From an uncultured Gemmatimonadaceae bacterium (GTDB lineage Bacteria; Gemmatimonadota; Gemmatimonadetes; Gemmatimonadales; Gemmatimonadaceae), in contig CAWAGQ010000002.1 in assembly GCA_963781585.1 (NCBI GenBank), forward strand, positions 96,001 through 160,000: a DNA stretch of 64,000 bases, given 5' to 3'. The position numbers were made by a program, and so were the translations under genes. The notes under the pieces were generated by a model. It did not search any database, had not been told where the DNA came from, and saw only the letters and a list, made by a program, of their open reading frames with translations. Of the stretch, positions 1-64,000 are shown piece after piece. The stretch's first letter is position 1. Each line of letters opens with the position of its first letter.

Positions 1-119
1 TGCCCGATCGGACCTTTCTCGATGCCACGGCGGCGCGGATCATCACCGAGCTCCGTGATCCCGCGCGGCGCACCAGTCGCAAGACGCCGGTCACGCCCTC
101 GCGCGCGGTCGTCTGACCG

Positions 120-1034
120 TCACCCCGCCCGCGCCGGCTGGGCGCCCCTTCGCGCGCCCGCCTTCGGCGTGAGCGGGCGCAACCGCTGCGCCCCTTCCCA
201 CGCGAGCATCGCGCGCTTCCGCTCCAGTCCCCAGTGGTAGCCGCCTAACGCGCCGGTGTTCCGCAGCACGCGGTGGCACGGGATCACGAACGCCACCGGG
301 TTCCGGCCCACCGCCGTCCCCACCGCGCGCACCGCGCGCGGCGACCCGATCGACGCCGCCACGTCCTCGTACGTCGTCACCGTGCCGGCCGGGATGCGCA
401 ACAGGGCCTCCCATACCTTCACCTGGAAATTCGTGCCGCGCACCAGAAGGGCGAGTGGCACCAGTGCCGCCGGCTCACGAATCTCCAGGGGAGTGAAGAT
501 CCGCCGGGCCACGGGTGCGGTAGCCCGCGGTCGGTCCTCGATCGTCGCGTTGGGCCAGCGTTCCGCCAGCTCCGCCATGGCGGCCGACCGGTCATCCTCG
601 AAGAACGACAGCCCGCAGATGCCACGGTCGGTGACGGCCAGCAGACACTCGCCGAACGGCGTCTCGTGAACGCCGGCGCTGATGCGCAATCCGCTGCCGC
701 TCGTGCGATACTCTCCCGGTGTCACCGCCTCGAGCGTCACGAACAGATCGTGAAGCCGGCCGCCACTCGACAATCCGGCGTCGTAGGTGGCGTCCAGGAG
801 ATTGCGCGACTGTCGCAGCAGGCCCTTGGCGTAGCCGAGCGCGAGCAGCTGGGAGAACCGTTTGGGGCTGATGCCGGCCCATCGGGTGAACAGCCGCTGG
901 AAATGAAACGGGCTCAGGCCCACATGTCGCGCCACGTCATCGAGGCTCGGCTGTGCCGGAGCACGCGCATCGAGATAACGGATTGCGCGCTCGATGCGAT
1001 GGTAGTCGGTGGTGTTGGATTCGGAGACAGGCAT
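120..1034 (-). CDS. AraC-HTH / O6-methylguanine-DNA methyltransferase (Ada/Ogt-like bifunctional protein)
   Basis: N-terminal AraC-type HTH (LSPFHFQRLFTRWAGISP); C-terminal Ogt domain with GTNFQVKVW and active-site IPCHRV. Confidence 0.93.
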   Translation of the reverse strand: MPVSESNTTDYHRIERAIRYLDARAPAQPSLDDVARHVGLSPFHFQRLFTRWAGISPKRFSQLLALGYAKGLLRQSRNLLDATYDAGLSSGGRLHDLFVTLEAVTPGEYRTSGSGLRISAGVHETPFGECLLAVTDRGICGLSFFEDDRSAAMAELAERWPNATIEDRPRATAPVARRIFTPLEIREPAALVPLALLVRGTNFQVKVWEALLRIPAGTVTTYEDVAASIGSPRAVRAVGTAVGRNPVAFVIPCHRVLRNTGALGGYHWGLERKRAMLAWEGAQRLRPLTPKAGARRGAQPARAG

Positions 1035-1143
1035 GGTTCACTCGCGGTGTGCAGCGAGATCTAGCGTCACGTGGGGGCAGGGCCAACCCGGATCTTGCGA
1101 CGCCGACACTCCGGTGGACGCGGGCTCGCAAACGTCGCTTCAA

Positions 1144-1206
1144 TCAACTAATACTCTAGTTGACAAGCCAAAAGGCGTGCGGTAGGTTCTACTAAACTGC
1201 TAGTAG
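1144..1206 (+). promoter_or_regulatory. sigma70-type promoter of the blaI-blaR1 operon flanked by two palindromic operators
   Basis: TTGACA (1160-1165), 17 nt spacer, TAGGTT (1183-1188); inverted repeats TCAACTA-N6-TAGTTGA (1144-1163) and CTACTA-N6-TAGTAG (1189-1206). Confidence 0.75.
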
Positions 1207-1245
1207 CACGGGTTGCGTCCGCCGGTCGCGGTTTCAGTTTGACCA

Positions 1246-1298
1246 GCCTTTGGCCTTTGGCCTTTGGCCTTTGGCCTTTGGCCTTTGGCCTTTGGCCT
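1246..1298 (+). repeat. heptamer tandem array (GCCTTTG)x7
   Basis: Seven perfect copies at 1246-1294 plus a partial copy, ending 5 nt before the ATG at 1304. Confidence 0.95.
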
Positions 1299-1303
1299 CC
1301 ACC

Positions 1304-1687
1304 ATGCCCCCCATCTCCTTCACCGCTCGCGAGCTGGACGTGATGGCCGTGCTCTGGCAGCGCGGCCCTTCCACCGTGGCCGAAGTGCGTGAGGTACTCG
1401 CCGATCCCCTCGCCTACACGACCGTCCTGACCGTGCTGCGCACGCTGGAGGCCAAGGGGTACGTCGCGCACGAGGATGAAGGAAAAGCGCATCGCTACCG
1501 CCCGCTGGTGGCCCGGGATGCCGCGGGTACGAGCGCGCTGGGTCAGGTGCTCGACAAGATCTTCGACGGCTCCCGCGAGATGCTGCTCGCGAACCTCGTT
1601 CGCGAACGCGGCATCGATGAGGCGGAGATCAAACGTTTGCGCCGGGTCCTCGACGACCGCGCGACGAGACGGAGGGACAGGAGATGA
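1304..1687 (+). CDS. BlaI/MecI/CopY family transcriptional repressor
   Basis: RELDVMAVLW...TVAEV...LAYTTVLTVLRTLEAKGYV winged-helix pattern; stop overlaps the start of the M56 gene. Confidence 0.92.
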   Translation: MPPISFTARELDVMAVLWQRGPSTVAEVREVLADPLAYTTVLTVLRTLEAKGYVAHEDEGKAHRYRPLVARDAAGTSALGQVLDKIFDGSREMLLANLVRERGIDEAEIKRLRRVLDDRATRRRDRR

Positions 1688-3099
1688 TCGTTATCCTGGC
1701 ATACGGCACGCTGATCGCTCTCTGCGCGGCCGTCTGTGCGCTGGCGCTGGAGCCGTTGCTGCGTGCCCTGGGATGGGGTACGCGCTGGCTCTGGTGCGCC
1801 GCGCTCGGCGTGAGCGTACTCGGAATGGCAGCCGCGATGTTCGTCCCGCTCCGTTCCGGCAGTGACGCCCCGTCTCCCCTCGCGCCGCAAGGGACCGCTG
1901 TTGTCTCCCTGGGCCACGAGTCATCGAACGGCATGGCGCTGCCCGCCTGGGGGCGCCGCCTCGATAGCGGTATTGCGGTTACCTGGGCGGCGGTGAGCGC
2001 GGTGATGTTCGGCGTCCTGTTTGCCGGGAAGCGACGCATCGACCGGGAACGACGGCGCGCGCGGCCGCTCGCCGGCAGCGGCGCGGCGGTGCTCGTGACG
2101 GAAGACCTCGGACCGGCGGTCGCCGGATTTGTCCGGCCTGCGGTCCTGGTTCCGCGCTGGGTGTTCACGCTTGAGCCCGTTCCACGCCGGCTGTTGCTGA
2201 CGCACGAAATCGAGCACCTGCGAGCCGGTGACGGGCGGCTGCTGTGGGCGGGCGCGGTCGCGGCGGCAATCCTGCCGTGGAATGCCGCCGTCTGGCTGCT
2301 GGCGCGTCGCCTTCGGCTGGCGGTGGAGGTCGATTGCGACGTGCGGGTGCTGGCCCGGATGCCCGACGTGCGGGCCTACGGGGATCTCCTCCTCATCACC
2401 GCCGCTCGGCGCGCGTCGGTTCGCGCCTCGGCGCTGGCCACCGTGCCCGGTGCTTCCACTGATCTTTCCCGGAGGATACACGCCATGATCGACCGTCGTC
2501 CGCTCTCGAAGCGTTGGCCCATCGTCCGCATCGCCGTCGCGTTAGGTGCCGTGGTCATCGCCTGCGAGTCGCCGAGGCCGGAGCCGGTCGCACCCGTCGA
2601 CTTTGCCACCGGGTTGGCCAGGGCCGGCACCAGCGACACGCTCCCCAGGGGCTATCGCGAGGTCCCAGTCCTGAAGGCATCCGACTCGGCGTTCGTGGAC
2701 TACCTTCGGCGGCTGCATCCGGAACTGCTCTCCACGACCTCCACCAGTCCCGTGGTGCGCGTCTTCACCTACGCCGGTCAACTGGTCAAGGTCGGTCGGG
2801 CGGACCCGCACGCGAACTTCATGAAGACGCTTTCCCCGAACGACATCCTGAGCATCGAGGTGATCAAGGGGCGACGGCTGCCGGCGGGGCTCAGCGGCGG
2901 CCTGATCACCATCACGCTCAAGGATCCGGTTGGAGCGCTGCCGGCCAAGCCGGCGGCGGAACACGTGTGGGACAACGGGCAGGTTCGCCGTCGCATCGGC
3001 GACGTGCCGGAACGGCGCGGCACCCCAACGGTCGTGCTTCGTGAGATTGGCAGGGTGCCGAGGATCCTGCAGAAGGGAGACACCAGCTCCCCCCGCTAA
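1684..3099 (+). CDS. BlaR1/MecR1-like M56 metallopeptidase signal transducer
   Basis: TM segments, GPAVAGFVRPAVLVP, HEIEH zinc motif, EVDCD, LSRRIHAM. Confidence 0.88.
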   Translation: MIVILAYGTLIALCAAVCALALEPLLRALGWGTRWLWCAALGVSVLGMAAAMFVPLRSGSDAPSPLAPQGTAVVSLGHESSNGMALPAWGRRLDSGIAVTWAAVSAVMFGVLFAGKRRIDRERRRARPLAGSGAAVLVTEDLGPAVAGFVRPAVLVPRWVFTLEPVPRRLLLTHEIEHLRAGDGRLLWAGAVAAAILPWNAAVWLLARRLRLAVEVDCDVRVLARMPDVRAYGDLLLITAARRASVRASALATVPGASTDLSRRIHAMIDRRPLSKRWPIVRIAVALGAVVIACESPRPEPVAPVDFATGLARAGTSDTLPRGYREVPVLKASDSAFVDYLRRLHPELLSTTSTSPVVRVFTYAGQLVKVGRADPHANFMKTLSPNDILSIEVIKGRRLPAGLSGGLITITLKDPVGALPAKPAAEHVWDNGQVRRRIGDVPERRGTPTVVLREIGRVPRILQKGDTSSPR

Positions 3100-3110
3100 C
3101 CGCGCGCCAG

Positions 3111-3419
3111 CTAGGTTCTGCCCCAGAACACCGCATCATCGACCCGCGCGCGCAGGGTGAGCGCGTCGCCGTCCGCCGCAATCTCCACATCCGAGGCGCG
3201 CAGCGACGCGCCGTCATCCCCCGCCAACTCGAACGTCAGGGTGTCGCGCGCCTTCACATAGCGCTCGGGATTGGTGAGCCGCAGCGTGAAGATCGGCTCG
3301 ACGAGCGCGTAGCCGGTTCCGGGATGAAACACGCCTTCCACGAACCGCGTGGACGGGTCACGGTCCTCGAGCTCCGACCTGCCGAGCAGGATGCCGTGGA
3401 GCTTCAGGGCGAACGCCAT
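3111..3419 (-). CDS. hypothetical protein
   Basis: Compact ORF with normal codon usage directly downstream of nadE. Confidence 0.55.
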   Translation of the reverse strand: MAFALKLHGILLGRSELEDRDPSTRFVEGVFHPGTGYALVEPIFTLRLTNPERYVKARDTLTFELAGDDGASLRASDVEIAADGDALTLRARVDDAVFWGRT

Positions 3420-3485
3420 GCGCGACTCACCGGGGAGACGCGCGGCCGCACGATCGCGCACGTGCTTTGTCCACGAGTATCGGTT

Positions 3486-5375
3486 TCAATAGTCCACGGG
3501 CCGCAGATAGGACTCGCCGATCGCCGTGTGACTCAGGAGCGCGACGGTCGGCAGCTTGCGCTTCCAGTGCGTTCCCTCGAGCCGGTTGCGGACCAGCTCC
3601 ACCTCGAACTGGTCGAACCCGCGGGACCCGAGATCGGCGACCGAGTATCCCCACAGCAGCCAGTTCAGAATCGAGTCCGCCTTCGCGTAACTGATGCCGA
3701 GGTCCGTCTCGTCGGTCTGTCCATCGACCAGGTCGGCTGTCGCCGGTTTGGTAATGATCTCCTCGGGCACGCCGAGGTGGCGCGCCAGGGCCCAGACCTG
3801 CGTCTTGAAGAGATCACCTAGCGGATTGATGGGTGGCGAATCGTCGGCGTGCCAGGTGAAGTACCCGAACAGGCGCTCGGTCTTGTTCCCGGTGCCTAAC
3901 GGGACGCCCCGCTCCGCCGCCGACAGATCGAACAGGGCGATCATCCGCATCCGGGAGATCACGTTTCCGCGCCGCGTGCCGTCGGCCGTCGGCTCCTGCG
4001 CCAGGTAGCCGTCCACCGCCGCCGTCAGGTCGATGGTGCGGGTGCGGATGCCGAGCGCGTCGATCACCATCTGCGCATGCGCGAGACTGTCGGGCCGCGA
4101 AGTGCGGTACGGCAACCGAACCCCGAGCACGTTGTCGGCCCCGATCGCGCGCGCGGCCAGAAACGTTGTCACGGCCGAGTCCACGCCTCCCGACAGGCCG
4201 ACGACGGCGCGCTCGAAGCCACGTCGCTGCATCTCGTCGCGAATGAAGCGGACGAGCCACTCTTCGACCATGGGTGCGTCGATGTCGAGCGATGGCGGCT
4301 GGCCATGCTCGACGCAGGGCACGTGCAACGCGGGAATGATCCGGCTGGCGTTCGATTGGTTGTGCTCGACCGCGGCCGGCGCACCAGATTCCCTGTCGGG
4401 GGGGGCCCCCCAGGCTCCTGATTCCGGCGACGGCCGCTCCTCCGCCGGATCGAACGCCGCCATCGCCCCCTCCCCCCGTTCCACCGCCTCCATGGCCCGA
4501 TGCAGGTGCGGCAGCGCCGTGCGCAGATCCGACAGCAGGGGCATATCCGCCCGCGCCCGGGCGATGTCGCCAAGGTCGATCGCGAGCGTCACGATTGCCT
4601 CGTCGAACGCCGGCGCCCGCACCCGCAGATCGCCACGAGGACCGGCCACGCATGATCCGCCGGCAAAGACCTTCCCGCCTTCGCTTCCCGCCAGGTTGGC
4701 CAGCGACACAAAGACCCCGTGTTCATCGGCCATGTCCCGCACCAGACGCTCCCAACGCGCCACGCTCCCCGGGCCCGGCACCCCGTCCAGCGACTGCAGC
4801 CCGCGTGCCGGCGCGGCCGACGCGAGAAAGATGATCTGTGCGTCATCCAGCGCCGCGATCGCGCTCGAGAGGCTGTGCCAGGCGTCCTCGCAGATCAGCA
4901 TCGCCGCGCGTCCCCATGGCGTGTCGAATGCACGAATATCGTGCCCCCGCTCGACAAACCGTTCCTCGTCGAACAGGCCGTACGTCGGGAGGAAATTCTT
5001 GCGATGCACGTGCAGCACCCGAGGCGCCCCCTCGCCAAGCCGGACGTACGCCGAACTGTTGTACAGCGTGTCGCGCCACCGCTCGTAAAAGCCTACCACC
5101 ACGTCAAGAGGGCGCCTGGCCCGCTCATCGCCGATGCTCTCCTCGTAGGCCGCATCCAGGTCGCGGGCCACCGTCCCCGCCGTCACCGCCACGTCTCGCA
5201 CCCCCCCCTCGACGAAGTAGCCGCTCAGCACGGTCTCCGGGAAATGCACTACGTGCGGATGCGGCGACAGCATGCGCAGTTGCGCAAATACGTCGCTCAG
5301 GCGCGCGAGGTTCGCCTCGTAGTCGCCTTTGAACGGGTGCAGCTGCGCGATGGCCAGGGTGAGCAGCCGGGACAT
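3486..5375 (-). CDS. nadE: glutamine-dependent NAD+ synthetase
   Basis: Nitrilase domain (FPE, HRKNFLP, ICED) plus synthetase domain (GLSGGVDS, GTGNKTE, PLGDLFKTQV, GQTDE). Confidence 0.93.
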   Translation of the reverse strand: MSRLLTLAIAQLHPFKGDYEANLARLSDVFAQLRMLSPHPHVVHFPETVLSGYFVEGGVRDVAVTAGTVARDLDAAYEESIGDERARRPLDVVVGFYERWRDTLYNSSAYVRLGEGAPRVLHVHRKNFLPTYGLFDEERFVERGHDIRAFDTPWGRAAMLICEDAWHSLSSAIAALDDAQIIFLASAAPARGLQSLDGVPGPGSVARWERLVRDMADEHGVFVSLANLAGSEGGKVFAGGSCVAGPRGDLRVRAPAFDEAIVTLAIDLGDIARARADMPLLSDLRTALPHLHRAMEAVERGEGAMAAFDPAEERPSPESGAWGAPPDRESGAPAAVEHNQSNASRIIPALHVPCVEHGQPPSLDIDAPMVEEWLVRFIRDEMQRRGFERAVVGLSGGVDSAVTTFLAARAIGADNVLGVRLPYRTSRPDSLAHAQMVIDALGIRTRTIDLTAAVDGYLAQEPTADGTRRGNVISRMRMIALFDLSAAERGVPLGTGNKTERLFGYFTWHADDSPPINPLGDLFKTQVWALARHLGVPEEIITKPATADLVDGQTDETDLGISYAKADSILNWLLWGYSVADLGSRGFDQFEVELVRNRLEGTHWKRKLPTVALLSHTAIGESYLRPVDY

Positions 5376-5655
5376 GGCAGAGAAGTTGGGGGCTGGTGAA
5401 ATCGCGAGCAACAGCGGCCTCTCGCTCCTCGTCGCGAAGTACGGCGACGCGGCTGCCCAGGCAACACGATTTTGTGTCGCAGGTCACCCCGCCAGCCCTT
5501 GGAACGCCACGCATCAGCCGGGTACGTACGGAGCGCGCTGTCCCCGCTGGCCGCGCTGTCTCCACGACGATCCGGCCGCGCCCCACCAGTGCCGCTCTGG
5601 CCTTTGCCTCTGGCCTTGGCCTTTGGTCACCGGCCTTTGCACCCATATTTGTCTC

Positions 5656-7707
5656 GTGTTACTGCCTCGAATTCTGCCCGCGGCGCTCAGGCGCCGGGCG
5701 CGCGCCATCCGCCCGGCGCTGCTCCTCGTCACCGCGCTGTCGCAGGCCACCGCGCAGCAATCCCGACCCTCCTCAGGAGAGCCGTGGCAGATCATCCAAC
5801 CGCTCCAGTCCACCTTCGTCTTCGCGCGTGACGGCTCGCTCATCGGCGAGATCGGTCGTGAGTGGCGGTCGAGCATCTCCATCCGCACCCTGCCGAAATA
5901 CGTGCCCGAGGCGTTCATAGCGGTCGAGGATCAGCGGTTCTATCAGCACGACGGTGTCGACATCGTGGGACTCGCGGGCGCCATCAAGGACGCGGTCCGT
6001 GGGAGTCCGCGCGGCGCCAGTACGATCACGCAGCAGCTCGTAGGGAACATGCATCCCGACATCATCGATCGCCGGGACATCAGTATCGGGCGCAAGCTGC
6101 GCGAGCAGGCCGCCGCGCGAGAGATGGAGAAGCACTACACGAAGGAGCAGATCCTCGAGGCGTATCTCAACCAGCTCGACTTCGGCCACCGCTGGTTCGG
6201 CATCGAAACCGCCGCACGCCACTATTTCGGAAAAGGCGCGGCGCAGCTTTCGGTCGCGGAGGCCGCGACGCTGGCCGCCATCATCAATGGCCCGAGCTAC
6301 TACGATCCGATGACACACCCCGATCGGGCGCGCGGCCGGCGCAATCTCGTCCTGTCGCTCATGGCGGACCAGAAGTACCTGACCGCTGAACAAGCAGCCG
6401 CCGCGCGGCGCGAACCCCTGGAGATCGCGAAGGACGGAGGCTACGCCGCCCCTTCGCCGTACTTCGTGGACGTAGTGCGTATTCAGGCCGAGCGCGCCGG
6501 TGTGCCGGTCACCGCCGGAGGCTATCGTGTCTACACCACGCTCGATCCCACGCTGCAGCGCGCTGCCGTCACTGCCCTGGTCGACGGAACGCTCGAGATC
6601 GAACGCCAGCCAGGCTATCGGCATCCCACCTTTCAGAAACGGACACCGGGAAAGAGCGACTATCTGCAGGGCGCCGTGGTCGCCCTCGATCCGTTCACCG
6701 GTGATGTGCGGGCCCTGGTCGGCGGCCGCGACTACGGGGCCTCGTCATTCGACCGGGCGATTGATGCGATGCGCCAGCCCGGTTCGGCGTTCAAGCCGAT
6801 CGTCTACGCCACCGCCATCGCCGACAGCCTCCCCCCGAACCTCGTCGTACCTGACACCGCCATCGCCATTCCGCTACCGAACCATACGGTCTACAAGCCG
6901 GAGAACTCGGACGGCGCGTACCTCGGCAACCTGACCATGCGCGAAGCGCTCGCGCGCTCGCGCAACGTGGTCGCCGTGCAGATCGGCCAGCGGGTAGGCA
7001 TGGAATCGGTCATCGCGACGGCGCGAAGCATGGGAATCACCGCTCCCATCGAGCCCTATCCCTCCAGCGCGATCGGCGCCGCCGCCGTGCAGCCGCTCGA
7101 TCTCGTGGCTGCCTACGCGACGATCGCGAACCTCGGCGCGCGCGTCGAGGCACGGTTCGTCACGTACATCGAGGATGCCGCGGGACATACCGTCTGGCAG
7201 AACCCCATTGTCCAGCCGCAAGAGGTGCTCGACCCACAGGTCGCCTTCATCGTCCGTGACATGATGCGGGACGTGGTGGAGCGCGGCACCGCCACCGTGG
7301 TCCGGCGCTTCCTTCCGGAGTCGGTGCCCGTGGCCGGGAAGACCGGCACGACCAACGACAACGCCGACGTCTGGTTCGTCGGCATGACGCCCGACCTCGT
7401 GGCCGGCGTGTGGCTCGGCTTCGATCGACCTGCTCCCATTGCGCCCGGCGCCGCGGGCGGCACGCTGGCGGCCCCGATCTGGGGCAGGATGCTGGCGCTG
7501 GCGGGTGAGACCGGCGCCGGAGCGCCGTGGTCGCCGCCGGCGCAGCTGGTGTCGGCCGACCTCGATCGCGACACTGGTCAGCCGGTGACCGTCCTTACTC
7601 CGCCAGACCGCCGCTACACGGAGTACTTCCTCTCCGGAACCGAGCCGCTCTTCCTGCACCTCGACTCCTGGTCGCTCTTTCGTGGTCGTGCGCTCCAGCC
7701 TCGTTAG
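5656..7707 (+). CDS. class A penicillin-binding protein (PBP1A family)
   Basis: Transglycosylase EDQRF, GASTITQQ, RKLRE; transpeptidase SAFK, SRN, KTG. Start GTG 5656 inferred. Confidence 0.92.
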   Translation: MLLPRILPAALRRRARAIRPALLLVTALSQATAQQSRPSSGEPWQIIQPLQSTFVFARDGSLIGEIGREWRSSISIRTLPKYVPEAFIAVEDQRFYQHDGVDIVGLAGAIKDAVRGSPRGASTITQQLVGNMHPDIIDRRDISIGRKLREQAAAREMEKHYTKEQILEAYLNQLDFGHRWFGIETAARHYFGKGAAQLSVAEAATLAAIINGPSYYDPMTHPDRARGRRNLVLSLMADQKYLTAEQAAAARREPLEIAKDGGYAAPSPYFVDVVRIQAERAGVPVTAGGYRVYTTLDPTLQRAAVTALVDGTLEIERQPGYRHPTFQKRTPGKSDYLQGAVVALDPFTGDVRALVGGRDYGASSFDRAIDAMRQPGSAFKPIVYATAIADSLPPNLVVPDTAIAIPLPNHTVYKPENSDGAYLGNLTMREALARSRNVVAVQIGQRVGMESVIATARSMGITAPIEPYPSSAIGAAAVQPLDLVAAYATIANLGARVEARFVTYIEDAAGHTVWQNPIVQPQEVLDPQVAFIVRDMMRDVVERGTATVVRRFLPESVPVAGKTGTTNDNADVWFVGMTPDLVAGVWLGFDRPAPIAPGAAGGTLAAPIWGRMLALAGETGAGAPWSPPAQLVSADLDRDTGQPVTVLTPPDRRYTEYFLSGTEPLFLHLDSWSLFRGRALQPR

Positions 7708-9205
7708 GCTCGGAACTCCACTCTGCTGGTACGTGATGGCGGGGCTCACGGGAGCCTGCCGGGACAATCCCGCCGGCCCCCCGCCTGACGCCACCCTTAC
7801 ACTGGCCACGTCCGGCGTTCCGGGTGTGGTGGGAACGGCGGTCGTGCCCGTGCCCACCTTTGTCCTCCGCGATGCCGGCGGCCGCGCGCTGACCGGCTTT
7901 CCGGTATCGATCGCCGTGGATGCGGGCGGCGGCACCCTTCGCAATGCCCCGCGCGGCACCACCGCCGGCCCCACGCCGGTGGGTGAATGGATCCTCGGCC
8001 CGAGCGCCGGGCAGAACGCGCTCGTCGTCCGGATCGGCGCGCTCCCGCCCCTCCGCATCGAAGTCACCGCCGTGCCTGATGCGCCGGTCGACATCACGCC
8101 GGAATTCGGAACGGAGCAGGCGGGCTTCGCGGGCGACGACCTGCCGCAGCCCCTGGCCGCAAAGGTCTTCGATCGGTTCGGCAATGGCGTGCCGGGTGTC
8201 GTCGCCACGTTCGCGGTGGAGGCCGGCGGCGGCAGCCTGTCGGAATCCAGCCTGACCACCGATGGAAACGGCATCGCAGGAGGTCTGACCTGGCACCTCG
8301 GACGCAACGGGGGAAATCAGGTTGTCACCGCGACGGCCAATGGGTTGACGACGACCTTCACCGCCACCATTCGATCCAGCTTCGATCCGGTCGTTCGCTT
8401 CGTCGGCGGCGCGCCGTCACCGACCGTCGCCGCGGCGTTCGAGTACGCCGCGCAGCGCGTGCACGCGGCGATCACCGGCGACATCCCTGACGTCGCGGTC
8501 CAGGGTTTCGATCTCGCTCGCTGCGGGATCTCGGCTCCATCGCTGACCGAGGTGGTGGACGACATGGTCATCTATGCCGTGGTGGCCCCGATCGATGGCA
8601 CCGGAGGGACTGTCGGCTCCGCCTTCCCGTGCGTGCAGCGGACGCTTTCGGGCCATACCGTCATCGGTATCATGCGATTCGACGAGGCCGACCTTGATGC
8701 ACTCGCGCTGACCCAGCGACTCAACGCCGTCGTTCTCCACGAGATGTTCCATCTGGTCGGCGTCGGCATCCTCTGGAATACCGTGGGGCTCCTCGCCGGG
8801 AGCGGCACCGGCGATCCGCGATTCCTCGGTAACATCGCCACCGAGCGCTGCGTGCTGCTCGGCGGCGAGACGCCGTGTGGCATCGGGAGCGTTCCGGCGG
8901 AGAACATCGGCGGTCCGGGAACCGTCGACTTGCACTGGCGAGAGTCGGTCTTCGACTCCGAGCTGATGACCAGCTTCCTCGAGGTGACGCCCAGCATGCC
9001 GCTGTCGGAGATGACCCTCGCATCGCTGGCCGATCTTGGCCTGACTCCCAATTACCGGGCGGCAGACCCCTACGTGGTTCCCGCTTCATCTCCCGGCATC
9101 GCCCCACGTCTGAACGCAATTCCGAGCGCTCGCTGGGAGACGATCCTGCCGCCGCGTTTCGAGGTCACTCCGGAAGGCTGGGTCCGTCCGATCCGGGTGA
9201 AGTGA
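7682..9205 (+). CDS. lipoprotein with Ig-like domains and a leishmanolysin-like (M8) zinc peptidase domain
   Basis: Lipobox-like LTGAC, Big-like repeats, HEMFH, HWRESVFDSELMT, LASLADLG. Confidence 0.8.
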   Translation: MVVRSSLVRLGTPLCWYVMAGLTGACRDNPAGPPPDATLTLATSGVPGVVGTAVVPVPTFVLRDAGGRALTGFPVSIAVDAGGGTLRNAPRGTTAGPTPVGEWILGPSAGQNALVVRIGALPPLRIEVTAVPDAPVDITPEFGTEQAGFAGDDLPQPLAAKVFDRFGNGVPGVVATFAVEAGGGSLSESSLTTDGNGIAGGLTWHLGRNGGNQVVTATANGLTTTFTATIRSSFDPVVRFVGGAPSPTVAAAFEYAAQRVHAAITGDIPDVAVQGFDLARCGISAPSLTEVVDDMVIYAVVAPIDGTGGTVGSAFPCVQRTLSGHTVIGIMRFDEADLDALALTQRLNAVVLHEMFHLVGVGILWNTVGLLAGSGTGDPRFLGNIATERCVLLGGETPCGIGSVPAENIGGPGTVDLHWRESVFDSELMTSFLEVTPSMPLSEMTLASLADLGLTPNYRAADPYVVPASSPGIAPRLNAIPSARWETILPPRFEVTPEGWVRPIRVK

Positions 9206-9208
9206 CCC

Positions 9209-10459
9209 CTACTCGTGTCGGATCGCGTCGATTGGACTGAGTCGCGCGGCACGCCGGGCCGGATAGGTGCCGAATACGAGCCCGATGGTGATGGCGGAAA
9301 CCGCTGCCACCAACGCGGTGTTGGGAGACAGGGTCACCGCGAGTCCCTCCGGCGCCGAGAAGCTCTTGATGATCAGGATGGTGATCTCCGACAGCGCGAC
9401 ACCAAGCAGCACGCCGGTCGCGCTGCCGATGCCGGAAACGACGACCGTTTCCGTGAGAAACTGCAGGTGGATGTCGCTTGCCCGCGCGCCGACCGCCTTT
9501 CGAACCCCGATCTCCCGGGTCCGCTCGGTGACTGATGCCAGCATGATGTTCATGATCCCGATGCCACCCACCAGCAGGGAGATGCCCGCGAGCGCGCCCA
9601 GGAAGAGTTTGAAGACGAGGATGCCCTTCGCAACCTCTTCCAGCCTCGACTCCTGAGCGACGACATCGACGCGATGCTCCCATCGACCGAAGCGTCGGCC
9701 GAGCCAATCCTCGATGCCGTCGCGCATGGGACCCACATCTTCGACGCTGGGTGCCCGCAACAGGATGTTTGGCGTGGAGCGGGTCACATCGCTGCCAAAC
9801 ACGTACGCCGCAGCGCCGAACGGGACGTGGGCCTCGTATGTGCGTTCGCCCTTGTACGGCGCCAGCACGCCGATAACCTCTCGTGGCATGCCGTGCACCC
9901 GCACGAAGTCCCCGATCAGGTCGACCGGGCGACGCGCGCCGGCGATCTCGCTGGCCAGCTTGTACGACAGCACGATGACCGGTGCGTTGCGCGCGGCCTC
10001 GGCCGCCGTGAAGAAGCGGCCATCGGCGAACTCGAGGTGGAGAAAACGGTCGCTCCCGGGAGTCGACGCGGTGATCGACGCCCGGCGTTCCAGACCCGAT
10101 CGCCCCCACATCACGTCGCTCTGCCCCTGGAGCGTCATGGACACCGCCCCCACCGCAGGAATTTCGTCGGCCAGCTCGCGCGCGTCGCGTGGCGTAAAGA
10201 TCGGGTAGTTACGCACGGGAGTGAACTGGCCGTTTACATACTCATAGGTGCGCGCCCGCACGATCACCGTCTGAACATCGGTGGTACGCTCCAGCTCATT
10301 GCGGGCGAACTTCTCCATGGCGTCGCCGAGCGAGAGCACCGCCACCAGGGCGCCCACGCCAATGATGACGCCCAGCGTGGAGAGCACCGTCCGCAACGGA
10401 TTGACCCGGAGGGTGTCGAATCCAACGGCAAAGGCAGTCGCGATGGGAGCGATGCGCAC
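9209..10459 (-). CDS. MacB/FtsX-family ABC transporter permease
   Basis: LRTVLSTLGVIIGV, GGIGIMNIMLASVTERTREIGVRKAVGA, PARRAARLSPIDAIRHE. Confidence 0.92.
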   Translation of the reverse strand: MRIAPIATAFAVGFDTLRVNPLRTVLSTLGVIIGVGALVAVLSLGDAMEKFARNELERTTDVQTVIVRARTYEYVNGQFTPVRNYPIFTPRDARELADEIPAVGAVSMTLQGQSDVMWGRSGLERRASITASTPGSDRFLHLEFADGRFFTAAEAARNAPVIVLSYKLASEIAGARRPVDLIGDFVRVHGMPREVIGVLAPYKGERTYEAHVPFGAAAYVFGSDVTRSTPNILLRAPSVEDVGPMRDGIEDWLGRRFGRWEHRVDVVAQESRLEEVAKGILVFKLFLGALAGISLLVGGIGIMNIMLASVTERTREIGVRKAVGARASDIHLQFLTETVVVSGIGSATGVLLGVALSEITILIIKSFSAPEGLAVTLSPNTALVAAVSAITIGLVFGTYPARRAARLSPIDAIRHE

Positions 10460-10562
10460 GGCGAGGGGCTCGGGGAATGGGTGAGGCGTACCTTCGGGTA
10501 CGATGCGCACCTGAACGACGTTTCACGAGGGCGCGCCGACGATTTGATCCTCGATGCACCTT

Positions 10563-10588
10563 CGACCCCGGGGAGAATTCCGGGGTCG
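10563..10588 (-). terminator. GC-rich hairpin downstream of lon
   Basis: CGACCCCGG / CCGGGGTCG 9-bp inverted repeat; no U-tract. Confidence 0.35.
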
Positions 10589-10615
10589 CTCACGTCGGAC
10601 CTCGCGGGTCCCGGC

Positions 10616-13192
10616 TCAGGCCACGCCCGCCTCGACCACCTCAGTCTCCACGGCAGTGTCGGCCCCGGTCTCGTGCTCCGGCACGAGCGCGATGCGCAGC
10701 ACGTCCGAGAGGGTCTCGACTGGATGGAACGTCAGCTGCTGACGGACTTCCTCCGGCACATCTTCGAGGTCGCCCTCGTTGTCCTTGGGCAGGATGATGT
10801 GCGTGATGCCGGCGCGATGCGCTCCCAGTACCTTCTCCTTCAGTCCTCCGATGGGGAGCACCCGTCCGCGTAGCGTGATTTCCCCCGTCATGGCCACGTC
10901 CCGGCGCACCCGTAGGCCCGACATCTCGGAAACGAGGGCGGTCGCGATGGCGATACCGGCTGACGGTCCATCCTTGGGGATGGCGCCGGCCGGCACGTGG
11001 ATGTGGGCCTCCATCGCCCCCTCCAGCTGCTGGGGCGGAATACCTAACGATGTAGCGTTGTTGGTGGCATAGGTGAGGGCCGCGCGGGCGCTCTCCTTCA
11101 TCACGTCGCCGAGCTGCCCGGTCAGGATGAGCGACATCGGTCCTGCCTGAGGCGCCGAATCGCCGTTGTCGGACGACGGCGGACGCTGCCGGCGGCGAAT
11201 GGACGCCTCGACGAACATGATGTCGCCTCCCATCGGCGTGTAGTACATGCCGGTGGCGATGCCGACCTCATTCTTCTCGGCGGCCCGCTCCGGGTGGACC
11301 TTCGGCCGCCCCAGGAGCGCACGCACCTCGTCTGCATCCACCTGATTGTCGGCGATGATCGCCCCGTCACCGGCGGCCACCCGGCGTGCCAGCTTGCGGC
11401 ACACCGCACCGATCTGGCGCTCGAGCTGTCGTACGCCGCTCTCCCTGGTGTAGTTCGTCACCACCGACATCACCGCGTCGTCGGCGAATCCCACGCCCTT
11501 GTCGCCGAGGCCGTTCTCCTCGAGCTGGCGGGGGATCAGGTACTTCTTCGCGATCTCCGCCTTCTCCCGCTCGGTATAGCCGGAGAACTCGACCATCTCC
11601 ATCCGGTCGAACAGCGGCCCGGGGATGTTCTGCATGAAGTTCGCCGTAGCGACGAACAGCACTTCGCTGAGGTCGAACGGCACGCCCAGATAATGATCGG
11701 TGAAGCTGTCGTTCTGCGCCGGGTCGAGCACCTCGAGCAAGGCCGCCGACGGGTCGCCCTGGAACGACACGCCGAGCTTGTCCACCTCGTCGAGGAGGAA
11801 GACCGGATTCTTGGTGCCGGCCTGTTTCATGCCCTGGATGATCCGCCCCGGCATGGCCCCGACGTACGTCCGCCGGTGGCCGCGGATGTCGGCCTCGTCA
11901 CGCGCGCCGCCTAACGACACGCGTACGTACTGCCGGCCGAGTGACCGCGCGATCGACTTCGCGATCGAGGTCTTCCCCACCCCCGGCGGACCGACAAACA
12001 GCAGAATGGGGCCCTTCGCCATTGCCCGGGCCTTGGCTTCTCGCGCATCGGTGATCGTGCGGTCCTCGCCATTCCCGCCAGCCGGCGCGGTCGCCGGTTC
12101 CTCGGCCCCCTTCAGTCGACCCGCCGCGGGGAATTCCCCCGTCCGGATGACCTCCTCCGCCTGTTGGCGGGCGCGGAGCTGGCGCACCGCCAGGAACTCC
12201 AGGACGCGGTCCTTCACGTCCTGCAGCCCGTAGTGGTCCTCGTCGAGAATCCTGGCGGCGTGCGTCAGATCGAGCTGATCGTCCGACCGCTTGTTCCACG
12301 GCAATTCGGCGATCCACTCGAGGTAGGTGCGGATGACCTGCGCTTCCATCGACTCACGCCCCGTGCGCTCCAGCCGACCAAGCTCGCGTTCCGCTTCCGC
12401 CCGCGCCTCTTTGGGCAGGTCGAGCGCCCGCAGCTTCTCGCGCAGCTCCTCCACTTCCTTTGCCTGGTCGTCGTCACCCAGCTCCTTCTGGATCGCCTTC
12501 ATCTGCTCGCGCAGGAACATCTCGCGCTGGCGCTCCCCCAGCTCTTCCTGCACCTGCGACTTGATCTCCTCCTGCGCCTCGAGCATCCCGATCTGCCGCT
12601 GGACGTGCACCAGCACGCGGCGAAGGCGCTCCTCCACGCTCAGCGTCTCCAGGAGCCCCTGTTTCTCCGGAACCGGGAGCTCGATGTACCCGGCAACCAG
12701 ATCGGCGAACCGTCCCGGCTCCTCCACCGAGTCGAGCACCTGATGCACGACCTCTTCGGGAAGCCCGCGCTTCTCTCCGAGTTCCGCGGCCCGCTCACGT
12801 GTCTCCTTGTGAAGTGCCTCGAACGCGGAATCCGCCTCGTTCAGCGGATTCATTTCCTCGGTCGGCATGACCACCGCGTTGAGGTATCCCTCGTTCATCG
12901 TGTATTGCAGGGAGGTGGCGCGCTGCTCGCCCTGCAGGAGAAGCTGCACGCCTCCCAGCCCGCGCTGGATCTGTCCGATGCGCGCGATCACGCCCATCGA
13001 GTAGAGGATTTCCGGGGCGGGCTCGTCGGTATTGTCGCGCTGCGCCACGGCGAAGACGAGCCGGTCCCCCTTCAGGGCCGCCTCGATCGCACGCAGCGTC
13101 CCGGGCCGGCCCGCTGCAATCGGCGCGGTCAGTCCCGGGAAGATCACCGTTCCTCGCAGCGGAAGAACGGGAAGCGTCTGACGTTGAGCCAT
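10616..13192 (-). CDS. lon: ATP-dependent Lon protease
   Basis: LPVLPLR N-domain, GPPGVGKT, LLDEVDK, PKDGPSAG catalytic Ser, GGLKEK. Confidence 0.97.
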   Translation of the reverse strand: MAQRQTLPVLPLRGTVIFPGLTAPIAAGRPGTLRAIEAALKGDRLVFAVAQRDNTDEPAPEILYSMGVIARIGQIQRGLGGVQLLLQGEQRATSLQYTMNEGYLNAVVMPTEEMNPLNEADSAFEALHKETRERAAELGEKRGLPEEVVHQVLDSVEEPGRFADLVAGYIELPVPEKQGLLETLSVEERLRRVLVHVQRQIGMLEAQEEIKSQVQEELGERQREMFLREQMKAIQKELGDDDQAKEVEELREKLRALDLPKEARAEAERELGRLERTGRESMEAQVIRTYLEWIAELPWNKRSDDQLDLTHAARILDEDHYGLQDVKDRVLEFLAVRQLRARQQAEEVIRTGEFPAAGRLKGAEEPATAPAGGNGEDRTITDAREAKARAMAKGPILLFVGPPGVGKTSIAKSIARSLGRQYVRVSLGGARDEADIRGHRRTYVGAMPGRIIQGMKQAGTKNPVFLLDEVDKLGVSFQGDPSAALLEVLDPAQNDSFTDHYLGVPFDLSEVLFVATANFMQNIPGPLFDRMEMVEFSGYTEREKAEIAKKYLIPRQLEENGLGDKGVGFADDAVMSVVTNYTRESGVRQLERQIGAVCRKLARRVAAGDGAIIADNQVDADEVRALLGRPKVHPERAAEKNEVGIATGMYYTPMGGDIMFVEASIRRRQRPPSSDNGDSAPQAGPMSLILTGQLGDVMKESARAALTYATNNATSLGIPPQQLEGAMEAHIHVPAGAIPKDGPSAGIAIATALVSEMSGLRVRRDVAMTGEITLRGRVLPIGGLKEKVLGAHRAGITHIILPKDNEGDLEDVPEEVRQQLTFHPVETLSDVLRIALVPEHETGADTAVETEVVEAGVA

Positions 13193-13634
13193 GCTGTCGT
13201 GTCCTCGTGATTCGTGCCCCAAGGTCGTGACTGCGACAGATCCCGATCACCGTCCACGCATGTGCCACCAGTGCGTCACACGCGAAACGGCGCGGATTCC
13301 GGGCGGTTGGCACCTCATGCAGATATCGCGCTGCTGAATTACGCCACAGTGGCGGCAATTGCAACTTTCGCGGGCCAATGTGACGTAGTGCCACTGACAG
13401 CCGACCCGGCCACGAATATGGCCTCTGGGCTGATGGCCGCCGGTGGACGACTCGATCGTGAAACTGCGGGTTTCGAGTCGCCAGCCGTCGGCCGTGGGAC
13501 ACTCGAAAGTCGGGGGTCGTGGCGCCCGGGTTCGGCGCTCGTCATAAGCGCCCGGCTCGTTTCGCTTTACCCTGCAGCAGATGAGTGCTACACTACTCGA
13601 CCGCCGGCTTGTCGTACCCACGAAAACCAAACGC

Positions 13635-15584
13635 GTGCCCGATCCCGTCGTCTCGTCGTCCGACCCCGAGCTGCGCGCGCATGTCGAGCGCGTCCTGAGC
13701 AACAACTACGAGCTCGACCAAGAGATTGGGCGCGGTGGTATGGGCATTGTCTACAAGGCCAGGGACCGCCGGCTGAAGCGCTCCGTCGCCGTCAAGGTGC
13801 TCCCGCCGGAGCTGGCCTTTCGCTCGGAGATCCGAACGCGCTTCCTGCGCGAGGCCGAGACGGCGGCGCAACTGAGCCACCCGAACATCGTCCCCATCTA
13901 CAGCGTGGACGAGCACGACGGCATCGTCTACTTCGTGATGGCGTTCGTGGACGGCGAAAACGTGGCGATGCGGCTCAATCGCGAGGGGGCGCTGCCGCCC
14001 GACGAGGTGCGCCGGATCATGCTCGAGGTGGGGCGCGCGCTGGCCTACGCCCACGAGCGCCACGTGGTTCACCGTGACATCAAACCTGACAACATCCTGA
14101 TCGAACGCGGCGAAGGCCGGGTCATGGTCACGGATTTCGGGATCGCCCGGGCGATCACCGACGGCGCGGACGCGCGTCTTACCGCCACCGGAATGGCGAT
14201 CGGTACTCCCGCGTACATGTCCCCCGAGCAGTCGATGGGCGACCGGGAGATCGATGGTCGGAGCGACCTCTATTCGTTGGGTGTGGTCGGCTATCAGATG
14301 CTCACCGGCGACCTGCCGTTTGAGGCACCGAGCACGCCCGCCCTGCTGGTGAAACACCTCTCGGAGCGTCCGGAACCGGTGGAAGAGCGGTGTCCGAACG
14401 CGCCCCCCGACCTCGGCCGCGCGGTCATGCTCCTGCTCGAGAAGGAGCCGGCCAACCGGTTCCCGAGCGCCGGGGCGCTGGTCACCGCGCTGGAGACCGG
14501 CGAGGTGCCCGCTCTGCCGGAGGCGACGTCGCCGCCGGTCGCTACGCCGGCACGGCGACACGAGGCGTATGACTCTGCGCCGGCCCCGGCGGGCGGATAT
14601 CAGCCCACGCCGGAGGAGCTGGCGCGCTGGAACGCGCCACCGGTGGTGGCGTTCCGGAAGAAGCTGGCGCCGTTCTTCGCGTTCAGTGTCGTCTCCGTTA
14701 TCCTGTCGATCTTCAACGTGATGGACGCGCTGGTGAGTATCGCCGGCATCTGGAGCATCTTCATCGCGTTCAAGTACGCTCGCCTCTGGACCGAGAACTA
14801 CGACTGGCGCGACGTCTTCAAGCAGCCGCGTGACCGGTTGTTCTTCGACGTGGTCGCCGAGTGGGTGGATAACGTCCGCGCGCTCTGGGATCGAAAGAAG
14901 CGCTCCGAGGTCCGCGAGCGCTCGCGATTGCGCGGTCGGGGCAATGTGGGTCTGTTCGCCCCGGACGACCGGCGCGGCGCGCTCACGGCCGGTGGCTCGA
15001 TTCCCACTCATGAGCTGACGGCGATTGCCGGCCCGCACGCTGCATCGGTGCGCCAGGCGGCGCGGCTGCGCGATGACATCCAGCGACAGTTAGGGACGCT
15101 CTCGAAGCATGATCGCGAAGTCATTCACGATGTGCCGGCCACCGCCGAGGCGCTGTATCGCCGCGTGGAAGCGCTTTCCGTGAATCTCGCCGACCTCGAA
15201 CGCACGGTGTCGCCTAACGCCGCCGAGGCGGTGGAGGCCGAGATTTCGGCGCTGGAGGCGCAGGCAAATCCGCTCGACCTGCGGGCCAGCGAGCAACGCG
15301 TGCGGCGTCTTGCCTACCTGAAGCGACAACGTCGCGCCATCGTCGACCTCGACACCAAGCGCGACAAGGCGCGCGACAAGCTGGACAGCTGTCTCCTCGC
15401 GCTCCGCAACATTCAGCTCGACGTCGTTCGGCTGAAAGCCGGCGGACAGTCGCTGCAGCAGATTACCCAGGTCGCCGAGCAGGCGATGGCCCTCGCCCGC
15501 GAGGTGGACAACGCCGTCTACGTCGCCAACGAGATGGCGAAGTTGATGCCAGGGTCCCGGGACTCGCGACCCGGGGTGCGTTAG
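13635..15584 (+). CDS. Hanks-type Ser/Thr protein kinase with 2 TM helices and C-terminal coiled coil
   Basis: GRGGMG, VAVK, HRDIKPDN, DFG, GTPAYMSPEQ, DLYSLG; start GTG inferred. Confidence 0.93.
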   Translation: MPDPVVSSSDPELRAHVERVLSNNYELDQEIGRGGMGIVYKARDRRLKRSVAVKVLPPELAFRSEIRTRFLREAETAAQLSHPNIVPIYSVDEHDGIVYFVMAFVDGENVAMRLNREGALPPDEVRRIMLEVGRALAYAHERHVVHRDIKPDNILIERGEGRVMVTDFGIARAITDGADARLTATGMAIGTPAYMSPEQSMGDREIDGRSDLYSLGVVGYQMLTGDLPFEAPSTPALLVKHLSERPEPVEERCPNAPPDLGRAVMLLLEKEPANRFPSAGALVTALETGEVPALPEATSPPVATPARRHEAYDSAPAPAGGYQPTPEELARWNAPPVVAFRKKLAPFFAFSVVSVILSIFNVMDALVSIAGIWSIFIAFKYARLWTENYDWRDVFKQPRDRLFFDVVAEWVDNVRALWDRKKRSEVRERSRLRGRGNVGLFAPDDRRGALTAGGSIPTHELTAIAGPHAASVRQAARLRDDIQRQLGTLSKHDREVIHDVPATAEALYRRVEALSVNLADLERTVSPNAAEAVEAEISALEAQANPLDLRASEQRVRRLAYLKRQRRAIVDLDTKRDKARDKLDSCLLALRNIQLDVVRLKAGGQSLQQITQVAEQAMALAREVDNAVYVANEMAKLMPGSRDSRPGVR

Positions 15585-15599
15585 GATCCGAGGCGCCAG

Positions 15600-17675
15600 G
15601 TGTCTCCCGGTCCCGTCCAGGTGCCTGATCCGCTTCGCGACCGCGTCACCGTCGCGCTCGGTGACAGCTACGCGCTCGAATCGGAGATTGGGCGAGGGGG
15701 CATGGGAGTCGTCTACCGGTGCCGTGACGTCAAGTTGCGGCGGCTGGTGGCCGTCAAAGTCCTGCCTCCCGAGCTGGCGTTTCGCGAGGAGGTTCGCATC
15801 AGGTTCCTTCGGGAAGCGGAGACCGCCGCCCAACTGAACCATCCCAACATCGTCCCCATCTATTCGGTCGACGAACGCGAAGGTCTCGTCTGGTTCGTCA
15901 TGGCACTGGTGGACGGAGAAAGCCTCGCTGCCCGGCTCGCCCGCGAACCCCGGCCACCGCTTGGCGACGTGTGCCGCATACTCCGCGACGTTGCCGACGC
16001 GCTCGCCTATGCCCACGCGCACGGCATCGTGCACCGCGATATCAAGCCGGACAACATCATCATCGATCGCGTGACCGGACGGCCGATGGTGACGGATTTC
16101 GGCATTGCACGCGCCGTGGAAGGCGATTCGCGTCTCACCATCACCGGAAGCACCGTCGGTACGCCGGCGTACATGTCGCCCGAACAAGCCACCGGAGAGC
16201 GCGACGTCGACGGTCGCAGCGACCTGTATTCGCTCGCGGTCGTCGGATATCAGATGCTGTCGGGCGACCTGCCGTTCAGGGCGACCAACACCCCGGCCAT
16301 GCTGATGAAGCACATCAGCGAACCGGTGCCGCCGCTGCGCGTTCTCCATCGCGACATCCCGGAATCGCTGGCGACCGCAATCGAGCGGGCGCTGGAAAAG
16401 AAACCATCGGATCGGTGGCCGGGCGCCGGAGAATTCCGCGACGCGGTGGCCGCGACCCCCACGCCCCCCGCCTCCTCACCACAGTCGGCCCCGTGGCCGG
16501 TGGCCCCGGCTTCATTGCCTCGGCCAGCCGACAGGGCATCCGCCGCCTGGAAGCGGCCGGCGCAGCATCCTGTCGAGCCGAGATCCGGCGTCCGTGACGA
16601 GCGCAACGACCCCGCGCGGCACCGTCCGCGCGGGTCACCGCGTGATGCCGTGGAGGCCTCGAATATCGGATGGGACCATCGAACACCGACGTTCGGGGTG
16701 CGCGAAGTCGCGACGCCACTCCCTCCTGTTCCACCATGGATGCCGGAATCCTGGCGCGACGCCCGCCGCCAATGGCGTGAGCAACATCGAGCAAGTCGCA
16801 GCGAACGCCGGCGCCTGCGGCGTGGCGATGAGCCCCTGGTGCAGTTCGGCGAAATGCCGCGCGAACAGCGAATCCGCCGCTTCCGTGGGCGGGCCGCGAG
16901 TACCGTCCTGACCGTGGGAATGCTGGCCGGCATCAATCTGATGTTCTCGCCCGGATTCCCCTGGTTCGTCTTCCCGGCTGCCTTCATGTCGTTCGGGCTG
17001 CTGCGCCGGGGTGCGTCGTTGTGGGCCGATGGGATTCGCCTGCGTGACGTATTCGGCAGGGAAGCGCGTGAACAACTGCGGCGTGACGCCCATGTCGCGC
17101 GCGATGCCCGGCCGGCCCTGGCCCCATCCCCCGAAGCGGAGGCGGAGAAGCTCGCCCCGCCTGACGTGCTGGCCGGACCGTACGGCGCCATTGTTCGGCG
17201 CGCCGCCGTCGACCACGCCGCGGCGACCACGGCGCTGGCCAAGCTCGCCCCGGCGGACCGCGCGCTCATCCCGGACGTGGCCCCTACCGTGAAGGCGCTG
17301 GCGGTGCGGGTTGGAGCGATCGCCAGCACGCTCCACCGGATGGACGAAGACGTCACTCCCGATGCCCGCGCGTCCATCGAGCGCCGCATCGCCGAAGCCA
17401 AGGCTCAACCGGAGTCCTCGGAGCGGGAGAAGAAGCTGACCCTGCTCGAGCGCCAGCGGGCAACGATGGCCGATCTCCTGGCGCGCCGCGATGCCCTGAA
17501 AACGCAACTCGACAGCGCATCGCTGATGCTCGAGAACATGCGACTCGACCTGCTCGCCCTGGGGTCGGCAGGTGTGCAGTCGGCGATCAACGACGTGTCG
17601 AGCGCCACCCAGGAGGCCCGCGCGCTCTCGCGGGACATCCAGATCGCCCTGGAAGCAGCCAAAGAGGTCCGTTAG
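15600..17675 (+). CDS. second Hanks-type Ser/Thr kinase (paralog) with 2TM segment and C-terminal coiled coil
   Basis: Same kinase motifs; LAGINLMFSPGFPWFVFP 2TM-like segment; LENMRLDLL tail. Confidence 0.93.
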   Translation: MSPGPVQVPDPLRDRVTVALGDSYALESEIGRGGMGVVYRCRDVKLRRLVAVKVLPPELAFREEVRIRFLREAETAAQLNHPNIVPIYSVDEREGLVWFVMALVDGESLAARLAREPRPPLGDVCRILRDVADALAYAHAHGIVHRDIKPDNIIIDRVTGRPMVTDFGIARAVEGDSRLTITGSTVGTPAYMSPEQATGERDVDGRSDLYSLAVVGYQMLSGDLPFRATNTPAMLMKHISEPVPPLRVLHRDIPESLATAIERALEKKPSDRWPGAGEFRDAVAATPTPPASSPQSAPWPVAPASLPRPADRASAAWKRPAQHPVEPRSGVRDERNDPARHRPRGSPRDAVEASNIGWDHRTPTFGVREVATPLPPVPPWMPESWRDARRQWREQHRASRSERRRLRRGDEPLVQFGEMPREQRIRRFRGRAASTVLTVGMLAGINLMFSPGFPWFVFPAAFMSFGLLRRGASLWADGIRLRDVFGREAREQLRRDAHVARDARPALAPSPEAEAEKLAPPDVLAGPYGAIVRRAAVDHAAATTALAKLAPADRALIPDVAPTVKALAVRVGAIASTLHRMDEDVTPDARASIERRIAEAKAQPESSEREKKLTLLERQRATMADLLARRDALKTQLDSASLMLENMRLDLLALGSAGVQSAINDVSSATQEARALSRDIQIALEAAKEVR

Positions 17676-17676
17676 G

Positions 17677-18300
17677 TCACGGACGGGGCACCACGGCCGG
17701 CAGCCACTTCTCACCGCCGAGCGCGAATCCCACCAGCCCGCCGACGACGGCGCCTATCGCGGCACCAGTCGGAAAGGCGCTGGCAATATCTCCAAAGTCC
17801 GGATTGCGTTGTGGGAGATTCCCGAGCCCCCACAACAGTCCGCCGATCAACGACCCGAAGATCACGCCCCGCACCGTGGACCGCTGCGACGAGCGGCCTC
17901 CACTGACCTCGATCTCGCGAATCGCGGACAGGCGAATGCTGACGTGACGATACTGGTCGACCAGGACGGGCCCCATGTCGAGACCAAGGCGGCTTCGCTG
18001 GCCTGCGGTGTCGAGTACCATTTCCGTCACGTCGAGCGAGTCCACGCGACCCACGTACCGATCGTCCCGGAGATCCGGTGCGAACACGCGGACGCGCGAT
18101 CCGACGAACACATCGTGCGGGGCCGATTGCTGTGCCCCGGCGACCACGACCGCGCCCCCCGATCCCAATACCGTGATCGCGACCCGCAGCAATCTCCTTG
18201 CCGTCTTCAATGCGGCCTCCCGTGGGTCCCGACCGATAGCGCCAAGCCTCGCCTCAATCCGCGTGTGCGCGTGAAAGGTGCGTGGGCCTCGTGGCGTCAA
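17677..18300 (-). CDS. hypothetical exported/membrane protein with C-terminal glycine-zipper helices
   Basis: VGSRVRV strand; GVIFGSLIGG and GAAIGAVVGGLVG; true start uncertain. Confidence 0.6.
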   Translation of the reverse strand: MTPRGPRTFHAHTRIEARLGAIGRDPREAALKTARRLLRVAITVLGSGGAVVVAGAQQSAPHDVFVGSRVRVFAPDLRDDRYVGRVDSLDVTEMVLDTAGQRSRLGLDMGPVLVDQYRHVSIRLSAIREIEVSGGRSSQRSTVRGVIFGSLIGGLLWGLGNLPQRNPDFGDIASAFPTGAAIGAVVGGLVGFALGGEKWLPAVVPRP

Positions 18301-19118
18301 CGATCCAGAAGGTCGTTCACGACGCTCGCCACACGCTCCGGCGCCTCCTCGGGCGAAAAGTGTCGCACGTTGTCCACGATGTCGAGCGTGGCGTGCGGCA
18401 ATGCAGTGAGTAGCCGCCGGGCGACGGACGGCGGAGAGAACCTGTCGTCCGATCCCCAGATGATCGCCACGGGATGGGTAACGCGCTCGAGATCGGCGGC
18501 CATGGCCGTCATCTCGTCCTCGCGCAGCGCCACCAGATGCCGGAGAAAGTTGCGCCTGCCTCGCGGTGTCGAGAACGGCCGGAGAAACTGATCCAGAGAG
18601 CGTCTGCCTCGCTCCGCGTCACAATAGCGGTGGAGCATGTCCGCCTGGACCGCGCGCAGCAGCGCGTGCGTCGGGATCAGCCGCGTGAAGGGGAGAAAGG
18701 CTCGCATGAGGGCGAGCGTACCCGTCACGGTGAGATCAAAACCGATGGAATCGATCAGGCACAGCCGCGTCACCCTCCTGGCCCAGCGCATCGCCATGAC
18801 CTGCGCAATGCCGCCACCCATGTGATGCCCCACGAGAGTCGCCGACTGAATGCCGAGGACATCCATGAAGGTGACAAGGCGCTGCGCGTGGGCGGTAAGC
18901 GAGAGGCCGGCCACGCCCGGGGGATCGCTTCTGCCGAACCCGAGCAGATCGACCACCAGCACCCGATGCCCGGGAGACATGAGCGGGACGAGCTCACCCC
19001 ACAGATGGCCGGATGTCGGGAAGCCGTGAAGGAGAATCACCGGCTCCCCCGCACCGCGGGTCCCGGAGGCGTAGTAGTACAGCCGCATCCCGCCGACGTC
19101 TATGAACTCGCCACGCAT
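18297..19118 (-). CDS. alpha/beta hydrolase (epoxide hydrolase/dehalogenase-like clade)
   Basis: LLHGFP, DLLGFGRS, VGHHMGG nucleophile elbow, HFSPEE. Confidence 0.88.
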   Translation of the reverse strand: MRGEFIDVGGMRLYYYASGTRGAGEPVILLHGFPTSGHLWGELVPLMSPGHRVLVVDLLGFGRSDPPGVAGLSLTAHAQRLVTFMDVLGIQSATLVGHHMGGGIAQVMAMRWARRVTRLCLIDSIGFDLTVTGTLALMRAFLPFTRLIPTHALLRAVQADMLHRYCDAERGRRSLDQFLRPFSTPRGRRNFLRHLVALREDEMTAMAADLERVTHPVAIIWGSDDRFSPPSVARRLLTALPHATLDIVDNVRHFSPEEAPERVASVVNDLLDR

Positions 19119-19143
19119 GACACGGGAGGAATCGGCGCGGGCA

Positions 19144-19243
19144 GCGCCTCTGAACGCGGCGAAGGTGCAGCTGCCCGCGCCTCTGAACGCGGCGAAGGTG
19201 CAGCTGCCGCGCCTCTGAACGCGGCGAAGGTGCAGCTGCCGCG
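19144..19243. repeat. three tandem 32-33 bp direct repeats
   Basis: GCGCCTCTGAACGCGGCGAAGGTGCAGCTGCC at 19144, 19177 and 19209, with no spacers. Confidence 0.95.
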
Positions 19244-19416
19244 ACTATACGGTTCCGGCAGAGCCAAGATGCGCGCAGTTCGTTGTAGTAACAAGACTTG
19301 CGCCTCGGCTACTGGCGTTTTGATTGAAACATGCTATCCTTACGCGCCCTTCATTCAGGCGACCTCGTCATGGTGCATATAGCGTTGTGAAATAACGGTT
19401 TATACGCTCGAAGCCC

Positions 19417-20553
19417 GTGACCATACCGACTGCGCCAGAGACAACCGCGCTTCCGCCGCCGCCGCCGCCCCCGCCCGAACCAGTTCATTTTCCACTTTCC
19501 TGGATGCTGGAGCACGGGGCGGGGTCGCTGCAATTCCGCGCCCTGCAGGACGTCGCCAGGTTCGAAAACGCTCGGGATCGGTACTTCGCGATGGCGTTGT
19601 CGTTTCCGCCCGCGCTCATGCTCGCCATCGAGCAGGGTCCGGAGGGGGTCTGGAACAATGCGCTGCTGTCCGTCCCCTCCAGCAGAGCGGTTGGTTTCGA
19701 GGGAGTGGGCACCATCCCGGCGTACCGCCGCCTCCTTGAGTACGGTTGGGATCGAGAGGCTCCGACATTGGTGCACGCGCGTCGTGTTCTCTTCCGCCTC
19801 CTGGCCGAGGACGACGACCCGGCGTTCCTGTTCGAGCTGGGCGCGAAGGGAAGGATGGACGCCGACCTGGTCCACCGGGGCCGGGTCATGCTGCGCGAGG
19901 CGGCAGCCGCGGCACTTGCGCACGCCGGATACGAAGGAGATCCGCGCCTTCGCGGAGCGGCCCGGCGAATGCTCAATCGCTCGGATGAGTACCTGCGGTC
20001 GCCAGTCGCGCAGAAGCCGTGGGTGCGTGTGGGAAACAAGCAGGTGCTGTCGCCCGATGCGGCGCCGCCGTCGATCTATCTCCTTTCGATGATCGCCTAC
20101 ATGCCGCTGTTTCGCAGCGAGAACCACTCCACCATCGAGCATCTCTACGGTCATCTGTCACAGCCGCTGCCCCGACAGGAGTCGCAGCAGCTGGTTGGCA
20201 AGCACATCGTGTCACAGCCACATCTGGTCCTGGGTGACATGCTGCCGAATCGGAACGCGGCGGACGCGGATGTTCCGTTTGCTCTCACGTGGCTGGAACT
20301 GATGGCGCGGCTCCAGTATCTCCGCCGCAACGAGGGATGGTTGAGCTTGTATGAGCGATTCCTCGATGATCGCGACCGCGACTTCGTCTGGCATCCGCAC
20401 CGCGGAACGGCGATGCCACGCAGCACGCACCCGGCGGTGTGGCCGTATTTTCCGCTCGAACCGCAGGCGAGCGGTGACGATCGGTGGACCGACGTGACGT
20501 TTCGACTCGGTCTGATTGCGCGACTGCTCGGACGGCCGATCGAGCTCGTCTGA
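19417..20553 (+). CDS. hypothetical protein, possibly alpha/alpha-barrel (prenyltransferase/squalene-cyclase-like repeats)
   Basis: Long ORF with normal codon usage; QGPEGVW and RDRDFVW resemble QW-type repeats (weak). Confidence 0.65.
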   Translation: MTIPTAPETTALPPPPPPPPEPVHFPLSWMLEHGAGSLQFRALQDVARFENARDRYFAMALSFPPALMLAIEQGPEGVWNNALLSVPSSRAVGFEGVGTIPAYRRLLEYGWDREAPTLVHARRVLFRLLAEDDDPAFLFELGAKGRMDADLVHRGRVMLREAAAAALAHAGYEGDPRLRGAARRMLNRSDEYLRSPVAQKPWVRVGNKQVLSPDAAPPSIYLLSMIAYMPLFRSENHSTIEHLYGHLSQPLPRQESQQLVGKHIVSQPHLVLGDMLPNRNAADADVPFALTWLELMARLQYLRRNEGWLSLYERFLDDRDRDFVWHPHRGTAMPRSTHPAVWPYFPLEPQASGDDRWTDVTFRLGLIARLLGRPIELV

Positions 20554-20817
20554 CCCGTGTGGCCCGCCGCGGTCGCAACCGGTCGACGTGACGGCTGATT
20601 CGCCTGCCGACTGATGCAGGCCCCGTTGATCGGCGCCTGACCCATCATTCCGACAATTCCCGACAAGCCTTCCCGCACCGGCTGATGGCAGGTGCGGCGT
20701 GCAGGGTGTAAGAATGAACCAGGAGGAACCTGCGCGACTCGTCGCGCGCAGCACGCTGCTCTCCGTGGCGAACCGAGTCGTGGCGCGGCCGTCGAAGGCG
20801 GTCGGGAGGTCGAGACA

Positions 20818-21957
20818 ATGATGACGTACGAGGAACTCGTTCAGCTTCACCGGCGCACCGATGGGAGTCGTGTGCTCAGCGTCTATCTTCCCGGTCCGGC
20901 ACATGATCCCGCCTTGCGTGACGAGTCGATCACGCTGCTGGAACGCGGAGCGTCGCGCATCAGACAGGCGTTGTCCGAGGCCCCGCACCACGAGCGGGAA
21001 GCGTTTCTGGCAGCGACCGAACACGCGGTTCGCGCGCTGCAACGGGAGACGCGTCCCGGCGGCCGCGAAGGTATCGTGATCTTCTCCCAGGCTGAGGCGG
21101 TGCGGCACGTCGGATGGTTGTTCGCGAGTGCGCCCGTGGTGGTGGAGTGGCGCGACGGAATTGTCGTCGCGCCGTATCTGCGCTCTCTCGCGGACACGCG
21201 GCCGTCGATCGTGGTCCTCGTGGACTCACGTGCGGCACGCGTGCTCCGCCTGGAGGAGGCCGCTCTGGAGCCACTCGACTCCTTCGCGGTGGAGGTCCAC
21301 AGCGCCGAGCCGGTGCATATGGGGGAAGCGCCCCGGCCCGGGTTTCATCACGGCGTGCACGGAGCCACGGGCACTGACGAGACCATGCGGCGGGAAGCGG
21401 CGGCATTCAACCGCATGCTCTCGGAGCTGGTCCATCGCGTGGCGAGTCTGATGAGCCTGGACGTCTGGCTCGTGGTGGGCGGTATGCCAGAGAGCGTTCG
21501 GCACCTGGTGGCCGCGCTCCCCAGGGGGATGAACAGCAGGGTGCAGGTCGTCGGTGGGCTGACGACCACATCGAGTGACGCGGGCGTTGTCCGTGCCGCG
21601 ACGGTGGCGATCGAGGAACTGGCGCGACGCCGCGACAGCGTGCTTGTCGAGCTTGTTCTCGATCGGGCAAAGGCCGGCGGACGTTCGGCCAGCGGCTGGC
21701 GTCAGACCCGGATCGCTCTCGAAGAGCGGGCGGCGAGCGAGGTCCTGCTGTCTCGCCGCCTGCTGGAGGGTTCCCTGGAACGAGCCGAGACCCTGGCGCG
21801 GATGGCGATGGATGGGGGTGCGCGCGTGGACGTCGTTACCGGCGAGGGTGCACTGCACCTCGATCGCGACTCCGGCGGCGTCGCTGCCGAGCTACGCTTT
21901 CCCTTGCCCTTCGATGCCCTGTTCGCCGGAGCGCTGAACGCTGTGGTGAAAGGCTGA
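20818..21957 (+). CDS. bacterial eRF1/aRF1-like (baeRF) protein
   Basis: VLSVYL N-terminus, IVVLVDSRAARV RNaseH-like core, LVVGG, C-terminal L7Ae-like GGVAAELRF; GGGAGG RBS. Confidence 0.75.
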   Translation: MMTYEELVQLHRRTDGSRVLSVYLPGPAHDPALRDESITLLERGASRIRQALSEAPHHEREAFLAATEHAVRALQRETRPGGREGIVIFSQAEAVRHVGWLFASAPVVVEWRDGIVVAPYLRSLADTRPSIVVLVDSRAARVLRLEEAALEPLDSFAVEVHSAEPVHMGEAPRPGFHHGVHGATGTDETMRREAAAFNRMLSELVHRVASLMSLDVWLVVGGMPESVRHLVAALPRGMNSRVQVVGGLTTTSSDAGVVRAATVAIEELARRRDSVLVELVLDRAKAGGRSASGWRQTRIALEERAASEVLLSRRLLEGSLERAETLARMAMDGGARVDVVTGEGALHLDRDSGGVAAELRFPLPFDALFAGALNAVVKG

Positions 21958-22087
21958 ACACGCGTAGGTCTTTCCCGGTCGCCGAATCCGCAATCGCACG
22001 GACAGCGCAGCGGGGCGCGTCGATGCACTATGTACGAGCACGGAAGAAGGCACTCATACAATGCAGGGAACAGCAGGGAGGGGACAC

Positions 22088-22567
22088 ATGACAAGGCTTA
22101 CGTTGACGCGGCCGACGCCGCTCTTTCCGAGCGTCGCTCGCGAAATGGATGAGATGCAGAATCGGCTCCGCAGGTTCTTCGGCGAAAACTTTCCAACCGA
22201 GAACCTGGGCTCCGCCGAGCCTCTGGTGTGGCTGCCGGTCGTCGAGATCGCTGAGGTGGACAACGAGCTCGTTCTGACGGCTGAGCTGCCGGGCATGACA
22301 AAGGAGAACGTGGATCTCACGTTCGAGGACGACGTGCTGACGATTCGTGGGGAGAAGAAGGAGGAGAAGGAGGAGAAGAACGGCGAGAAGCGGTATCATC
22401 TGTTCGAGCGCACCTACGGGGCGTTCCAGCGCTCGTTCACCCTTCCCCGGACGATCGACTCCACCAAGATCGCCGCGGCGTTCAAGGACGGCGTGCTGAC
22501 GGTGCGCCTGCCCAAGACGGAACAGGCCAAGATCAAGGGACGGAAGATCGACATCCTCACGAAGTAG
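22088..22567 (+). CDS. Hsp20/alpha-crystallin small heat-shock protein
   Basis: AELPGM, LTIRGEK, ERTYGAFQRSFTLP, FKDGVLTVRLPK. Confidence 0.96.
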   Translation: MTRLTLTRPTPLFPSVAREMDEMQNRLRRFFGENFPTENLGSAEPLVWLPVVEIAEVDNELVLTAELPGMTKENVDLTFEDDVLTIRGEKKEEKEEKNGEKRYHLFERTYGAFQRSFTLPRTIDSTKIAAAFKDGVLTVRLPKTEQAKIKGRKIDILTK

Positions 22568-22671
22568 GGTGCGCACCTCTCCGAGGAGAGACGGATGAGG
22601 ATCTGAGATCTGCATCCATGCGCACGCAGCGGCGGGCTCGTCCAACGATGCCCGCCGCTTAGTTTTGCCGG

Positions 22672-23568
22672 ATGCGGATCCGCCGCGAGGCTCCGACGAC
22701 CCCCCTTCCACCTGACGAGTGGTACCCGGCGGGGATCCAGGGTCTGACGGCACGGGTGATCGACCTGCCTACCCGGGAGCGGGTGCGCGTGGTGGAAGCG
22801 GGCCCGGGCAACGGCGCGGCGATCCTGCTGCTCCACGGGTGGGGGGCGTCGGCCTATAACTTCCGGCACGTGCTTCCTCTGCTTGCTGCAGCGCGACTGC
22901 GGGGAATAGCCCCCGACCTTCGCGGCCATGGACTCACCGCCAAGCCGGCCGAACCGGCGCTGTACTCGTCCGCGGCAATGGTCCGGTTCGTGCTCGATGT
23001 GATGGACGCGCTGGACCTCAGACGGGTTGTGGTCGTCGGGCAGTCGATGGCGGGAGCGCTGGCGCTCGACGCGATGCTGGCGGCCCGGAGCCGGTTTACA
23101 GGCGCAGTCCTGCTCGCCCCCATAGGGCTGACCAGCATCCGTCGGGTGTCTGTCGCGCGTCTCGTGCGCGCCGACCGCTGGCTTCGCGGGCCCGTGTCGC
23201 GGATGGCCATCGAGCTTCTCCTGCGACGCGTATACGGCACCATTCGTCGATTTACCGACCGCGACGTTGACGAATACTGGGCGCCGTCGCAGCAGCCTGG
23301 CTACCTCGCCGCACTGATGGCCCTGGTGATGCGCTTCGACTGGTCGCCGCGTGTCCCCGAATCTCTGCATTCCATCGGGGAGAGCGTACAGATCCTGCTT
23401 GGTCAGCGAGACAAGCTGATCCCCGCGTCACGCGCGGCCGAGGTTGCGAGAAGCGCCGCGGTTGCGTCGGTCGAGATCGTCCCCGGCGCCGGGCACCTCG
23501 TGGCCGAGGAGGCGCCCGAACGTGTCCTGCGGGCTGTTGGACGAGCTCTGCGCCGGGGGCTGGCTTAG
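22672..23568 (+). CDS. alpha/beta hydrolase
   Basis: LLHGWG, DLRGHG, GQSMAG, GAGHLV. Confidence 0.88.
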   Translation: MRIRREAPTTPLPPDEWYPAGIQGLTARVIDLPTRERVRVVEAGPGNGAAILLLHGWGASAYNFRHVLPLLAAARLRGIAPDLRGHGLTAKPAEPALYSSAAMVRFVLDVMDALDLRRVVVVGQSMAGALALDAMLAARSRFTGAVLLAPIGLTSIRRVSVARLVRADRWLRGPVSRMAIELLLRRVYGTIRRFTDRDVDEYWAPSQQPGYLAALMALVMRFDWSPRVPESLHSIGESVQILLGQRDKLIPASRAAEVARSAAVASVEIVPGAGHLVAEEAPERVLRAVGRALRRGLA

Positions 23569-25004
23569 CGCGCCACGGTTGTCGCCTTCAGCACCAGGAT
23601 CGGTCCCAGATGCAGGGCCTCGATGCCGCTGCGTATCTTCGACAAGTCACCCACCACGACAACCGTCGCGGCGTCGGGCCTCAGATACTCGCGCGCCACC
23701 CGCTGGACGTCGGCCGGTGTCACGGTGCGCACGCGGGCCGCGAATTGCGGTAATTCTTCGAGCGTCAGTCCGAAGTCGCCCAGCGACGCGATCTGCGCCG
23801 CCACTTGCGATGTGGACTCGAGTCCAGTCGGCAGGCGCAGCTGAACGTAGGCTTTGGCGCGCGCCAGCTCGTCCTCCGGAACCGGCTCGTCGCGCAGCGC
23901 ACGCAGCTCCTTGAAGAACTCCACGAGGGAACTGTCGGTCACATTGGTCCGTACAGCCGCCGACGCAGTAAAGGGCCCGGGCACGACCCGGTACGCAAAT
24001 CGTGAATTGGCGCCGTAGGTGTAGCCCCTCTTCTCGCGCAGGTTCATGTTCAGGCGCGAGGTGAACGCGCCGCCGAGCAGCGAGTTCATCACCGTGAGGG
24101 ATGCGTAGTCGGGCGAACGGCGATCGGCACCGGTCCACCCGATGATGATCACGCTCTGCGCGGCGTCGGGCTTGTCAACCATAACGACCTGGGTCGACGT
24201 GGCGGGCGCGACAGCTTGCACTGGTGCCGGTGACGCAGCTGCGCCGTGTGCGCGCCAGTCCGCAAACCGCGCCGAGATGAGGGACCACGCCTGCGACTCC
24301 GTGATATCGCCGACGACGATCATCCGTGCGCGATCAGGGCGCATGACGTCGGCATAGAATCCGCGCACCCGGGTCGAATCGAACGCTGCCACGGAAGCGC
24401 TGTCGCCCTGCGTGCTGTTGTGATACGGATGGTCCGCGGGATACAGCGTCTGATTGAACGCGAGATCGGCCAGTGCATTGGGCGAGTCGCGTTGCTGCAG
24501 TAGACTGGTCAGGCGCAGGCTGCGCTGTCGCTCCACCTCGGCGGCTCGAAAGGTTGGTCGCAACACGACATCGGCCATGAGATCCAGTGCCGCTGCCAGC
24601 GAGCGCGTCGGCACCTTGAGACTCACGGTGAAATCGTCCCAATCCGCTCCAGCAAAGAAGTTGGCGCCAAGGAAGGCGAATTCGCTCTGGAGAGTCGTGG
24701 CGTCTCGGCTTCCCGCACCTTGCCGCATCATGTTGGCGGTGAACGAGGCCAGGCCCGGGACATCGCCATCGGATCGTGATCCGCCCGTCACCACGAGAAG
24801 AACCTGCACCAGCGGCAGCTCGTGCTGTTCCACGACTTCGACCTGCAGCCCGCTCGGCATGGTGCGTGTTCGCACCGTCGGCACCGCGAGCCGTGGAGGC
24901 GGTGGCACGGCCGGCGGAGTCGGGTACGCGGACGTCTGAGCGCCCAGCAGGGCGGGCCCGAGCACCGCTGGGAGGATGAGGTGACGACAGAATCGCATGG
25001 TCAC
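23565..25004 (-). CDS. M16 peptidase family, non-catalytic subunit
   Basis: GLASFTANMM in place of HxxEH; GGAFTSRLNMNLREKRGYTYG; signal peptide. Confidence 0.88.
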   Translation of the reverse strand: MTMRFCRHLILPAVLGPALLGAQTSAYPTPPAVPPPPRLAVPTVRTRTMPSGLQVEVVEQHELPLVQVLLVVTGGSRSDGDVPGLASFTANMMRQGAGSRDATTLQSEFAFLGANFFAGADWDDFTVSLKVPTRSLAAALDLMADVVLRPTFRAAEVERQRSLRLTSLLQQRDSPNALADLAFNQTLYPADHPYHNSTQGDSASVAAFDSTRVRGFYADVMRPDRARMIVVGDITESQAWSLISARFADWRAHGAAASPAPVQAVAPATSTQVVMVDKPDAAQSVIIIGWTGADRRSPDYASLTVMNSLLGGAFTSRLNMNLREKRGYTYGANSRFAYRVVPGPFTASAAVRTNVTDSSLVEFFKELRALRDEPVPEDELARAKAYVQLRLPTGLESTSQVAAQIASLGDFGLTLEELPQFAARVRTVTPADVQRVAREYLRPDAATVVVVGDLSKIRSGIEALHLGPILVLKATTVAR

Positions 25005-26365
25005 TGGATTGGCCCCCGGGTTGCCGCAAGCTCCCGCTTGCCGAGCGGTACGATGCTGAGCGTGACACGCGGCGCGAGGAGATACGTCTTCACCACACGT
25101 TTGACGTCTTCGGCCGACACAGCGCGCAACCGGTCGAGCTCTGCCTGAAAGCCGTCGGGCTTGCCGGTGAAATAGTAGTAGGCGTTCAGTTGCTCCGCCT
25201 TTCCGTTCACGGACTCCAGACGACCAAGAAACGATGCTTCCTTCGCGTTCTTCGCTTGCTCGAGCTCGCGCGGCGTCGGTCCCTCGTCGGCGAGCCGGCG
25301 CAGCTCGCGATCGATCGCCGCGCGCAGGGAATCGAGGACCTGGCCGGGTCGCGCCGTGGCGATCACATAAAAATCGCCATCGAGCCGTTTGGAATCATTT
25401 CCTGCGACAACGTCGCGCGCGATTTCCCTCTCATAGACGAGATTATTGGTGAGGCGCGCATTGCGGGCGCCCGTGAGCAGATATTCCACGATGTCGAGGG
25501 CAGGGTCGTGCTCGCTGTATGCCTTGATGGTGTGCCACGCCAGGTAGATGCGCGGAAGCTGCACGCGGTCTTCGGCCACAATGTTCGTGTCGCGCAGGGC
25601 GAACGGGGCGGGGGCGGGACGCGTGATTGCCGGGCCTCGCGGAATGCCGGAGAAGTATGCCTTCACCAGGCGGCGCACCGAATCGGCCTTCACATCGCCG
25701 GAGACGACGATCGACGCGTCGTTCGGTGCATAGTATCGACGGAAAAACTCCTTCACGTCGTCCAGCGACGCCGCCGACAGGTCGGTCATCGAGCCGATCA
25801 CCGACCAGGAGTACGGATGGTCCTTCGGGTAAATCGCGCTGGGAAGTATGTCGGTGTCGATTCCGTACGGCGGGTTGTCCACGCGTTGCCGCCGCTCGTT
25901 CTTCACCACGTCGCGCTGAAGGTCGACCTTCGGTGCGTCCATGGTCGGGAGCAGCCAACCCATCCGGTCCGCCTCGAGCCACAGCATCATCGCGAGCGCG
26001 CTCGACGGCCCCCACTCGTAGTACGACGTCCGATCCTCACTCGTGGTGCCGTTATTGCTGGCGCCAGCCGCCTCGAGCAGCCGATCGAACTGGGGATACG
26101 GTGCGTGCTCGGAACCCATGAACATCAGGTGCTCGAACAGGTGGGCGAACCCGGTCCGTCCGGGTTTCTCATCGCCCGAGCCGACGTGAAACCACACGTT
26201 GGTCGCAACCATCGGGACCGAGTGGTCCTCGTTCACGATCAGCGTGAGTCCGTTCGGGAGCGTGTCGACGGTCACCGGCACGCGAATTCGGGTTCCTTGC
26301 GCCACGGCAGGCGACGCAAGGAGGGCGAACAGCATCCCGCTCGAGACTGTCGTGCGAACGTTCAT
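25001..26365 (-). CDS. M16 zinc peptidase, catalytic subunit
   Basis: GFAHLFEHLMF, NGTT, EADRM, VKNERR. Confidence 0.92.
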   Translation of the reverse strand: MNVRTTVSSGMLFALLASPAVAQGTRIRVPVTVDTLPNGLTLIVNEDHSVPMVATNVWFHVGSGDEKPGRTGFAHLFEHLMFMGSEHAPYPQFDRLLEAAGASNNGTTSEDRTSYYEWGPSSALAMMLWLEADRMGWLLPTMDAPKVDLQRDVVKNERRQRVDNPPYGIDTDILPSAIYPKDHPYSWSVIGSMTDLSAASLDDVKEFFRRYYAPNDASIVVSGDVKADSVRRLVKAYFSGIPRGPAITRPAPAPFALRDTNIVAEDRVQLPRIYLAWHTIKAYSEHDPALDIVEYLLTGARNARLTNNLVYEREIARDVVAGNDSKRLDGDFYVIATARPGQVLDSLRAAIDRELRRLADEGPTPRELEQAKNAKEASFLGRLESVNGKAEQLNAYYYFTGKPDGFQAELDRLRAVSAEDVKRVVKTYLLAPRVTLSIVPLGKRELAATRGPIQ

Positions 26366-26552
26366 CGCGTTTCCTCACATGGGCGATCGAGTGCGAGCGG
26401 CAGGCGCTCCTGGACGATGGTACGCTCGGTCGCAAAGCGCCGGAACCGCGTCCGCCGCGGAGGGGGCGAACCGATTACGTTTCGTCAATGTATTCGCTCG
26501 TGACATCCTCACGCGCCCCCGCACCGGCAGCCGCGACGCCTTCCCGAACCGC

Positions 26553-27761
26553 ATGACGGTACTCGAGACGCCCTCATCTGATTCCCTTTCGACGGCCGTC
26601 GATGAGGCCGTCACCGAAGCGCCGACTTCCGCATTCGATGACCTTGGCCTGGGCCCGGAGCTGCTGCGGGCAGTGCGCGACGCGGGTTACACGGAGCCGA
26701 CCCCGATCCAGCGCGACGCCATCCCGCTCGTGATGGCGGGACGCGACGTCATCGGTCTCGCACAAACGGGAACCGGGAAGACCGCTGCCTTCACACTCCC
26801 GATAGCCCAACGGCTCTCACGAGGGCCCAGCCGTATACGAACTCTGGTCCTCACGCCAACGCGGGAGCTCTGTCAACAGGTGGAACGGAGCTTCAAGGCC
26901 TACGCCAGCCACACCAACCTGCGCATCTCTTCCATATATGGCGGCGTTCCCATGGGTCCGCAGGAACGCGCACTGCAGGCGGGCCTGGATGTCGTGGTTG
27001 CCACGCCGGGACGCCTCATCGACCACGTTGAGCGGCGAAACGTGTCACTGGAGTATCTCGAGATCCTGGTGCTGGACGAAGCCGATCGGATGCTCGACAT
27101 GGGCTTCGCTCCGCAGATCAACCGGATTGTGGCGGTCATTCCTCCGTATCGTCAGACCCTGCTGTTCAGTGCAACCATGCCTCCCGAGGTGGAGGTGCTC
27201 GCCAGGAAGTACATGCGTCGACCGGTGGTGGTGCAGGTGGGACGCCGATCCATGGCAGCCACCACGGTAAGCCATGCCGTGTATCCCGTGCGGCGCGATC
27301 GGAAGAGCGACCTCCTGGTTGAGTTGCTCAACAAACCGGAGATGGACGCCGTCCTGGTTTTCACCCGAACGAAGATCGGCGCTGACCGCGTTGTCAGGCA
27401 GCTTCACCGCGCAGGGATCGAGGCAACCGCGCTGCACGCAGACAAGCGGCAGGCCGAACGCGACCGCGCGCTCGACGATTTCAAGCACGGACGGATCCGC
27501 GTACTGGTTGCGACCGACATCGCTCAGCGCGGCCTCGACATCAGCGGCATCTCGCACGTGATCAACTACGACGTGCCACAACAGGTCGAGGACTACGTCC
27601 ATCGGATTGGCCGCACCGGGCGAGCCGCGCAGACCGGTGATGCCTATACCTTCATGTCACCGGACGAGATCGCCATGGTGCGGCTCATCGAGCGGGTGAT
27701 CGGGCAGGAGATCGAACGGGTTTCGGTTCCCGGGTTCGACTTCGGAACCATCGCCGAATAG
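26553..27761 (+). CDS. DEAD-box RNA helicase (RhlE-like)
   Basis: Q motif PTPIQ, AQTGTGKT, PTREL, DEAD, SAT, HRIGRTGRA. Confidence 0.95.
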   Translation: MTVLETPSSDSLSTAVDEAVTEAPTSAFDDLGLGPELLRAVRDAGYTEPTPIQRDAIPLVMAGRDVIGLAQTGTGKTAAFTLPIAQRLSRGPSRIRTLVLTPTRELCQQVERSFKAYASHTNLRISSIYGGVPMGPQERALQAGLDVVVATPGRLIDHVERRNVSLEYLEILVLDEADRMLDMGFAPQINRIVAVIPPYRQTLLFSATMPPEVEVLARKYMRRPVVVQVGRRSMAATTVSHAVYPVRRDRKSDLLVELLNKPEMDAVLVFTRTKIGADRVVRQLHRAGIEATALHADKRQAERDRALDDFKHGRIRVLVATDIAQRGLDISGISHVINYDVPQQVEDYVHRIGRTGRAAQTGDAYTFMSPDEIAMVRLIERVIGQEIERVSVPGFDFGTIAE

Positions 27762-27859
27762 GCGAACGCAACGATCCGGCGCTCGTAGTCTGGTGGTCCG
27801 ACGGCACGGCAGTCTCGTGGAGGGGCCGTCGACCCGACAATTGACCTCGCCGGGAAATG

Positions 27860-28279
27860 CTATCGACGCACGCGTCCCAGTCTGGAAACGGTGATGGTGT
27901 CGGCGGCCCCGCCTTTGGCCACGATCAGCCGAGTGTTCGCCGCTCCGAATCCCATGCCATTGGGCGCGTATGCGATGGAGTCGCGCGTTGCGACAAGGCG
28001 CACGCCGTGGGCGGCGCCCAGTGCCCGGCGCAAAATGGTGTCCGGTCCGGCAAAGACGGTCATGGTGGCCGTTGCCGAGTCGGCGGTGACAGCGGTGGTG
28101 ACGCCGCGCCGGATGGCGGCATGTCGGGCCGTTGCGAGCAGTGCCACGACCGATGCCGCAGCGGCGTCAGCGGCAACGCGGTCCCGCATGGCGGTGAACC
28201 GCGGCACGGCGATGAGTGTCATGAGCCCGATCACCGAGAGTGCCACGCCGAGCTCTATCAATGTTGTACCGCGGCGCAT
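27860..28279 (-). CDS. type IV pilin-like protein (GspH/FimT family)
   Basis: Class III signal RRG|TTLIEL followed by hydrophobic helix; C-terminal SRLGRVR. Confidence 0.85.
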   Translation of the reverse strand: MRRGTTLIELGVALSVIGLMTLIAVPRFTAMRDRVAADAAAASVVALLATARHAAIRRGVTTAVTADSATATMTVFAGPDTILRRALGAAHGVRLVATRDSIAYAPNGMGFGAANTRLIVAKGGAADTITVSRLGRVRR

Positions 28280-28477
28280 GATGATCTTCCTCCGAGCGTG
28301 CGGGCCAACATGGCACAGCGGGCCCCCGCGAGCGCCATCATCCGAGCGCACCCGGTACCTTCTGTACGCGTTGCGGTGCTCGACGTGTGGGGGGGCGGGC
28401 TCCCGCCGAGCACGCCTGACCTGTATCCTCTGAACAGGCCATAGGTCATAGGCCTACGCCCCTACCACACCTCCATC

Positions 28478-28714
28478 ATGCGCATTCGTCCGGCGGTTCC
28501 GCTCCTCATACTCGTGGTGTGGTCGTGCCTGCCCTCGAAACAGGACGTGGACTCGGCGCAGGCGATCATCGAAATCGGTGACGCACTGAACGACATACGC
28601 CAGACTCAGTCAGACCTCCAGGAGCAGATCGATTCGCTGCGTGTCGAGGTCGCAAAACGCGATTCTGTTGTCCGGCAGTTGGCGAATCTGGCGGGTGTGG
28701 TAATTCCACCCTGA
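28478..28714 (+). CDS. small putative lipoprotein with coiled coil
   Basis: Hydrophobic signal ending VWSC; heptad LQEQIDSLRVEV. Confidence 0.65.
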   Translation: MRIRPAVPLLILVVWSCLPSKQDVDSAQAIIEIGDALNDIRQTQSDLQEQIDSLRVEVAKRDSVVRQLANLAGVVIPP

Positions 28715-28759
28715 GAAATAGGTTCTTCTCGACAGGTGTTCACCTTCGTCAACGTGGCC

Positions 28760-28996
28760 ATGCACATCACCATCCGCTATTGCGTCGTCTGACACTACGA
28801 ACCACGGGCCGTCAGTTTGGCGGCCGAGATTCGCGAACGGTACCCCGAAGCCAGGATCGATCTGTTCGAGGGAAGTGGCGGCGTCTTCGAGGTGACGCGC
28901 GACGGCGTGCTGATCTTCTCGAAGCGGCAGCTGCATCGTCACGCAGCCCCCGGCGAGGTGATGGCGCTCCTGGCCTCCGGCGGCTCGGCGCATTGA
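28760..28996 (+). CDS. SelW/Rdx-family selenoprotein (CxxU)
   Basis: MHITIRYCVV-U(TGA 28790-28792)-HYEPRAVSLAAEI...GSGGVFEVTRDGVLIFSK; absent from the ORF track because of the UGA. Confidence 0.9.
28805..28826 (+). promoter_or_regulatory. putative bacterial SECIS hairpin
   Basis: GGCCGUCA-GUU-UGGCGGCC, an 8-bp stem whose loop G lies 23 nt after the UGA. Confidence 0.7.
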
Positions 28997-29075
28997 CGCG
29001 ACCCTCCGCCGGATTCAGAGCGCCGCGCCTGCGCGGGGGACGTCCGCGCCGCCTGCTCCGCAGGAACTGAGTTCG

Positions 29076-30155
29076 ATGCGAATCGCCATCTCGACCGGCG
29101 GCGGCGACGCGCCAGGACTCAACGCGGTGATTCGCGCGGCGGCTCTCTCAGCGATCAGCCGCGGTTGGGAGGTCCTCGGGATCTGTCGAGGCTACTACGG
29201 CCTGCTGGGTGAGGACGAGATCATACCGCTGACGCGCGAACGGGTACGTGGTATCGCGCACCTCGGCGGCACCATTCTCCGCACGACCAATCGTGGCAAC
29301 CCCTTCCTGTTTCCGGTGCGACAGGCCGATGGCACGCATCGATCGGTCGACCGCTCCGATGACATCCTCAGCAACGCACGCGGGCTCGGTGTCGAGGCGC
29401 TGATCTCGATCGGTGGGGACGGATCGCTGGCGATTGCCCAGCGGCTGTTCGAAAAGGGGATGCACGTGGTTGGTGTGCCCAAGACGATCGACAACGATGT
29501 GAGCGGGACGATCACGACATTCGGATTCGACACTGCGGTCAACACCGCCATCGAAGCAATCGACAGGCTGCACACTACCGCCGAGAGTCACGACCGCGTG
29601 ATCGTGATGGAAGTCATGGGCCGGCATGCGGGATTCATCGCGCTGCACGCGGGTGTGGCGGGAACTGCGGATGTGATCCTCATTCCCGAGATTCCCTACC
29701 AGATAGAGCGTGTCTGCGACAAGATCTGGTCCCGGGATCGCAGCGGACGGCACTTTTCGATCGTGGTCGTCGCAGAGGGCGCATTCCCCGTGGGAGGACA
29801 GGCGGCCTTTGTGGGCGATGAGGTGCCGGGCGAAGAGCGTCGCGTTGGAGGGATCGCGGGCCGGATTGCGTGGCAGATTCAGGAACGAACCGGGAAGGAG
29901 GCGCGTTCGCTGGTCCTGGGCCACCTGCAGCGCGGTGGACCGCCAACTGGTTACGATCGGTTGCTGGCCACCCGATTTGGTGGAGCCGCGGTGGAGGCGG
30001 TTGAGCGGGAACAGTGGGGGTTCATGGTGGCACTGCAGTCGCCCCACATCGTCGCCATTCCCATCGCGGAGGCGATCCGCGAGCCCAAGCGCGTGGATCC
30101 GCAGCACGACGTGGTGCGGACGGCGCGGGCCACAGGCATCTCGTTTGGTGACTGA
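29076..30155 (+). CDS. pfkA: 6-phosphofructokinase (PfkA family, probably ATP-dependent)
   Basis: TGGGDAPGLN, GGTIL, GGDGS, PKTIDND, EVMGR, LGHLQRGG. Confidence 0.94.
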   Translation: MRIAISTGGGDAPGLNAVIRAAALSAISRGWEVLGICRGYYGLLGEDEIIPLTRERVRGIAHLGGTILRTTNRGNPFLFPVRQADGTHRSVDRSDDILSNARGLGVEALISIGGDGSLAIAQRLFEKGMHVVGVPKTIDNDVSGTITTFGFDTAVNTAIEAIDRLHTTAESHDRVIVMEVMGRHAGFIALHAGVAGTADVILIPEIPYQIERVCDKIWSRDRSGRHFSIVVVAEGAFPVGGQAAFVGDEVPGEERRVGGIAGRIAWQIQERTGKEARSLVLGHLQRGGPPTGYDRLLATRFGGAAVEAVEREQWGFMVALQSPHIVAIPIAEAIREPKRVDPQHDVVRTARATGISFGD

Positions 30156-30237
30156 GGGATGGTCGCGGCGATGCTGCCGGGTCCTCGGGCTGCGGCCTCA
30201 CGGGACCCCCGGCGCGGGTGCCGGTGTACAGCCGAAC

Positions 30238-30311
30238 GAGCCCGAGGACGGGTGTCCTGCTTGACCGATCGCACTGTCCCCCTGTGCGGACGTCCTCGGG
30301 CTCAACTTTTT
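30238..30311 (+). terminator. 13-bp stem with long structured loop followed by a T-tract, downstream of pfkA
   Basis: GAGCCCGAGGACG (30238-30250) / CGTCCTCGGGCTC (30291-30303), then AACTTTTT. Confidence 0.5.
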
Positions 30312-30444
30312 GCCCGTGCCTATCCCGAAGTGACTGCCGCCACTATGTTTACAGCGCGACAGCTGGGGATGAGCGATGGGCACCGATCGTGCGGAGGCAG
30401 TTAACTCCGGTATGTGTCAGTCGATTGGTCGCTGGAGCAAGCCG

Positions 30445-30832
30445 ATGCCGCACCGAATCCTCAAGGTCGTAAGCAGTGCCGGAGCTCTCTGGTTGGCGGT
30501 CCCGGTCGCGGGCGCACAGAAGCCCGTGCCCAAGCCGCTGGTGCCGACGCCACCGCCGTCCCAGGTGGAGGTTCCCCGCGACTTCCGGCCGCCTCAGGGC
30601 ATGTGCCGGGTCTGGATCGACAAGGTCCCCGCCGGTCAGCAAGCCTGCGCCCACCGACTGCGCCAGCGCGATTCGTAACCGGCCGCCTAACGCGCGGGTG
30701 ATATTCAGCGAGGATTCGCAGCGGCGCATCAGGTCGAAGGGGCGGGACAGCGTGGAGGACGGCAAGGCCGCCCCCCGCAAACCCGCAAGCCGCAAGCCGG
30801 TCAAGAAGCCTCCCGAGCCGCCGGGATCCTGA
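30445..30832 (+). CDS. small secreted Pro/Cys-rich protein, frameshifted near 30640
   Basis: Signal peptide, then PPQGMCRVWIDKVPAGQQ continuing in the +1 frame as PAPTDCASAIRNRPPNARVIF. Confidence 0.65.
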
Positions 30833-30860
30833 ACGACCGCGCCCCATACCCGGGCGCCGA

Positions 30861-30902
30861 GAACGCGCCGGCGCGAGCACCCAGACTCGCGCCGGCGCGT
30901 TC
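30861..30902. repeat. perfect 17-bp inverted repeat (hairpin)
   Basis: GAACGCGCCGGCGCGAG-N8-CTCGCGCCGGCGCGTTC. Confidence 0.85.
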
Positions 30903-30921
30903 GACTGCGCACCTTCCGGTT

Positions 30922-33615
30922 GTGCTGCGCGACGTTCACGACCATGCTCTTCCGCCCGATCACGGAGCCTTCGTCGCCGGCGGACCGCCCAGCGGCCGCA
31001 TCATCGTCATTGCACCCACGCGCGCCGCCTGCGAAACGATCGAGCTCGCGCTGGCTCTGCATCTCGACACCGTGCTCGAGCGAGAGCATGGAGCCGAGAT
31101 CCGTGCCCTGGCACGGGAACGCCGGGCGTTTGGAATCGTTGCCGGCACGGGGACGGGCAAGACCCTTGCCATCCGGCTCATCGCCGAGGAACTCCTGGCC
31201 ACCACCACGCTGCGCGTCGGGGTGGTGAATCGCGAGCGGGAGGCAACGCCGGAGACGCCGACCTGGAACGTCATCATCGTGACCACCGGGATTGCGCGGC
31301 GCTGGTTCGAGGATGGAGACATCCTCCCGGCCGACACCCTGGTGGTCGACGAGATCCACCAGACGTCCGCCGAGCTGGAACTGTGTCTCGCCCTTGGCCG
31401 TCGCGTGGGATGTCGGTTCATCTGGCTCTCGGCCACGGTCGACCCGCGGTTCTACGCGCGATACCTGAATTCGGCAGCAGTGATCGACAGTCGTGCGTTC
31501 GACCCCGCAAGAGCTGCCACCGTGAAGGTGGTGCGCGACGACCCCGCCACCTTTCTCAGCGATCGGTTCCTGCAGCACGTCGTGCGGCGTCGCCGCGGTG
31601 TGGGCGTGTTCCTCCCAACACGGGCGTCGGTGGAGAGCGTCGCGGCCGACGTTGCGGCGCGCTTTCCCAGGATCACGGCCGCGTTCTACCACGGAGGCGA
31701 GCCGATTCGCGTCATCCGTCCGTTTCTCGAGGACGGCGTGGCGAAACCCTACCTCCTCGCCATGACTGCGGCGGGCCAGAGTTCCATCAACGTGAAGGGG
31801 CTGGATACCGTCGTCATCGATGATTCACGCTTCGCCAACGTCGTGGAGCACGGGCGCAACGTGCTGACGCGCCTGCATCTGGGCGCCAACGAAATCCTGC
31901 AGATGGCCGGGCGCGTTCATGGACGCGTCGAGAACGGGGAAGTCTTCATCCTCAGCGATCGCGACCTGCATTTCGACGCGCTGGAGCCGACCGAGCCGGA
32001 ATTTCAGCTGGCCGGCGATTCCGAGCGGGTGGCCATTACCTGCGCCGCGCTCGGCGTGCGCGCCGATGAGCTCGAGCTGCCGGTCCCGCTGGATCGCCGG
32101 GCCTACCGGCGTGCGCTGGCGTTGCTCGAGGAGCGCGGCATCGTGGCGGACGGGCGCCTCACGCGCTACGGCCGTCTGGTCGAGGCAACGCCGGTGGAGC
32201 GCCCCTGGGCGGAGTTGCTCGTACATGCCGACGACGGCCTCCTGCCGTACGTCGCGGTCATGGCGTCGACCGAATCACTGCACCGCATGACCCGTGAGGA
32301 CCGCGACCTGAGTGGCCTGGTCATTCCGGGGAGCGATCATCTCACGGCGTACAACGTGTACGCCGACGCGTATGCGCGGTCCGGCTACGTCGGTCAGGTG
32401 TACGGCCTCCCGCGGCACCTCTTCGATGAAGGGACGATCGCGCAGTGGGCGGAGCGCCGCGGGGTGCTGGTTCGCGCGATCGAGGATTCGGCGCTCGCCG
32501 TGGCCAGCGTATGTCGCGCGCTCGAGGTGGAGCTCCCAGGTACGCTGCCGCGCGCCACCGACGAGGTGCGGCGCGGTTTGTGCGAGCTGGTGGCGCGAGT
32601 CATGCCATTTGCGCTGGTGATCGACGAGGAAACGGTCGACGGCCGGGAGGCCCGCGTGTCGAAGAGCAGCGTCTGCGGCTCGTGGGGAGCGATTGCCGGC
32701 GACCTGCGCTACTTCGCCGACCGTTTCGGAGTGCCACGCGCGAGCATCGAAGGAACGCAGCTGCCGATGTCCCTCGTGCGGAAACACGCCGTTCGCGAGC
32801 CGGCCGAGTTGGCGTTCGACCCGACGGGAAAGAGGGACCGGCTCGTGTTGCGGAGTCGGGTGCGCTATTTCGGCTTCGAGCTCGAGCGGTCGGAGCAGCC
32901 GGTGGGGACATTTCCGGCCGACCAGGCGGCGCGGGCCCGCCGCCTTCTGGCGGAGGCGCTGGCCAGTGGGGAAGCACGACATCCGGCCGTACGGAGATAC
33001 CGGCACGTGATCGAGGAGACGCGCGAGCTGTATCGTCGTTCGGGTGGGTCGACGGCACGGCTGGGGTTCGCCGAACTCGCGGCGCTCTACGGGGTGGCGC
33101 TGTCCGGCGTCACGTCCATGGAGGAGTACCGGGCGGCGCCACTGCGACTTCCGCTGGACGACCTGGTGGCCGAGGAGGAGCGCGAGCGGTTGCGCGACCT
33201 TCCGGACGCGGTCGAGTTGCGCGGCAAGTGGATCGGCATCGAATACGATCTTGAGGAGTCCGGCGCGGCGGACCAGGCTGCAGCGCGGCAATCGGCACCC
33301 GGCGCCGGCGATGCCGTGAGCAATGGCGGCCGAATGACTGCCGTCGCGCGTCTGCGGCTGCCGGAGAAGCTCGCTCGCATGCTCACGGCCGACGATCTGC
33401 CGGCGCTGGACCGTCCGCTCCGGTTCGTGGTGACGCGGGGTGCGCGCGGCGCGGTGCGCGCCCCCACGCTGGAGGCGCTTCAGCAGGCACTGGATGCGCC
33501 GTGGTCGCCGGACCGGCCTGTCGTCGCCGGTCCGGCGGGGCGTCCCACACAGCCTCGGCGACAGCGCCCGGCGGCGCGGCCCGGGCCGCACCGCCGCGGG
33601 CGGCCACGTCGTTAG
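30922..33615 (+). CDS. SF2 DExH helicase (HrpA/HrpB-like, atypical N-terminus)
   Basis: AGTGTGKT, DEIH, SAT, VFLPT, QMAGRVHGR, GRLTRYG. Confidence 0.85.
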   Translation: MLRDVHDHALPPDHGAFVAGGPPSGRIIVIAPTRAACETIELALALHLDTVLEREHGAEIRALARERRAFGIVAGTGTGKTLAIRLIAEELLATTTLRVGVVNREREATPETPTWNVIIVTTGIARRWFEDGDILPADTLVVDEIHQTSAELELCLALGRRVGCRFIWLSATVDPRFYARYLNSAAVIDSRAFDPARAATVKVVRDDPATFLSDRFLQHVVRRRRGVGVFLPTRASVESVAADVAARFPRITAAFYHGGEPIRVIRPFLEDGVAKPYLLAMTAAGQSSINVKGLDTVVIDDSRFANVVEHGRNVLTRLHLGANEILQMAGRVHGRVENGEVFILSDRDLHFDALEPTEPEFQLAGDSERVAITCAALGVRADELELPVPLDRRAYRRALALLEERGIVADGRLTRYGRLVEATPVERPWAELLVHADDGLLPYVAVMASTESLHRMTREDRDLSGLVIPGSDHLTAYNVYADAYARSGYVGQVYGLPRHLFDEGTIAQWAERRGVLVRAIEDSALAVASVCRALEVELPGTLPRATDEVRRGLCELVARVMPFALVIDEETVDGREARVSKSSVCGSWGAIAGDLRYFADRFGVPRASIEGTQLPMSLVRKHAVREPAELAFDPTGKRDRLVLRSRVRYFGFELERSEQPVGTFPADQAARARRLLAEALASGEARHPAVRRYRHVIEETRELYRRSGGSTARLGFAELAALYGVALSGVTSMEEYRAAPLRLPLDDLVAEEERERLRDLPDAVELRGKWIGIEYDLEESGAADQAAARQSAPGAGDAVSNGGRMTAVARLRLPEKLARMLTADDLPALDRPLRFVVTRGARGAVRAPTLEALQQALDAPWSPDRPVVAGPAGRPTQPRRQRPAARPGPHRRGRPRR

Positions 33616-34127
33616 GCGCCAGGGACCTCGGCGGTGTACGTTTCCGAGCGCCAGGGCCGGAATCCGCGGGCGAGGTAGTTCGGAAGGGCAGCCGGGTGGT
33701 CGAGCGTGCAGGTATGGAGCCAGACGCGTCGCGCTCCCAGCGCCCAGGCTTCCTCCACCGCCCGGGAGAGCAGAAACCTGCCCAATCCGCGGCCGATATG
33801 GGGCTGCGTCAGGCCGAAGTAGGCGATCTCCGCCGAACCGTCCTCGTGGCGCACGAGCTCGAAGTAGCCGGCGGGATCGTGCGCCAGGCGAAGGATCCAG
33901 ATGGCGACCTCGGGCCGCGCCAGGTAGGTCGCGAGCTGCTCGTCTGACCAGTGGTCCCGGTCGTGCCAGTGAAAGGGGCGCCCCACCGACGCGTACAGGG
34001 CCCGGTAGAGCGTGACGTCGCAGAGCGCCTGTTCCAGGACCGCGGACGGCTCGGGTGGCACGGCCCGCCGCAGCTGCTCGGGGCTGTGCATCTCGAGCCA
34101 GGTACGGACCACGGTTACCGCGGGCAT
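33612..34127 (-). CDS. GNAT acetyltransferase
   Basis: EIAYFGL, IGRGLGR, WLHTCTLDHPAALPNYLARGF. Confidence 0.9.
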   Translation of the reverse strand: MPAVTVVRTWLEMHSPEQLRRAVPPEPSAVLEQALCDVTLYRALYASVGRPFHWHDRDHWSDEQLATYLARPEVAIWILRLAHDPAGYFELVRHEDGSAEIAYFGLTQPHIGRGLGRFLLSRAVEEAWALGARRVWLHTCTLDHPAALPNYLARGFRPWRSETYTAEVPGA

Positions 34128-34223
34128 GCGACGAGCGGACCGGTCGACGGCTGGTGCCCGTCGTGCCCCGGCAGGTGGATCGTGACGGGCACCGGACCGG
34201 CATGTGCGCCGGTCCGCTGCGCG

Positions 34224-34940
34224 TTAGGCGTCGGGTTCTTCGCCCGGTGACAGCGGCGACGCATTCGCGGCGTGGCGGTCGTCGGCGCGTCCGCGGGCGC
34301 GGAAGCGAGCGGCCTTGGCGCGGTTCCCGCAGGTCGCCATGTCGCACCATCGCCGCCGTCCGTTCCGCGTGGAGTCGTAGAACACCCGCGGACACCGGGG
34401 GTCGGCGCACTGTCGCACCCGTACCAGCTCATTGTGCACCAGGGCCTCGGCGGCCGACTCGACCACCGGGATCATCAGGCCGGCGAACGCATCGCCGACG
34501 GGAACGAAGCTCTGCCGAAACGAACCGTCCGACCGCCACTCCACCCGGCGGGTGCCGGCGCTTCTGCCCAACACGCGGTTGATCTCCAGCAGCGCGTCGG
34601 CGCGGGTGCGCTCCGACGTGGCGCCCCGCTCGGCCAGCGTGCGCAGGGCGGCCCGCACGCGGCGTGCATCGACGAGGGCAGCGGCGGCGCCGGCGGGCTG
34701 CTGGACGGCGCGTCGCGCAATACCGACGGCGCGCTCCGCGTCCAGCACGCGTGTCGTCTCGAGCCACCGCACCAGCGTGTCGAAATCCCGAAGCACATCG
34801 ACTCGCACGCCCCGGCGCGCGTCGTCGGTGTTCACGAAGTCGAGCCAGAGGCGCTCGCCGACGAAGACGAACGGAACCTCCGACGACTCGACGGACAACA
34901 GGGCGTGGCTCACAGGATCGTGGTGCAGGAGAAGCGACAT
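34224..34940 (-). CDS. ABATE / CGNR zinc-finger protein
   Basis: LWLDFVNT; CADPRC...FYDSTRNGRRRWCDMATCGNRAK. Confidence 0.92.
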   Translation of the reverse strand: MSLLLHHDPVSHALLSVESSEVPFVFVGERLWLDFVNTDDARRGVRVDVLRDFDTLVRWLETTRVLDAERAVGIARRAVQQPAGAAAALVDARRVRAALRTLAERGATSERTRADALLEINRVLGRSAGTRRVEWRSDGSFRQSFVPVGDAFAGLMIPVVESAAEALVHNELVRVRQCADPRCPRVFYDSTRNGRRRWCDMATCGNRAKAARFRARGRADDRHAANASPLSPGEEPDA

Positions 34941-35142
34941 TCGGGCCAAGCTTACGTGTCGATCCAGGCGCGTGCAAGCGAGTCTCGTCTCTCCCCACGC
35001 GGCGCTAGATTGCCCTCGGCGTCGCTTCGGTCCCCATTGCCCCAGGCTGCGCAATGCCGCATTCCCCGCATCGATTCATGACGGATGAGAACGGGATGGA
35101 CGGTTCAGTGGACGTCGGTCGGGCCGCCGGCCGGAGAGCCAC

Positions 35143-35616
35143 ATGACGCCCGCGCGCCCCTTCGTGGTGCATGAATATGTTCGGTGGAGCGATGTCGATC
35201 CGATGGGCATCATCCGATACGATGCCTACACGCGCTTCTTCGAGCTCGCCGAGTCCGAACTGTTCCGCGCGGTGGGCGTGCCGCACAGCGCGCTGCAGGA
35301 GCGCTTCCGCGTCTCCATTCCGCGACGGGTGATGCACATGGAGTTCGTCTCGCCACCGGTGCTCGACGAGCGTCTCGAAGTCCGCACCTATGTGAGCGGG
35401 GTCGGAAGGACCTCGCTGACGATGAACTTCGACATCCATGGCAACGGTGGCCAGGTGAGATGCACCGGCTATCTGGTGCTCGTCTGCGTGCAATCCGATG
35501 GGGGGCGCATCGTCGGACGGGCCTGGCCGCCGGAGCTTCTGGCGCTGCTGGCGCCGTTTCGCGTGACCACCGAGCAGGCCCGTGCCGGCGCCGCCTCATC
35601 ACCGAACGCGTCCTGA
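35143..35616 (+). CDS. acyl-CoA thioesterase (4-HBT/YbgC hotdog family)
   Basis: VRWSDVDPMGII, YTRFFE, VGRTSL. Confidence 0.88.
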   Translation: MTPARPFVVHEYVRWSDVDPMGIIRYDAYTRFFELAESELFRAVGVPHSALQERFRVSIPRRVMHMEFVSPPVLDERLEVRTYVSGVGRTSLTMNFDIHGNGGQVRCTGYLVLVCVQSDGGRIVGRAWPPELLALLAPFRVTTEQARAGAASSPNAS

Positions 35617-35689
35617 GCTGTCCCGGCGCGGCTGCGCGTCGACCGGCCGTTTCTCGGCCCGGGCGACGTGCGTCTATATTCCACACGCG

Positions 35690-36955
35690 ATGGCGTCCCG
35701 ACTTCCCGACACGTACTACCGGAAGGGCCTCGGTCTCAAGGCCGAGGTGCAGGGTGCTCTGTCGGCTGATTATGCGGGCTGGATCGTCGACGTGCTCCGG
35801 GAACGCGAGGGGGTGCTCACCGTAGGCGAGGTCACGGTGGTCCTGGCCCGCGAATTCGGTTTCTGCTACGGCGTGGAGCGGGCAGTCGAATACGCGTACC
35901 AGGCTCGTCGCAAGTTCCCCGACCGTCGCATCTTCCTGGCCGGAGAGATCATCCACAATCCGCACGTGAACGAGAAGCTGCGGCGGATGGGAATCGTGAT
36001 TCTGGGACCGCACGACCGCCGGGAGGACGAGCCGCGGTTCGACTACGCGGAGGTGGGGACGGATGACGTGGTGGTGCTCCCCGCCTTTGGCGTCACCATC
36101 CGGGACTTCGAGGCGCTGCGGGCACGCGGCTGCATCGTGGTCGACACCACGTGCGGCTCGGTGCTGAATGTCTGGAAGCGGGTCGAGAGTTACGCCCGCG
36201 ACGGCTTCACGGCGCTGATTCACGGGAAGTGGTACCACGAGGAGACGCGGGCGACGGCATCGCAGGTGCGGCGCTTTGCCGACGGGCACTACGTGATCGT
36301 GCGTGACATGAACGAGACGCGCCTGGTGTGCGAGTTCATCGAGGCTCTGGGTGCCGGGGAGCCGGATGCGGAGCGGGTCGCCGCCTTTCGCGCACGGTTT
36401 GCCCATGCGGTGTCGCCGGGATTCGAGCCGGTGCGGCATCTCCGGCGAATCGGGGTGGCCAACCAGACCACCATGCTGGCGCGCGAATCGCTCGCGATCG
36501 GTGAGGAGGTGGGTGGGGCGGTGGAACGCGCCTTTGGCGCGGCCTACCGGGAGCAGCACTTCCGCACCTTCGATACCATCTGCTCGGCGACTCAGGATCG
36601 GCAGGATGCCGTCCTGGCGCTGTTGGGCGAGCCGCTGCACGCGATGGTGGTGGTGGGCGGGTTCAATTCGAGCAACACGCTATCGCTGGCGGCGCTGTGC
36701 GCCGAGAAGGTGACCACGTATCATGTCGAGGACGCGGCGAACATCGATCCGGCGGCGAACGAGATCCGATATCGGCCGACCGGGCGTCACGACGACGAGG
36801 CGGTGGCGCGCGACTGGATACCGCGCGCCGGGCCGGTGCGGGTGGGCATCACCGCCGGAGCGAGCACGCCGAACAATCGTATTGGGGAGGCGGTGGCGAA
36901 CATTTTCGGTACCCGCGGAATCGCGCTCGACCGGCGAGCGCTGGATCCGGAGTAG
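35690..36955 (+). CDS. ispH: 4-hydroxy-3-methylbut-2-enyl diphosphate reductase
   Basis: FGFCYGVERA, EIIHNPHVN, DTTCG, NQTT, TICSATQDRQ, NSSNT, TAGASTP. Confidence 0.95.
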   Translation: MASRLPDTYYRKGLGLKAEVQGALSADYAGWIVDVLREREGVLTVGEVTVVLAREFGFCYGVERAVEYAYQARRKFPDRRIFLAGEIIHNPHVNEKLRRMGIVILGPHDRREDEPRFDYAEVGTDDVVVLPAFGVTIRDFEALRARGCIVVDTTCGSVLNVWKRVESYARDGFTALIHGKWYHEETRATASQVRRFADGHYVIVRDMNETRLVCEFIEALGAGEPDAERVAAFRARFAHAVSPGFEPVRHLRRIGVANQTTMLARESLAIGEEVGGAVERAFGAAYREQHFRTFDTICSATQDRQDAVLALLGEPLHAMVVVGGFNSSNTLSLAALCAEKVTTYHVEDAANIDPAANEIRYRPTGRHDDEAVARDWIPRAGPVRVGITAGASTPNNRIGEAVANIFGTRGIALDRRALDPE

Positions 36956-36974
36956 CCCGACGCTCACGCTTCCC

Positions 36975-38036
36975 GTGCGGTTTCCTTTTCGCGCCAGACC
37001 GGAGAGGCATTTTCCGGCGCCTTCGGACTTCGGGTACGTGGAAGTGCGCGGTGGCGACAGCCGGGTGGTGTGCATCCCGTCGCTGGCCGGGAAGATCGTG
37101 GAGCTGGAGCTGGCCGGCCGGCAGTGGCTGTGGCACAGCGACAGCATTCCGTTCGCGCCGCCGAAGGAGGGCGCGAGCTACGCCGAGACGGCGGACAGCG
37201 GCGGAATGGACGAGTGCTTTCCGACGGTCAGTGCCTGCCGGATTCCGGGCTGGGTGCGCGCCTGGGGCGGGGTGGAGCTGCCCGATCATGGCGAGCTGTG
37301 GTCGCAGGTGCCGGAGCTCGAGATCGAGACGGGTCCCGATGGACAGGCGATCGTGACCACCTGGGAAGGGCGGCGGATGCCCTACCGCCTAACGCGGGTG
37401 GCGCGGGTGGCCCCCGACGGGTCGGTGGTGATGACCTACCATGCCGTCAACGACGCCACCGATCGGGTGCCGTTCATCTGGGCGGGGCATCCGCTCATTC
37501 CGCTCACACCGCAGACGCAGCTGCTGCTGCCGGAGGGCGCGCCCATGCGGGTGTACGCGGCGCACCGGGTGGTGATGGGAGACGCGCGATCGCTCCACCA
37601 CTGGCCGTTCGTGCGTGCGGCGGGGCGGGTGCTCGATTTCCTCACGCCGTACAACGTGGCGAAGGAGTACGCCTGCAAGCTGTTCGTGGACATGCCCGCG
37701 GGACGGGGGTACGCGAGGGTGCGCGAGGGCAGTGTGGAGCTCGAGGTGACGTTCGACACCCGGGAAGTCGGTCAGTTCGGTCTCTGGATCAACCGGGGGG
37801 GCTGGAGTCCGAACAAGCGACAGCGTCCGAACACCAACCTGGCATTCCAGCCGTGCCTCGGCGCCCCCGACTCGCTGACCGACGCGCTGGGGGACTGGAA
37901 GCGTGCCCAGTGGCTCGATCCCGGACAGGTGCGCACCTGGTCGGTGACCTGGCGGGGTCGCGTGGTGCCGCCAGAGCCCGACGGCGACGGGCTCGGGCCG
38001 CCGGCGACGACCGGGGAGATGCGGGCGCCGGCCTAG
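36975..38036 (+). CDS. galactose-mutarotase/aldose-epimerase-like protein
   Basis: GGMDECFPT, PDHGELW, WAGHP; start GTG inferred. Confidence 0.75.
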   Translation: MRFPFRARPERHFPAPSDFGYVEVRGGDSRVVCIPSLAGKIVELELAGRQWLWHSDSIPFAPPKEGASYAETADSGGMDECFPTVSACRIPGWVRAWGGVELPDHGELWSQVPELEIETGPDGQAIVTTWEGRRMPYRLTRVARVAPDGSVVMTYHAVNDATDRVPFIWAGHPLIPLTPQTQLLLPEGAPMRVYAAHRVVMGDARSLHHWPFVRAAGRVLDFLTPYNVAKEYACKLFVDMPAGRGYARVREGSVELEVTFDTREVGQFGLWINRGGWSPNKRQRPNTNLAFQPCLGAPDSLTDALGDWKRAQWLDPGQVRTWSVTWRGRVVPPEPDGDGLGPPATTGEMRAPA

Positions 38037-38068
38037 AAAACACCGTCCGCGGCGTCGATCTTACAGTC

Positions 38069-39147
38069 ATGTCGTCGCTGGAACTGCCGCGATCGCGCGC
38101 GGCCGTGGCCACGCTCATCGGGACCGAGGGGAGCTCACCCAAACGCCCGGGGGCGAAGATGTGGGTGGACGCCGATGGGCGGATCCTCGGGTCGGTGACC
38201 ATCGGTGGCTGCGTCGATGCCCGGGTGATCGAGGAATCGGCGCGGGTACTGGCAGCGCGCGTCCCCTCGCTGGTTTCCATGTCGTTAGGCGACGAGGATG
38301 CCTGGGCGCTCGGCATGACCTGCGGCGGCACCGTGGAGGTGCTGGTGGAGCCGGTGGACCCCGCCGATCCCGCCGACCCGGTGACCCGCGCGCTCGATGA
38401 GGCTGGACGGGAGGCCGCCGCCGGCCGCCGTACAGTGGTGGTCGCCCCGCTCGATGGGGCCACCACCCGCCTGGTGATTCGGGAACACGCGCCACGAACC
38501 GGCACGCTGGGAACGCCCGCGCTGGACGACGCGGCCGAGACCGTGGCGCGCGAGCTGCTGGCTGGCGGCGTCCCGGCAGTGCGCAGCGTCACCGTCGAAG
38601 GGCAGGCGCATCGCCTGTACTTCGAGCCTCACGCTCCCCCCATCACGCTGATCGTGTTCGGCGCGACCCACGTGGCGATGCCCCTGGTGGCGATGGCCCG
38701 GGTGATGGGCCTCCGCACGGTAGTGGTGGATGGACGCGAACGGTTCGCGACCCGCGAGCGGTTCCCCGATGCCGACGAGATCATCGTCGGCATGCCATCC
38801 GAGATTGCCGACCGATTGCCGTTAGGCAGCCGGTCGCTGGTGGTGCTGCTGTCACACGACTACAAGTACGACCTGCCGGTGCTGCGAGCCGTGCTGGCGA
38901 GCGAGGCGGCCTACGTGGGGCTGCTGGGCAGCCGCCGTCGCGGGCGCGCGTTGCTCGACTTCCTGGCCGAGGACGGAGTGCCCCCGATCAACTGGCGCGC
39001 GTCCGGGTTCCCGTCGGGCTCGACATCGGCGCTGCCACGGCCGAGGAGATCGCGCTCAGCGTGCTGGCCGAAGCCTACGCCGTACACCGGCAGCGCCCGG
39101 GCGGCGCGATGCGCGATCGCGATCGGGGACGCGCGTCGACCGCGTGA
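38069..39147 (+). CDS. XdhC/CoxI family Moco chaperone, frameshifted in the C-run at about 38981-38985
   Basis: GSSPKRPGAKM, IGGCVD, GMTCGG, YVGLLGSR; after the shift PVGLDIGAATAEEIALS ends at TGA 39147 overlapping the next GTG. Confidence 0.88.
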
Positions 39148-40185
39148 AGACCGCCCGCGTCAGGCGCGCCGCGTTCGATGACGCCGCGGTGGAGGGGTGG
39201 GTCCTGGCGCGCGACGTCGCCGACGCCTCAGGCCGCGTCGCTCTGGCCAAGGGCCGCATCCTCGCCCCGGACGACAGCGCCCGACTTCGCGAACTGCCGT
39301 GGGACGAACTGCACCTGCTCGCGCCCGGGCCCGACGACCTGCACGAGAGCGACGCGGGAGCGCGACTGGCGCGCGCCGCCGCGGGCCCCGGCGTCGCACC
39401 GGGTCAGCTGAGCGCCGGACACTGGCCGCTCGTGGCGCAGCACCGGGGCGTCCTCCAGGTGAACGTGGCCGGGCTGCAGGACGTGAACCGGCTCTGCGGC
39501 CTCGGCCTGTACACATTGTTCGACGGTCAGGTGGTGGATGCCGGTGAACACGTGGCGCGCGCCAAGATCGTTCCGTTCCTGATTGCGGAGGAAGTAGTTG
39601 TGCAGGCCGAGTCGCTGGCCAGGAGCGCCAATGGGCTGGTTGCGGTCAGGCCGTTCGGCGCTGTCACAGTGGGAGCCGTCGTGCAGGAGTCGCTGGGCGA
39701 GCGCGCGTCGGCCCGGTTTCGCGACGCGTTGACCGAAAAGGTCGAGTGGTTCGGGGCGCGCCTGCTCAAGCCGCGGTTCGTCGCCCCCGAGGCCTCCGCG
39801 GTCGCATCAGCGATCGGGGACGTCGTGGCCGCCGGCGCGTCCGTGGTGACCGTGGCCGGTTCCCGTCCGATGGATCCGCTCGACCCGGCGTTCGAGGCCC
39901 TGGATCGTGTCGGCGCGCGCCTGGAGCGGCACGGCGTGCCGGCACATCCGGGCAGTCTGCTCTGGATGGCGCGGCTCGGCGACATTCCGGTGATTGGCGT
40001 GCCTTCGTGCGGCCTGTTCTCGCGGGCCACCGTCGTGGATCTGGTGCTGCCGCGTCTGCTGGCTGGTTTGCCGGTCGACGCCGCCTGGCTGGGCGGACTC
40101 GGTCACGGCGGGATTTCTCACGCGCGACATGACGTTCCGGTTCCCGCCGTACCGCCCGGCGCGCGATCGGGGAGCGGTCGCCTAG
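39144..40185 (+). CDS. molybdopterin-binding (MoeA/MoCF-like) protein, frameshift near 40110
   Basis: DLHESDA, AKIVP, GVPAHPGSLLW, DLVLPRLLAG, GLGHGG, then FLTRDMTFRFPPY in the shifted frame. Confidence 0.8.
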
Positions 40186-40188
40186 CAC

Positions 40189-41190
40189 ATGACGAATCCC
40201 TACAGTCCCACCCTCATCGCCCACTTCCGCAAGCCGCGGAATCGTGGATCACTGCCCGCGCCAACGATCTCGGAGGAGGGGACCAACCCGCTCTGCGGCG
40301 ATCGCGTGCGGATCGAACTGCTGGTGGAGGGCGGGATAGTCCGCGACGCCCGGTTCACGGCGAATGCGTGCGCGATCTGCGTCGCGTCGGCATCGGTCCT
40401 GACCGATCTGGTCCGGAATGCGCCGCTCGACGAGGTCGAGACGCTCACCGTGGACGACCTGCTCAAGACGCTCAAGGCGACCGTGCCATCGGCACGCCTG
40501 AACTGCGTTCGGCTGCCGCTGACGGTGCTGCACGCCGGGGTCCATCTGCATCGACAACGCTCCGGCGAGGGAGAGGCTGCGCCAACGAGCCGGAGCGCCG
40601 CGGCCGGGATCGTCCTGGCGGCGGGGCTTGCGCGCCGCTTCGGCGCCCAGAAACTCGTTGCCCCGTTCGCCGGATCGACCGTGATCCGTACTACGGTGGA
40701 GCGCTTGCGGGCGGCGCAGATCGACCCCGTGGTCGTGGTGGTGGGGCCCGAAGGCGACGCGATTCGGTCCGCGCTCACCGGGATCGAGGTGTTGTGGGCG
40801 GTGAATCCGGACCCGGGCCGCGGCATGTCGTCGTCGCTCGGCGCGGGGGTCGCTGCGCTGCCCCCGCATGTGGGGGCCGCGTTTGTCGCACTGGGCGATC
40901 AGCCGATGGTTGACCGGTTGGTGCTGGACCAGCTGATGGAGGGGTGGTGGAACGGCGAGCGTCCGATCGTGGCGCCGCGTTATCGGGGTCGCCGCGGCAA
41001 CCCGGTGTTGTTCGATCGATCGCTGTTCGCCGATCTGCAGGCGCTCGAGGGGGACCGCGGTGCACGCGACTACATCGACGCGAACCGGGAGCGGTTGCAG
41101 GTCGTGGATGTGGATGACGCGATGCCGCTCGACGTGGACACGCCGGCCGACTACGATACGCTGCTGCGCGAGCAGCGCCCACCGCGTTAG
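40189..41190 (+). CDS. SufU/IscU-like domain fused to a MocA/MobA-like nucleotidyltransferase
   Basis: HFRKPRNRG, NPLCGD, ACAICVASAS, RLNC; then LAAGLARRFGAQKL, GMSSS, LGDQP, GNPVLF, GDRGAR, DVDTPADY. Confidence 0.88.
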   Translation: MTNPYSPTLIAHFRKPRNRGSLPAPTISEEGTNPLCGDRVRIELLVEGGIVRDARFTANACAICVASASVLTDLVRNAPLDEVETLTVDDLLKTLKATVPSARLNCVRLPLTVLHAGVHLHRQRSGEGEAAPTSRSAAAGIVLAAGLARRFGAQKLVAPFAGSTVIRTTVERLRAAQIDPVVVVVGPEGDAIRSALTGIEVLWAVNPDPGRGMSSSLGAGVAALPPHVGAAFVALGDQPMVDRLVLDQLMEGWWNGERPIVAPRYRGRRGNPVLFDRSLFADLQALEGDRGARDYIDANRERLQVVDVDDAMPLDVDTPADYDTLLREQRPPR

Positions 41191-41227
41191 GCAGCGTCGG
41201 GCCTGCGGTCCGGCGCTGCCTAACGCG
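41183..41227. terminator. bidirectional hairpin between convergent genes
   Basis: CGCGTTAGGCAGCG (41183-41196) / CGCTGCCTAACGCG (41214-41227), extended by G-U pairs. Confidence 0.7.
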
Positions 41228-44062
41228 TCAGTTGGCGGGGATCACCAGACTGCTGATCCTGCCGATTCCGCATCCGGACGGATTCTGGTCCGCGAACGGG
41301 CCGAACGTCCCCCCGGAGTTGATGAAGAACGACGGTCCGTGGATGTGGTCGCTGTCGCAATTGGGGAGATGGGTGTGAGCGATCGTGACGCCGGAGAATG
41401 CGGACAACGGGATTTGCGTTCCCGCCGGGAAGGGACCGTAATCGTTGGCCAGGGTCACGACCTTGACGCTCACCGTACCGTGGACATCGACCGTGAGGTC
41501 GACGCTTTCCGGCCCCTGGGTGGCAGTGACCCTGACCTGACCGGTGAACGACTTGGCTTGTGAGCAGTTGAACTTCACCGTGACGGTGCGACTCTCCCCC
41601 GGAGGAATGGTGACCGTTCCTCCCACGATATCGATCACCGTCGAGCCGACCACGACGCTGCTGATGCCCATGGGAGTGGTGCCGTTGTTGGTGACGGTGA
41701 ACGTGCCGAGGGTTTGCGGGCACGCCGTGTCGCCGACGACGTGGACTGCATCGATGGTCTGCGTGCTGAGTTGCGCGCAGTCCTTGCCGTCCACGCCGTC
41801 ATTGAAGCTGCTCGTGACGGTACCTGCGCCATGGAGGGTGGTCGACTGCCCCCCTTTTGTTCCTTTGACGCCGTGAGTCTGGCCATCGCGTCCGTTCCCG
41901 CCATTGGCGGTGGTGATGATCGTGTAGCCGCCGTCGGCAGCCTTGCCTCCCAGTCCCATGCCTCCCTGGCCGTCCTCACCGCTGGCCGGTCCGCCGTTGC
42001 CGCCGCGCCCCCCGTGTTGCAGATCGGGGCATTCCTTCCATCCCAGGCCGCCGTTCCCATTGGACCACGCGCCGAATCCTCCCGTGCCCCCCGGGGCGAT
42101 CAGCGGAGCGCCGGTTCCCAGTCCCTTGGCCAGCGCGTCACCGCCCATGCCGCCGAACGTCTTGATCGCACCACCGTAGCCCCCGTCCTTGAGGGGATCG
42201 GTGCCGTCGCCTCCATTGCCACCCGCGGACGTGGCTGCACCGCCCATCCCCCCGACGCCGCCGGTGACGTTTGCATTCCCGGCACCGATCACGTTGCCAA
42301 ACGCGGTGAGCGACACGGCCGGCACGCTTCCGCCCTTGCCGCCGTGCGACTCGGCATCGCCACCGTCCTGCGTGCGCGTCGTCCCGACGCCCGGTGTGCC
42401 GTTCGCGCCCGTCGCGGTCGCCACGCCGCCCTGGCCGCCACTCCCCAGTTCGATCGTGAACGGGTCCGTGACCTGAATTCCGCCGCTGCCCGAGATCTGG
42501 ACCAGGCCCGGCGACGCGCCGTCGCCACCTGTCGCTTTCGCGTTCGCGGCCTTGGCCGGATTCACGGTGCCCGACACGCCGGTCGCGGTGGCCGACCCCC
42601 CGATGCCCCCGTTACCCGACTTGATCCGGTTGCCGGTTCCTACGAACACCACCTTACCGGTCGACCGCACGCGGATCAGACCGCCCTTGCCTCCGTTCCC
42701 GCCTGACGCATCGGCGGATGTCTGGCTGTTGTGCGTGCCCGGGCCGCCGTTACCACCGTTCTGCCCTTCGACATCGGCGCCCCCTGCCAGTGCGAGATCC
42801 GCGCCGCGGCACTGCAGGGTGAAGGTCGCGCCATCGCTCCCGTTACCACCATGTTGCCCCGCCGAGCCGCTCGGAGCGTCAGGCGGCGCCGGGAAATTCG
42901 AGTGACCCACGCTGCCGCAGACCAGTGGCGTGCCCGCCGCACCCGTGTTTTGCGAGTGGGCCTCCAGACCGACACTGGAGCCCGCGATGAAGAAGTCGTT
43001 GTCGGTGAGCGTGGAGTCGTTCTCGATCTCGAGCGCACCCGCCCGTCGGATCGTAGCCCCCTCGATGGTGAAACCACCGCCCGCGTAGATCTTGAGGCGG
43101 GGCGGATTCTCAGGTTGCACGGCGCAGCTGTTGTCCAGCGTGCCGGTCACGCTCACGGCCTGCTCGCTGTTGATCGCGATCGCCACGCAGTTCCCCTGCA
43201 TCGTCCCGGAGATGTCGACCGCTTCGTCCGCATCGATTGTCACATCGCCGGAAACGGTGACCGTGCGCCCTGCAGCAATCGTCATGCTGGTCACCTGCAC
43301 CGTCCCAGTTGTGAACGTCGTATCCTTGGACGGATTCAGAACCACCACCTGCCCCTGGGCCGAAAAGGTCACGGGATTCCCGGTGATACCGGAGCCCGTC
43401 AGGCTGGCGGTCATGGTGTTCGCTCCCTGCGCAGGACCGAGCGTCCACGAGTCGAGCGTCGCAACGCCATCCGCACCCGTCTGAGCGCTGCCGGGAGTGA
43501 CGCTCCCGCCGCCGGCGGTGACGGCGAACGTCACCGTCACGCTGCCGATCGGATTGTCGAACTGGTCGGTGACCCGAACCGACGGCCGCACGGACACCGC
43601 GTGATGCGCAACCGCGGTCTGATTGTCGCCGGCAGTCTTTTCCAGTTTGGCCGGCGGTCCGGCAGCCGCCGTCGCGGTGAACGTCACCGGGCTTCCGGAG
43701 GCGCCGGAAACCGTCGCGGAAAGTGTGTTCGTGCCGGTGGCGTGCCCCAGGACCCACGAGCCCGCGGCCGCAACGCCGCTCGCATTGGTCGTCGAGGTCG
43801 CGCCGGTAACCGTCCCACCGCCTGACGCCACGGCGAACGTGACGGCAACGCCGGAGACGGGCTGAGACGATCGGGTGACCTTCACGGAGGGCGCGGTGCC
43901 TACTGCCTGCCCCACCGTTCCGTTCTGGCCGTCTCCCGATGCGATTGCGACTGCCAGGGGACCGGACGGTCCGGTCGATTTGTCCCCACCGCCGCATCCG
44001 AACGATAGAAGAATGCACGCAATGCCAAGCGCGCCGGCCGGCGCGAACGTGATCCGTCGCAT
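41228..44062 (-). CDS. large surface lipoprotein with Ig-like domains and Gly-rich repeats
   Basis: Lipobox LSFGC; SGDGQ/AGDNQ Big-like repeats; long GGxGGxG tract; C-terminal beta domain. Confidence 0.8.
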   Translation of the reverse strand: MRRITFAPAGALGIACILLSFGCGGGDKSTGPSGPLAVAIASGDGQNGTVGQAVGTAPSVKVTRSSQPVSGVAVTFAVASGGGTVTGATSTTNASGVAAAGSWVLGHATGTNTLSATVSGASGSPVTFTATAAAGPPAKLEKTAGDNQTAVAHHAVSVRPSVRVTDQFDNPIGSVTVTFAVTAGGGSVTPGSAQTGADGVATLDSWTLGPAQGANTMTASLTGSGITGNPVTFSAQGQVVVLNPSKDTTFTTGTVQVTSMTIAAGRTVTVSGDVTIDADEAVDISGTMQGNCVAIAINSEQAVSVTGTLDNSCAVQPENPPRLKIYAGGGFTIEGATIRRAGALEIENDSTLTDNDFFIAGSSVGLEAHSQNTGAAGTPLVCGSVGHSNFPAPPDAPSGSAGQHGGNGSDGATFTLQCRGADLALAGGADVEGQNGGNGGPGTHNSQTSADASGGNGGKGGLIRVRSTGKVVFVGTGNRIKSGNGGIGGSATATGVSGTVNPAKAANAKATGGDGASPGLVQISGSGGIQVTDPFTIELGSGGQGGVATATGANGTPGVGTTRTQDGGDAESHGGKGGSVPAVSLTAFGNVIGAGNANVTGGVGGMGGAATSAGGNGGDGTDPLKDGGYGGAIKTFGGMGGDALAKGLGTGAPLIAPGGTGGFGAWSNGNGGLGWKECPDLQHGGRGGNGGPASGEDGQGGMGLGGKAADGGYTIITTANGGNGRDGQTHGVKGTKGGQSTTLHGAGTVTSSFNDGVDGKDCAQLSTQTIDAVHVVGDTACPQTLGTFTVTNNGTTPMGISSVVVGSTVIDIVGGTVTIPPGESRTVTVKFNCSQAKSFTGQVRVTATQGPESVDLTVDVHGTVSVKVVTLANDYGPFPAGTQIPLSAFSGVTIAHTHLPNCDSDHIHGPSFFINSGGTFGPFADQNPSGCGIGRISSLVIPAN

Positions 44063-44282
44063 GGGAACTCCTGGGGGGAGAGTCCGGCCACATTAGCCCG
44101 CTCTAACGCTCGGTGTCAAGAAGTGCACGAGGTCGGTTGGTATCGCCAATCGCGGTCTCGGCGGAGCAGGGACGGCCGCCGCGCGAGCGACACTCCAGTC
44201 GGTGTCGGCAATCCGGACCGGGGTGTGGACTGGTGCACTCGCCCTGGTCGGCCACGATCGAACGACTGGCGACGATGATAGG

Positions 44283-47987
<3,705 letters not shown>

Positions 47988-47994
47988 TGGCGGG

Positions 47995-48080
47995 ATAGGC
48001 CATGGTCATAGGCCATAGGCAGCCATAGGCCATAGGTCATAGGTCATACAGGCCAAAGGCCAGAGGCCATAGGCCATAGG
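47995..48080. repeat. heptamer array (AGGCCAT/AGGTCAT) between imuB and dnaE2
   Basis: Direct reading; ends about 8 nt before the dnaE2 ATG. Confidence 0.9.
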
Positions 48081-48093
48081 GATGTCGCTGCGG

Positions 48094-50202
48094 TCAGTCG
48101 TACCAACCCTGCACATACCAGCCACCTTCCGCGGCTGCGCCATCGCGAAAGAGCACGAGATCGCCTTCTCCCTCTGCTTCCTCGCACCGCCAGTAGTCGC
48201 GCGCATATCCGTCCTTCCACCAATCGCCCGACAGGCGCTCGGGTCCGACGGTGCGCTCGATGCGCACCCGTCGCCCTCGCCACCAGAGCACGCGCGGCGC
48301 ACCGTCTTCGCACTCGACCTCCACGGACTCGGGAGGCTCGAGTTGGCGGAGTGCCCGGGTGAGGGGTGGCAGAGAGCCGGCGCCGGGCGACGGGTTTGCG
48401 CTTCGACCCACGCCGTCGCTCTCCACGATCCGCGGGTGTCGCGACACGCCGGGTTCCCCGTCGCTTCTCGTACCGCGGCGTGGTTCCCGGTGCGGCTGGT
48501 CTCTGCCTGGCATCGGGGGTTCATCGTCCGGCGTTTCCAGTCCCACCCATGCGCCTGCGCGTTCCGGCCGGTGCTCGTCACGCACCACGGGGAAGACCAC
48601 CGCGTCGGGGCCGAGTTCCGCACGCAGGCGCGCGAAGGCGGCATCGGCGGCCGCCGGGTCGCGCCATGAGGGGTCGAGCAGGTCGCCCTGTTCGCCGGTG
48701 AGTGGCGCGGTGGCGGTGATGGCCACGGTCACACCGCACACCGGCGCCGAGAGCGTCCAGCGGTCGAGGAGGGCGCGGCATCGTTCGAGCAGCGGCACCG
48801 ACCGTGCGAGCGGGCGGGCGAGGCGCATTTCGCGCGTGATCGTGTGGGCCGGTGCGTCGGGGAGAGCGCTGCGCGGGTCGTCGAGCGTGAGGGTGATCGC
48901 CACCGTCGCGGCGGCCCGTCCATCGGCAACGAGCTCACGCACCAGCCGGTCGAGGGCGGCCCGGACCAGGAAGAGCACGGGTTGCATCGCGGACACGCTC
49001 GGGGCGAGGTCGGCCGAGGCGGATCGTGGCGCATCGGCGCGGGCCAGCAGCGGACGGCGGTGGTCCTCGCCGCGCGCCAGGCGCCAGGCGGCGAGACCGG
49101 CGTTTCCCCAGCGTCGCTCGACGTCTTCTGCGGAGAAGGCGGCGAACGCACCGGCGGTACGGATGCCTAACGCCTTGAGCGTCTCTCGCAGTTCCTCGTC
49201 CATGGGGACGAGTCCGAGCGGGACATTGGCCAGGTAGGCGGCGCACCGGCCGGGGGGGACGATGACGATCGGGTCGGGCGTCCGGGATCGGGAATCCGGA
49301 GGGAGGCCGGAAGCGCGCGCCGGAGGCCGGAGGGGAGGCGGGGGCGTTTCCGGTGCGCGGGGGGTGGTTCCGGCTTCCGGTCTCCGTCCCGCCAGTTCCC
49401 AGGTGCCGGCGCGCGCCGCGACACACGAGTCGGCGATGGCCACGCGGGCGCGCGGGTGCCAGCGGCGCGCGCGATGCAGCAGGGCGCTGCCAGCGCGCGT
49501 TCGCCGCCTAACGCTTCGAGTCCGGCGGCGCCGACCCACCAGAGTCCCGGCGCACCGGCGACCGGAGTGACCTGGGGGCTGGCGGCGAGGAAGGCGGCGG
49601 TGGCGCGCCGGACTTCGTCGGCGATGGTGGTGGCGTCCCACGGGAGCACGGCGAGCGCGGCGCATCGCGCCCGTGCTTCGGTGGTGGTCATGCCGGCGCG
49701 GACCCGGTGGTGCGCGGCGGCGGCGGTGACTGCACAGAGCCGTGGCCCTCGGCGAGGGCGATGGGGAGATCATCCCAGTGTGGCGATGGAACGATGGGAG
49801 ACGCGTTGGAATGGTGACGCGCCGCGGTGGTGGAAGCGGTATGCTGAATAGCGGGGGGGGGCCCAGTGGCCGTCCGTTACCGCCCGGTTTCCCCAGCGAG
49901 GAGGAATCCGTCGCGGCCGACGACCGGCTCGGCACACCGGCGCTTGCGGGGGAGCGAGAAGCCGGTGTCCCGGGATCGCAGTCCGACATCGGACTGGCCG
50001 ACGGGTTCGCTCCGTCCTGCCGTTTCCGGCTGCTGGACGGCGCCGCCTTCCGGTCGTCTGTCTCCAGCTCGAGCGCCAACTGGCCGCCTGGCGCCAGGAA
50101 CGTCGGGAGCGGCGCGTTCCCCCCGGCGATTGCGTGGTGCCACACCGCGCCGATCGGGAACCTCGGAATACGCACACAGGCGATGCGTCCTGTCGATCGC
50201 AC
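48094..50202 (-). CDS. imuB: ImuB (inactive Y-family polymerase-like), several frameshifts at about 49480-49870
   Basis: N-terminal RIACVRIPRF; RVRAGMTTTEARARC; LKALGIRT; QGDLL clamp motif; AFARLRAELG; GPERLSGDWW...RDYW...GWYD. Confidence 0.82.
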   Translation of the reverse strand: MRSTGRIACVRIPRFPIGAVWHHAIAGGNAPLPTFLAPGGQLALELETDDRKAAPSSSRKRQDGANPSASPMSDCDPGTPASRSPASAGVPSRSSAATDSSSLGKPGGNGRPLGPPPLFSIPLPPPRRVTIPTRLPSFHRHTGMISPSPSPRATALCSHRRRRAPPGPRRHDHHRSTGAMRRARRAPVGRHHHRRRSPARHRRLPRRQPPGHSGRRCAGTLVGRRRRTRSVRRRTRAGSALLHRARRWHPRARVAIADSCVAARAGTWELAGRRPEAGTTPRAPETPPPPLRPPARASGLPPDSRSRTPDPIVIVPPGRCAAYLANVPLGLVPMDEELRETLKALGIRTAGAFAAFSAEDVERRWGNAGLAAWRLARGEDHRRPLLARADAPRSASADLAPSVSAMQPVLFLVRAALDRLVRELVADGRAAATVAITLTLDDPRSALPDAPAHTITREMRLARPLARSVPLLERCRALLDRWTLSAPVCGVTVAITATAPLTGEQGDLLDPSWRDPAAADAAFARLRAELGPDAVVFPVVRDEHRPERAGAWVGLETPDDEPPMPGRDQPHREPRRGTRSDGEPGVSRHPRIVESDGVGRSANPSPGAGSLPPLTRALRQLEPPESVEVECEDGAPRVLWWRGRRVRIERTVGPERLSGDWWKDGYARDYWRCEEAEGEGDLVLFRDGAAAEGGWYVQGWYD

Positions 50203-50915
50203 AACTGACCTCCACCGGGTGATGCCGTCCGCCCTTTTCCACCGCGACGCACAGCATGCTCGCCGAGCGCCGGGACACCGAGACCGACCGGAGGGGAGGA
50301 GCGTGGCCACGAAGTCCGCCCTCCGACTTCCGATCGGTCGTCGCCTGCTCATTCGTAATCGCACCGCGCTTCCCACTCCTCCTCCGGCGCGGGTAGCCGG
50401 GTCCACTCGCTCGTCACCCACCACCACCAGCGCGGCGTCGTGATCGCGTGCCAGCCGCGTGAGGCGAACAGCAACCGGCCGTGAGAGCGGGGGCCCACCG
50501 TCGAGCACCACCAGGCCGAACGCCCCGCTTCGCAACAGGACGTCCGCGCACCAGGCACTCCGGCTGGCATCCGGCGGCCGGATGACCCACAGATGTTTCT
50601 CCGCCTCTCCCCGCTCCCGCTTTCCGGTTCTCCGCGCCTCGTTAAGGCGGTCCAGTCGCGCGGCGCCAGTGTCCGCGTCGCGTCGACGTAGGCCACCCAG
50701 CGCCGGGCCGCGATGGCGCCGGCCACGATCTGCCTGACGAGGGTCGTCTTCCCGCTTCCCCGTGCGCCGATGATCTCGGTGAGCCGGCCGTACGGGACGC
50801 CGCCGTCCGACAGCGCCCGATCGAGCGCCGCGATGCCGGTGGGTATCGCCGCCCCGCCGGCGCGCGGCGGGGCGAGAAAGACAGCGAGTTGCTGGCGAAG
50901 CGCGGCGAGAGACAT
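49877..50915 (-). CDS. imuA: ImuA/RecA-like protein, frameshifts near 50640 and about 50280-50350
   Basis: IPTGIAALDRAL, GRLTEIIGARGSGKT, VAYVD, LWVIRP, LLRSGAFGLVVLD; 3' end inferred. Confidence 0.78.
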
Positions 50916-50926
50916 GGGTTGTTGGG

Positions 50927-51024
50927 AGGCCAGAGGTCATAGGTCATAGGCCATAGGTCATAGGCCAAAGGCCAAAGGTCATAGGCCAAAGGCCAAAGGC
51001 CAAAGGCCAAAGGCCAAAGGCCAT
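50927..51024. repeat. 14-unit heptamer array (AGGCCAA/AGGTCAT) between the radical SAM gene and imuA
   Basis: 98 nt = 14x7, read directly. Confidence 0.95.
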
Positions 51025-51042
51025 GGCCTCCGACGCGAACGC

Positions 51043-52263
51043 CTAACGCGTGACATCGGCCGGCCCGAAATGGAGCTCGCCCTGCATCCCTGCCTCGGTC
51101 GCCGCAGAGGCGCGCGGCGCTCCAACGCGCCCGCCGCCTCCAGGTGCCCGCCCGCCGGGCACGATCGCCGTGGCCCGGAATGCCAGCGGCTCCTCCGCAC
51201 CCTCCTTCTCCACCCCGTAGCGGATGCCAGCCTCCCGGCACTGCCGGCGCAGAAAGCGCCGCAGCCCATCCCGATACCGGTCGCTCATCTGATGGCTCTC
51301 CGCGTACGCGGCCCGATACCGGGCGGCCAGATCGGGAAACTCCGCTTCGATGAACGGGAGATAGCGATGCCGCGCCGTGGCCTGCAGCCGGAGCGCGCAG
51401 GCGCTGACGTGGGAGGCGCCCGCACCGGCCACGCGCCTGACGAGCTCGCGCAACATCCCGGGCCGGTCGGTCAGTCCGGGCAGCACCGGCATGATGTTCA
51501 CCCCCGTATCGATGCCGGCGGCCGACAGGCGCGCCACGGCCCGGAGCCGCGCCTCCGGCGTCGGCGCCCGCGGTTCGATGCGGCGGGCCAGCTCGCGATC
51601 GAGCGTGATGAGCGACACGTGCACGGTGAGCGCCGACCGCGCCACGAGCGCCGTCAGGATGTCGATGTCGCGCGTAATGAGCGGACTCTTGGTGACGATC
51701 CCCACCGAGAGTCCGCGCTCCGCCGCCAGGACCTCGAGGATCGCGCGAGTGACGCGAAAGGTCCGTTCCGCCGGTTGATAAGGATCGGTCGCCGTGCCGA
51801 TCGCGATTCGCTCTCCGGTGGTCAATCGGGTGAGACGATCGGCGAACGCGCGCCGGCTCCGCGAATGGCGCGCAGCATCCCGGGCGCGCAACTGCATGCG
51901 CAACACCTCGGCTGCGTTCCGCTTGACGAAGATCCGCCGCTCGAATGCCAGCCACGGCGGCAATTCGGTGAGTTCTTCGGCAACCGTTGCGGCTGGCGCA
52001 GTCGCCACCGTGCGCTCGGCGGCATACCGGTGCGCATAGCGCGCATAACAGTAGGCGCACCCGAACGCGCAGCCCACGTAGGGGTTGATCGACCAGAATT
52101 CCATTCCGGTCGATTCCGGCGGGTTGAGCACCCCCTTCGCCACTGTGTCGTAGTAGCGAATGTCCTTGCGGGTGCCGATCAGGCCCGGGATCGGACGATG
52201 CCGGCCGGCATCGTCAGCCTGGCTCACGGGAAAGAGGGAAGGGCTCACCAGGTTGTGGCTCAT
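51043..52263 (-). CDS. radical SAM protein (SplB/Rv2578c-like DNA repair family)
   Basis: INPYVGCAFGCAYCYA (CxxxCxxC), GTATDPYQPAE, TKSPLITRD, IEPRAPTP. Confidence 0.9.
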   Translation of the reverse strand: MSHNLVSPSLFPVSQADDAGRHRPIPGLIGTRKDIRYYDTVAKGVLNPPESTGMEFWSINPYVGCAFGCAYCYARYAHRYAAERTVATAPAATVAEELTELPPWLAFERRIFVKRNAAEVLRMQLRARDAARHSRSRRAFADRLTRLTTGERIAIGTATDPYQPAERTFRVTRAILEVLAAERGLSVGIVTKSPLITRDIDILTALVARSALTVHVSLITLDRELARRIEPRAPTPEARLRAVARLSAAGIDTGVNIMPVLPGLTDRPGMLRELVRRVAGAGASHVSACALRLQATARHRYLPFIEAEFPDLAARYRAAYAESHQMSDRYRDGLRRFLRRQCREAGIRYGVEKEGAEEPLAFRATAIVPGGRAPGGGGRVGAPRASAATEAGMQGELHFGPADVTR

Positions 52264-52357
52264 AGATCAACTCACAGTTCACAGCTCATAGCTCAAGGTC
52301 GAAGACCGGAGGTCGGAGACACGCATCCGCGCTCAGCCCACCGGAGATTCCGACTCA

Positions 52358-52386
52358 CATATACCGAACAAATACCGAAGATGCAA
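52358..52386 (-). promoter_or_regulatory. putative SOS promoter with LexA-like direct repeat in the spacer
   Basis: Minus strand TTGCAT-17 nt-TATATG; ATACCGAA repeated at 52361 and 52372 (11-bp period; CTTC-N7-GTTC). Confidence 0.55.
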
Positions 52387-52496
52387 GACGGTGCTTTTCC
52401 CCGTACTCTGTCTGGTAGTGCAGGAAGTGGTTGGGCCCAAAAGGCTTCCGCGAGGCGAACCCAGCGCCAAGCTCCCCTCCTCCCAGCTATGCCCCC

Positions 52497-53873
52497 ATGA
52501 GCAACGAGCATGAGCCACGCGATGCCCGCACGCTGGCGCGCGCCATTCGACAACGCCGCGTGTCGCCGGTCGAAGTCGTCGACGCGCTGCTGCAACGCAT
52601 CGCGGAGCTCAATCCGATCCTCAACGCGTATCTCTCGGTGTTCGAGGAGCCCGCACGGGAGGCGGCGAAACGCGCTGAGCGGCGGACCGCCCGGAAAGGG
52701 GAGCTGGGTCCCCTCCACGGTGTTCCGGTTTCGCTCAAGGATCTGATTCTCACGACCGAAGCGCCGACCACCGCCGGGTCGCTGATCTTCGGCGACGGCC
52801 TGGTGGCCGAGCGCGACGCGCCGGTGGTGCGACGTCTGCGTCGCGCCGGGGCCATCATCATCGGCAAGACGAATCTCCACGAGGTCGCGTTAGGCGTCAC
52901 CAGCGACAACGAACATTTCGGCCCGGTGCGGAATCCCTGGGATCTCACGCGAGTGGCAGGCGGCTCGTCAGGCGGGTCGGCGGCAGCCGTGGCGGCCGGG
53001 CTCGGCCCGCTGTCGGTCGGCAGCGACACCCGCGGTTCGATCCGCATTCCGGCCGCCTGCTGCGGCGTGACCGGGCTCAAGCCGACGCGCGGCCGGGTAT
53101 CGACCGACGACGTGGTTCCACTCAGTCTCACACTCGACCATGTGGGCCCGATGGCGCGAAGCGCCGACGACTGCGCCCTGCTGCTGGACGCGATGCTGGG
53201 CCGGCGCGCCGGTGGCACGACGGCACGCGGAAGCGTGCGGGGAGCGCGGATCGGCATCTCCGAATACCACCTGCGCGATCTGGATACCGCCGTGCAGACG
53301 CTGGTGGAGGGCGCGCTCACCCGTCTGCAACGTCTCGGCTGCCGGCTGCACGCGGTCGACGTCTCCGGCCTGGATCCCGTGCAGGACGCATCAGTCGTGA
53401 TCACGGCATCCGAGGCGCTGGCGTACCACGATCCGATGCTGCGCGCGCGTCCGGAGGGCTACGGCCCACTGGTGCGAAAGCGGCTCGAGGGCGGCTCGCG
53501 CTGGAGCGCGGTGGACTACCTCCGCGCGATGACGGTGCGCGAAGCGGCCTGTTCCGTGTTCGCGCGCATCTTCACGGGAGTCGATTTTCTGGTGGGCGCC
53601 ACGATTCCGGCCCCGCCACCCCACATCGGTGAGCACGTCGCCTGGATCAACGGGCGCGAGGCTCACCTGGTGGACAGCTTCACACGACTCAACTCGCCGC
53701 AGAACATGGCGGGCGTGCCGGCTCTGGCGCTCCCCTGCGGCTTCTCGGCGGACGGACTTCCGGTGAGCTTCCAGCTCGTGGCGGCGCCCGGGCGGGACGA
53801 GCGCCTGCTCCGGCTCGGGGCGGCGTACCAGCGCGAGACCGACTGGCACACGCGCCTGCCGCCGTCGGCCTGA
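52497..53873 (+). CDS. amidase signature family protein (GatA-like)
   Basis: GPLHGVPVSLKD, GKTN, GGSSGGS, GSDTRGSIRIPA. Confidence 0.92.
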   Translation: MSNEHEPRDARTLARAIRQRRVSPVEVVDALLQRIAELNPILNAYLSVFEEPAREAAKRAERRTARKGELGPLHGVPVSLKDLILTTEAPTTAGSLIFGDGLVAERDAPVVRRLRRAGAIIIGKTNLHEVALGVTSDNEHFGPVRNPWDLTRVAGGSSGGSAAAVAAGLGPLSVGSDTRGSIRIPAACCGVTGLKPTRGRVSTDDVVPLSLTLDHVGPMARSADDCALLLDAMLGRRAGGTTARGSVRGARIGISEYHLRDLDTAVQTLVEGALTRLQRLGCRLHAVDVSGLDPVQDASVVITASEALAYHDPMLRARPEGYGPLVRKRLEGGSRWSAVDYLRAMTVREAACSVFARIFTGVDFLVGATIPAPPPHIGEHVAWINGREAHLVDSFTRLNSPQNMAGVPALALPCGFSADGLPVSFQLVAAPGRDERLLRLGAAYQRETDWHTRLPPSA

Positions 53874-53989
53874 CAGCGCAGCGGACCGGTCTCTCCCGGC
53901 GTATCTTTGGACGACCGCGATGCCGGGAAGGGCCGCGGCTCGCCTGCCTAACGCTGTGTCGTCTCCGCCACGCCTTGCCGGAATCCGCG

Positions 53990-54280
53990 ATGGCTCATCC
54001 GCTGTCGGACATCGAAATCCAGCGCGAGCTGGGGGCGCTCTCCGGCTGGTCCCGCCGCGGCCCCGCCATCACCCGCACGTTCGAGTTCGCCGGCTTCCGG
54101 GACGCCATCGCGTTCGTGAACCGGATCGCCGATGCCGCCGAGCGGATGGATCATCATCCGGATATCGACATCCGCTACACCCGGGTCACGTGCCAGCTCA
54201 GCACGCATTCGGCGGGAGGCATCACCCGCCGCGATTTCCTGCTGGCCGCGGCGATCGACCAGGCGGTCGAGCCGTCCTGA
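53990..54280 (+). CDS. pterin-4-alpha-carbinolamine dehydratase
   Basis: AERMDHHPDI, LSTHSAGGITRRDF. Confidence 0.92.
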   Translation: MAHPLSDIEIQRELGALSGWSRRGPAITRTFEFAGFRDAIAFVNRIADAAERMDHHPDIDIRYTRVTCQLSTHSAGGITRRDFLLAAAIDQAVEPS

Positions 54281-54389
54281 CCCGGGGCCGGGTGGCCACT
54301 TTACAACGGCCGGAGCTATCCCTAGGAAGGAAACGACCCGCTGGCCTAATTCGCGATCGCGTCGGCGGCGCGCTCCGGACGGAGACGCG

Positions 54390-55074
54390 TCAGGAGTTCC
54401 GGCGGCCTCCTCCCAGCAGACTCAGGATCGCGACGAACATGTTCAGCAGGTCCAGATAGATCGCGACCGCGGCCAGAACGTAGTCGTCGGGCCCGAATCG
54501 ATTCCGCAGCCGCCAGGTGTCGAAGATCAGCAGCCCGCCGAACACCAGCACCGCCGCCGCCGAGAGCCAGAGCGACGCCGTCGCGCTCCGCACGAAGATG
54601 TTGATGAACGACGTGATGACCAGCACCCAGAGCCCGATCGTGAAGAACCCGCCCCAGGCGCTGAAATCGCGGCGGCTGGTCCAGGCGTAGACGGTGAGCA
54701 CGCCGAACGTGCTGGCGGTGATGAGCGCGGCCTGCCCCACGACCCCGGGCTGCGACTGCCCGTACACGTAGATCAACGGCGAGATCATCATCCCCGCGAT
54801 GAACGTGAACAGGAATACCAGGCCGATGTTGGCCGGGAACGCGTCACGGAAACGCTGCGCGGCGAACAACGGCGCGAACATGCAGATGAAGGTGATGATC
54901 GGGTGGGCCGCAACCGCCTGCAGGACGGCCGGCTGACTCGAGCGCGAACGCGGTGCCGGCCATGGTGACGAGCACGCTCGCCAGGACGAGCAGGTAGGTG
55001 CGCCGCACCAGCGTCGCGCGCTGCTCGCCGGTGCGAACCACGGTGGCATCAATGGGCCGATACGAGACACCCAT
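54390..55074 (-). CDS. Bax inhibitor-1/YccA family membrane protein, frameshift near 54940
   Basis: LVRRTYLL; multiple TM helices; IFDTW, IYLDLLNMF. Confidence 0.88.
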
Positions 55075-55208
55075 GTCTTCTCCTCGGATGGTGGACCTCT
55101 CGGCCGGAATATAAGGCACCGGCGGGCCCACCCGAATACACCGAAGCGGGTCGCGGGAGCCGCGGGCGCGACACGCCCACGACTCCGGCGAATGCGTCGA
55201 GGGAACTG

Positions 55209-56032
55209 CTAGCGCTTCCGGATGTCGACGCTTCCGTTCACCGTGTGAAGCTGCAGCGTGCGTCCCCCTTTGCCGATGGTCGCGCGGATGTGCCGCGGAT
55301 TGATCCGGCCATTGAGGGTCAGCGGGAAATCGGATCCGATCGACCCGTTCACCGTGGTGAGGTCGACGTCGGCGTCCACGCCGTCAGGCACGTACAGGGT
55401 GATCGACCCGTTCACGGTGCTGAAACGCTGGTCCCGGTCTCCGAGCGTGCCCATGCGCACCTCGACGTCGCCATTCACCGTCCCCGCGGTGACCGGGCCG
55501 CCTGACGACGTGGCCGTTACACGGCCGTTCACGGTGTGCGCGTCGACGTCCGAGGTCGCGCCGTCGATATCCAGCGCGCCATTGACCGAGCTCACGACGA
55601 GCTTCACCCCTTCCGGCAGGTGGACGGTGAACTCGACCGACACCTCGTCGTCACGGTGCGCCTGTTGTTTCCGTGCACGTCGTACCCGTCCTCGTCGCAG
55701 CTCGTATTGTCGTACCAGATCGCGCAGACGATGACGTCGCCGGCGGAACCCACCTGGCGCTCTTCGATCCGCACGTCAGGCGAATTGCTGTGGCGCCGCG
55801 TGTCGGATGACTGGCGCGAGTTGCCGCCGACCCACTTCACTCCTGTCACTTCGGCGCGGTCTCCCGATGCGCGGTCCACCTGGATCGGGCCATTGAGGTT
55901 GCGCACGTAGAGCCGCTGTCCCGCCGGGATGACGCCGGTCCAGTGGAACGTGGAGTCGGTGGCGCGTTCCTGAGCGCCGAGGATCGGTGCCGCCGCGATG
56001 AGCGCGGCGAGGATGACGGAAGAGGATTTCAC
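55209..56032 (-). CDS. DUF4097 beta-repeat secreted protein, frameshift near 55650
   Basis: Signal peptide; NLNGPI, SVNGAL and repeated TVNG motifs. Confidence 0.8.
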
Positions 56033-56045
56033 GGTAGTCTCCTGG

Positions 56046-57113
56046 TCAGCGCTGGCTGTCGCGGTGGAGCACGATGTCGCCGCTGAAGGTCTCGGCGACG
56101 ACGCGGGCATCACCGCCCGAGCCGAGGGTGAACTCGAGGCGCTGTCCGCGTTGCCGGTTTCCGGATGGCTGGAGGGTGATGGGGAAGCCGCCCGAGTCGA
56201 GGTCGCCGTTGAACGTGGCGACGCTGAACCGGGCGTTCACATTCGCCGGGATGTAGAGCGAGATGTCGCCGGAGTGCGAGTGAAAATCGTACTGGCCGCC
56301 GGACTCGATCGTCCCGTGGTATTCGACCTCGCCGCTGACGGTGGAGGCCGACGCGCTCCTGGTGCGTACGTTCCGGAACACCAGGTCGCCGCTGGTGGAG
56401 CCGAGCTGGATCGATCGTCCGTCCACGTCCTCGAGCCGGATCGTGCCGTTCACGGATCCGCCCTCGATGTCGCCGCTGAGGCGCGAGGCGTGGATGTCTC
56501 CGGACAGACTGTGGAGCCCCACGCGATCGATCGCATCGGTGACCTCGACCTCGCCGTTGATGGTGTTGGCGTCCACCGGGCCGTGGATGTCGGTCGCCGT
56601 GAGATCACCGGAGGTACTGCGAAGGACGACCCGCACGCCCTGCGGCACCGACAGCTCGTAGCGGGTGTCGCCGGTGCGGCCGCGAACGCTTTCGGTTTCG
56701 ATGGTGACGCGCGACGACGTGAGGCGCCAGCGAAGGCGTCCGCGCTCGGTCCGGGCGTTCACGCGCACCTGGTCGCGATTCCATCCGGTGACGACGATGT
56801 CGCCGGACACGCTGGTCAGGTCGATCACGCCGGTCCGGGAGAAGGCGAACGTGGTGTCGATCCGCTGGCCCCCGTCCTGGAGGTCGTGGTCGTGGAGGCG
56901 GTACGGCAGGTCGTGGTCGCCCACGCGATACGGCAGGTCGCGGAGCGCCAGGGCCACCGAGCGCATGGCCTGTTCCACGCTGCGCTCCACCGCGCGGCTG
57001 ATCCGCTCCGCCAGGCGGTCCAGGTTGCGCTCGGCGCCGGACTGGGCGGGCAGTGCGGGCGCGGTGGCGAGCGCGATCGCGGTGAGGGCGAGCAGAGCTC
57101 TGGTTCTGTTCAT
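56046..57113 (-). CDS. DUF4097 beta-repeat secreted protein
   Basis: Signal peptide; repeated S[TV]SGD / TING motifs. Confidence 0.85.
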   Translation of the reverse strand: MNRTRALLALTAIALATAPALPAQSGAERNLDRLAERISRAVERSVEQAMRSVALALRDLPYRVGDHDLPYRLHDHDLQDGGQRIDTTFAFSRTGVIDLTSVSGDIVVTGWNRDQVRVNARTERGRLRWRLTSSRVTIETESVRGRTGDTRYELSVPQGVRVVLRSTSGDLTATDIHGPVDANTINGEVEVTDAIDRVGLHSLSGDIHASRLSGDIEGGSVNGTIRLEDVDGRSIQLGSTSGDLVFRNVRTRSASASTVSGEVEYHGTIESGGQYDFHSHSGDISLYIPANVNARFSVATFNGDLDSGGFPITLQPSGNRQRGQRLEFTLGSGGDARVVAETFSGDIVLHRDSQR

Positions 57114-57126
57114 TGTCGGGAATTCG

Positions 57127-57924
57127 TCAGGCGCGCGGCGGCAGCAGGGCCACCGTGCGCAGGAGCCCGAGTTTCTTCTCGAGCACCTTGTTGAGTTGAT
57201 CGGTCAGGAACGCGCTGGCCGGATCACCGGCCAGCGCAGCGCGGGCGTCGTTGATCGCCCGGTCGATCGTCGCCAGGCTGTTCTCGACCACCGCGACCGT
57301 GCCCGGATCGAGATCCTGGCGTCGCACGTCGAGGATGCCGCGGAGCTGGCCGATGGCCTGATCATAAGTGACCGTGGCCGGGACCGGCGTGCGAGTGGCC
57401 GCGGGGATCATCGTGCCGCGCGCGCCCGCGCCGGACGGGGCGATGTCGGGCGAGAGGGGCGCGACGCCGGATCCGGCGGCCGCCAGCGGGCTGCCCACTG
57501 TGGTGTCACCGCCGGGGGCTCCGCGGCCAGCCGATGCGACGGGCGACTCCGGCGTGAGTCCTGAAGTTCGCGTCGCCATCAGATACGTCAGCGTCGCGGT
57601 GGCGGCGATGAGGGCCGCGGCGGCTACGCCCAGCCCAACCGAACGTGACACGCGGAACCGCGGACGCGTGCGCGGTTCGAGCACCATCACCGGCGCCGCG
57701 ATTCGTCCCGCGATGCCCTCCCACAAGTCGCGGGATGGCTCCAGCGCGGAAAGCGCGCCGGCGTCGCGCCGGATGCCCTGGAGATCGCGCACCAGCCCAG
57801 CGCACCGCAGGCACGCGCCGAGATGCGCGTCCACGGATGCACGTGCCGGCGCGTCCAGTTCGTCTTCGAGATAGCGCGCGAGCACGCTGTCGAGCTGCGC
57901 GCAGGTCATCGCGTTGTTGGTCAT
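57127..57924 (-). CDS. zinc-finger (ZAS/zf-HC2) transmembrane anti-sigma factor
   Basis: MTC...HLGACLRC, one TM helix, C-terminal helical domain. Confidence 0.88.
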   Translation of the reverse strand: MTNNAMTCAQLDSVLARYLEDELDAPARASVDAHLGACLRCAGLVRDLQGIRRDAGALSALEPSRDLWEGIAGRIAAPVMVLEPRTRPRFRVSRSVGLGVAAAALIAATATLTYLMATRTSGLTPESPVASAGRGAPGGDTTVGSPLAAAGSGVAPLSPDIAPSGAGARGTMIPAATRTPVPATVTYDQAIGQLRGILDVRRQDLDPGTVAVVENSLATIDRAINDARAALAGDPASAFLTDQLNKVLEKKLGLLRTVALLPPRA

Positions 57925-58490
57925 CGATCGAGTGCCTCCCTCAAGAGAAGCCGGGCACGATGCAGCTGCGCCTTGCTTCCGCCCGCGGTGATGCCGAGCA
58001 TCTCCGCGATTTCTTCATGCTTGTAGCCTTCCACGTCGTGCAGAACGAAGATGCGGCGCGCCCCCGGGGGCAGCAGCGCGATCGCCGCCTCGAGATCCAC
58101 TGCATCGCCCGGTGAGACCGGGGGCGACGCGATGGGAAATTCATTCTCGTCGTCCGAATCACCGGTGCCGAACCGGAGCCGCTGCCGTCCCTCCGCCTTC
58201 CTCGCGTTGAGCACCACGTTCACCGCCAGTCGGTGCAGCCAGGTCCCGAACGCGCTGTCGCCGCGAAACTGCTCCAGCTTCTGCCACGCCCGCACGAAGA
58301 CATCCTGCGTCAGCTCTTCGGCGAGCGCCCGGTCACCACTCATTCTGACGCAGAGCGAAAAGACCCGAGTCACGTTGCCGCGATACAGCCGCTCGAACGC
58401 CCGCCGGTCGCCGGCCGCAGCCAGCGCGACGTCGGACGCGTTGCGGTCGTCCTGGAGAAGATCGTTGTCGATTCTGATCGGCACCGTCAT
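57921..58490 (-). CDS. ECF RNA polymerase sigma factor
   Basis: AEELTQDVF, FGTWLHRLAVN, GYKHEEIAEML, SKAQLHRAR. Confidence 0.93.
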   Translation of the reverse strand: MTVPIRIDNDLLQDDRNASDVALAAAGDRRAFERLYRGNVTRVFSLCVRMSGDRALAEELTQDVFVRAWQKLEQFRGDSAFGTWLHRLAVNVVLNARKAEGRQRLRFGTGDSDDENEFPIASPPVSPGDAVDLEAAIALLPPGARRIFVLHDVEGYKHEEIAEMLGITAGGSKAQLHRARLLLREALDR

Positions 58491-58521
58491 GCGTTGGTCG
58501 GCCTTCAACGCTCGTGGAGTC

Positions 58522-58548
58522 AGATGGTTGGGCCGGCCAAAAGGTTTG
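58522..58548 (-). promoter_or_regulatory. candidate ECF-type autoregulatory promoter
   Basis: Minus strand CAAACC-16 nt-CATCT about 30 nt upstream of the sigma ATG. Confidence 0.35.
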
Positions 58549-58565
58549 AAGAGTGCGGTTCGGTT

Positions 58566-59255
58566 CTACGGCGCGCGCCAACGGAGCCGGCGCACCAGAC
58601 GCGGGAGTTCCGTCGCCGCGTCGAGCGCGTAGCGGGCTCCCGCGTCCTCGAGCACCTTACGGGGGAACGCGCCCCAGAGTGCCGCCACCGGCGTGACGCC
58701 GGCGGCGCGCCCCGCCGCCATGTCGTAGGGTGAATCGCCGACAAAGATGGCGTCACCGGCGGATGCGCCGAGTCGCTCCAGAGCCAGGAGGACCGGTTCG
58801 GGCTCGGGCTTGTGCCGCTCGGTGGCGTCGCAGCCGATGACCAGCGGGATGTCATCCTGCAACCCGACATGTGCGAGCGAGCGCCGCGCCAGCGGTGTCA
58901 TCTTGCTCGTCACCACCGCCATCGCGCACTGCTCGTTGGCGAGCACCCGAACCGTCTCCACGATTCCCGGATACGCGCTCGTCAGGCGGTCGTGGTGCGC
59001 GAGCTGGAACTCCCGGTAAGTGACGATGAGTTCCTCCATCTCCTCCGGGGTGGAGGCGTAGGGGCCGAACTGGTCTACCAGTGGACGCCCGATTCCGGCG
59101 GCGAATTCCGCGGTACTCGGCGCGGGGCCCGGTCGTGAGGCGAACGCGTGGCGTGCGGCGCTCAGAATGAGCTCGATGGAATCGACCAGGGTACCGTCAA
59201 GGTCGAAGAGGACGGCGAAGGGGCTGCGCTCGGGCATGAGGGGGGCGAAGGGCAT
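58566..59255 (-). CDS. HAD-superfamily phosphatase (PpaX/Gph-like)
   Basis: FDLDGTLVDS, VVTSK, KPEPEP, VGDSPYD. Confidence 0.92.
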   Translation of the reverse strand: MPFAPLMPERSPFAVLFDLDGTLVDSIELILSAARHAFASRPGPAPSTAEFAAGIGRPLVDQFGPYASTPEEMEELIVTYREFQLAHHDRLTSAYPGIVETVRVLANEQCAMAVVTSKMTPLARRSLAHVGLQDDIPLVIGCDATERHKPEPEPVLLALERLGASAGDAIFVGDSPYDMAAGRAAGVTPVAALWGAFPRKVLEDAGARYALDAATELPRLVRRLRWRAP

Positions 59256-59256
59256 G

Positions 59257-59284
59257 GGCCATAGGCCGTAGGCCACAGGCCATA
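59257..59284. repeat. 4-unit heptamer array abutting the HAD start codon
   Basis: GGCCATA GGCCGTA GGCCACA GGCCATA. Confidence 0.85.
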
Positions 59285-59387
59285 ACGTACAACCCGTGTC
59301 CTGCCTCGGGTGGCGCGGAACCGGCCAGCCTGCCAGATCCTCCTTGCCCGGCTCGACTGCCGCCATGTCCTGGCCCGCCGACTCCCG

Positions 59388-61781
59388 TCACGTTCGAACG
59401 AGGCAGACCAACGCAATCCCCGACCCGACCCTGTTCCCGCCCGATGTCGGCGTGCGTTCGCGCACGATGGGGTCGATCAGCGTAATGAACTCCTGGAGCG
59501 CCGCCTCTGCGCTGTCCGTGCCGGGCACGGTCGCGGCGCCGTTGGCCCACTCGCCGAGCATGCGCTCCGCCCCCGCGCCTCGGACGGCAACCACCAGATC
59601 CCGGCATCGCGCCGCCAATTCGGTCAAGCGCGCCCGCCGGTGCCGCGGCGCCTGCGCGCGCAACTCCGCGATGCGGCGCAGCGCGCGCAGGTGCTCGCGT
59701 GAGGGCGATTCCCTGACCGGCGCCGCGAGCGCGGCACCGCGCTCCTGATCCAGCCATCCGGCCAGCGCCGAGCGCGCGGCGCGTATTGCTGCCCCGGCGG
59801 CCCGAGGCACACCGCTGCGCCTCGCGGCATGCTGCACCTGGACGCGCGCAACGCCGACGCGGCGCGCGATCTCCAGCACCTCGCGTGGATGCTCGCTCAC
59901 GCCATCGGGCGATATGGCGAGGAGCCGAACGCGCGACCCGACACGCGCCAGCGCGAGGGCCTGCCAGGGCCGGTCGATCCAGTCGGCGGCGATCGCGGCA
60001 GCCTGTGCCTGCCAGTGGCCCGAAAGGGGCACGATCACGTGACACGGATTCGCTGGCCGAGTGGTGCCGATGGATGCGCCAGGCACGACGGCGGCTCCGT
60101 GGCAGGAAATCTCGAGCGCGCGCCCCGGCGCACGACGCCACGTGGCCAGCACCGAACGAAGCGCCTCGCTCCAGCCCGTCAGATCGCTCTGCGGTGGACG
60201 GCTCGTCCGACCGAGGCGTTGGCCGAAAAGCGGTTCCTGTGACGCCACCTCGCTGGCGCCGAGCAGAGATCCGATGACTCTCGCCTTTCGCTGCAGGGCG
60301 CGGATCACGGAGACGAGGGCGCGCGCCTGCACAGGCGGTCCGATCGCATACACGTGCACGAGCTCGTGCGCCGCGCCAAGCCGTCTGACGCGTCCCAGTC
60401 GCTGCTCGAGTCGCGCCATGGTCCACGGCATGTCGAGGTGCACCAGCACCGCGGCGCCGTGGAGGTTCAGCCCCTCGCTGAGCACGTCGGTGGAGATGAG
60501 GAGCGTGAGCGGTAATCTCCCGTTCGCACGCTCCGTGGCACCGCCGAATTGCCGGACGATCTCGGCGCGCGGAACGGCTCCCGATGCGATGCGTGCTCCG
60601 CGCGCCGTGACCAGTGCCACGGCACCAACACGCTCCATGGACCGGTACATCGCCCGTGCCGTCTCGGCGAATTGCGAAAAGGCGACAATACGCTCGCCCG
60701 GATGTCGCGCCCGCAGGCGGCGAAGGTGGGCGACGCGCGCCGCGTCGCCATCGACCGATGCATTCAGTACGCGGAGCGTCTCGCGGATCCCGTGCACGTG
60801 GGCGTCGATCGCGGCACGCACCGCGGCGGCATCGGCCACGGCTTGCTCGCGCGCCACCAGTTCCGGGAAGGCCAGCTGCATGGCATCATCGAACAGCGTC
60901 CAGGCGGTGAGTTCGCGACGGGTGGGGAATCGGCCCGCGTCGAGCGCCTGGCTCAGGGCCGCGGCTCGGTGGAGGCGCCGGCGCAGCGAAGCGCGAAGCG
61001 CCGCATCGGATGAGGTCCACGTGCGGATGAGGCCGAGGCGGATCAGCGCGGCGGCGGCACCGCTGTCGGCCGGCGGCACCGGCGGCGCGAGCTGCTGGAG
61101 CGCGCGCAACACCACGGGGGCAGCCGGGATGGGCAACCACCGCGGTCGCGACACCCGCGGCAGCGTCGCGCCACTGGTGAGCGCGCCGTGTCCGCGGCGG
61201 ACGATCAGCCGGGACAGCTGTGCCTCGCCTAACGTATGAGCGCGTGCGCCAAGGAAGAGCGCCAGCTGCCCGCGCAACTCGGCCGCACGGTTGTGGATCG
61301 GCGTCGCCGACAGGAGCAGCACACGGGCCCGCACGGCGAATCTCGCCAGCGCGTCATAGCGTTGTGTACGCGAATTCCGCACGTGATGGGCTTCGTCGAC
61401 GATGATGATCGCGTCGCGTGGTGCCGGCTCCGGGCGCTTCCGGCTCAGCGACTCGAAGGACAGGAAACGCCCCGCCAGCCCGCTGACGCCCAGGGCGTCG
61501 GCCCAGAGGCCGCGGAGCGATGCCGGGCCCACGACGAAGAACGCGTCGAACTCCCGGGCGACGGCGAGGGCGGTGTACGTCTTGCCCATCCCGACCTCGT
61601 CGGCCAGCATCGCGCCGCCGAAGTCGGCGATGATCTCGCGCAGCCTGGCGACGGCGTCGGTCTGGTGCGGGGCCAGCGTGATCGCGCCGAGCGAGGGCCG
61701 CGCGCGGGCATCGCCGAGCCAGGCGCGCGCCATGTGATCGAGCAGGGCGTCGGGATCGCACGACTTCAGCGCGTCATCCAT
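59388..61781 (-). CDS. SNF2-like SF2 helicase/translocase
   Basis: PHQ, ADEVGMGKT, DEAH, SATP, STDVLSEGLNL, EQRLGRVRR; start overlaps the MTase stop. Confidence 0.88.
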   Translation of the reverse strand: MDDALKSCDPDALLDHMARAWLGDARARPSLGAITLAPHQTDAVARLREIIADFGGAMLADEVGMGKTYTALAVAREFDAFFVVGPASLRGLWADALGVSGLAGRFLSFESLSRKRPEPAPRDAIIIVDEAHHVRNSRTQRYDALARFAVRARVLLLSATPIHNRAAELRGQLALFLGARAHTLGEAQLSRLIVRRGHGALTSGATLPRVSRPRWLPIPAAPVVLRALQQLAPPVPPADSGAAAALIRLGLIRTWTSSDAALRASLRRRLHRAAALSQALDAGRFPTRRELTAWTLFDDAMQLAFPELVAREQAVADAAAVRAAIDAHVHGIRETLRVLNASVDGDAARVAHLRRLRARHPGERIVAFSQFAETARAMYRSMERVGAVALVTARGARIASGAVPRAEIVRQFGGATERANGRLPLTLLISTDVLSEGLNLHGAAVLVHLDMPWTMARLEQRLGRVRRLGAAHELVHVYAIGPPVQARALVSVIRALQRKARVIGSLLGASEVASQEPLFGQRLGRTSRPPQSDLTGWSEALRSVLATWRRAPGRALEISCHGAAVVPGASIGTTRPANPCHVIVPLSGHWQAQAAAIAADWIDRPWQALALARVGSRVRLLAISPDGVSEHPREVLEIARRVGVARVQVQHAARRSGVPRAAGAAIRAARSALAGWLDQERGAALAAPVRESPSREHLRALRRIAELRAQAPRHRRARLTELAARCRDLVVAVRGAGAERMLGEWANGAATVPGTDSAEAALQEFITLIDPIVRERTPTSGGNRVGSGIALVCLVRT

Positions 61782-64000
61782 CCAAGGAGAGGTGCGACGG
61801 TCCCGAGTCGGAGTCGATACGTATCGAGCACCGCCTCCAGCAGCGCATTGCGGGAGGGCGGATCGCCGGAAACGCCACGCGCGCCCAGCGGCGCCAGCAG
61901 CGTGCGCGCGCGCTGCCAGTCGTCGGGAACCGGCAATCGCGCCACGGTCCAGGCGAAGAAGCGGTGATAGCCTCCGCGCGCGGGCTCGGCGATCGCGTTC
62001 AGCCAGGCCGCCGCCAGGGCCGAGTTCAACAGCGCCGCCAGCGCAAGCGCATCCTCCAGATCGCGGCAGGCGACCACGTAGCACGAGTTGATCGGCACCG
62101 TGCGATCCCCGGCAGCGAGGATGAGCGCCTGTGGGGCGCGGCCCACGTCCGCCCAGACGACTCGCGGGCGGTCGAACACGGCGCCGGCCGTTCTGAACAG
62201 CGACCACCAGGCCTTCCCATCACGCACGTCCGCGCGTTGCAGCAGCTGCCGGCGGTAGGGCAGCAGCCAGGCGCGCACCCCAGGTGGCAGGGAGCGCAGC
62301 ACGCGACCGTCCTCGCTGCACGGAAACAGGATGCTCCGGTCAGGCGTCGCGGCCGGGCGCCACGGTCGAACGTCTTCGCCGCGCAGCACTGGTCGAACCA
62401 GCTCGGCCTCCACTTCCCCGGTCCGCGTGCCGCTTCGCACCTCGGCGCGCCGACCCACGGCACCGACGCGATGAACCAGGAATGCCTCGTTGCACCCGCA
62501 CTTTACGCCAAGGGTCGGGTGGCCAATGCCGCTCTCCGTCAGCGGGACGCCGTGGTGCACCACCCGATCGAACGCCTGGCGCGCGTCAGGCGGGAGCACG
62601 AGCCAGGGTGCGCCGCGCGTGTCGTCCAGTGGGATGGAGCGCGTGGCGGCCTTCCACGAGACAGCCAGCGCACCGCGATGGACGGCCAGACGCACCTCGC
62701 GCGGGTGAGCCACCGGCCTCGGCTCCGCAACCCGCCGCGCCACGACGAGCGCCGGATACACGGCGGCATCGAAGACCGCCGGAGCCTCGCTCCAGTCCTC
62801 CAACACTTGAAGATCGTGACACTCGTGCAGCAGGCGACGCACGCCTCCTCCCGCCAGGGAGCGCCACAGTTTCGACGGGACCAGGAGCGAGATGGCGCCG
62901 TTCGGTCTGGTGAGGGAGACGCTGCGCTCCACGAACAGCGAGGCGAGATCGACCTGCGCCGCGAATCCGCGTCCGGCCCGCGCGTCGCGGGCGCCGGACT
63001 CCCAGGCCGCCTCCCGATAGACGAGGAACTCGCGCCGGAGTCGATCACGCGCATCGGGCGAAATGCGATGGAGTCGCACCCACGGCGGATTCCCGATGAC
63101 GATGTCGAACCCGCCTCGCGCCGCGACGTCGGGGAAGTGCGCGGCGAACGCGAAGGGAATCGCGCCTCCGGCGTCCACCGCGGCGAGTTGCCGGCGGATT
63201 TCGCGGACGCGCGCCCGCAGGATGGCCAGCGCGCGCCGCTCGCCGGCGAGCACCCCCCGTCGCGCACCGAAGAGGTCGCGCCCACGCGCTGCGGCGAGCA
63301 GCGATCGGCGCTCCTGGGCGATGCCCCCGAGGCGTCCTTCGAGCCAGGCACGCGTCTCGGCGCGTTCGACCCGATCAAGGGCGCGGGCCAGGGTCCGCTT
63401 GCTGCCCGCCGTGGCTCTCGCGTAGCGGGCGCGCAGGCGGGCAAGGGCGGCGCCACTGCGCGACACCCCCGATCCGACGGGTCGCGATCGCTTCGAGACC
63501 ATGGTGAAATCGCCGCCGGCCAGCGCGTCGCCGCACCGGATGTTGTGGTCGAGGTTGGGAAGGGGCGTCACGCGCAGCGGATCGGTCTCCTCGTAGTCGA
63601 TCACGACCGCCAGCCAGAGACGCAGCTCGCAGAGCCAGACCGCGATGGGATTCACGTCGACACCGAAGACGCTCTCCGTCAGAACAACCCGTCGCACGTG
63701 GTGGCGCTCACGCGCGTCGCCCGCGGCGCACCGCAGCGTCGTCAGGATCTCCAGGGCATGTACCAGCAGGGCGCCCGAGCCACACGCCGGATCGAGGATG
63801 CGAATCGTGGGCAGCACCGCGCGCAGCCTCGCGGCCACGTCGGCATCGGGTGGCTGCCCGCGCAAGGCCCGCGACAGCGCGTCGGCGCCAATGCCGCGCG
63901 CGTCGAGGCTGGCCTCCAGCGCCGCTTCGGTGATGCGTTCCACGAGCGGCTGGGGCGTGAAATACGCGCCGCTGCTCCGGCGTTCGCGTGACGCCATGAG
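61766..64000 (-). CDS. N6-adenine DNA methyltransferase, Eco57I/TaqI-like (type IIG-like); 5' end outside the window
   Basis: GAYFTP, LDPACGSG, FGVDVN, NIRCGDAL, FDIVIGNPPW, C-terminal TRD-like region. Confidence 0.9.
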   Translation of the reverse strand, partial: LMASRERRSSGAYFTPQPLVERITEAALEASLDARGIGADALSRALRGQPPDADVAARLRAVLPTIRILDPACGSGALLVHALEILTTLRCAAGDARERHHVRRVVLTESVFGVDVNPIAVWLCELRLWLAVVIDYEETDPLRVTPLPNLDHNIRCGDALAGGDFTMVSKRSRPVGSGVSRSGAALARLRARYARATAGSKRTLARALDRVERAETRAWLEGRLGGIAQERRSLLAAARGRDLFGARRGVLAGERRALAILRARVREIRRQLAAVDAGGAIPFAFAAHFPDVAARGGFDIVIGNPPWVRLHRISPDARDRLRREFLVYREAAWESGARDARAGRGFAAQVDLASLFVERSVSLTRPNGAISLLVPSKLWRSLAGGGVRRLLHECHDLQVLEDWSEAPAVFDAAVYPALVVARRVAEPRPVAHPREVRLAVHRGALAVSWKAATRSIPLDDTRGAPWLVLPPDARQAFDRVVHHGVPLTESGIGHPTLGVKCGCNEAFLVHRVGAVGRRAEVRSGTRTGEVEAELVRPVLRGEDVRPWRPAATPDRSILFPCSEDGRVLRSLPPGVRAWLLPYRRQLLQRADVRDGKAWWSLFRTAGAVFDRPRVVWADVGRAPQALILAAGDRTVPINSCYVVACRDLEDALALAALLNSALAAAWLNAIAEPARGGYHRFFAWTVARLPVPDDWQRARTLLAPLGARGVSGDPPSRNALLEAVLDTYRLRLGTVAPLLGWMTR

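Follow-up and report, generated by a model that had tools for sequence, protein, structure and literature searches.

The octamer GCCTAACG is over-represented about 20-fold relative to chance within the genes of a small group of soil-dwelling bacteria that includes Gemmatirosa kalamazoonensis. We analysed it in a 64-kb stretch of DNA from an uncultured Gemmatimonadaceae bacterium (hereafter the window) and in relatives of that organism. In these genomes the word seems undescribed in print: no published description of it was found, and the matches listed for the string were primer-type or unrelated uses, none with Gemmatirosa.

Word counts and motif definition

The heptamer CCTAACG occurs 26 times in the window (15 on the + strand, 11 on the − strand), at each of the 26 positions given by an earlier, sequence-only reading. 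Dinucleotide shuffles yielded a mean of 2.25 copies (largest 6), and none of 100 shuffles got to 26; 22 of the 26 copies are GCCTAACG, for which shuffling gave 0.96 (largest 4). Order-3 Markov expectations were 3.06 and 1.08, respectively. The enrichment exceeds that stated by the sequence-only reading, because its rough chance expectation (6–7 heptamers and 2 octamers) was too high. A maximal-order Markov model does expect 21.2 copies, but it ‘explains' the count only because the sub-words occur almost solely within the motif, CCTAACG containing 26 of the 29 CTAAC and 26 of the 27 CCTAAC in the window. The word also remains an outlier once codon usage is modelled: 14 heptamers and 12 octamers lie within the 44 called coding segments (our own gene calls, from codon-LLR plus Pfam), against means of 1.01 (max 5) and 0.38 (max 3) in 300 within-gene synonymous shuffles. 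Among dispersed 8-mers in the window, GCCTAACG ranks first; all higher-scoring words come from 7-bp tandem arrays, and since flanking positions outside −4 to +1 carry no information, the copies are not pieces of a longer repeat.

The motif is wider than the sequence-only reading had defined it, and reads YGCCTRACG in the window. Its G-form, GCCTGACG, is enriched too, with 19 copies against 5.1 expected in the window and 8 against 1.8 in the closest relative, the Gemmatimonadaceae MAG L001. It is not co-enriched in Gemmatirosa (19 against 13.8), where GCCTAACA (23 against 3.8), GCCTAACT (12 against 2.2) and GCCCAACG (34 against 9.9) are raised. The word is clade-restricted, with slightly different variants, or ‘dialects', in each lineage. 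One-mismatch forms as a class showed no enrichment in the window (51 against 40) or in Gemmatirosa (245 against 210).

Placement in genes and reading frames

Only 16 TTA codons occur among the 17,591 codons of the window, and 11 of them lie within xCG-TTA-GGx and five outside it, so that TTA is not as frequent beyond this context as in it. The word reads GCG-TTA-GGC (A-L-G) antisense to the Ada/MGMT gene (243–250, +) and GCG-TTA-GGC in the amidase (52888–52895, −), GCG-TTA-GGT (A-L-G) in the BlaR1 gene (2540–2546, −, heptamer only), CCG-TTA-GGC in NadE (P-L-G; 3894–3901, +) and XdhC (38820–38827, −), TCG-TTA-GGT in Lon (11043–11049, +, heptamer only), TCG-TTA-GGC in Lon (11909–11916, +) and XdhC (38283–38290, −), and ACG-TTA-GGC in dnaE2 (45639–45646, +, and, in the N-terminal frame, 47225–47232, +) and the SNF2 helicase (61227–61234, +). 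The reading frame is ambiguous in the imuA/B region, which holds a twelfth and possibly a thirteenth TTA copy: that at 49165–49172 (+), in the imuB-like part of ORF 48094–50940, reads GCG-TTA-GGC in that ORF, and that at 49506–49513 (+) reads GTT-AGG in the same ORF or TTA in ORF 49167–49691.

The word holds a stop codon on each strand (TAA or TAG), and the seven copies earlier said to supply stop codons do so, providing eight stops among 43 genes (six CGT-TAG-G, two GCC-TAA-CG), since the copy at 33610–33617 (−) ends two convergent genes that overlap by 4 bp (helicase-like, CGT-TAG; GNAT, GCC-TAA). The others end the PBP1 gene (7702–7709, −, CGT-TAG-GC), Ser/Thr kinase 1 (15579–15585, −, heptamer only, CGT-TAG-GA), Ser/Thr kinase 2 (17670–17676, −, heptamer only, CGT-TAG-GT, directly adjoining the TGA that ends the convergent gene 17677–18192), the CGNR/ABATE gene (34222–34229, −, GCC-TAA-CG), the NifU-MobA gene (41185–41192, −, CGT-TAG-GC) and the radical-SAM gene (51041–51048, +, CGT-TAG-GC). 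The window has a single inverted pair, in which the NifU-MobA copy is the left arm; the right arm is a non-coding copy at 41218–41225 (+), 3 nt beyond the stop (TGA) of the convergent Big/DUF1573 gene, and the 12-nt perfect arms CGTTAGGCAGCG and CGCTGCCTAACG enclose a 17-nt loop with no T-run. Two hairpin-type pairs occur among 203 Gemmatirosa copies; use of the word in inverted-repeat terminators is almost nil.

The single CTA copy claimed earlier was recovered in a hypothetical gene (CGC-CTA-ACG, R-L-T; 37387–37394, +), whereas CCT-AAC was found twice and not three times, in Ser/Thr kinase 1 (TCG-CCT-AAC-G, S-P-N; 15212–15219, +) and dnaE2 (GCG-CCT-AAC-G, A-P-N; 44609–44616, −). Three of the 26 copies, and not two, lie outside called genes: the right arm just described, one upstream of the helicase-like gene 30922–33615 (30685–30692, +), and one at 53946–53953 (+), which would read CCT-AAC if ORF 53920–54459 were real, although its coding score does not speak for it. 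Every usable frame, stop codons and non-coding DNA are occupied, but the frames unevenly, the Val-Arg frame (GTT-AGG) being nearly empty.

GCCTGACG is similarly scattered. It reads CCG-CCT-GAC-G in the M8-like peptidase (P-P-D; 7783–7790, +), Ser/Thr kinase 2 (17159–17166, +), Big/DUF1573 (42877–42884, −) and the N6A-methyltransferase gene (62584–62591, −), and GTG-CCT-GAC-G in the DUF4097 gene (55382–55389, −), which also carries TCG-TCA-GGC (55500–55507, +), as does the amidase (52966–52973, −). Further copies read GCG-TCA-GGC, with the rare TCA, in Big/DUF1573 (42701–42708, +); GGC-CTG-ACG in GNAT (33807–33814, −), AGC-CTG-ACG in Big/DUF1573 (43397–43404, −) and CGC-CTG-ACG in the HAD hydrolase (58980–58987, −); CGT-CAG-GCG in XdhC (39158–39165, −) and CGT-CAG-GCA in dnaE2 (44731–44738, +); and CTC-GTC-AGG-C in dnaE2 (with the rare AGG; 47461–47468, +) and the radical-SAM gene (51435–51442, +). 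One copy (57125–57132, −, GCC-TGA-CG) ends the anti-sigma-like gene 57127–57924, one in the imuA/B region is ambiguous in frame (50732–50739, +), and two lie outside gene calls (55774–55781, −; 43820–43827, +, the latter in a possible 5′ extension of ORF 41228–44062).

The word occupies about a quarter of all [SPTA]-L-G tripeptides, both in the window (11 of 47) and in Gemmatirosa (75 of 305). In Gemmatirosa it covers 75 of 103 TTA codons and 19 of 30 TAA stops, and CCT-AAC carries it in 47 of 88 opportunities. Occupancy there is 4% for CTA-ACG against 25% for TTA-GGC, with CTA and TTA equally rare outside the word, a sharp between-frame difference for which background codon usage accounts incompletely. 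A non-coding excess is hardly present, either in the window (3 of 26 copies) or in Gemmatirosa (0.78 non-coding versus 0.66 coding copies per kb).

Distribution and turnover among relatives

In the cultured G. kalamazoonensis, 300 kb of plasmid 1 hold 203 copies where 9.2 are expected (0.68 per kb), and 50 kb of plasmid 2 hold 20 where 0.64 is expected; as the word is present on both sampled megaplasmids, the driving force acts genome-wide. In-gene copies in Gemmatirosa number 138, against 7.5 after synonymous shuffling. Copies there are spaced with greater regularity than expected at random (CV 0.84 versus 0.87–1.14). Copies in the window are clumped (CV 1.43; 8 in the first half, 33 in the second), and their regional density correlates with GC (rho 0.69). 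The word has no strand polarity: copies divide 15:11 and 23:18 between the strands of the window and 4:4 between those of L001, and the 85:118 split in Gemmatirosa is accompanied by 61% of coding bases on one strand, with 93 versus 77 copies by strand relative to transcription.

L001 is enriched for the word (8 copies in 22.5 kb), and enrichment was absent from the 75 other loci compared; close Gemmatimonadaceae at 79–82% Lon identity are without it. Enrichment is limited to the window, L001 and Gemmatirosa, a narrow clade of Gemmatimonadaceae, and does not extend across the phylum, the range named by the sequence-only reading for comparing orthologues. Positions are poorly conserved: two of eight sites are shared with L001. 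The NadE site is occupied in both; at 17670–17676 L001 has a copy in the opposite orientation; and at the PBP1 stop synteny mapping, with no flanked alignment, assigns an L001 copy to the equivalent position. The two Lon sites are TCG-CTC-GGC and TCC-CTG-GGC in L001, where orthologous codons at word sites are ordinary synonymous Leu/Ser codons. Orthologue comparison shows that copies originate through synonymous substitutions and turn over between relatives. Such changes at unchanged residues, together with the frames, stops and non-coding DNA occupied, uphold the earlier claim that the signal is in the DNA and not in peptide or codon. Simple deamination of methylated CGTCAGGC to CGTTAGGC is excluded because the orthologous codons are Leu, not Ser TCA. 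Eight tripeptides are common to the window and L001 (word in both, 1; window only, 2; L001 only, 1), which fits independent occupancy. Together with the similar tripeptide occupancy in the window and Gemmatirosa, this points to equilibrium and turnover and not to fixed sites.

A possible uptake tag and competing explanations

We tentatively favour the possibility, at somewhat less than an even chance, that GCCTAACG is a tag like those of Neisseriaceae (DUS) and Pasteurellaceae (USS), accumulated via biased DNA uptake and recombination. The word (YGCCTRACG in the window lineage) would be recognized on double-stranded DNA; a DNA receptor on the cell surface, part of the type IV pilus or competence machinery, would preferentially bind fragments that carry it, and these would enter the cell and recombine into the chromosome. 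Alleles with the word would displace alleles without it (molecular drive), filling low-cost sites (spacers, the ends of genes, and silent positions within [S/P/T/A]-Leu-Gly and Pro-Asn) and driving the word to about one copy per 1.5–3 kb in every replicon of the clade. On this reading the word would be bound by some cellular component, and the bacteria would be naturally competent with biased uptake; competence, uptake bias and binding are not known from any Gemmatimonadota, and a literature search found no paper tying the phylum to uptake sequences. The strength and density of the enrichment, its DNA-level nature, the absence of polarity, the lineage dialects, the equilibrium turnover, the even spacing in Gemmatirosa, the presence on both megaplasmids and the absence from the Gemmatirosa methylome speak for uptake. 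The lack of enrichment among one-mismatch forms, the between-frame differences in occupancy, the scant non-coding excess, the near-absence of terminator use and the clumping in the window speak against it.

Circumstantial support comes from a candidate orphan GspH/FimT-family type IV minor pilin (27860–28285, −; 141-aa translation from Met 28285). It has a prepilin N-terminus and a C-terminal SRLGR[V/A]RR whose GRxR, the DNA-binding signature given for FimT, is invariant in 30 of 30 aligned homologues, and ComN, the predicted USS receptor, is of the same family. However, FimT binds DNA without sequence preference, and the predicted model is nearer FimU (TM 0.63–0.65) than FimT (TM 0.47). The pilin cannot alone explain a clade-specific word because it is conserved in Gemmatimonadaceae generally (208 homologues).

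A HIP1-like intracellular function, in which an abundant protein binds the word on double-stranded DNA and selection maintains about one site per 1.5 kb for nucleoid or chromosome organization, is a less probable alternative. The even spacing in Gemmatirosa, presence on both strands and all replicons sampled, and the GC-linked regional density in the window would fit, and about 20-fold falls inside the 15–300-fold range reported for HIP1. HIP1 sites are, however, reported to be conserved, unlike the word's; no candidate binder is known, and the lack of the word in close Gemmatimonadaceae would be hard to explain. A 2026 preprint links HIP1 itself to transformation, with an enhancing effect, which counts for uptake and against this alternative. 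Turnover, equilibrium occupancy, a sharp word with few enriched neighbours and its run against codon preference would also suit a sequence-specific, very-short-patch-like mismatch-processing activity that converted near-cognates into a functionless word. We consider such biased repair or gene conversion improbable: changing CTC or CTG to TTA takes two to three changes per site, which a single-mismatch bias hardly yields, even spacing is not predicted, and the targets of known VSP systems are short m5C sites that are palindromic.

The remaining candidates fare worse. A target of a DNA methyltransferase or modification-based defence is quite unlikely, even though the word is asymmetric with R adjoining an invariant A (GCCTRACG), presumably resembling MmeI/BREX-type recognition sites, and the window encodes such an enzyme (a DrmMI/Type IIG/PglX-like N6-adenine methyltransferase at 61766–64000, with the SNF2 helicase). 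Hosts do not usually carry an excess of the sites that their own modification enzymes target, and a word common to three diverged genomes sits poorly with the volatility of defence islands. PacBio methylomes detect m5C poorly. For m6A and m4C, the analogy to Dam/CcrM sites drawn by the sequence-only reading is contradicted by the published PacBio methylome of G. kalamazoonensis, a relative and not the window organism, which lists only RGATCY, ATGCAC and CCAGN7TCA as m6A motifs and lacks the word despite its density. A polar signal, such as Chi for RecBCD/AddAB or KOPS/SRS for FtsK/SpoIIIE, would suit an over-represented asymmetric octamer found once per few kb and frequent in DNA-repair genes of the window (five A-form copies in the imuA/B-dnaE2 cassette). 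It is very improbable for a word whose strand counts lack polarity and, in Gemmatirosa, follow gene strand. The word also lacks G-richness and draws on the rarest codons; Chi rides on common ones. Control at translation, bldA-like through rare TTA codons or by a preferred stop-codon context, has the least credence of all: the word's hold on TTA codons and stops in both genomes would suit it, but its frame and strand distribution already contradicts it, since CCT-AAC copies, non-coding copies and copies on either transcription strand are enriched to the same degree, and TTA sites are unconserved in orthologues.

Relative to known uptake sequences, the proposed tag is short (8–9 bp, against 10–12 for DUS and 9 plus flanks for USS) and its enrichment of about 20-fold is far under the 180–390-fold of true DUS and USS. 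DUES differ in that about half of them are reported to lie in terminators. The genomes of Haemophilus influenzae and Neisseria gonorrhoeae measure about 1.8 and 2.2 Mb. At these sizes, the reported 1,471 and 1,965 uptake sequences per genome correspond to 0.8–0.9 per kb, compared with 0.68 for the word on Gemmatirosa plasmid 1, and even spacing has been reported for uptake sequences too.

Abundance and form of the word in the window

The sequence-only reading had counted 26 copies of the heptamer CCTAACG/CGTTAGG by hand, and every one of them lies exactly where it had been placed, 15 on the + strand and 11 on the - strand. Dinucleotide-preserving shuffles of the 64-kb window gave a mean of 2.25 copies, and 0 of 100 shuffles reached 26. 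Twenty-two of the heptamers extend to the octamer GCCTAACG (the word, or A-form; reverse complement CGTTAGGC), against 0.96 expected. When all 6- to 10-mers were compared with an order-3 Markov null, this octamer (22 against 1.08) was the strongest dispersed word of the window, which upheld the suspected over-representation; the words scoring above it were solely members of 7-bp tandem arrays. A Markov model of maximal order trivially 'predicts' the word, because its sub-words occur almost solely inside the motif (26 of 29 CTAAC and 26 of 27 CCTAAC). Around the window copies, bases beyond about 4 positions are uninformative; the copies are therefore not fragments of a larger repeat. We rejected a longer repeat or mobile-element remnant as their source, since flanks are uninformative in the window and in Gemmatirosa kalamazoonensis KBS708 (a cultured relative, hereafter Gemmatirosa) and a repeat-family search yielded no family with the word, and likewise an RNA gene or tRNA, as the window holds no tRNA and no Rfam match.

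Codon usage does not account for these counts in the window, whose GC content is 68%. Genes were called, approximately, by a self-trained codon log-likelihood score, with 56 candidate ORFs checked against Pfam. In 300 within-gene synonymous-codon shuffles of the 44 called coding segments, the 14 in-gene heptamers compare with a mean of 1.01 (maximum 5) and the 12 in-gene octamers with 0.38 (maximum 3), and this null is conservative because it retains the TTA codons. The proposal that the motif is written through rare codons and stops was borne out: 11 of the 16 TTA codons among 17,591 codons stand in xCG-TTA-GGx, and seven copies supply 8 of 43 stop codons, six as CGT-TAG-G and two as GCC-TAA-CG. 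The copy at 33610 terminates two convergent genes at once, a helicase-like gene (+) and a GNAT acetyltransferase gene (-), whose 4-bp TTAG overlap (33612-33615) makes a single motif copy serve as both TAG and TAA. Tallies of the other frames had been essentially right, with two copies read as CCT-AAC, one as CTA-ACG and three outside called genes; two further copies fall in the imuA/imuB region, where the reading frame is unsettled. Most window copies place CGTTAGG on the sense strand, yet a strand bias relative to transcription was not detected for the A-form of the window (11 of 92 against 3 of 48 synonymous opportunities, p 0.38), and orientation to genes is near even for the G-form, GCCTGACG, in the window (8 against 7) and in Gemmatirosa (93 against 77).

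The motif as first described was under-defined, and its window form is the wider YGCCTRACG. Among the 24 one-mismatch neighbours of GCCTAACG the G-form is the sole outlier in the window (19 against 5.09), and its 15 copies in genes, against a mean of 4.70 and a maximum of 12 in 300 synonymous shuffles, are therefore not a product of codon usage. It too draws on rare codons (CCT-GAC at 5 of 28 opportunities, TCA at 3 of 28 and AGG at 2 of 45) and has the same preferred bases upstream as the A-form, a G at -1 and a pyrimidine at -2. The window holds 38 copies of YGCCTRACG against 3.86 expected and 3 of RGCCTRACG against 2.3. Two-mismatch neighbours are not enriched in the window (537 against 563 expected), and among singly mismatched forms only particular neighbours are raised, the class totals being 51 against 40 in the window and 245 against 210 in Gemmatirosa. 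The 41 copies of GCCTRACG, 23 on the + and 18 on the - strand, are spread unevenly, with 8 in 1-32000 and 33 in 32001-64000, a fourfold difference (p 1e-4), and their density follows local GC (rho 0.69 over 4-kb bins). A 13-kb stretch of lowest GC, at 17.7-30.7 kb, has no A-form copy, and the syntenic part of L001, the closest relative locus, has two.

The tandem arrays that outscored the word form one family of 7-bp units (AGGCCAA/AGGTCAT/AGGCCAT/AGGCCAG, 5 to 14 units), located at 1246-1298, 28431-28457, 45069-45157, 46280-46325, 47995-48080, 50927-51023 and 59249-59284. Most of them directly precede or span gene starts (blaI, a FimT-like pilin, dnaE2, the imuA/imuB ORF and a HAD hydrolase), two lie inside dnaE2, and the family could be a slippage-based switch. 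Seven occur in the 64 kb of the window and 3 in the 22.5 kb of L001; all 17 Gemmatimonadota loci together have 8 over 223 kb, and the outgroup loci 12 over 1,066 kb. The gene for the error-prone polymerase DnaE2 (imuC; 44283-48040, -) is split over two frames (ORFs 46043-48040 and 44283-47108), switching between 46211 and 46561, an interval that contains the imperfect heptamer array 46280-46325; the second array, of 89 bp (45069-45157), is read through in frame and separates the finger domain from the HhH domain as an insertion. The split may reflect a pseudogene with a frameshift, phase variation of the gene or an error in the assembly. The adjoining imuA/imuB region (48094-50940, -) forms a single ORF of 948 aa, with weak matches to Y-family polymerase models in its C-terminal half; along its length the codon-usage score points to different frames, so that the cassette may contain further frameshifts or be atypical in codon usage. 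Elsewhere in the window, a 32-bp tandem repeat (19144-19243; 3.1 copies, 98% matches) lies at the 5' end or upstream of an alpha/beta-hydrolase gene (18297-19118), and 20692-22567 encodes a homologue, by weak matches, of the baeRF-family/MSMEG_1130-like 'ribosome hibernation factor', adjoining an Hsp20 gene.

Carriers of the word and turnover of its sites

We collected relatives by a Lon protease scan with one genome per species, which gave 76 loci. The best match, L001, comes from a Gemmatimonadaceae MAG (85% identity); the next, at 57-82%, are other Gemmatimonadaceae and Longimicrobiales. In its 22.5 kb, L001 has 8 heptamers (0.7 expected), of which 7 extend to the octamer (0.25 expected), and 8 G-form copies against 1.8. 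The other 75 Lon loci hold 0-3 heptamers each, with a pooled G-form count of 70 against 66.8 expected, and none of 15 loci from other Gemmatimonadota has a comparable dispersed 8-mer of its own. The idea of a motif conserved across the phylum thus found no support, since L001 alone among the 76 loci shares the word, and the signal is clade-specific. Besides L001, the strongest 8-mer in the 64 loci of at least 10 kb is AGCGCATC in Bradyrhizobium (14 against 2); this top dispersed outgroup word has 14 and 13 copies per 22 kb in two Bradyrhizobium loci (L074 and L030), where about 2 are expected.

The word is also carried by Gemmatirosa, of whose two megaplasmids we sampled 300 kb and 50 kb, respectively, so that the relatives' sample consists of 22.5 kb of L001 and 350 kb of plasmid rather than chromosome. 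Plasmid 1 has 203 copies of GCCTAACG (85 +, 118 -) against 9.18 expected, with the leading G on 203 of 204 heptamers, and plasmid 2 has 20 against 0.64. On comparison, we rejected the possibility that the window is itself part of these plasmids. The G-form is not enriched in Gemmatirosa (19 against 13.8); the raised variants there are GCCTAACA (23 against 3.8), GCCTAACT (12 against 2.2) and GCCCAACG (34 against 9.9). The tolerated forms therefore depend on lineage. With self-made gene calls, the plasmid records being unannotated, 138 in-gene copies compare with 7.5 after synonymous shuffling, and the word contains 75 of 103 TTA codons (about 70%), 19 of 30 TAA stops (63%) and 13 of 51 TAG stops.

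Spacing in Gemmatirosa is more even than chance (CV 0.84 against 0.87-1.14), and close pairs are rarer than random (9 against 13.2). The non-coding excess that marks DUS and USS, the uptake sequences of Neisseriaceae and Pasteurellaceae, is absent: density in Gemmatirosa is 0.78 per kb in spacers against 0.66 in coding sequence (1.2x), and 3 of the 26 window copies are non-coding. Nor is there their excess of inverted-repeat terminators, with one pair in the window and 2 hairpin-type pairs among the 203 Gemmatirosa copies. We rejected a terminator role for the window pair at 41185/41225, which has 12-nt arms but lacks a T-run, such pairs not being enriched in Gemmatirosa. Gemmatirosa plasmid 1 (L077-L082) also carries direct motif repeats 7 or 12 bp apart, for example at 22094-22113, 53014-53033, 75154-75173 and 207499-207513; they take the forms CGTTAGGC-N4-CGTTAGGC and the overlapping CGTTAGGCGTTAGGC, and two share the spacer CGCG.

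Synteny between L001 and window positions 2,089-24,788 allowed individual sites to be compared. Positional conservation, which the sequence-only reading had put forward as a check, did not hold up: of the 8 sites that the window has in this block, L001 carries a copy at 2, a small sample. The copy at 3895 in NadE is identical in the L001 alignment, and the copy at 7702, at the PBP1 stop, is matched by synteny coordinate mapping without a flanked alignment. At 17670, L001 has a copy in opposite orientation a few bases off; at four of the remaining sites the aligned L001 sequence lacks the motif, and one copy is not covered by the alignments. Motif sites in conserved protein sequence differ synonymously. 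In Lon, the window has TCG-TTA-GGT and TCG-TTA-GGC where L001 has TCG-CTC-GGC and TCC-CTG-GGC; in a kinase, the window has TCG-TTG-GGT and L001 TCG-TTA-GGC. The sites thus arise by point mutation and turn over between relatives, as DUS and USS do.

The eight shared [S/P/T/A]-Leu-Gly tripeptides carry the word in both genomes once, in the window only twice, in L001 only once and in neither four times, a pattern that fits independent occupancy of about a quarter of sites. Occupancy of the Leu-Gly frame is indeed steady, at 11 of 47 opportunities in the window and 75 of 305 in Gemmatirosa. Pro-Asn is filled most often (2 of 11-12 and 47 of 88), Leu-Thr seldom (1 of 37 and 5 of 118) and Val-Arg, a frame that requires two rare codons, least (0 of 45 and 5 of 192). 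Background codon rarity does not account for the low filling of CTA-ACG; the window's pyrimidine at -2 cuts the opportunities in this frame to 12, of which 1 is filled.

Candidate mechanisms and a FimT-like pilin

We tentatively favour biased uptake with homologous recombination, a molecular drive, as the mechanism, at somewhat less than even confidence. Fragments bearing the word would be preferentially taken up and would then recombine homologously into the genome. This reading is preferred because the footprints match those described for DUS and USS: a sharp and orientation-neutral double-stranded word occupies a steady share of the cheap positions on each replicon, is restored by point changes in spite of codon preference, turns over, has dialects and is evenly spaced in Gemmatirosa. 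Weighing against it are the weaker enrichment, the lack of a spacer or terminator excess, the clumping within the window and a phylum without known competence. With a little more caution, we suggest that GCCTAACG/YGCCTRACG may be a self-recognition uptake sequence of the Gemmatirosa-related clade, independent of DUS and USS and with lineage 'dialects', whose predicted reader might be a minor pilin of the type IV pilus or a different receptor on the competence surface.

A candidate reader lies in the window. The gene at 27860-28285 (-) encodes an orphan GspH/FimT-family type IV minor pilin (PF12019, Pfam E 1.2e-8), flanked by genes for a DEAD helicase and PFK, that combines the PF12019 match, a prepilin N-terminus, an orphan location and a C-terminal GRxR. 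The last two are described as hallmarks of the DNA-binding pilin FimT (PMC8897410), and ComN, the predicted USS receptor, is annotated in the same family (PMC12616744). Within the C-terminus, SRLGR[V/A]RR, the SRLGR is invariant in the 30 homologues aligned of 208 found. Homologues are mostly 139 aa; the window pilin lacks cysteines and shares with its closest relative (89% identity) changes at near-invariant positions, for example Arg122 to Lys. Its predicted structure (pLDDT 92.7) best matches FimU (4ipu, TM 0.63-0.65) and EpsH in the PDB, with FimT (7qyi) 12th at TM 0.47. The orphan pilin lends circumstantial support to the uptake reading. Against a role as reader of the word, homologues are widespread across Gemmatimonadaceae, the model appears closer to FimU, and FimT itself binds DNA without sequence preference, as PMC8897410 reports.

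The chief competitor is a selected intracellular binding site of the type of HIP1 (GCGATCGC, cyanobacteria), which we consider unlikely though well within consideration. Like the word, HIP1 is described as a hyper-abundant in-gene octamer (15-300x) whose function was long unknown, and according to a 2026 preprint it enhances transformation, which narrows the gap between the uptake and binding-site readings. The word, however, differs from its reverse complement, CGTTAGGC, so the palindromy of HIP1 is lacking, and the 2 of 8 sites occupied in both genomes (a small sample) fit independent occupancy rather than site conservation. The reading of the word as a modification target we regard as very improbable. 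This reading could point to the asymmetry of the window form GCCTRACG, with its degenerate purine beside an invariant A, and to an MmeI/Eco57I-family methyltransferase gene at the window edge. Against it, the PacBio methylome of G. kalamazoonensis KBS708, a carrier from the Gemmatimonadetes, lists RGATCY, ATGCAC and CCAGN7TCA only; the word is not among these motifs of a relative of the window's organism, contradicting the earlier analogy to Dam/CcrM sites for m6A/m4C. The PacBio method would probably have missed m5C.

The edge locus itself (59388-64000, -) comprises a gene for an SNF2 helicase (DrmD/DpdE-like, below family cut-offs) and, upstream of it and running off the window, one for a large N6-adenine methyltransferase of Eco57I/MmeI type, whose best PADLOC matches are DrmMI and Type IIG; the two genes probably belong to a DISARM- or Type IIG-like defence locus. 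Because the Gemmatirosa methylome omits the word, this pair of a DrmMI/Type IIG/PglX-like methyltransferase and SNF2 helicase is unlikely to be its cause. That biased repair produces the word is improbable, and CGTTAGGC as a deamination product of methylated CGTCAGGC was rejected, the orthologous codons being Leu and not Ser. Polar motifs such as Chi and KOPS are excluded by the strand counts (15:11 and 23:18 in the window, 4:4 in L001); like DUS and USS, the word has no orientation bias along the replicon, the mild 85:118 of Gemmatirosa going with 61% of coding bases on one strand. The near-equal use of both gene orientations, the spacer copies and the unconserved TTA sites rule out a signal in transcripts or translation. 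Regulation through TTA codons, as by bldA, is likewise at odds with the data, as one of four shared sites bearing the word is occupied in both genomes and CCT-AAC, stop and spacer copies abound.

If biased uptake is indeed the mechanism, it would imply natural transformation with self-preference in a soil phylum lacking shown competence: a third unrelated word with a DUS-like footprint would point to transformation in an abundant, barely cultured phylum, the word in donor DNA would offer a handle for Gemmatirosa genetics, and the clade would be a natural experiment on a genome-wide drive overriding codon bias. An intracellular binder would instead make the word a new site of nucleoid organisation. 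In both cases it serves as a marker of native versus foreign DNA in this clade.

Comparison with known systems

We found no prior description of GCCTAACG in the open literature; the string matches among those listed were primer-type uses, the heptamer jointly with 'Gemmatimon' returned one unrelated use only, and Gemmatirosa with over-representation had no match among those listed. Nor did we find literature linking Gemmatimonadetes to an uptake sequence or competence. The word thus appears to be undescribed, and a cultured, fully sequenced carrier strain exists.

Several known systems resemble it in part. The bldA system of Streptomyces shares the extreme rarity of TTA in a GC-rich genome; here, by contrast, TTA is a by-product of a multi-frame DNA word that also occurs in spacers and is unconserved at orthologous sites. 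Chi and KOPS are likewise over-represented asymmetric octamers, but the word lacks replication-linked polarity and is built on rare codons. The sites of MmeI/Eco57I-type enzymes (Type IIG, BREX PglX, DISARM DrmMI) resemble the window's GCCTRACG in being asymmetric with a degenerate purine by an invariant A; unlike the word, they are not normally over-represented in their hosts. HIP1 is described as palindromic, recognised by two methyltransferases, phylum-wide and positionally conserved, whereas the word has no such symmetry, is missing from the sole available methylome, is limited to a narrow clade and turns over.

The closest likeness is to DUS (GCCGTCTGAA) and USS (AAGTGCGGT), short asymmetric words at about one per 1-3 kb. 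The word is over-represented at about one per kb (22 against 1.0 in the window; 203 against 9.2 in 300 kb of Gemmatirosa) and, like them, shows no orientation bias, an origin by point substitution, cheap in-gene frames, clade-restricted dialects and, in Gemmatirosa only, even spacing. PMC1939737 describes the same absence of orientation bias, even spacing and evolution by point mutation for DUS and USS, gives 1471 copies for H. influenzae and 1965 for N. gonorrhoeae against fewer than 10 expected, with 65% and 35% in ORFs, and states that sequence-specific uptake is experimentally established in two proteobacterial families only. It also reports a fall of about 90-fold from perfect to one-mismatch forms; at the 20-fold enrichment seen here, one-mismatch forms would be undetectable, and their near-absence is therefore not counter-evidence. 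The differences are nevertheless clear. The word has 8-9 bp against 9-12, and its roughly 20-fold enrichment against 180-390-fold makes it 10-20 times weaker than in Neisseria and Haemophilus. It lacks a spacer or terminator excess, about half of the DUES (DUS and USS together) being placed in terminators by 10.1101/2025.10.24.684340, and it is clumped within the window. It belongs to another phylum, one in which competence has never been demonstrated, and its AT-rich core, in a genome of 68-72% GC, takes most TTA codons and many TAA and TAG stops.
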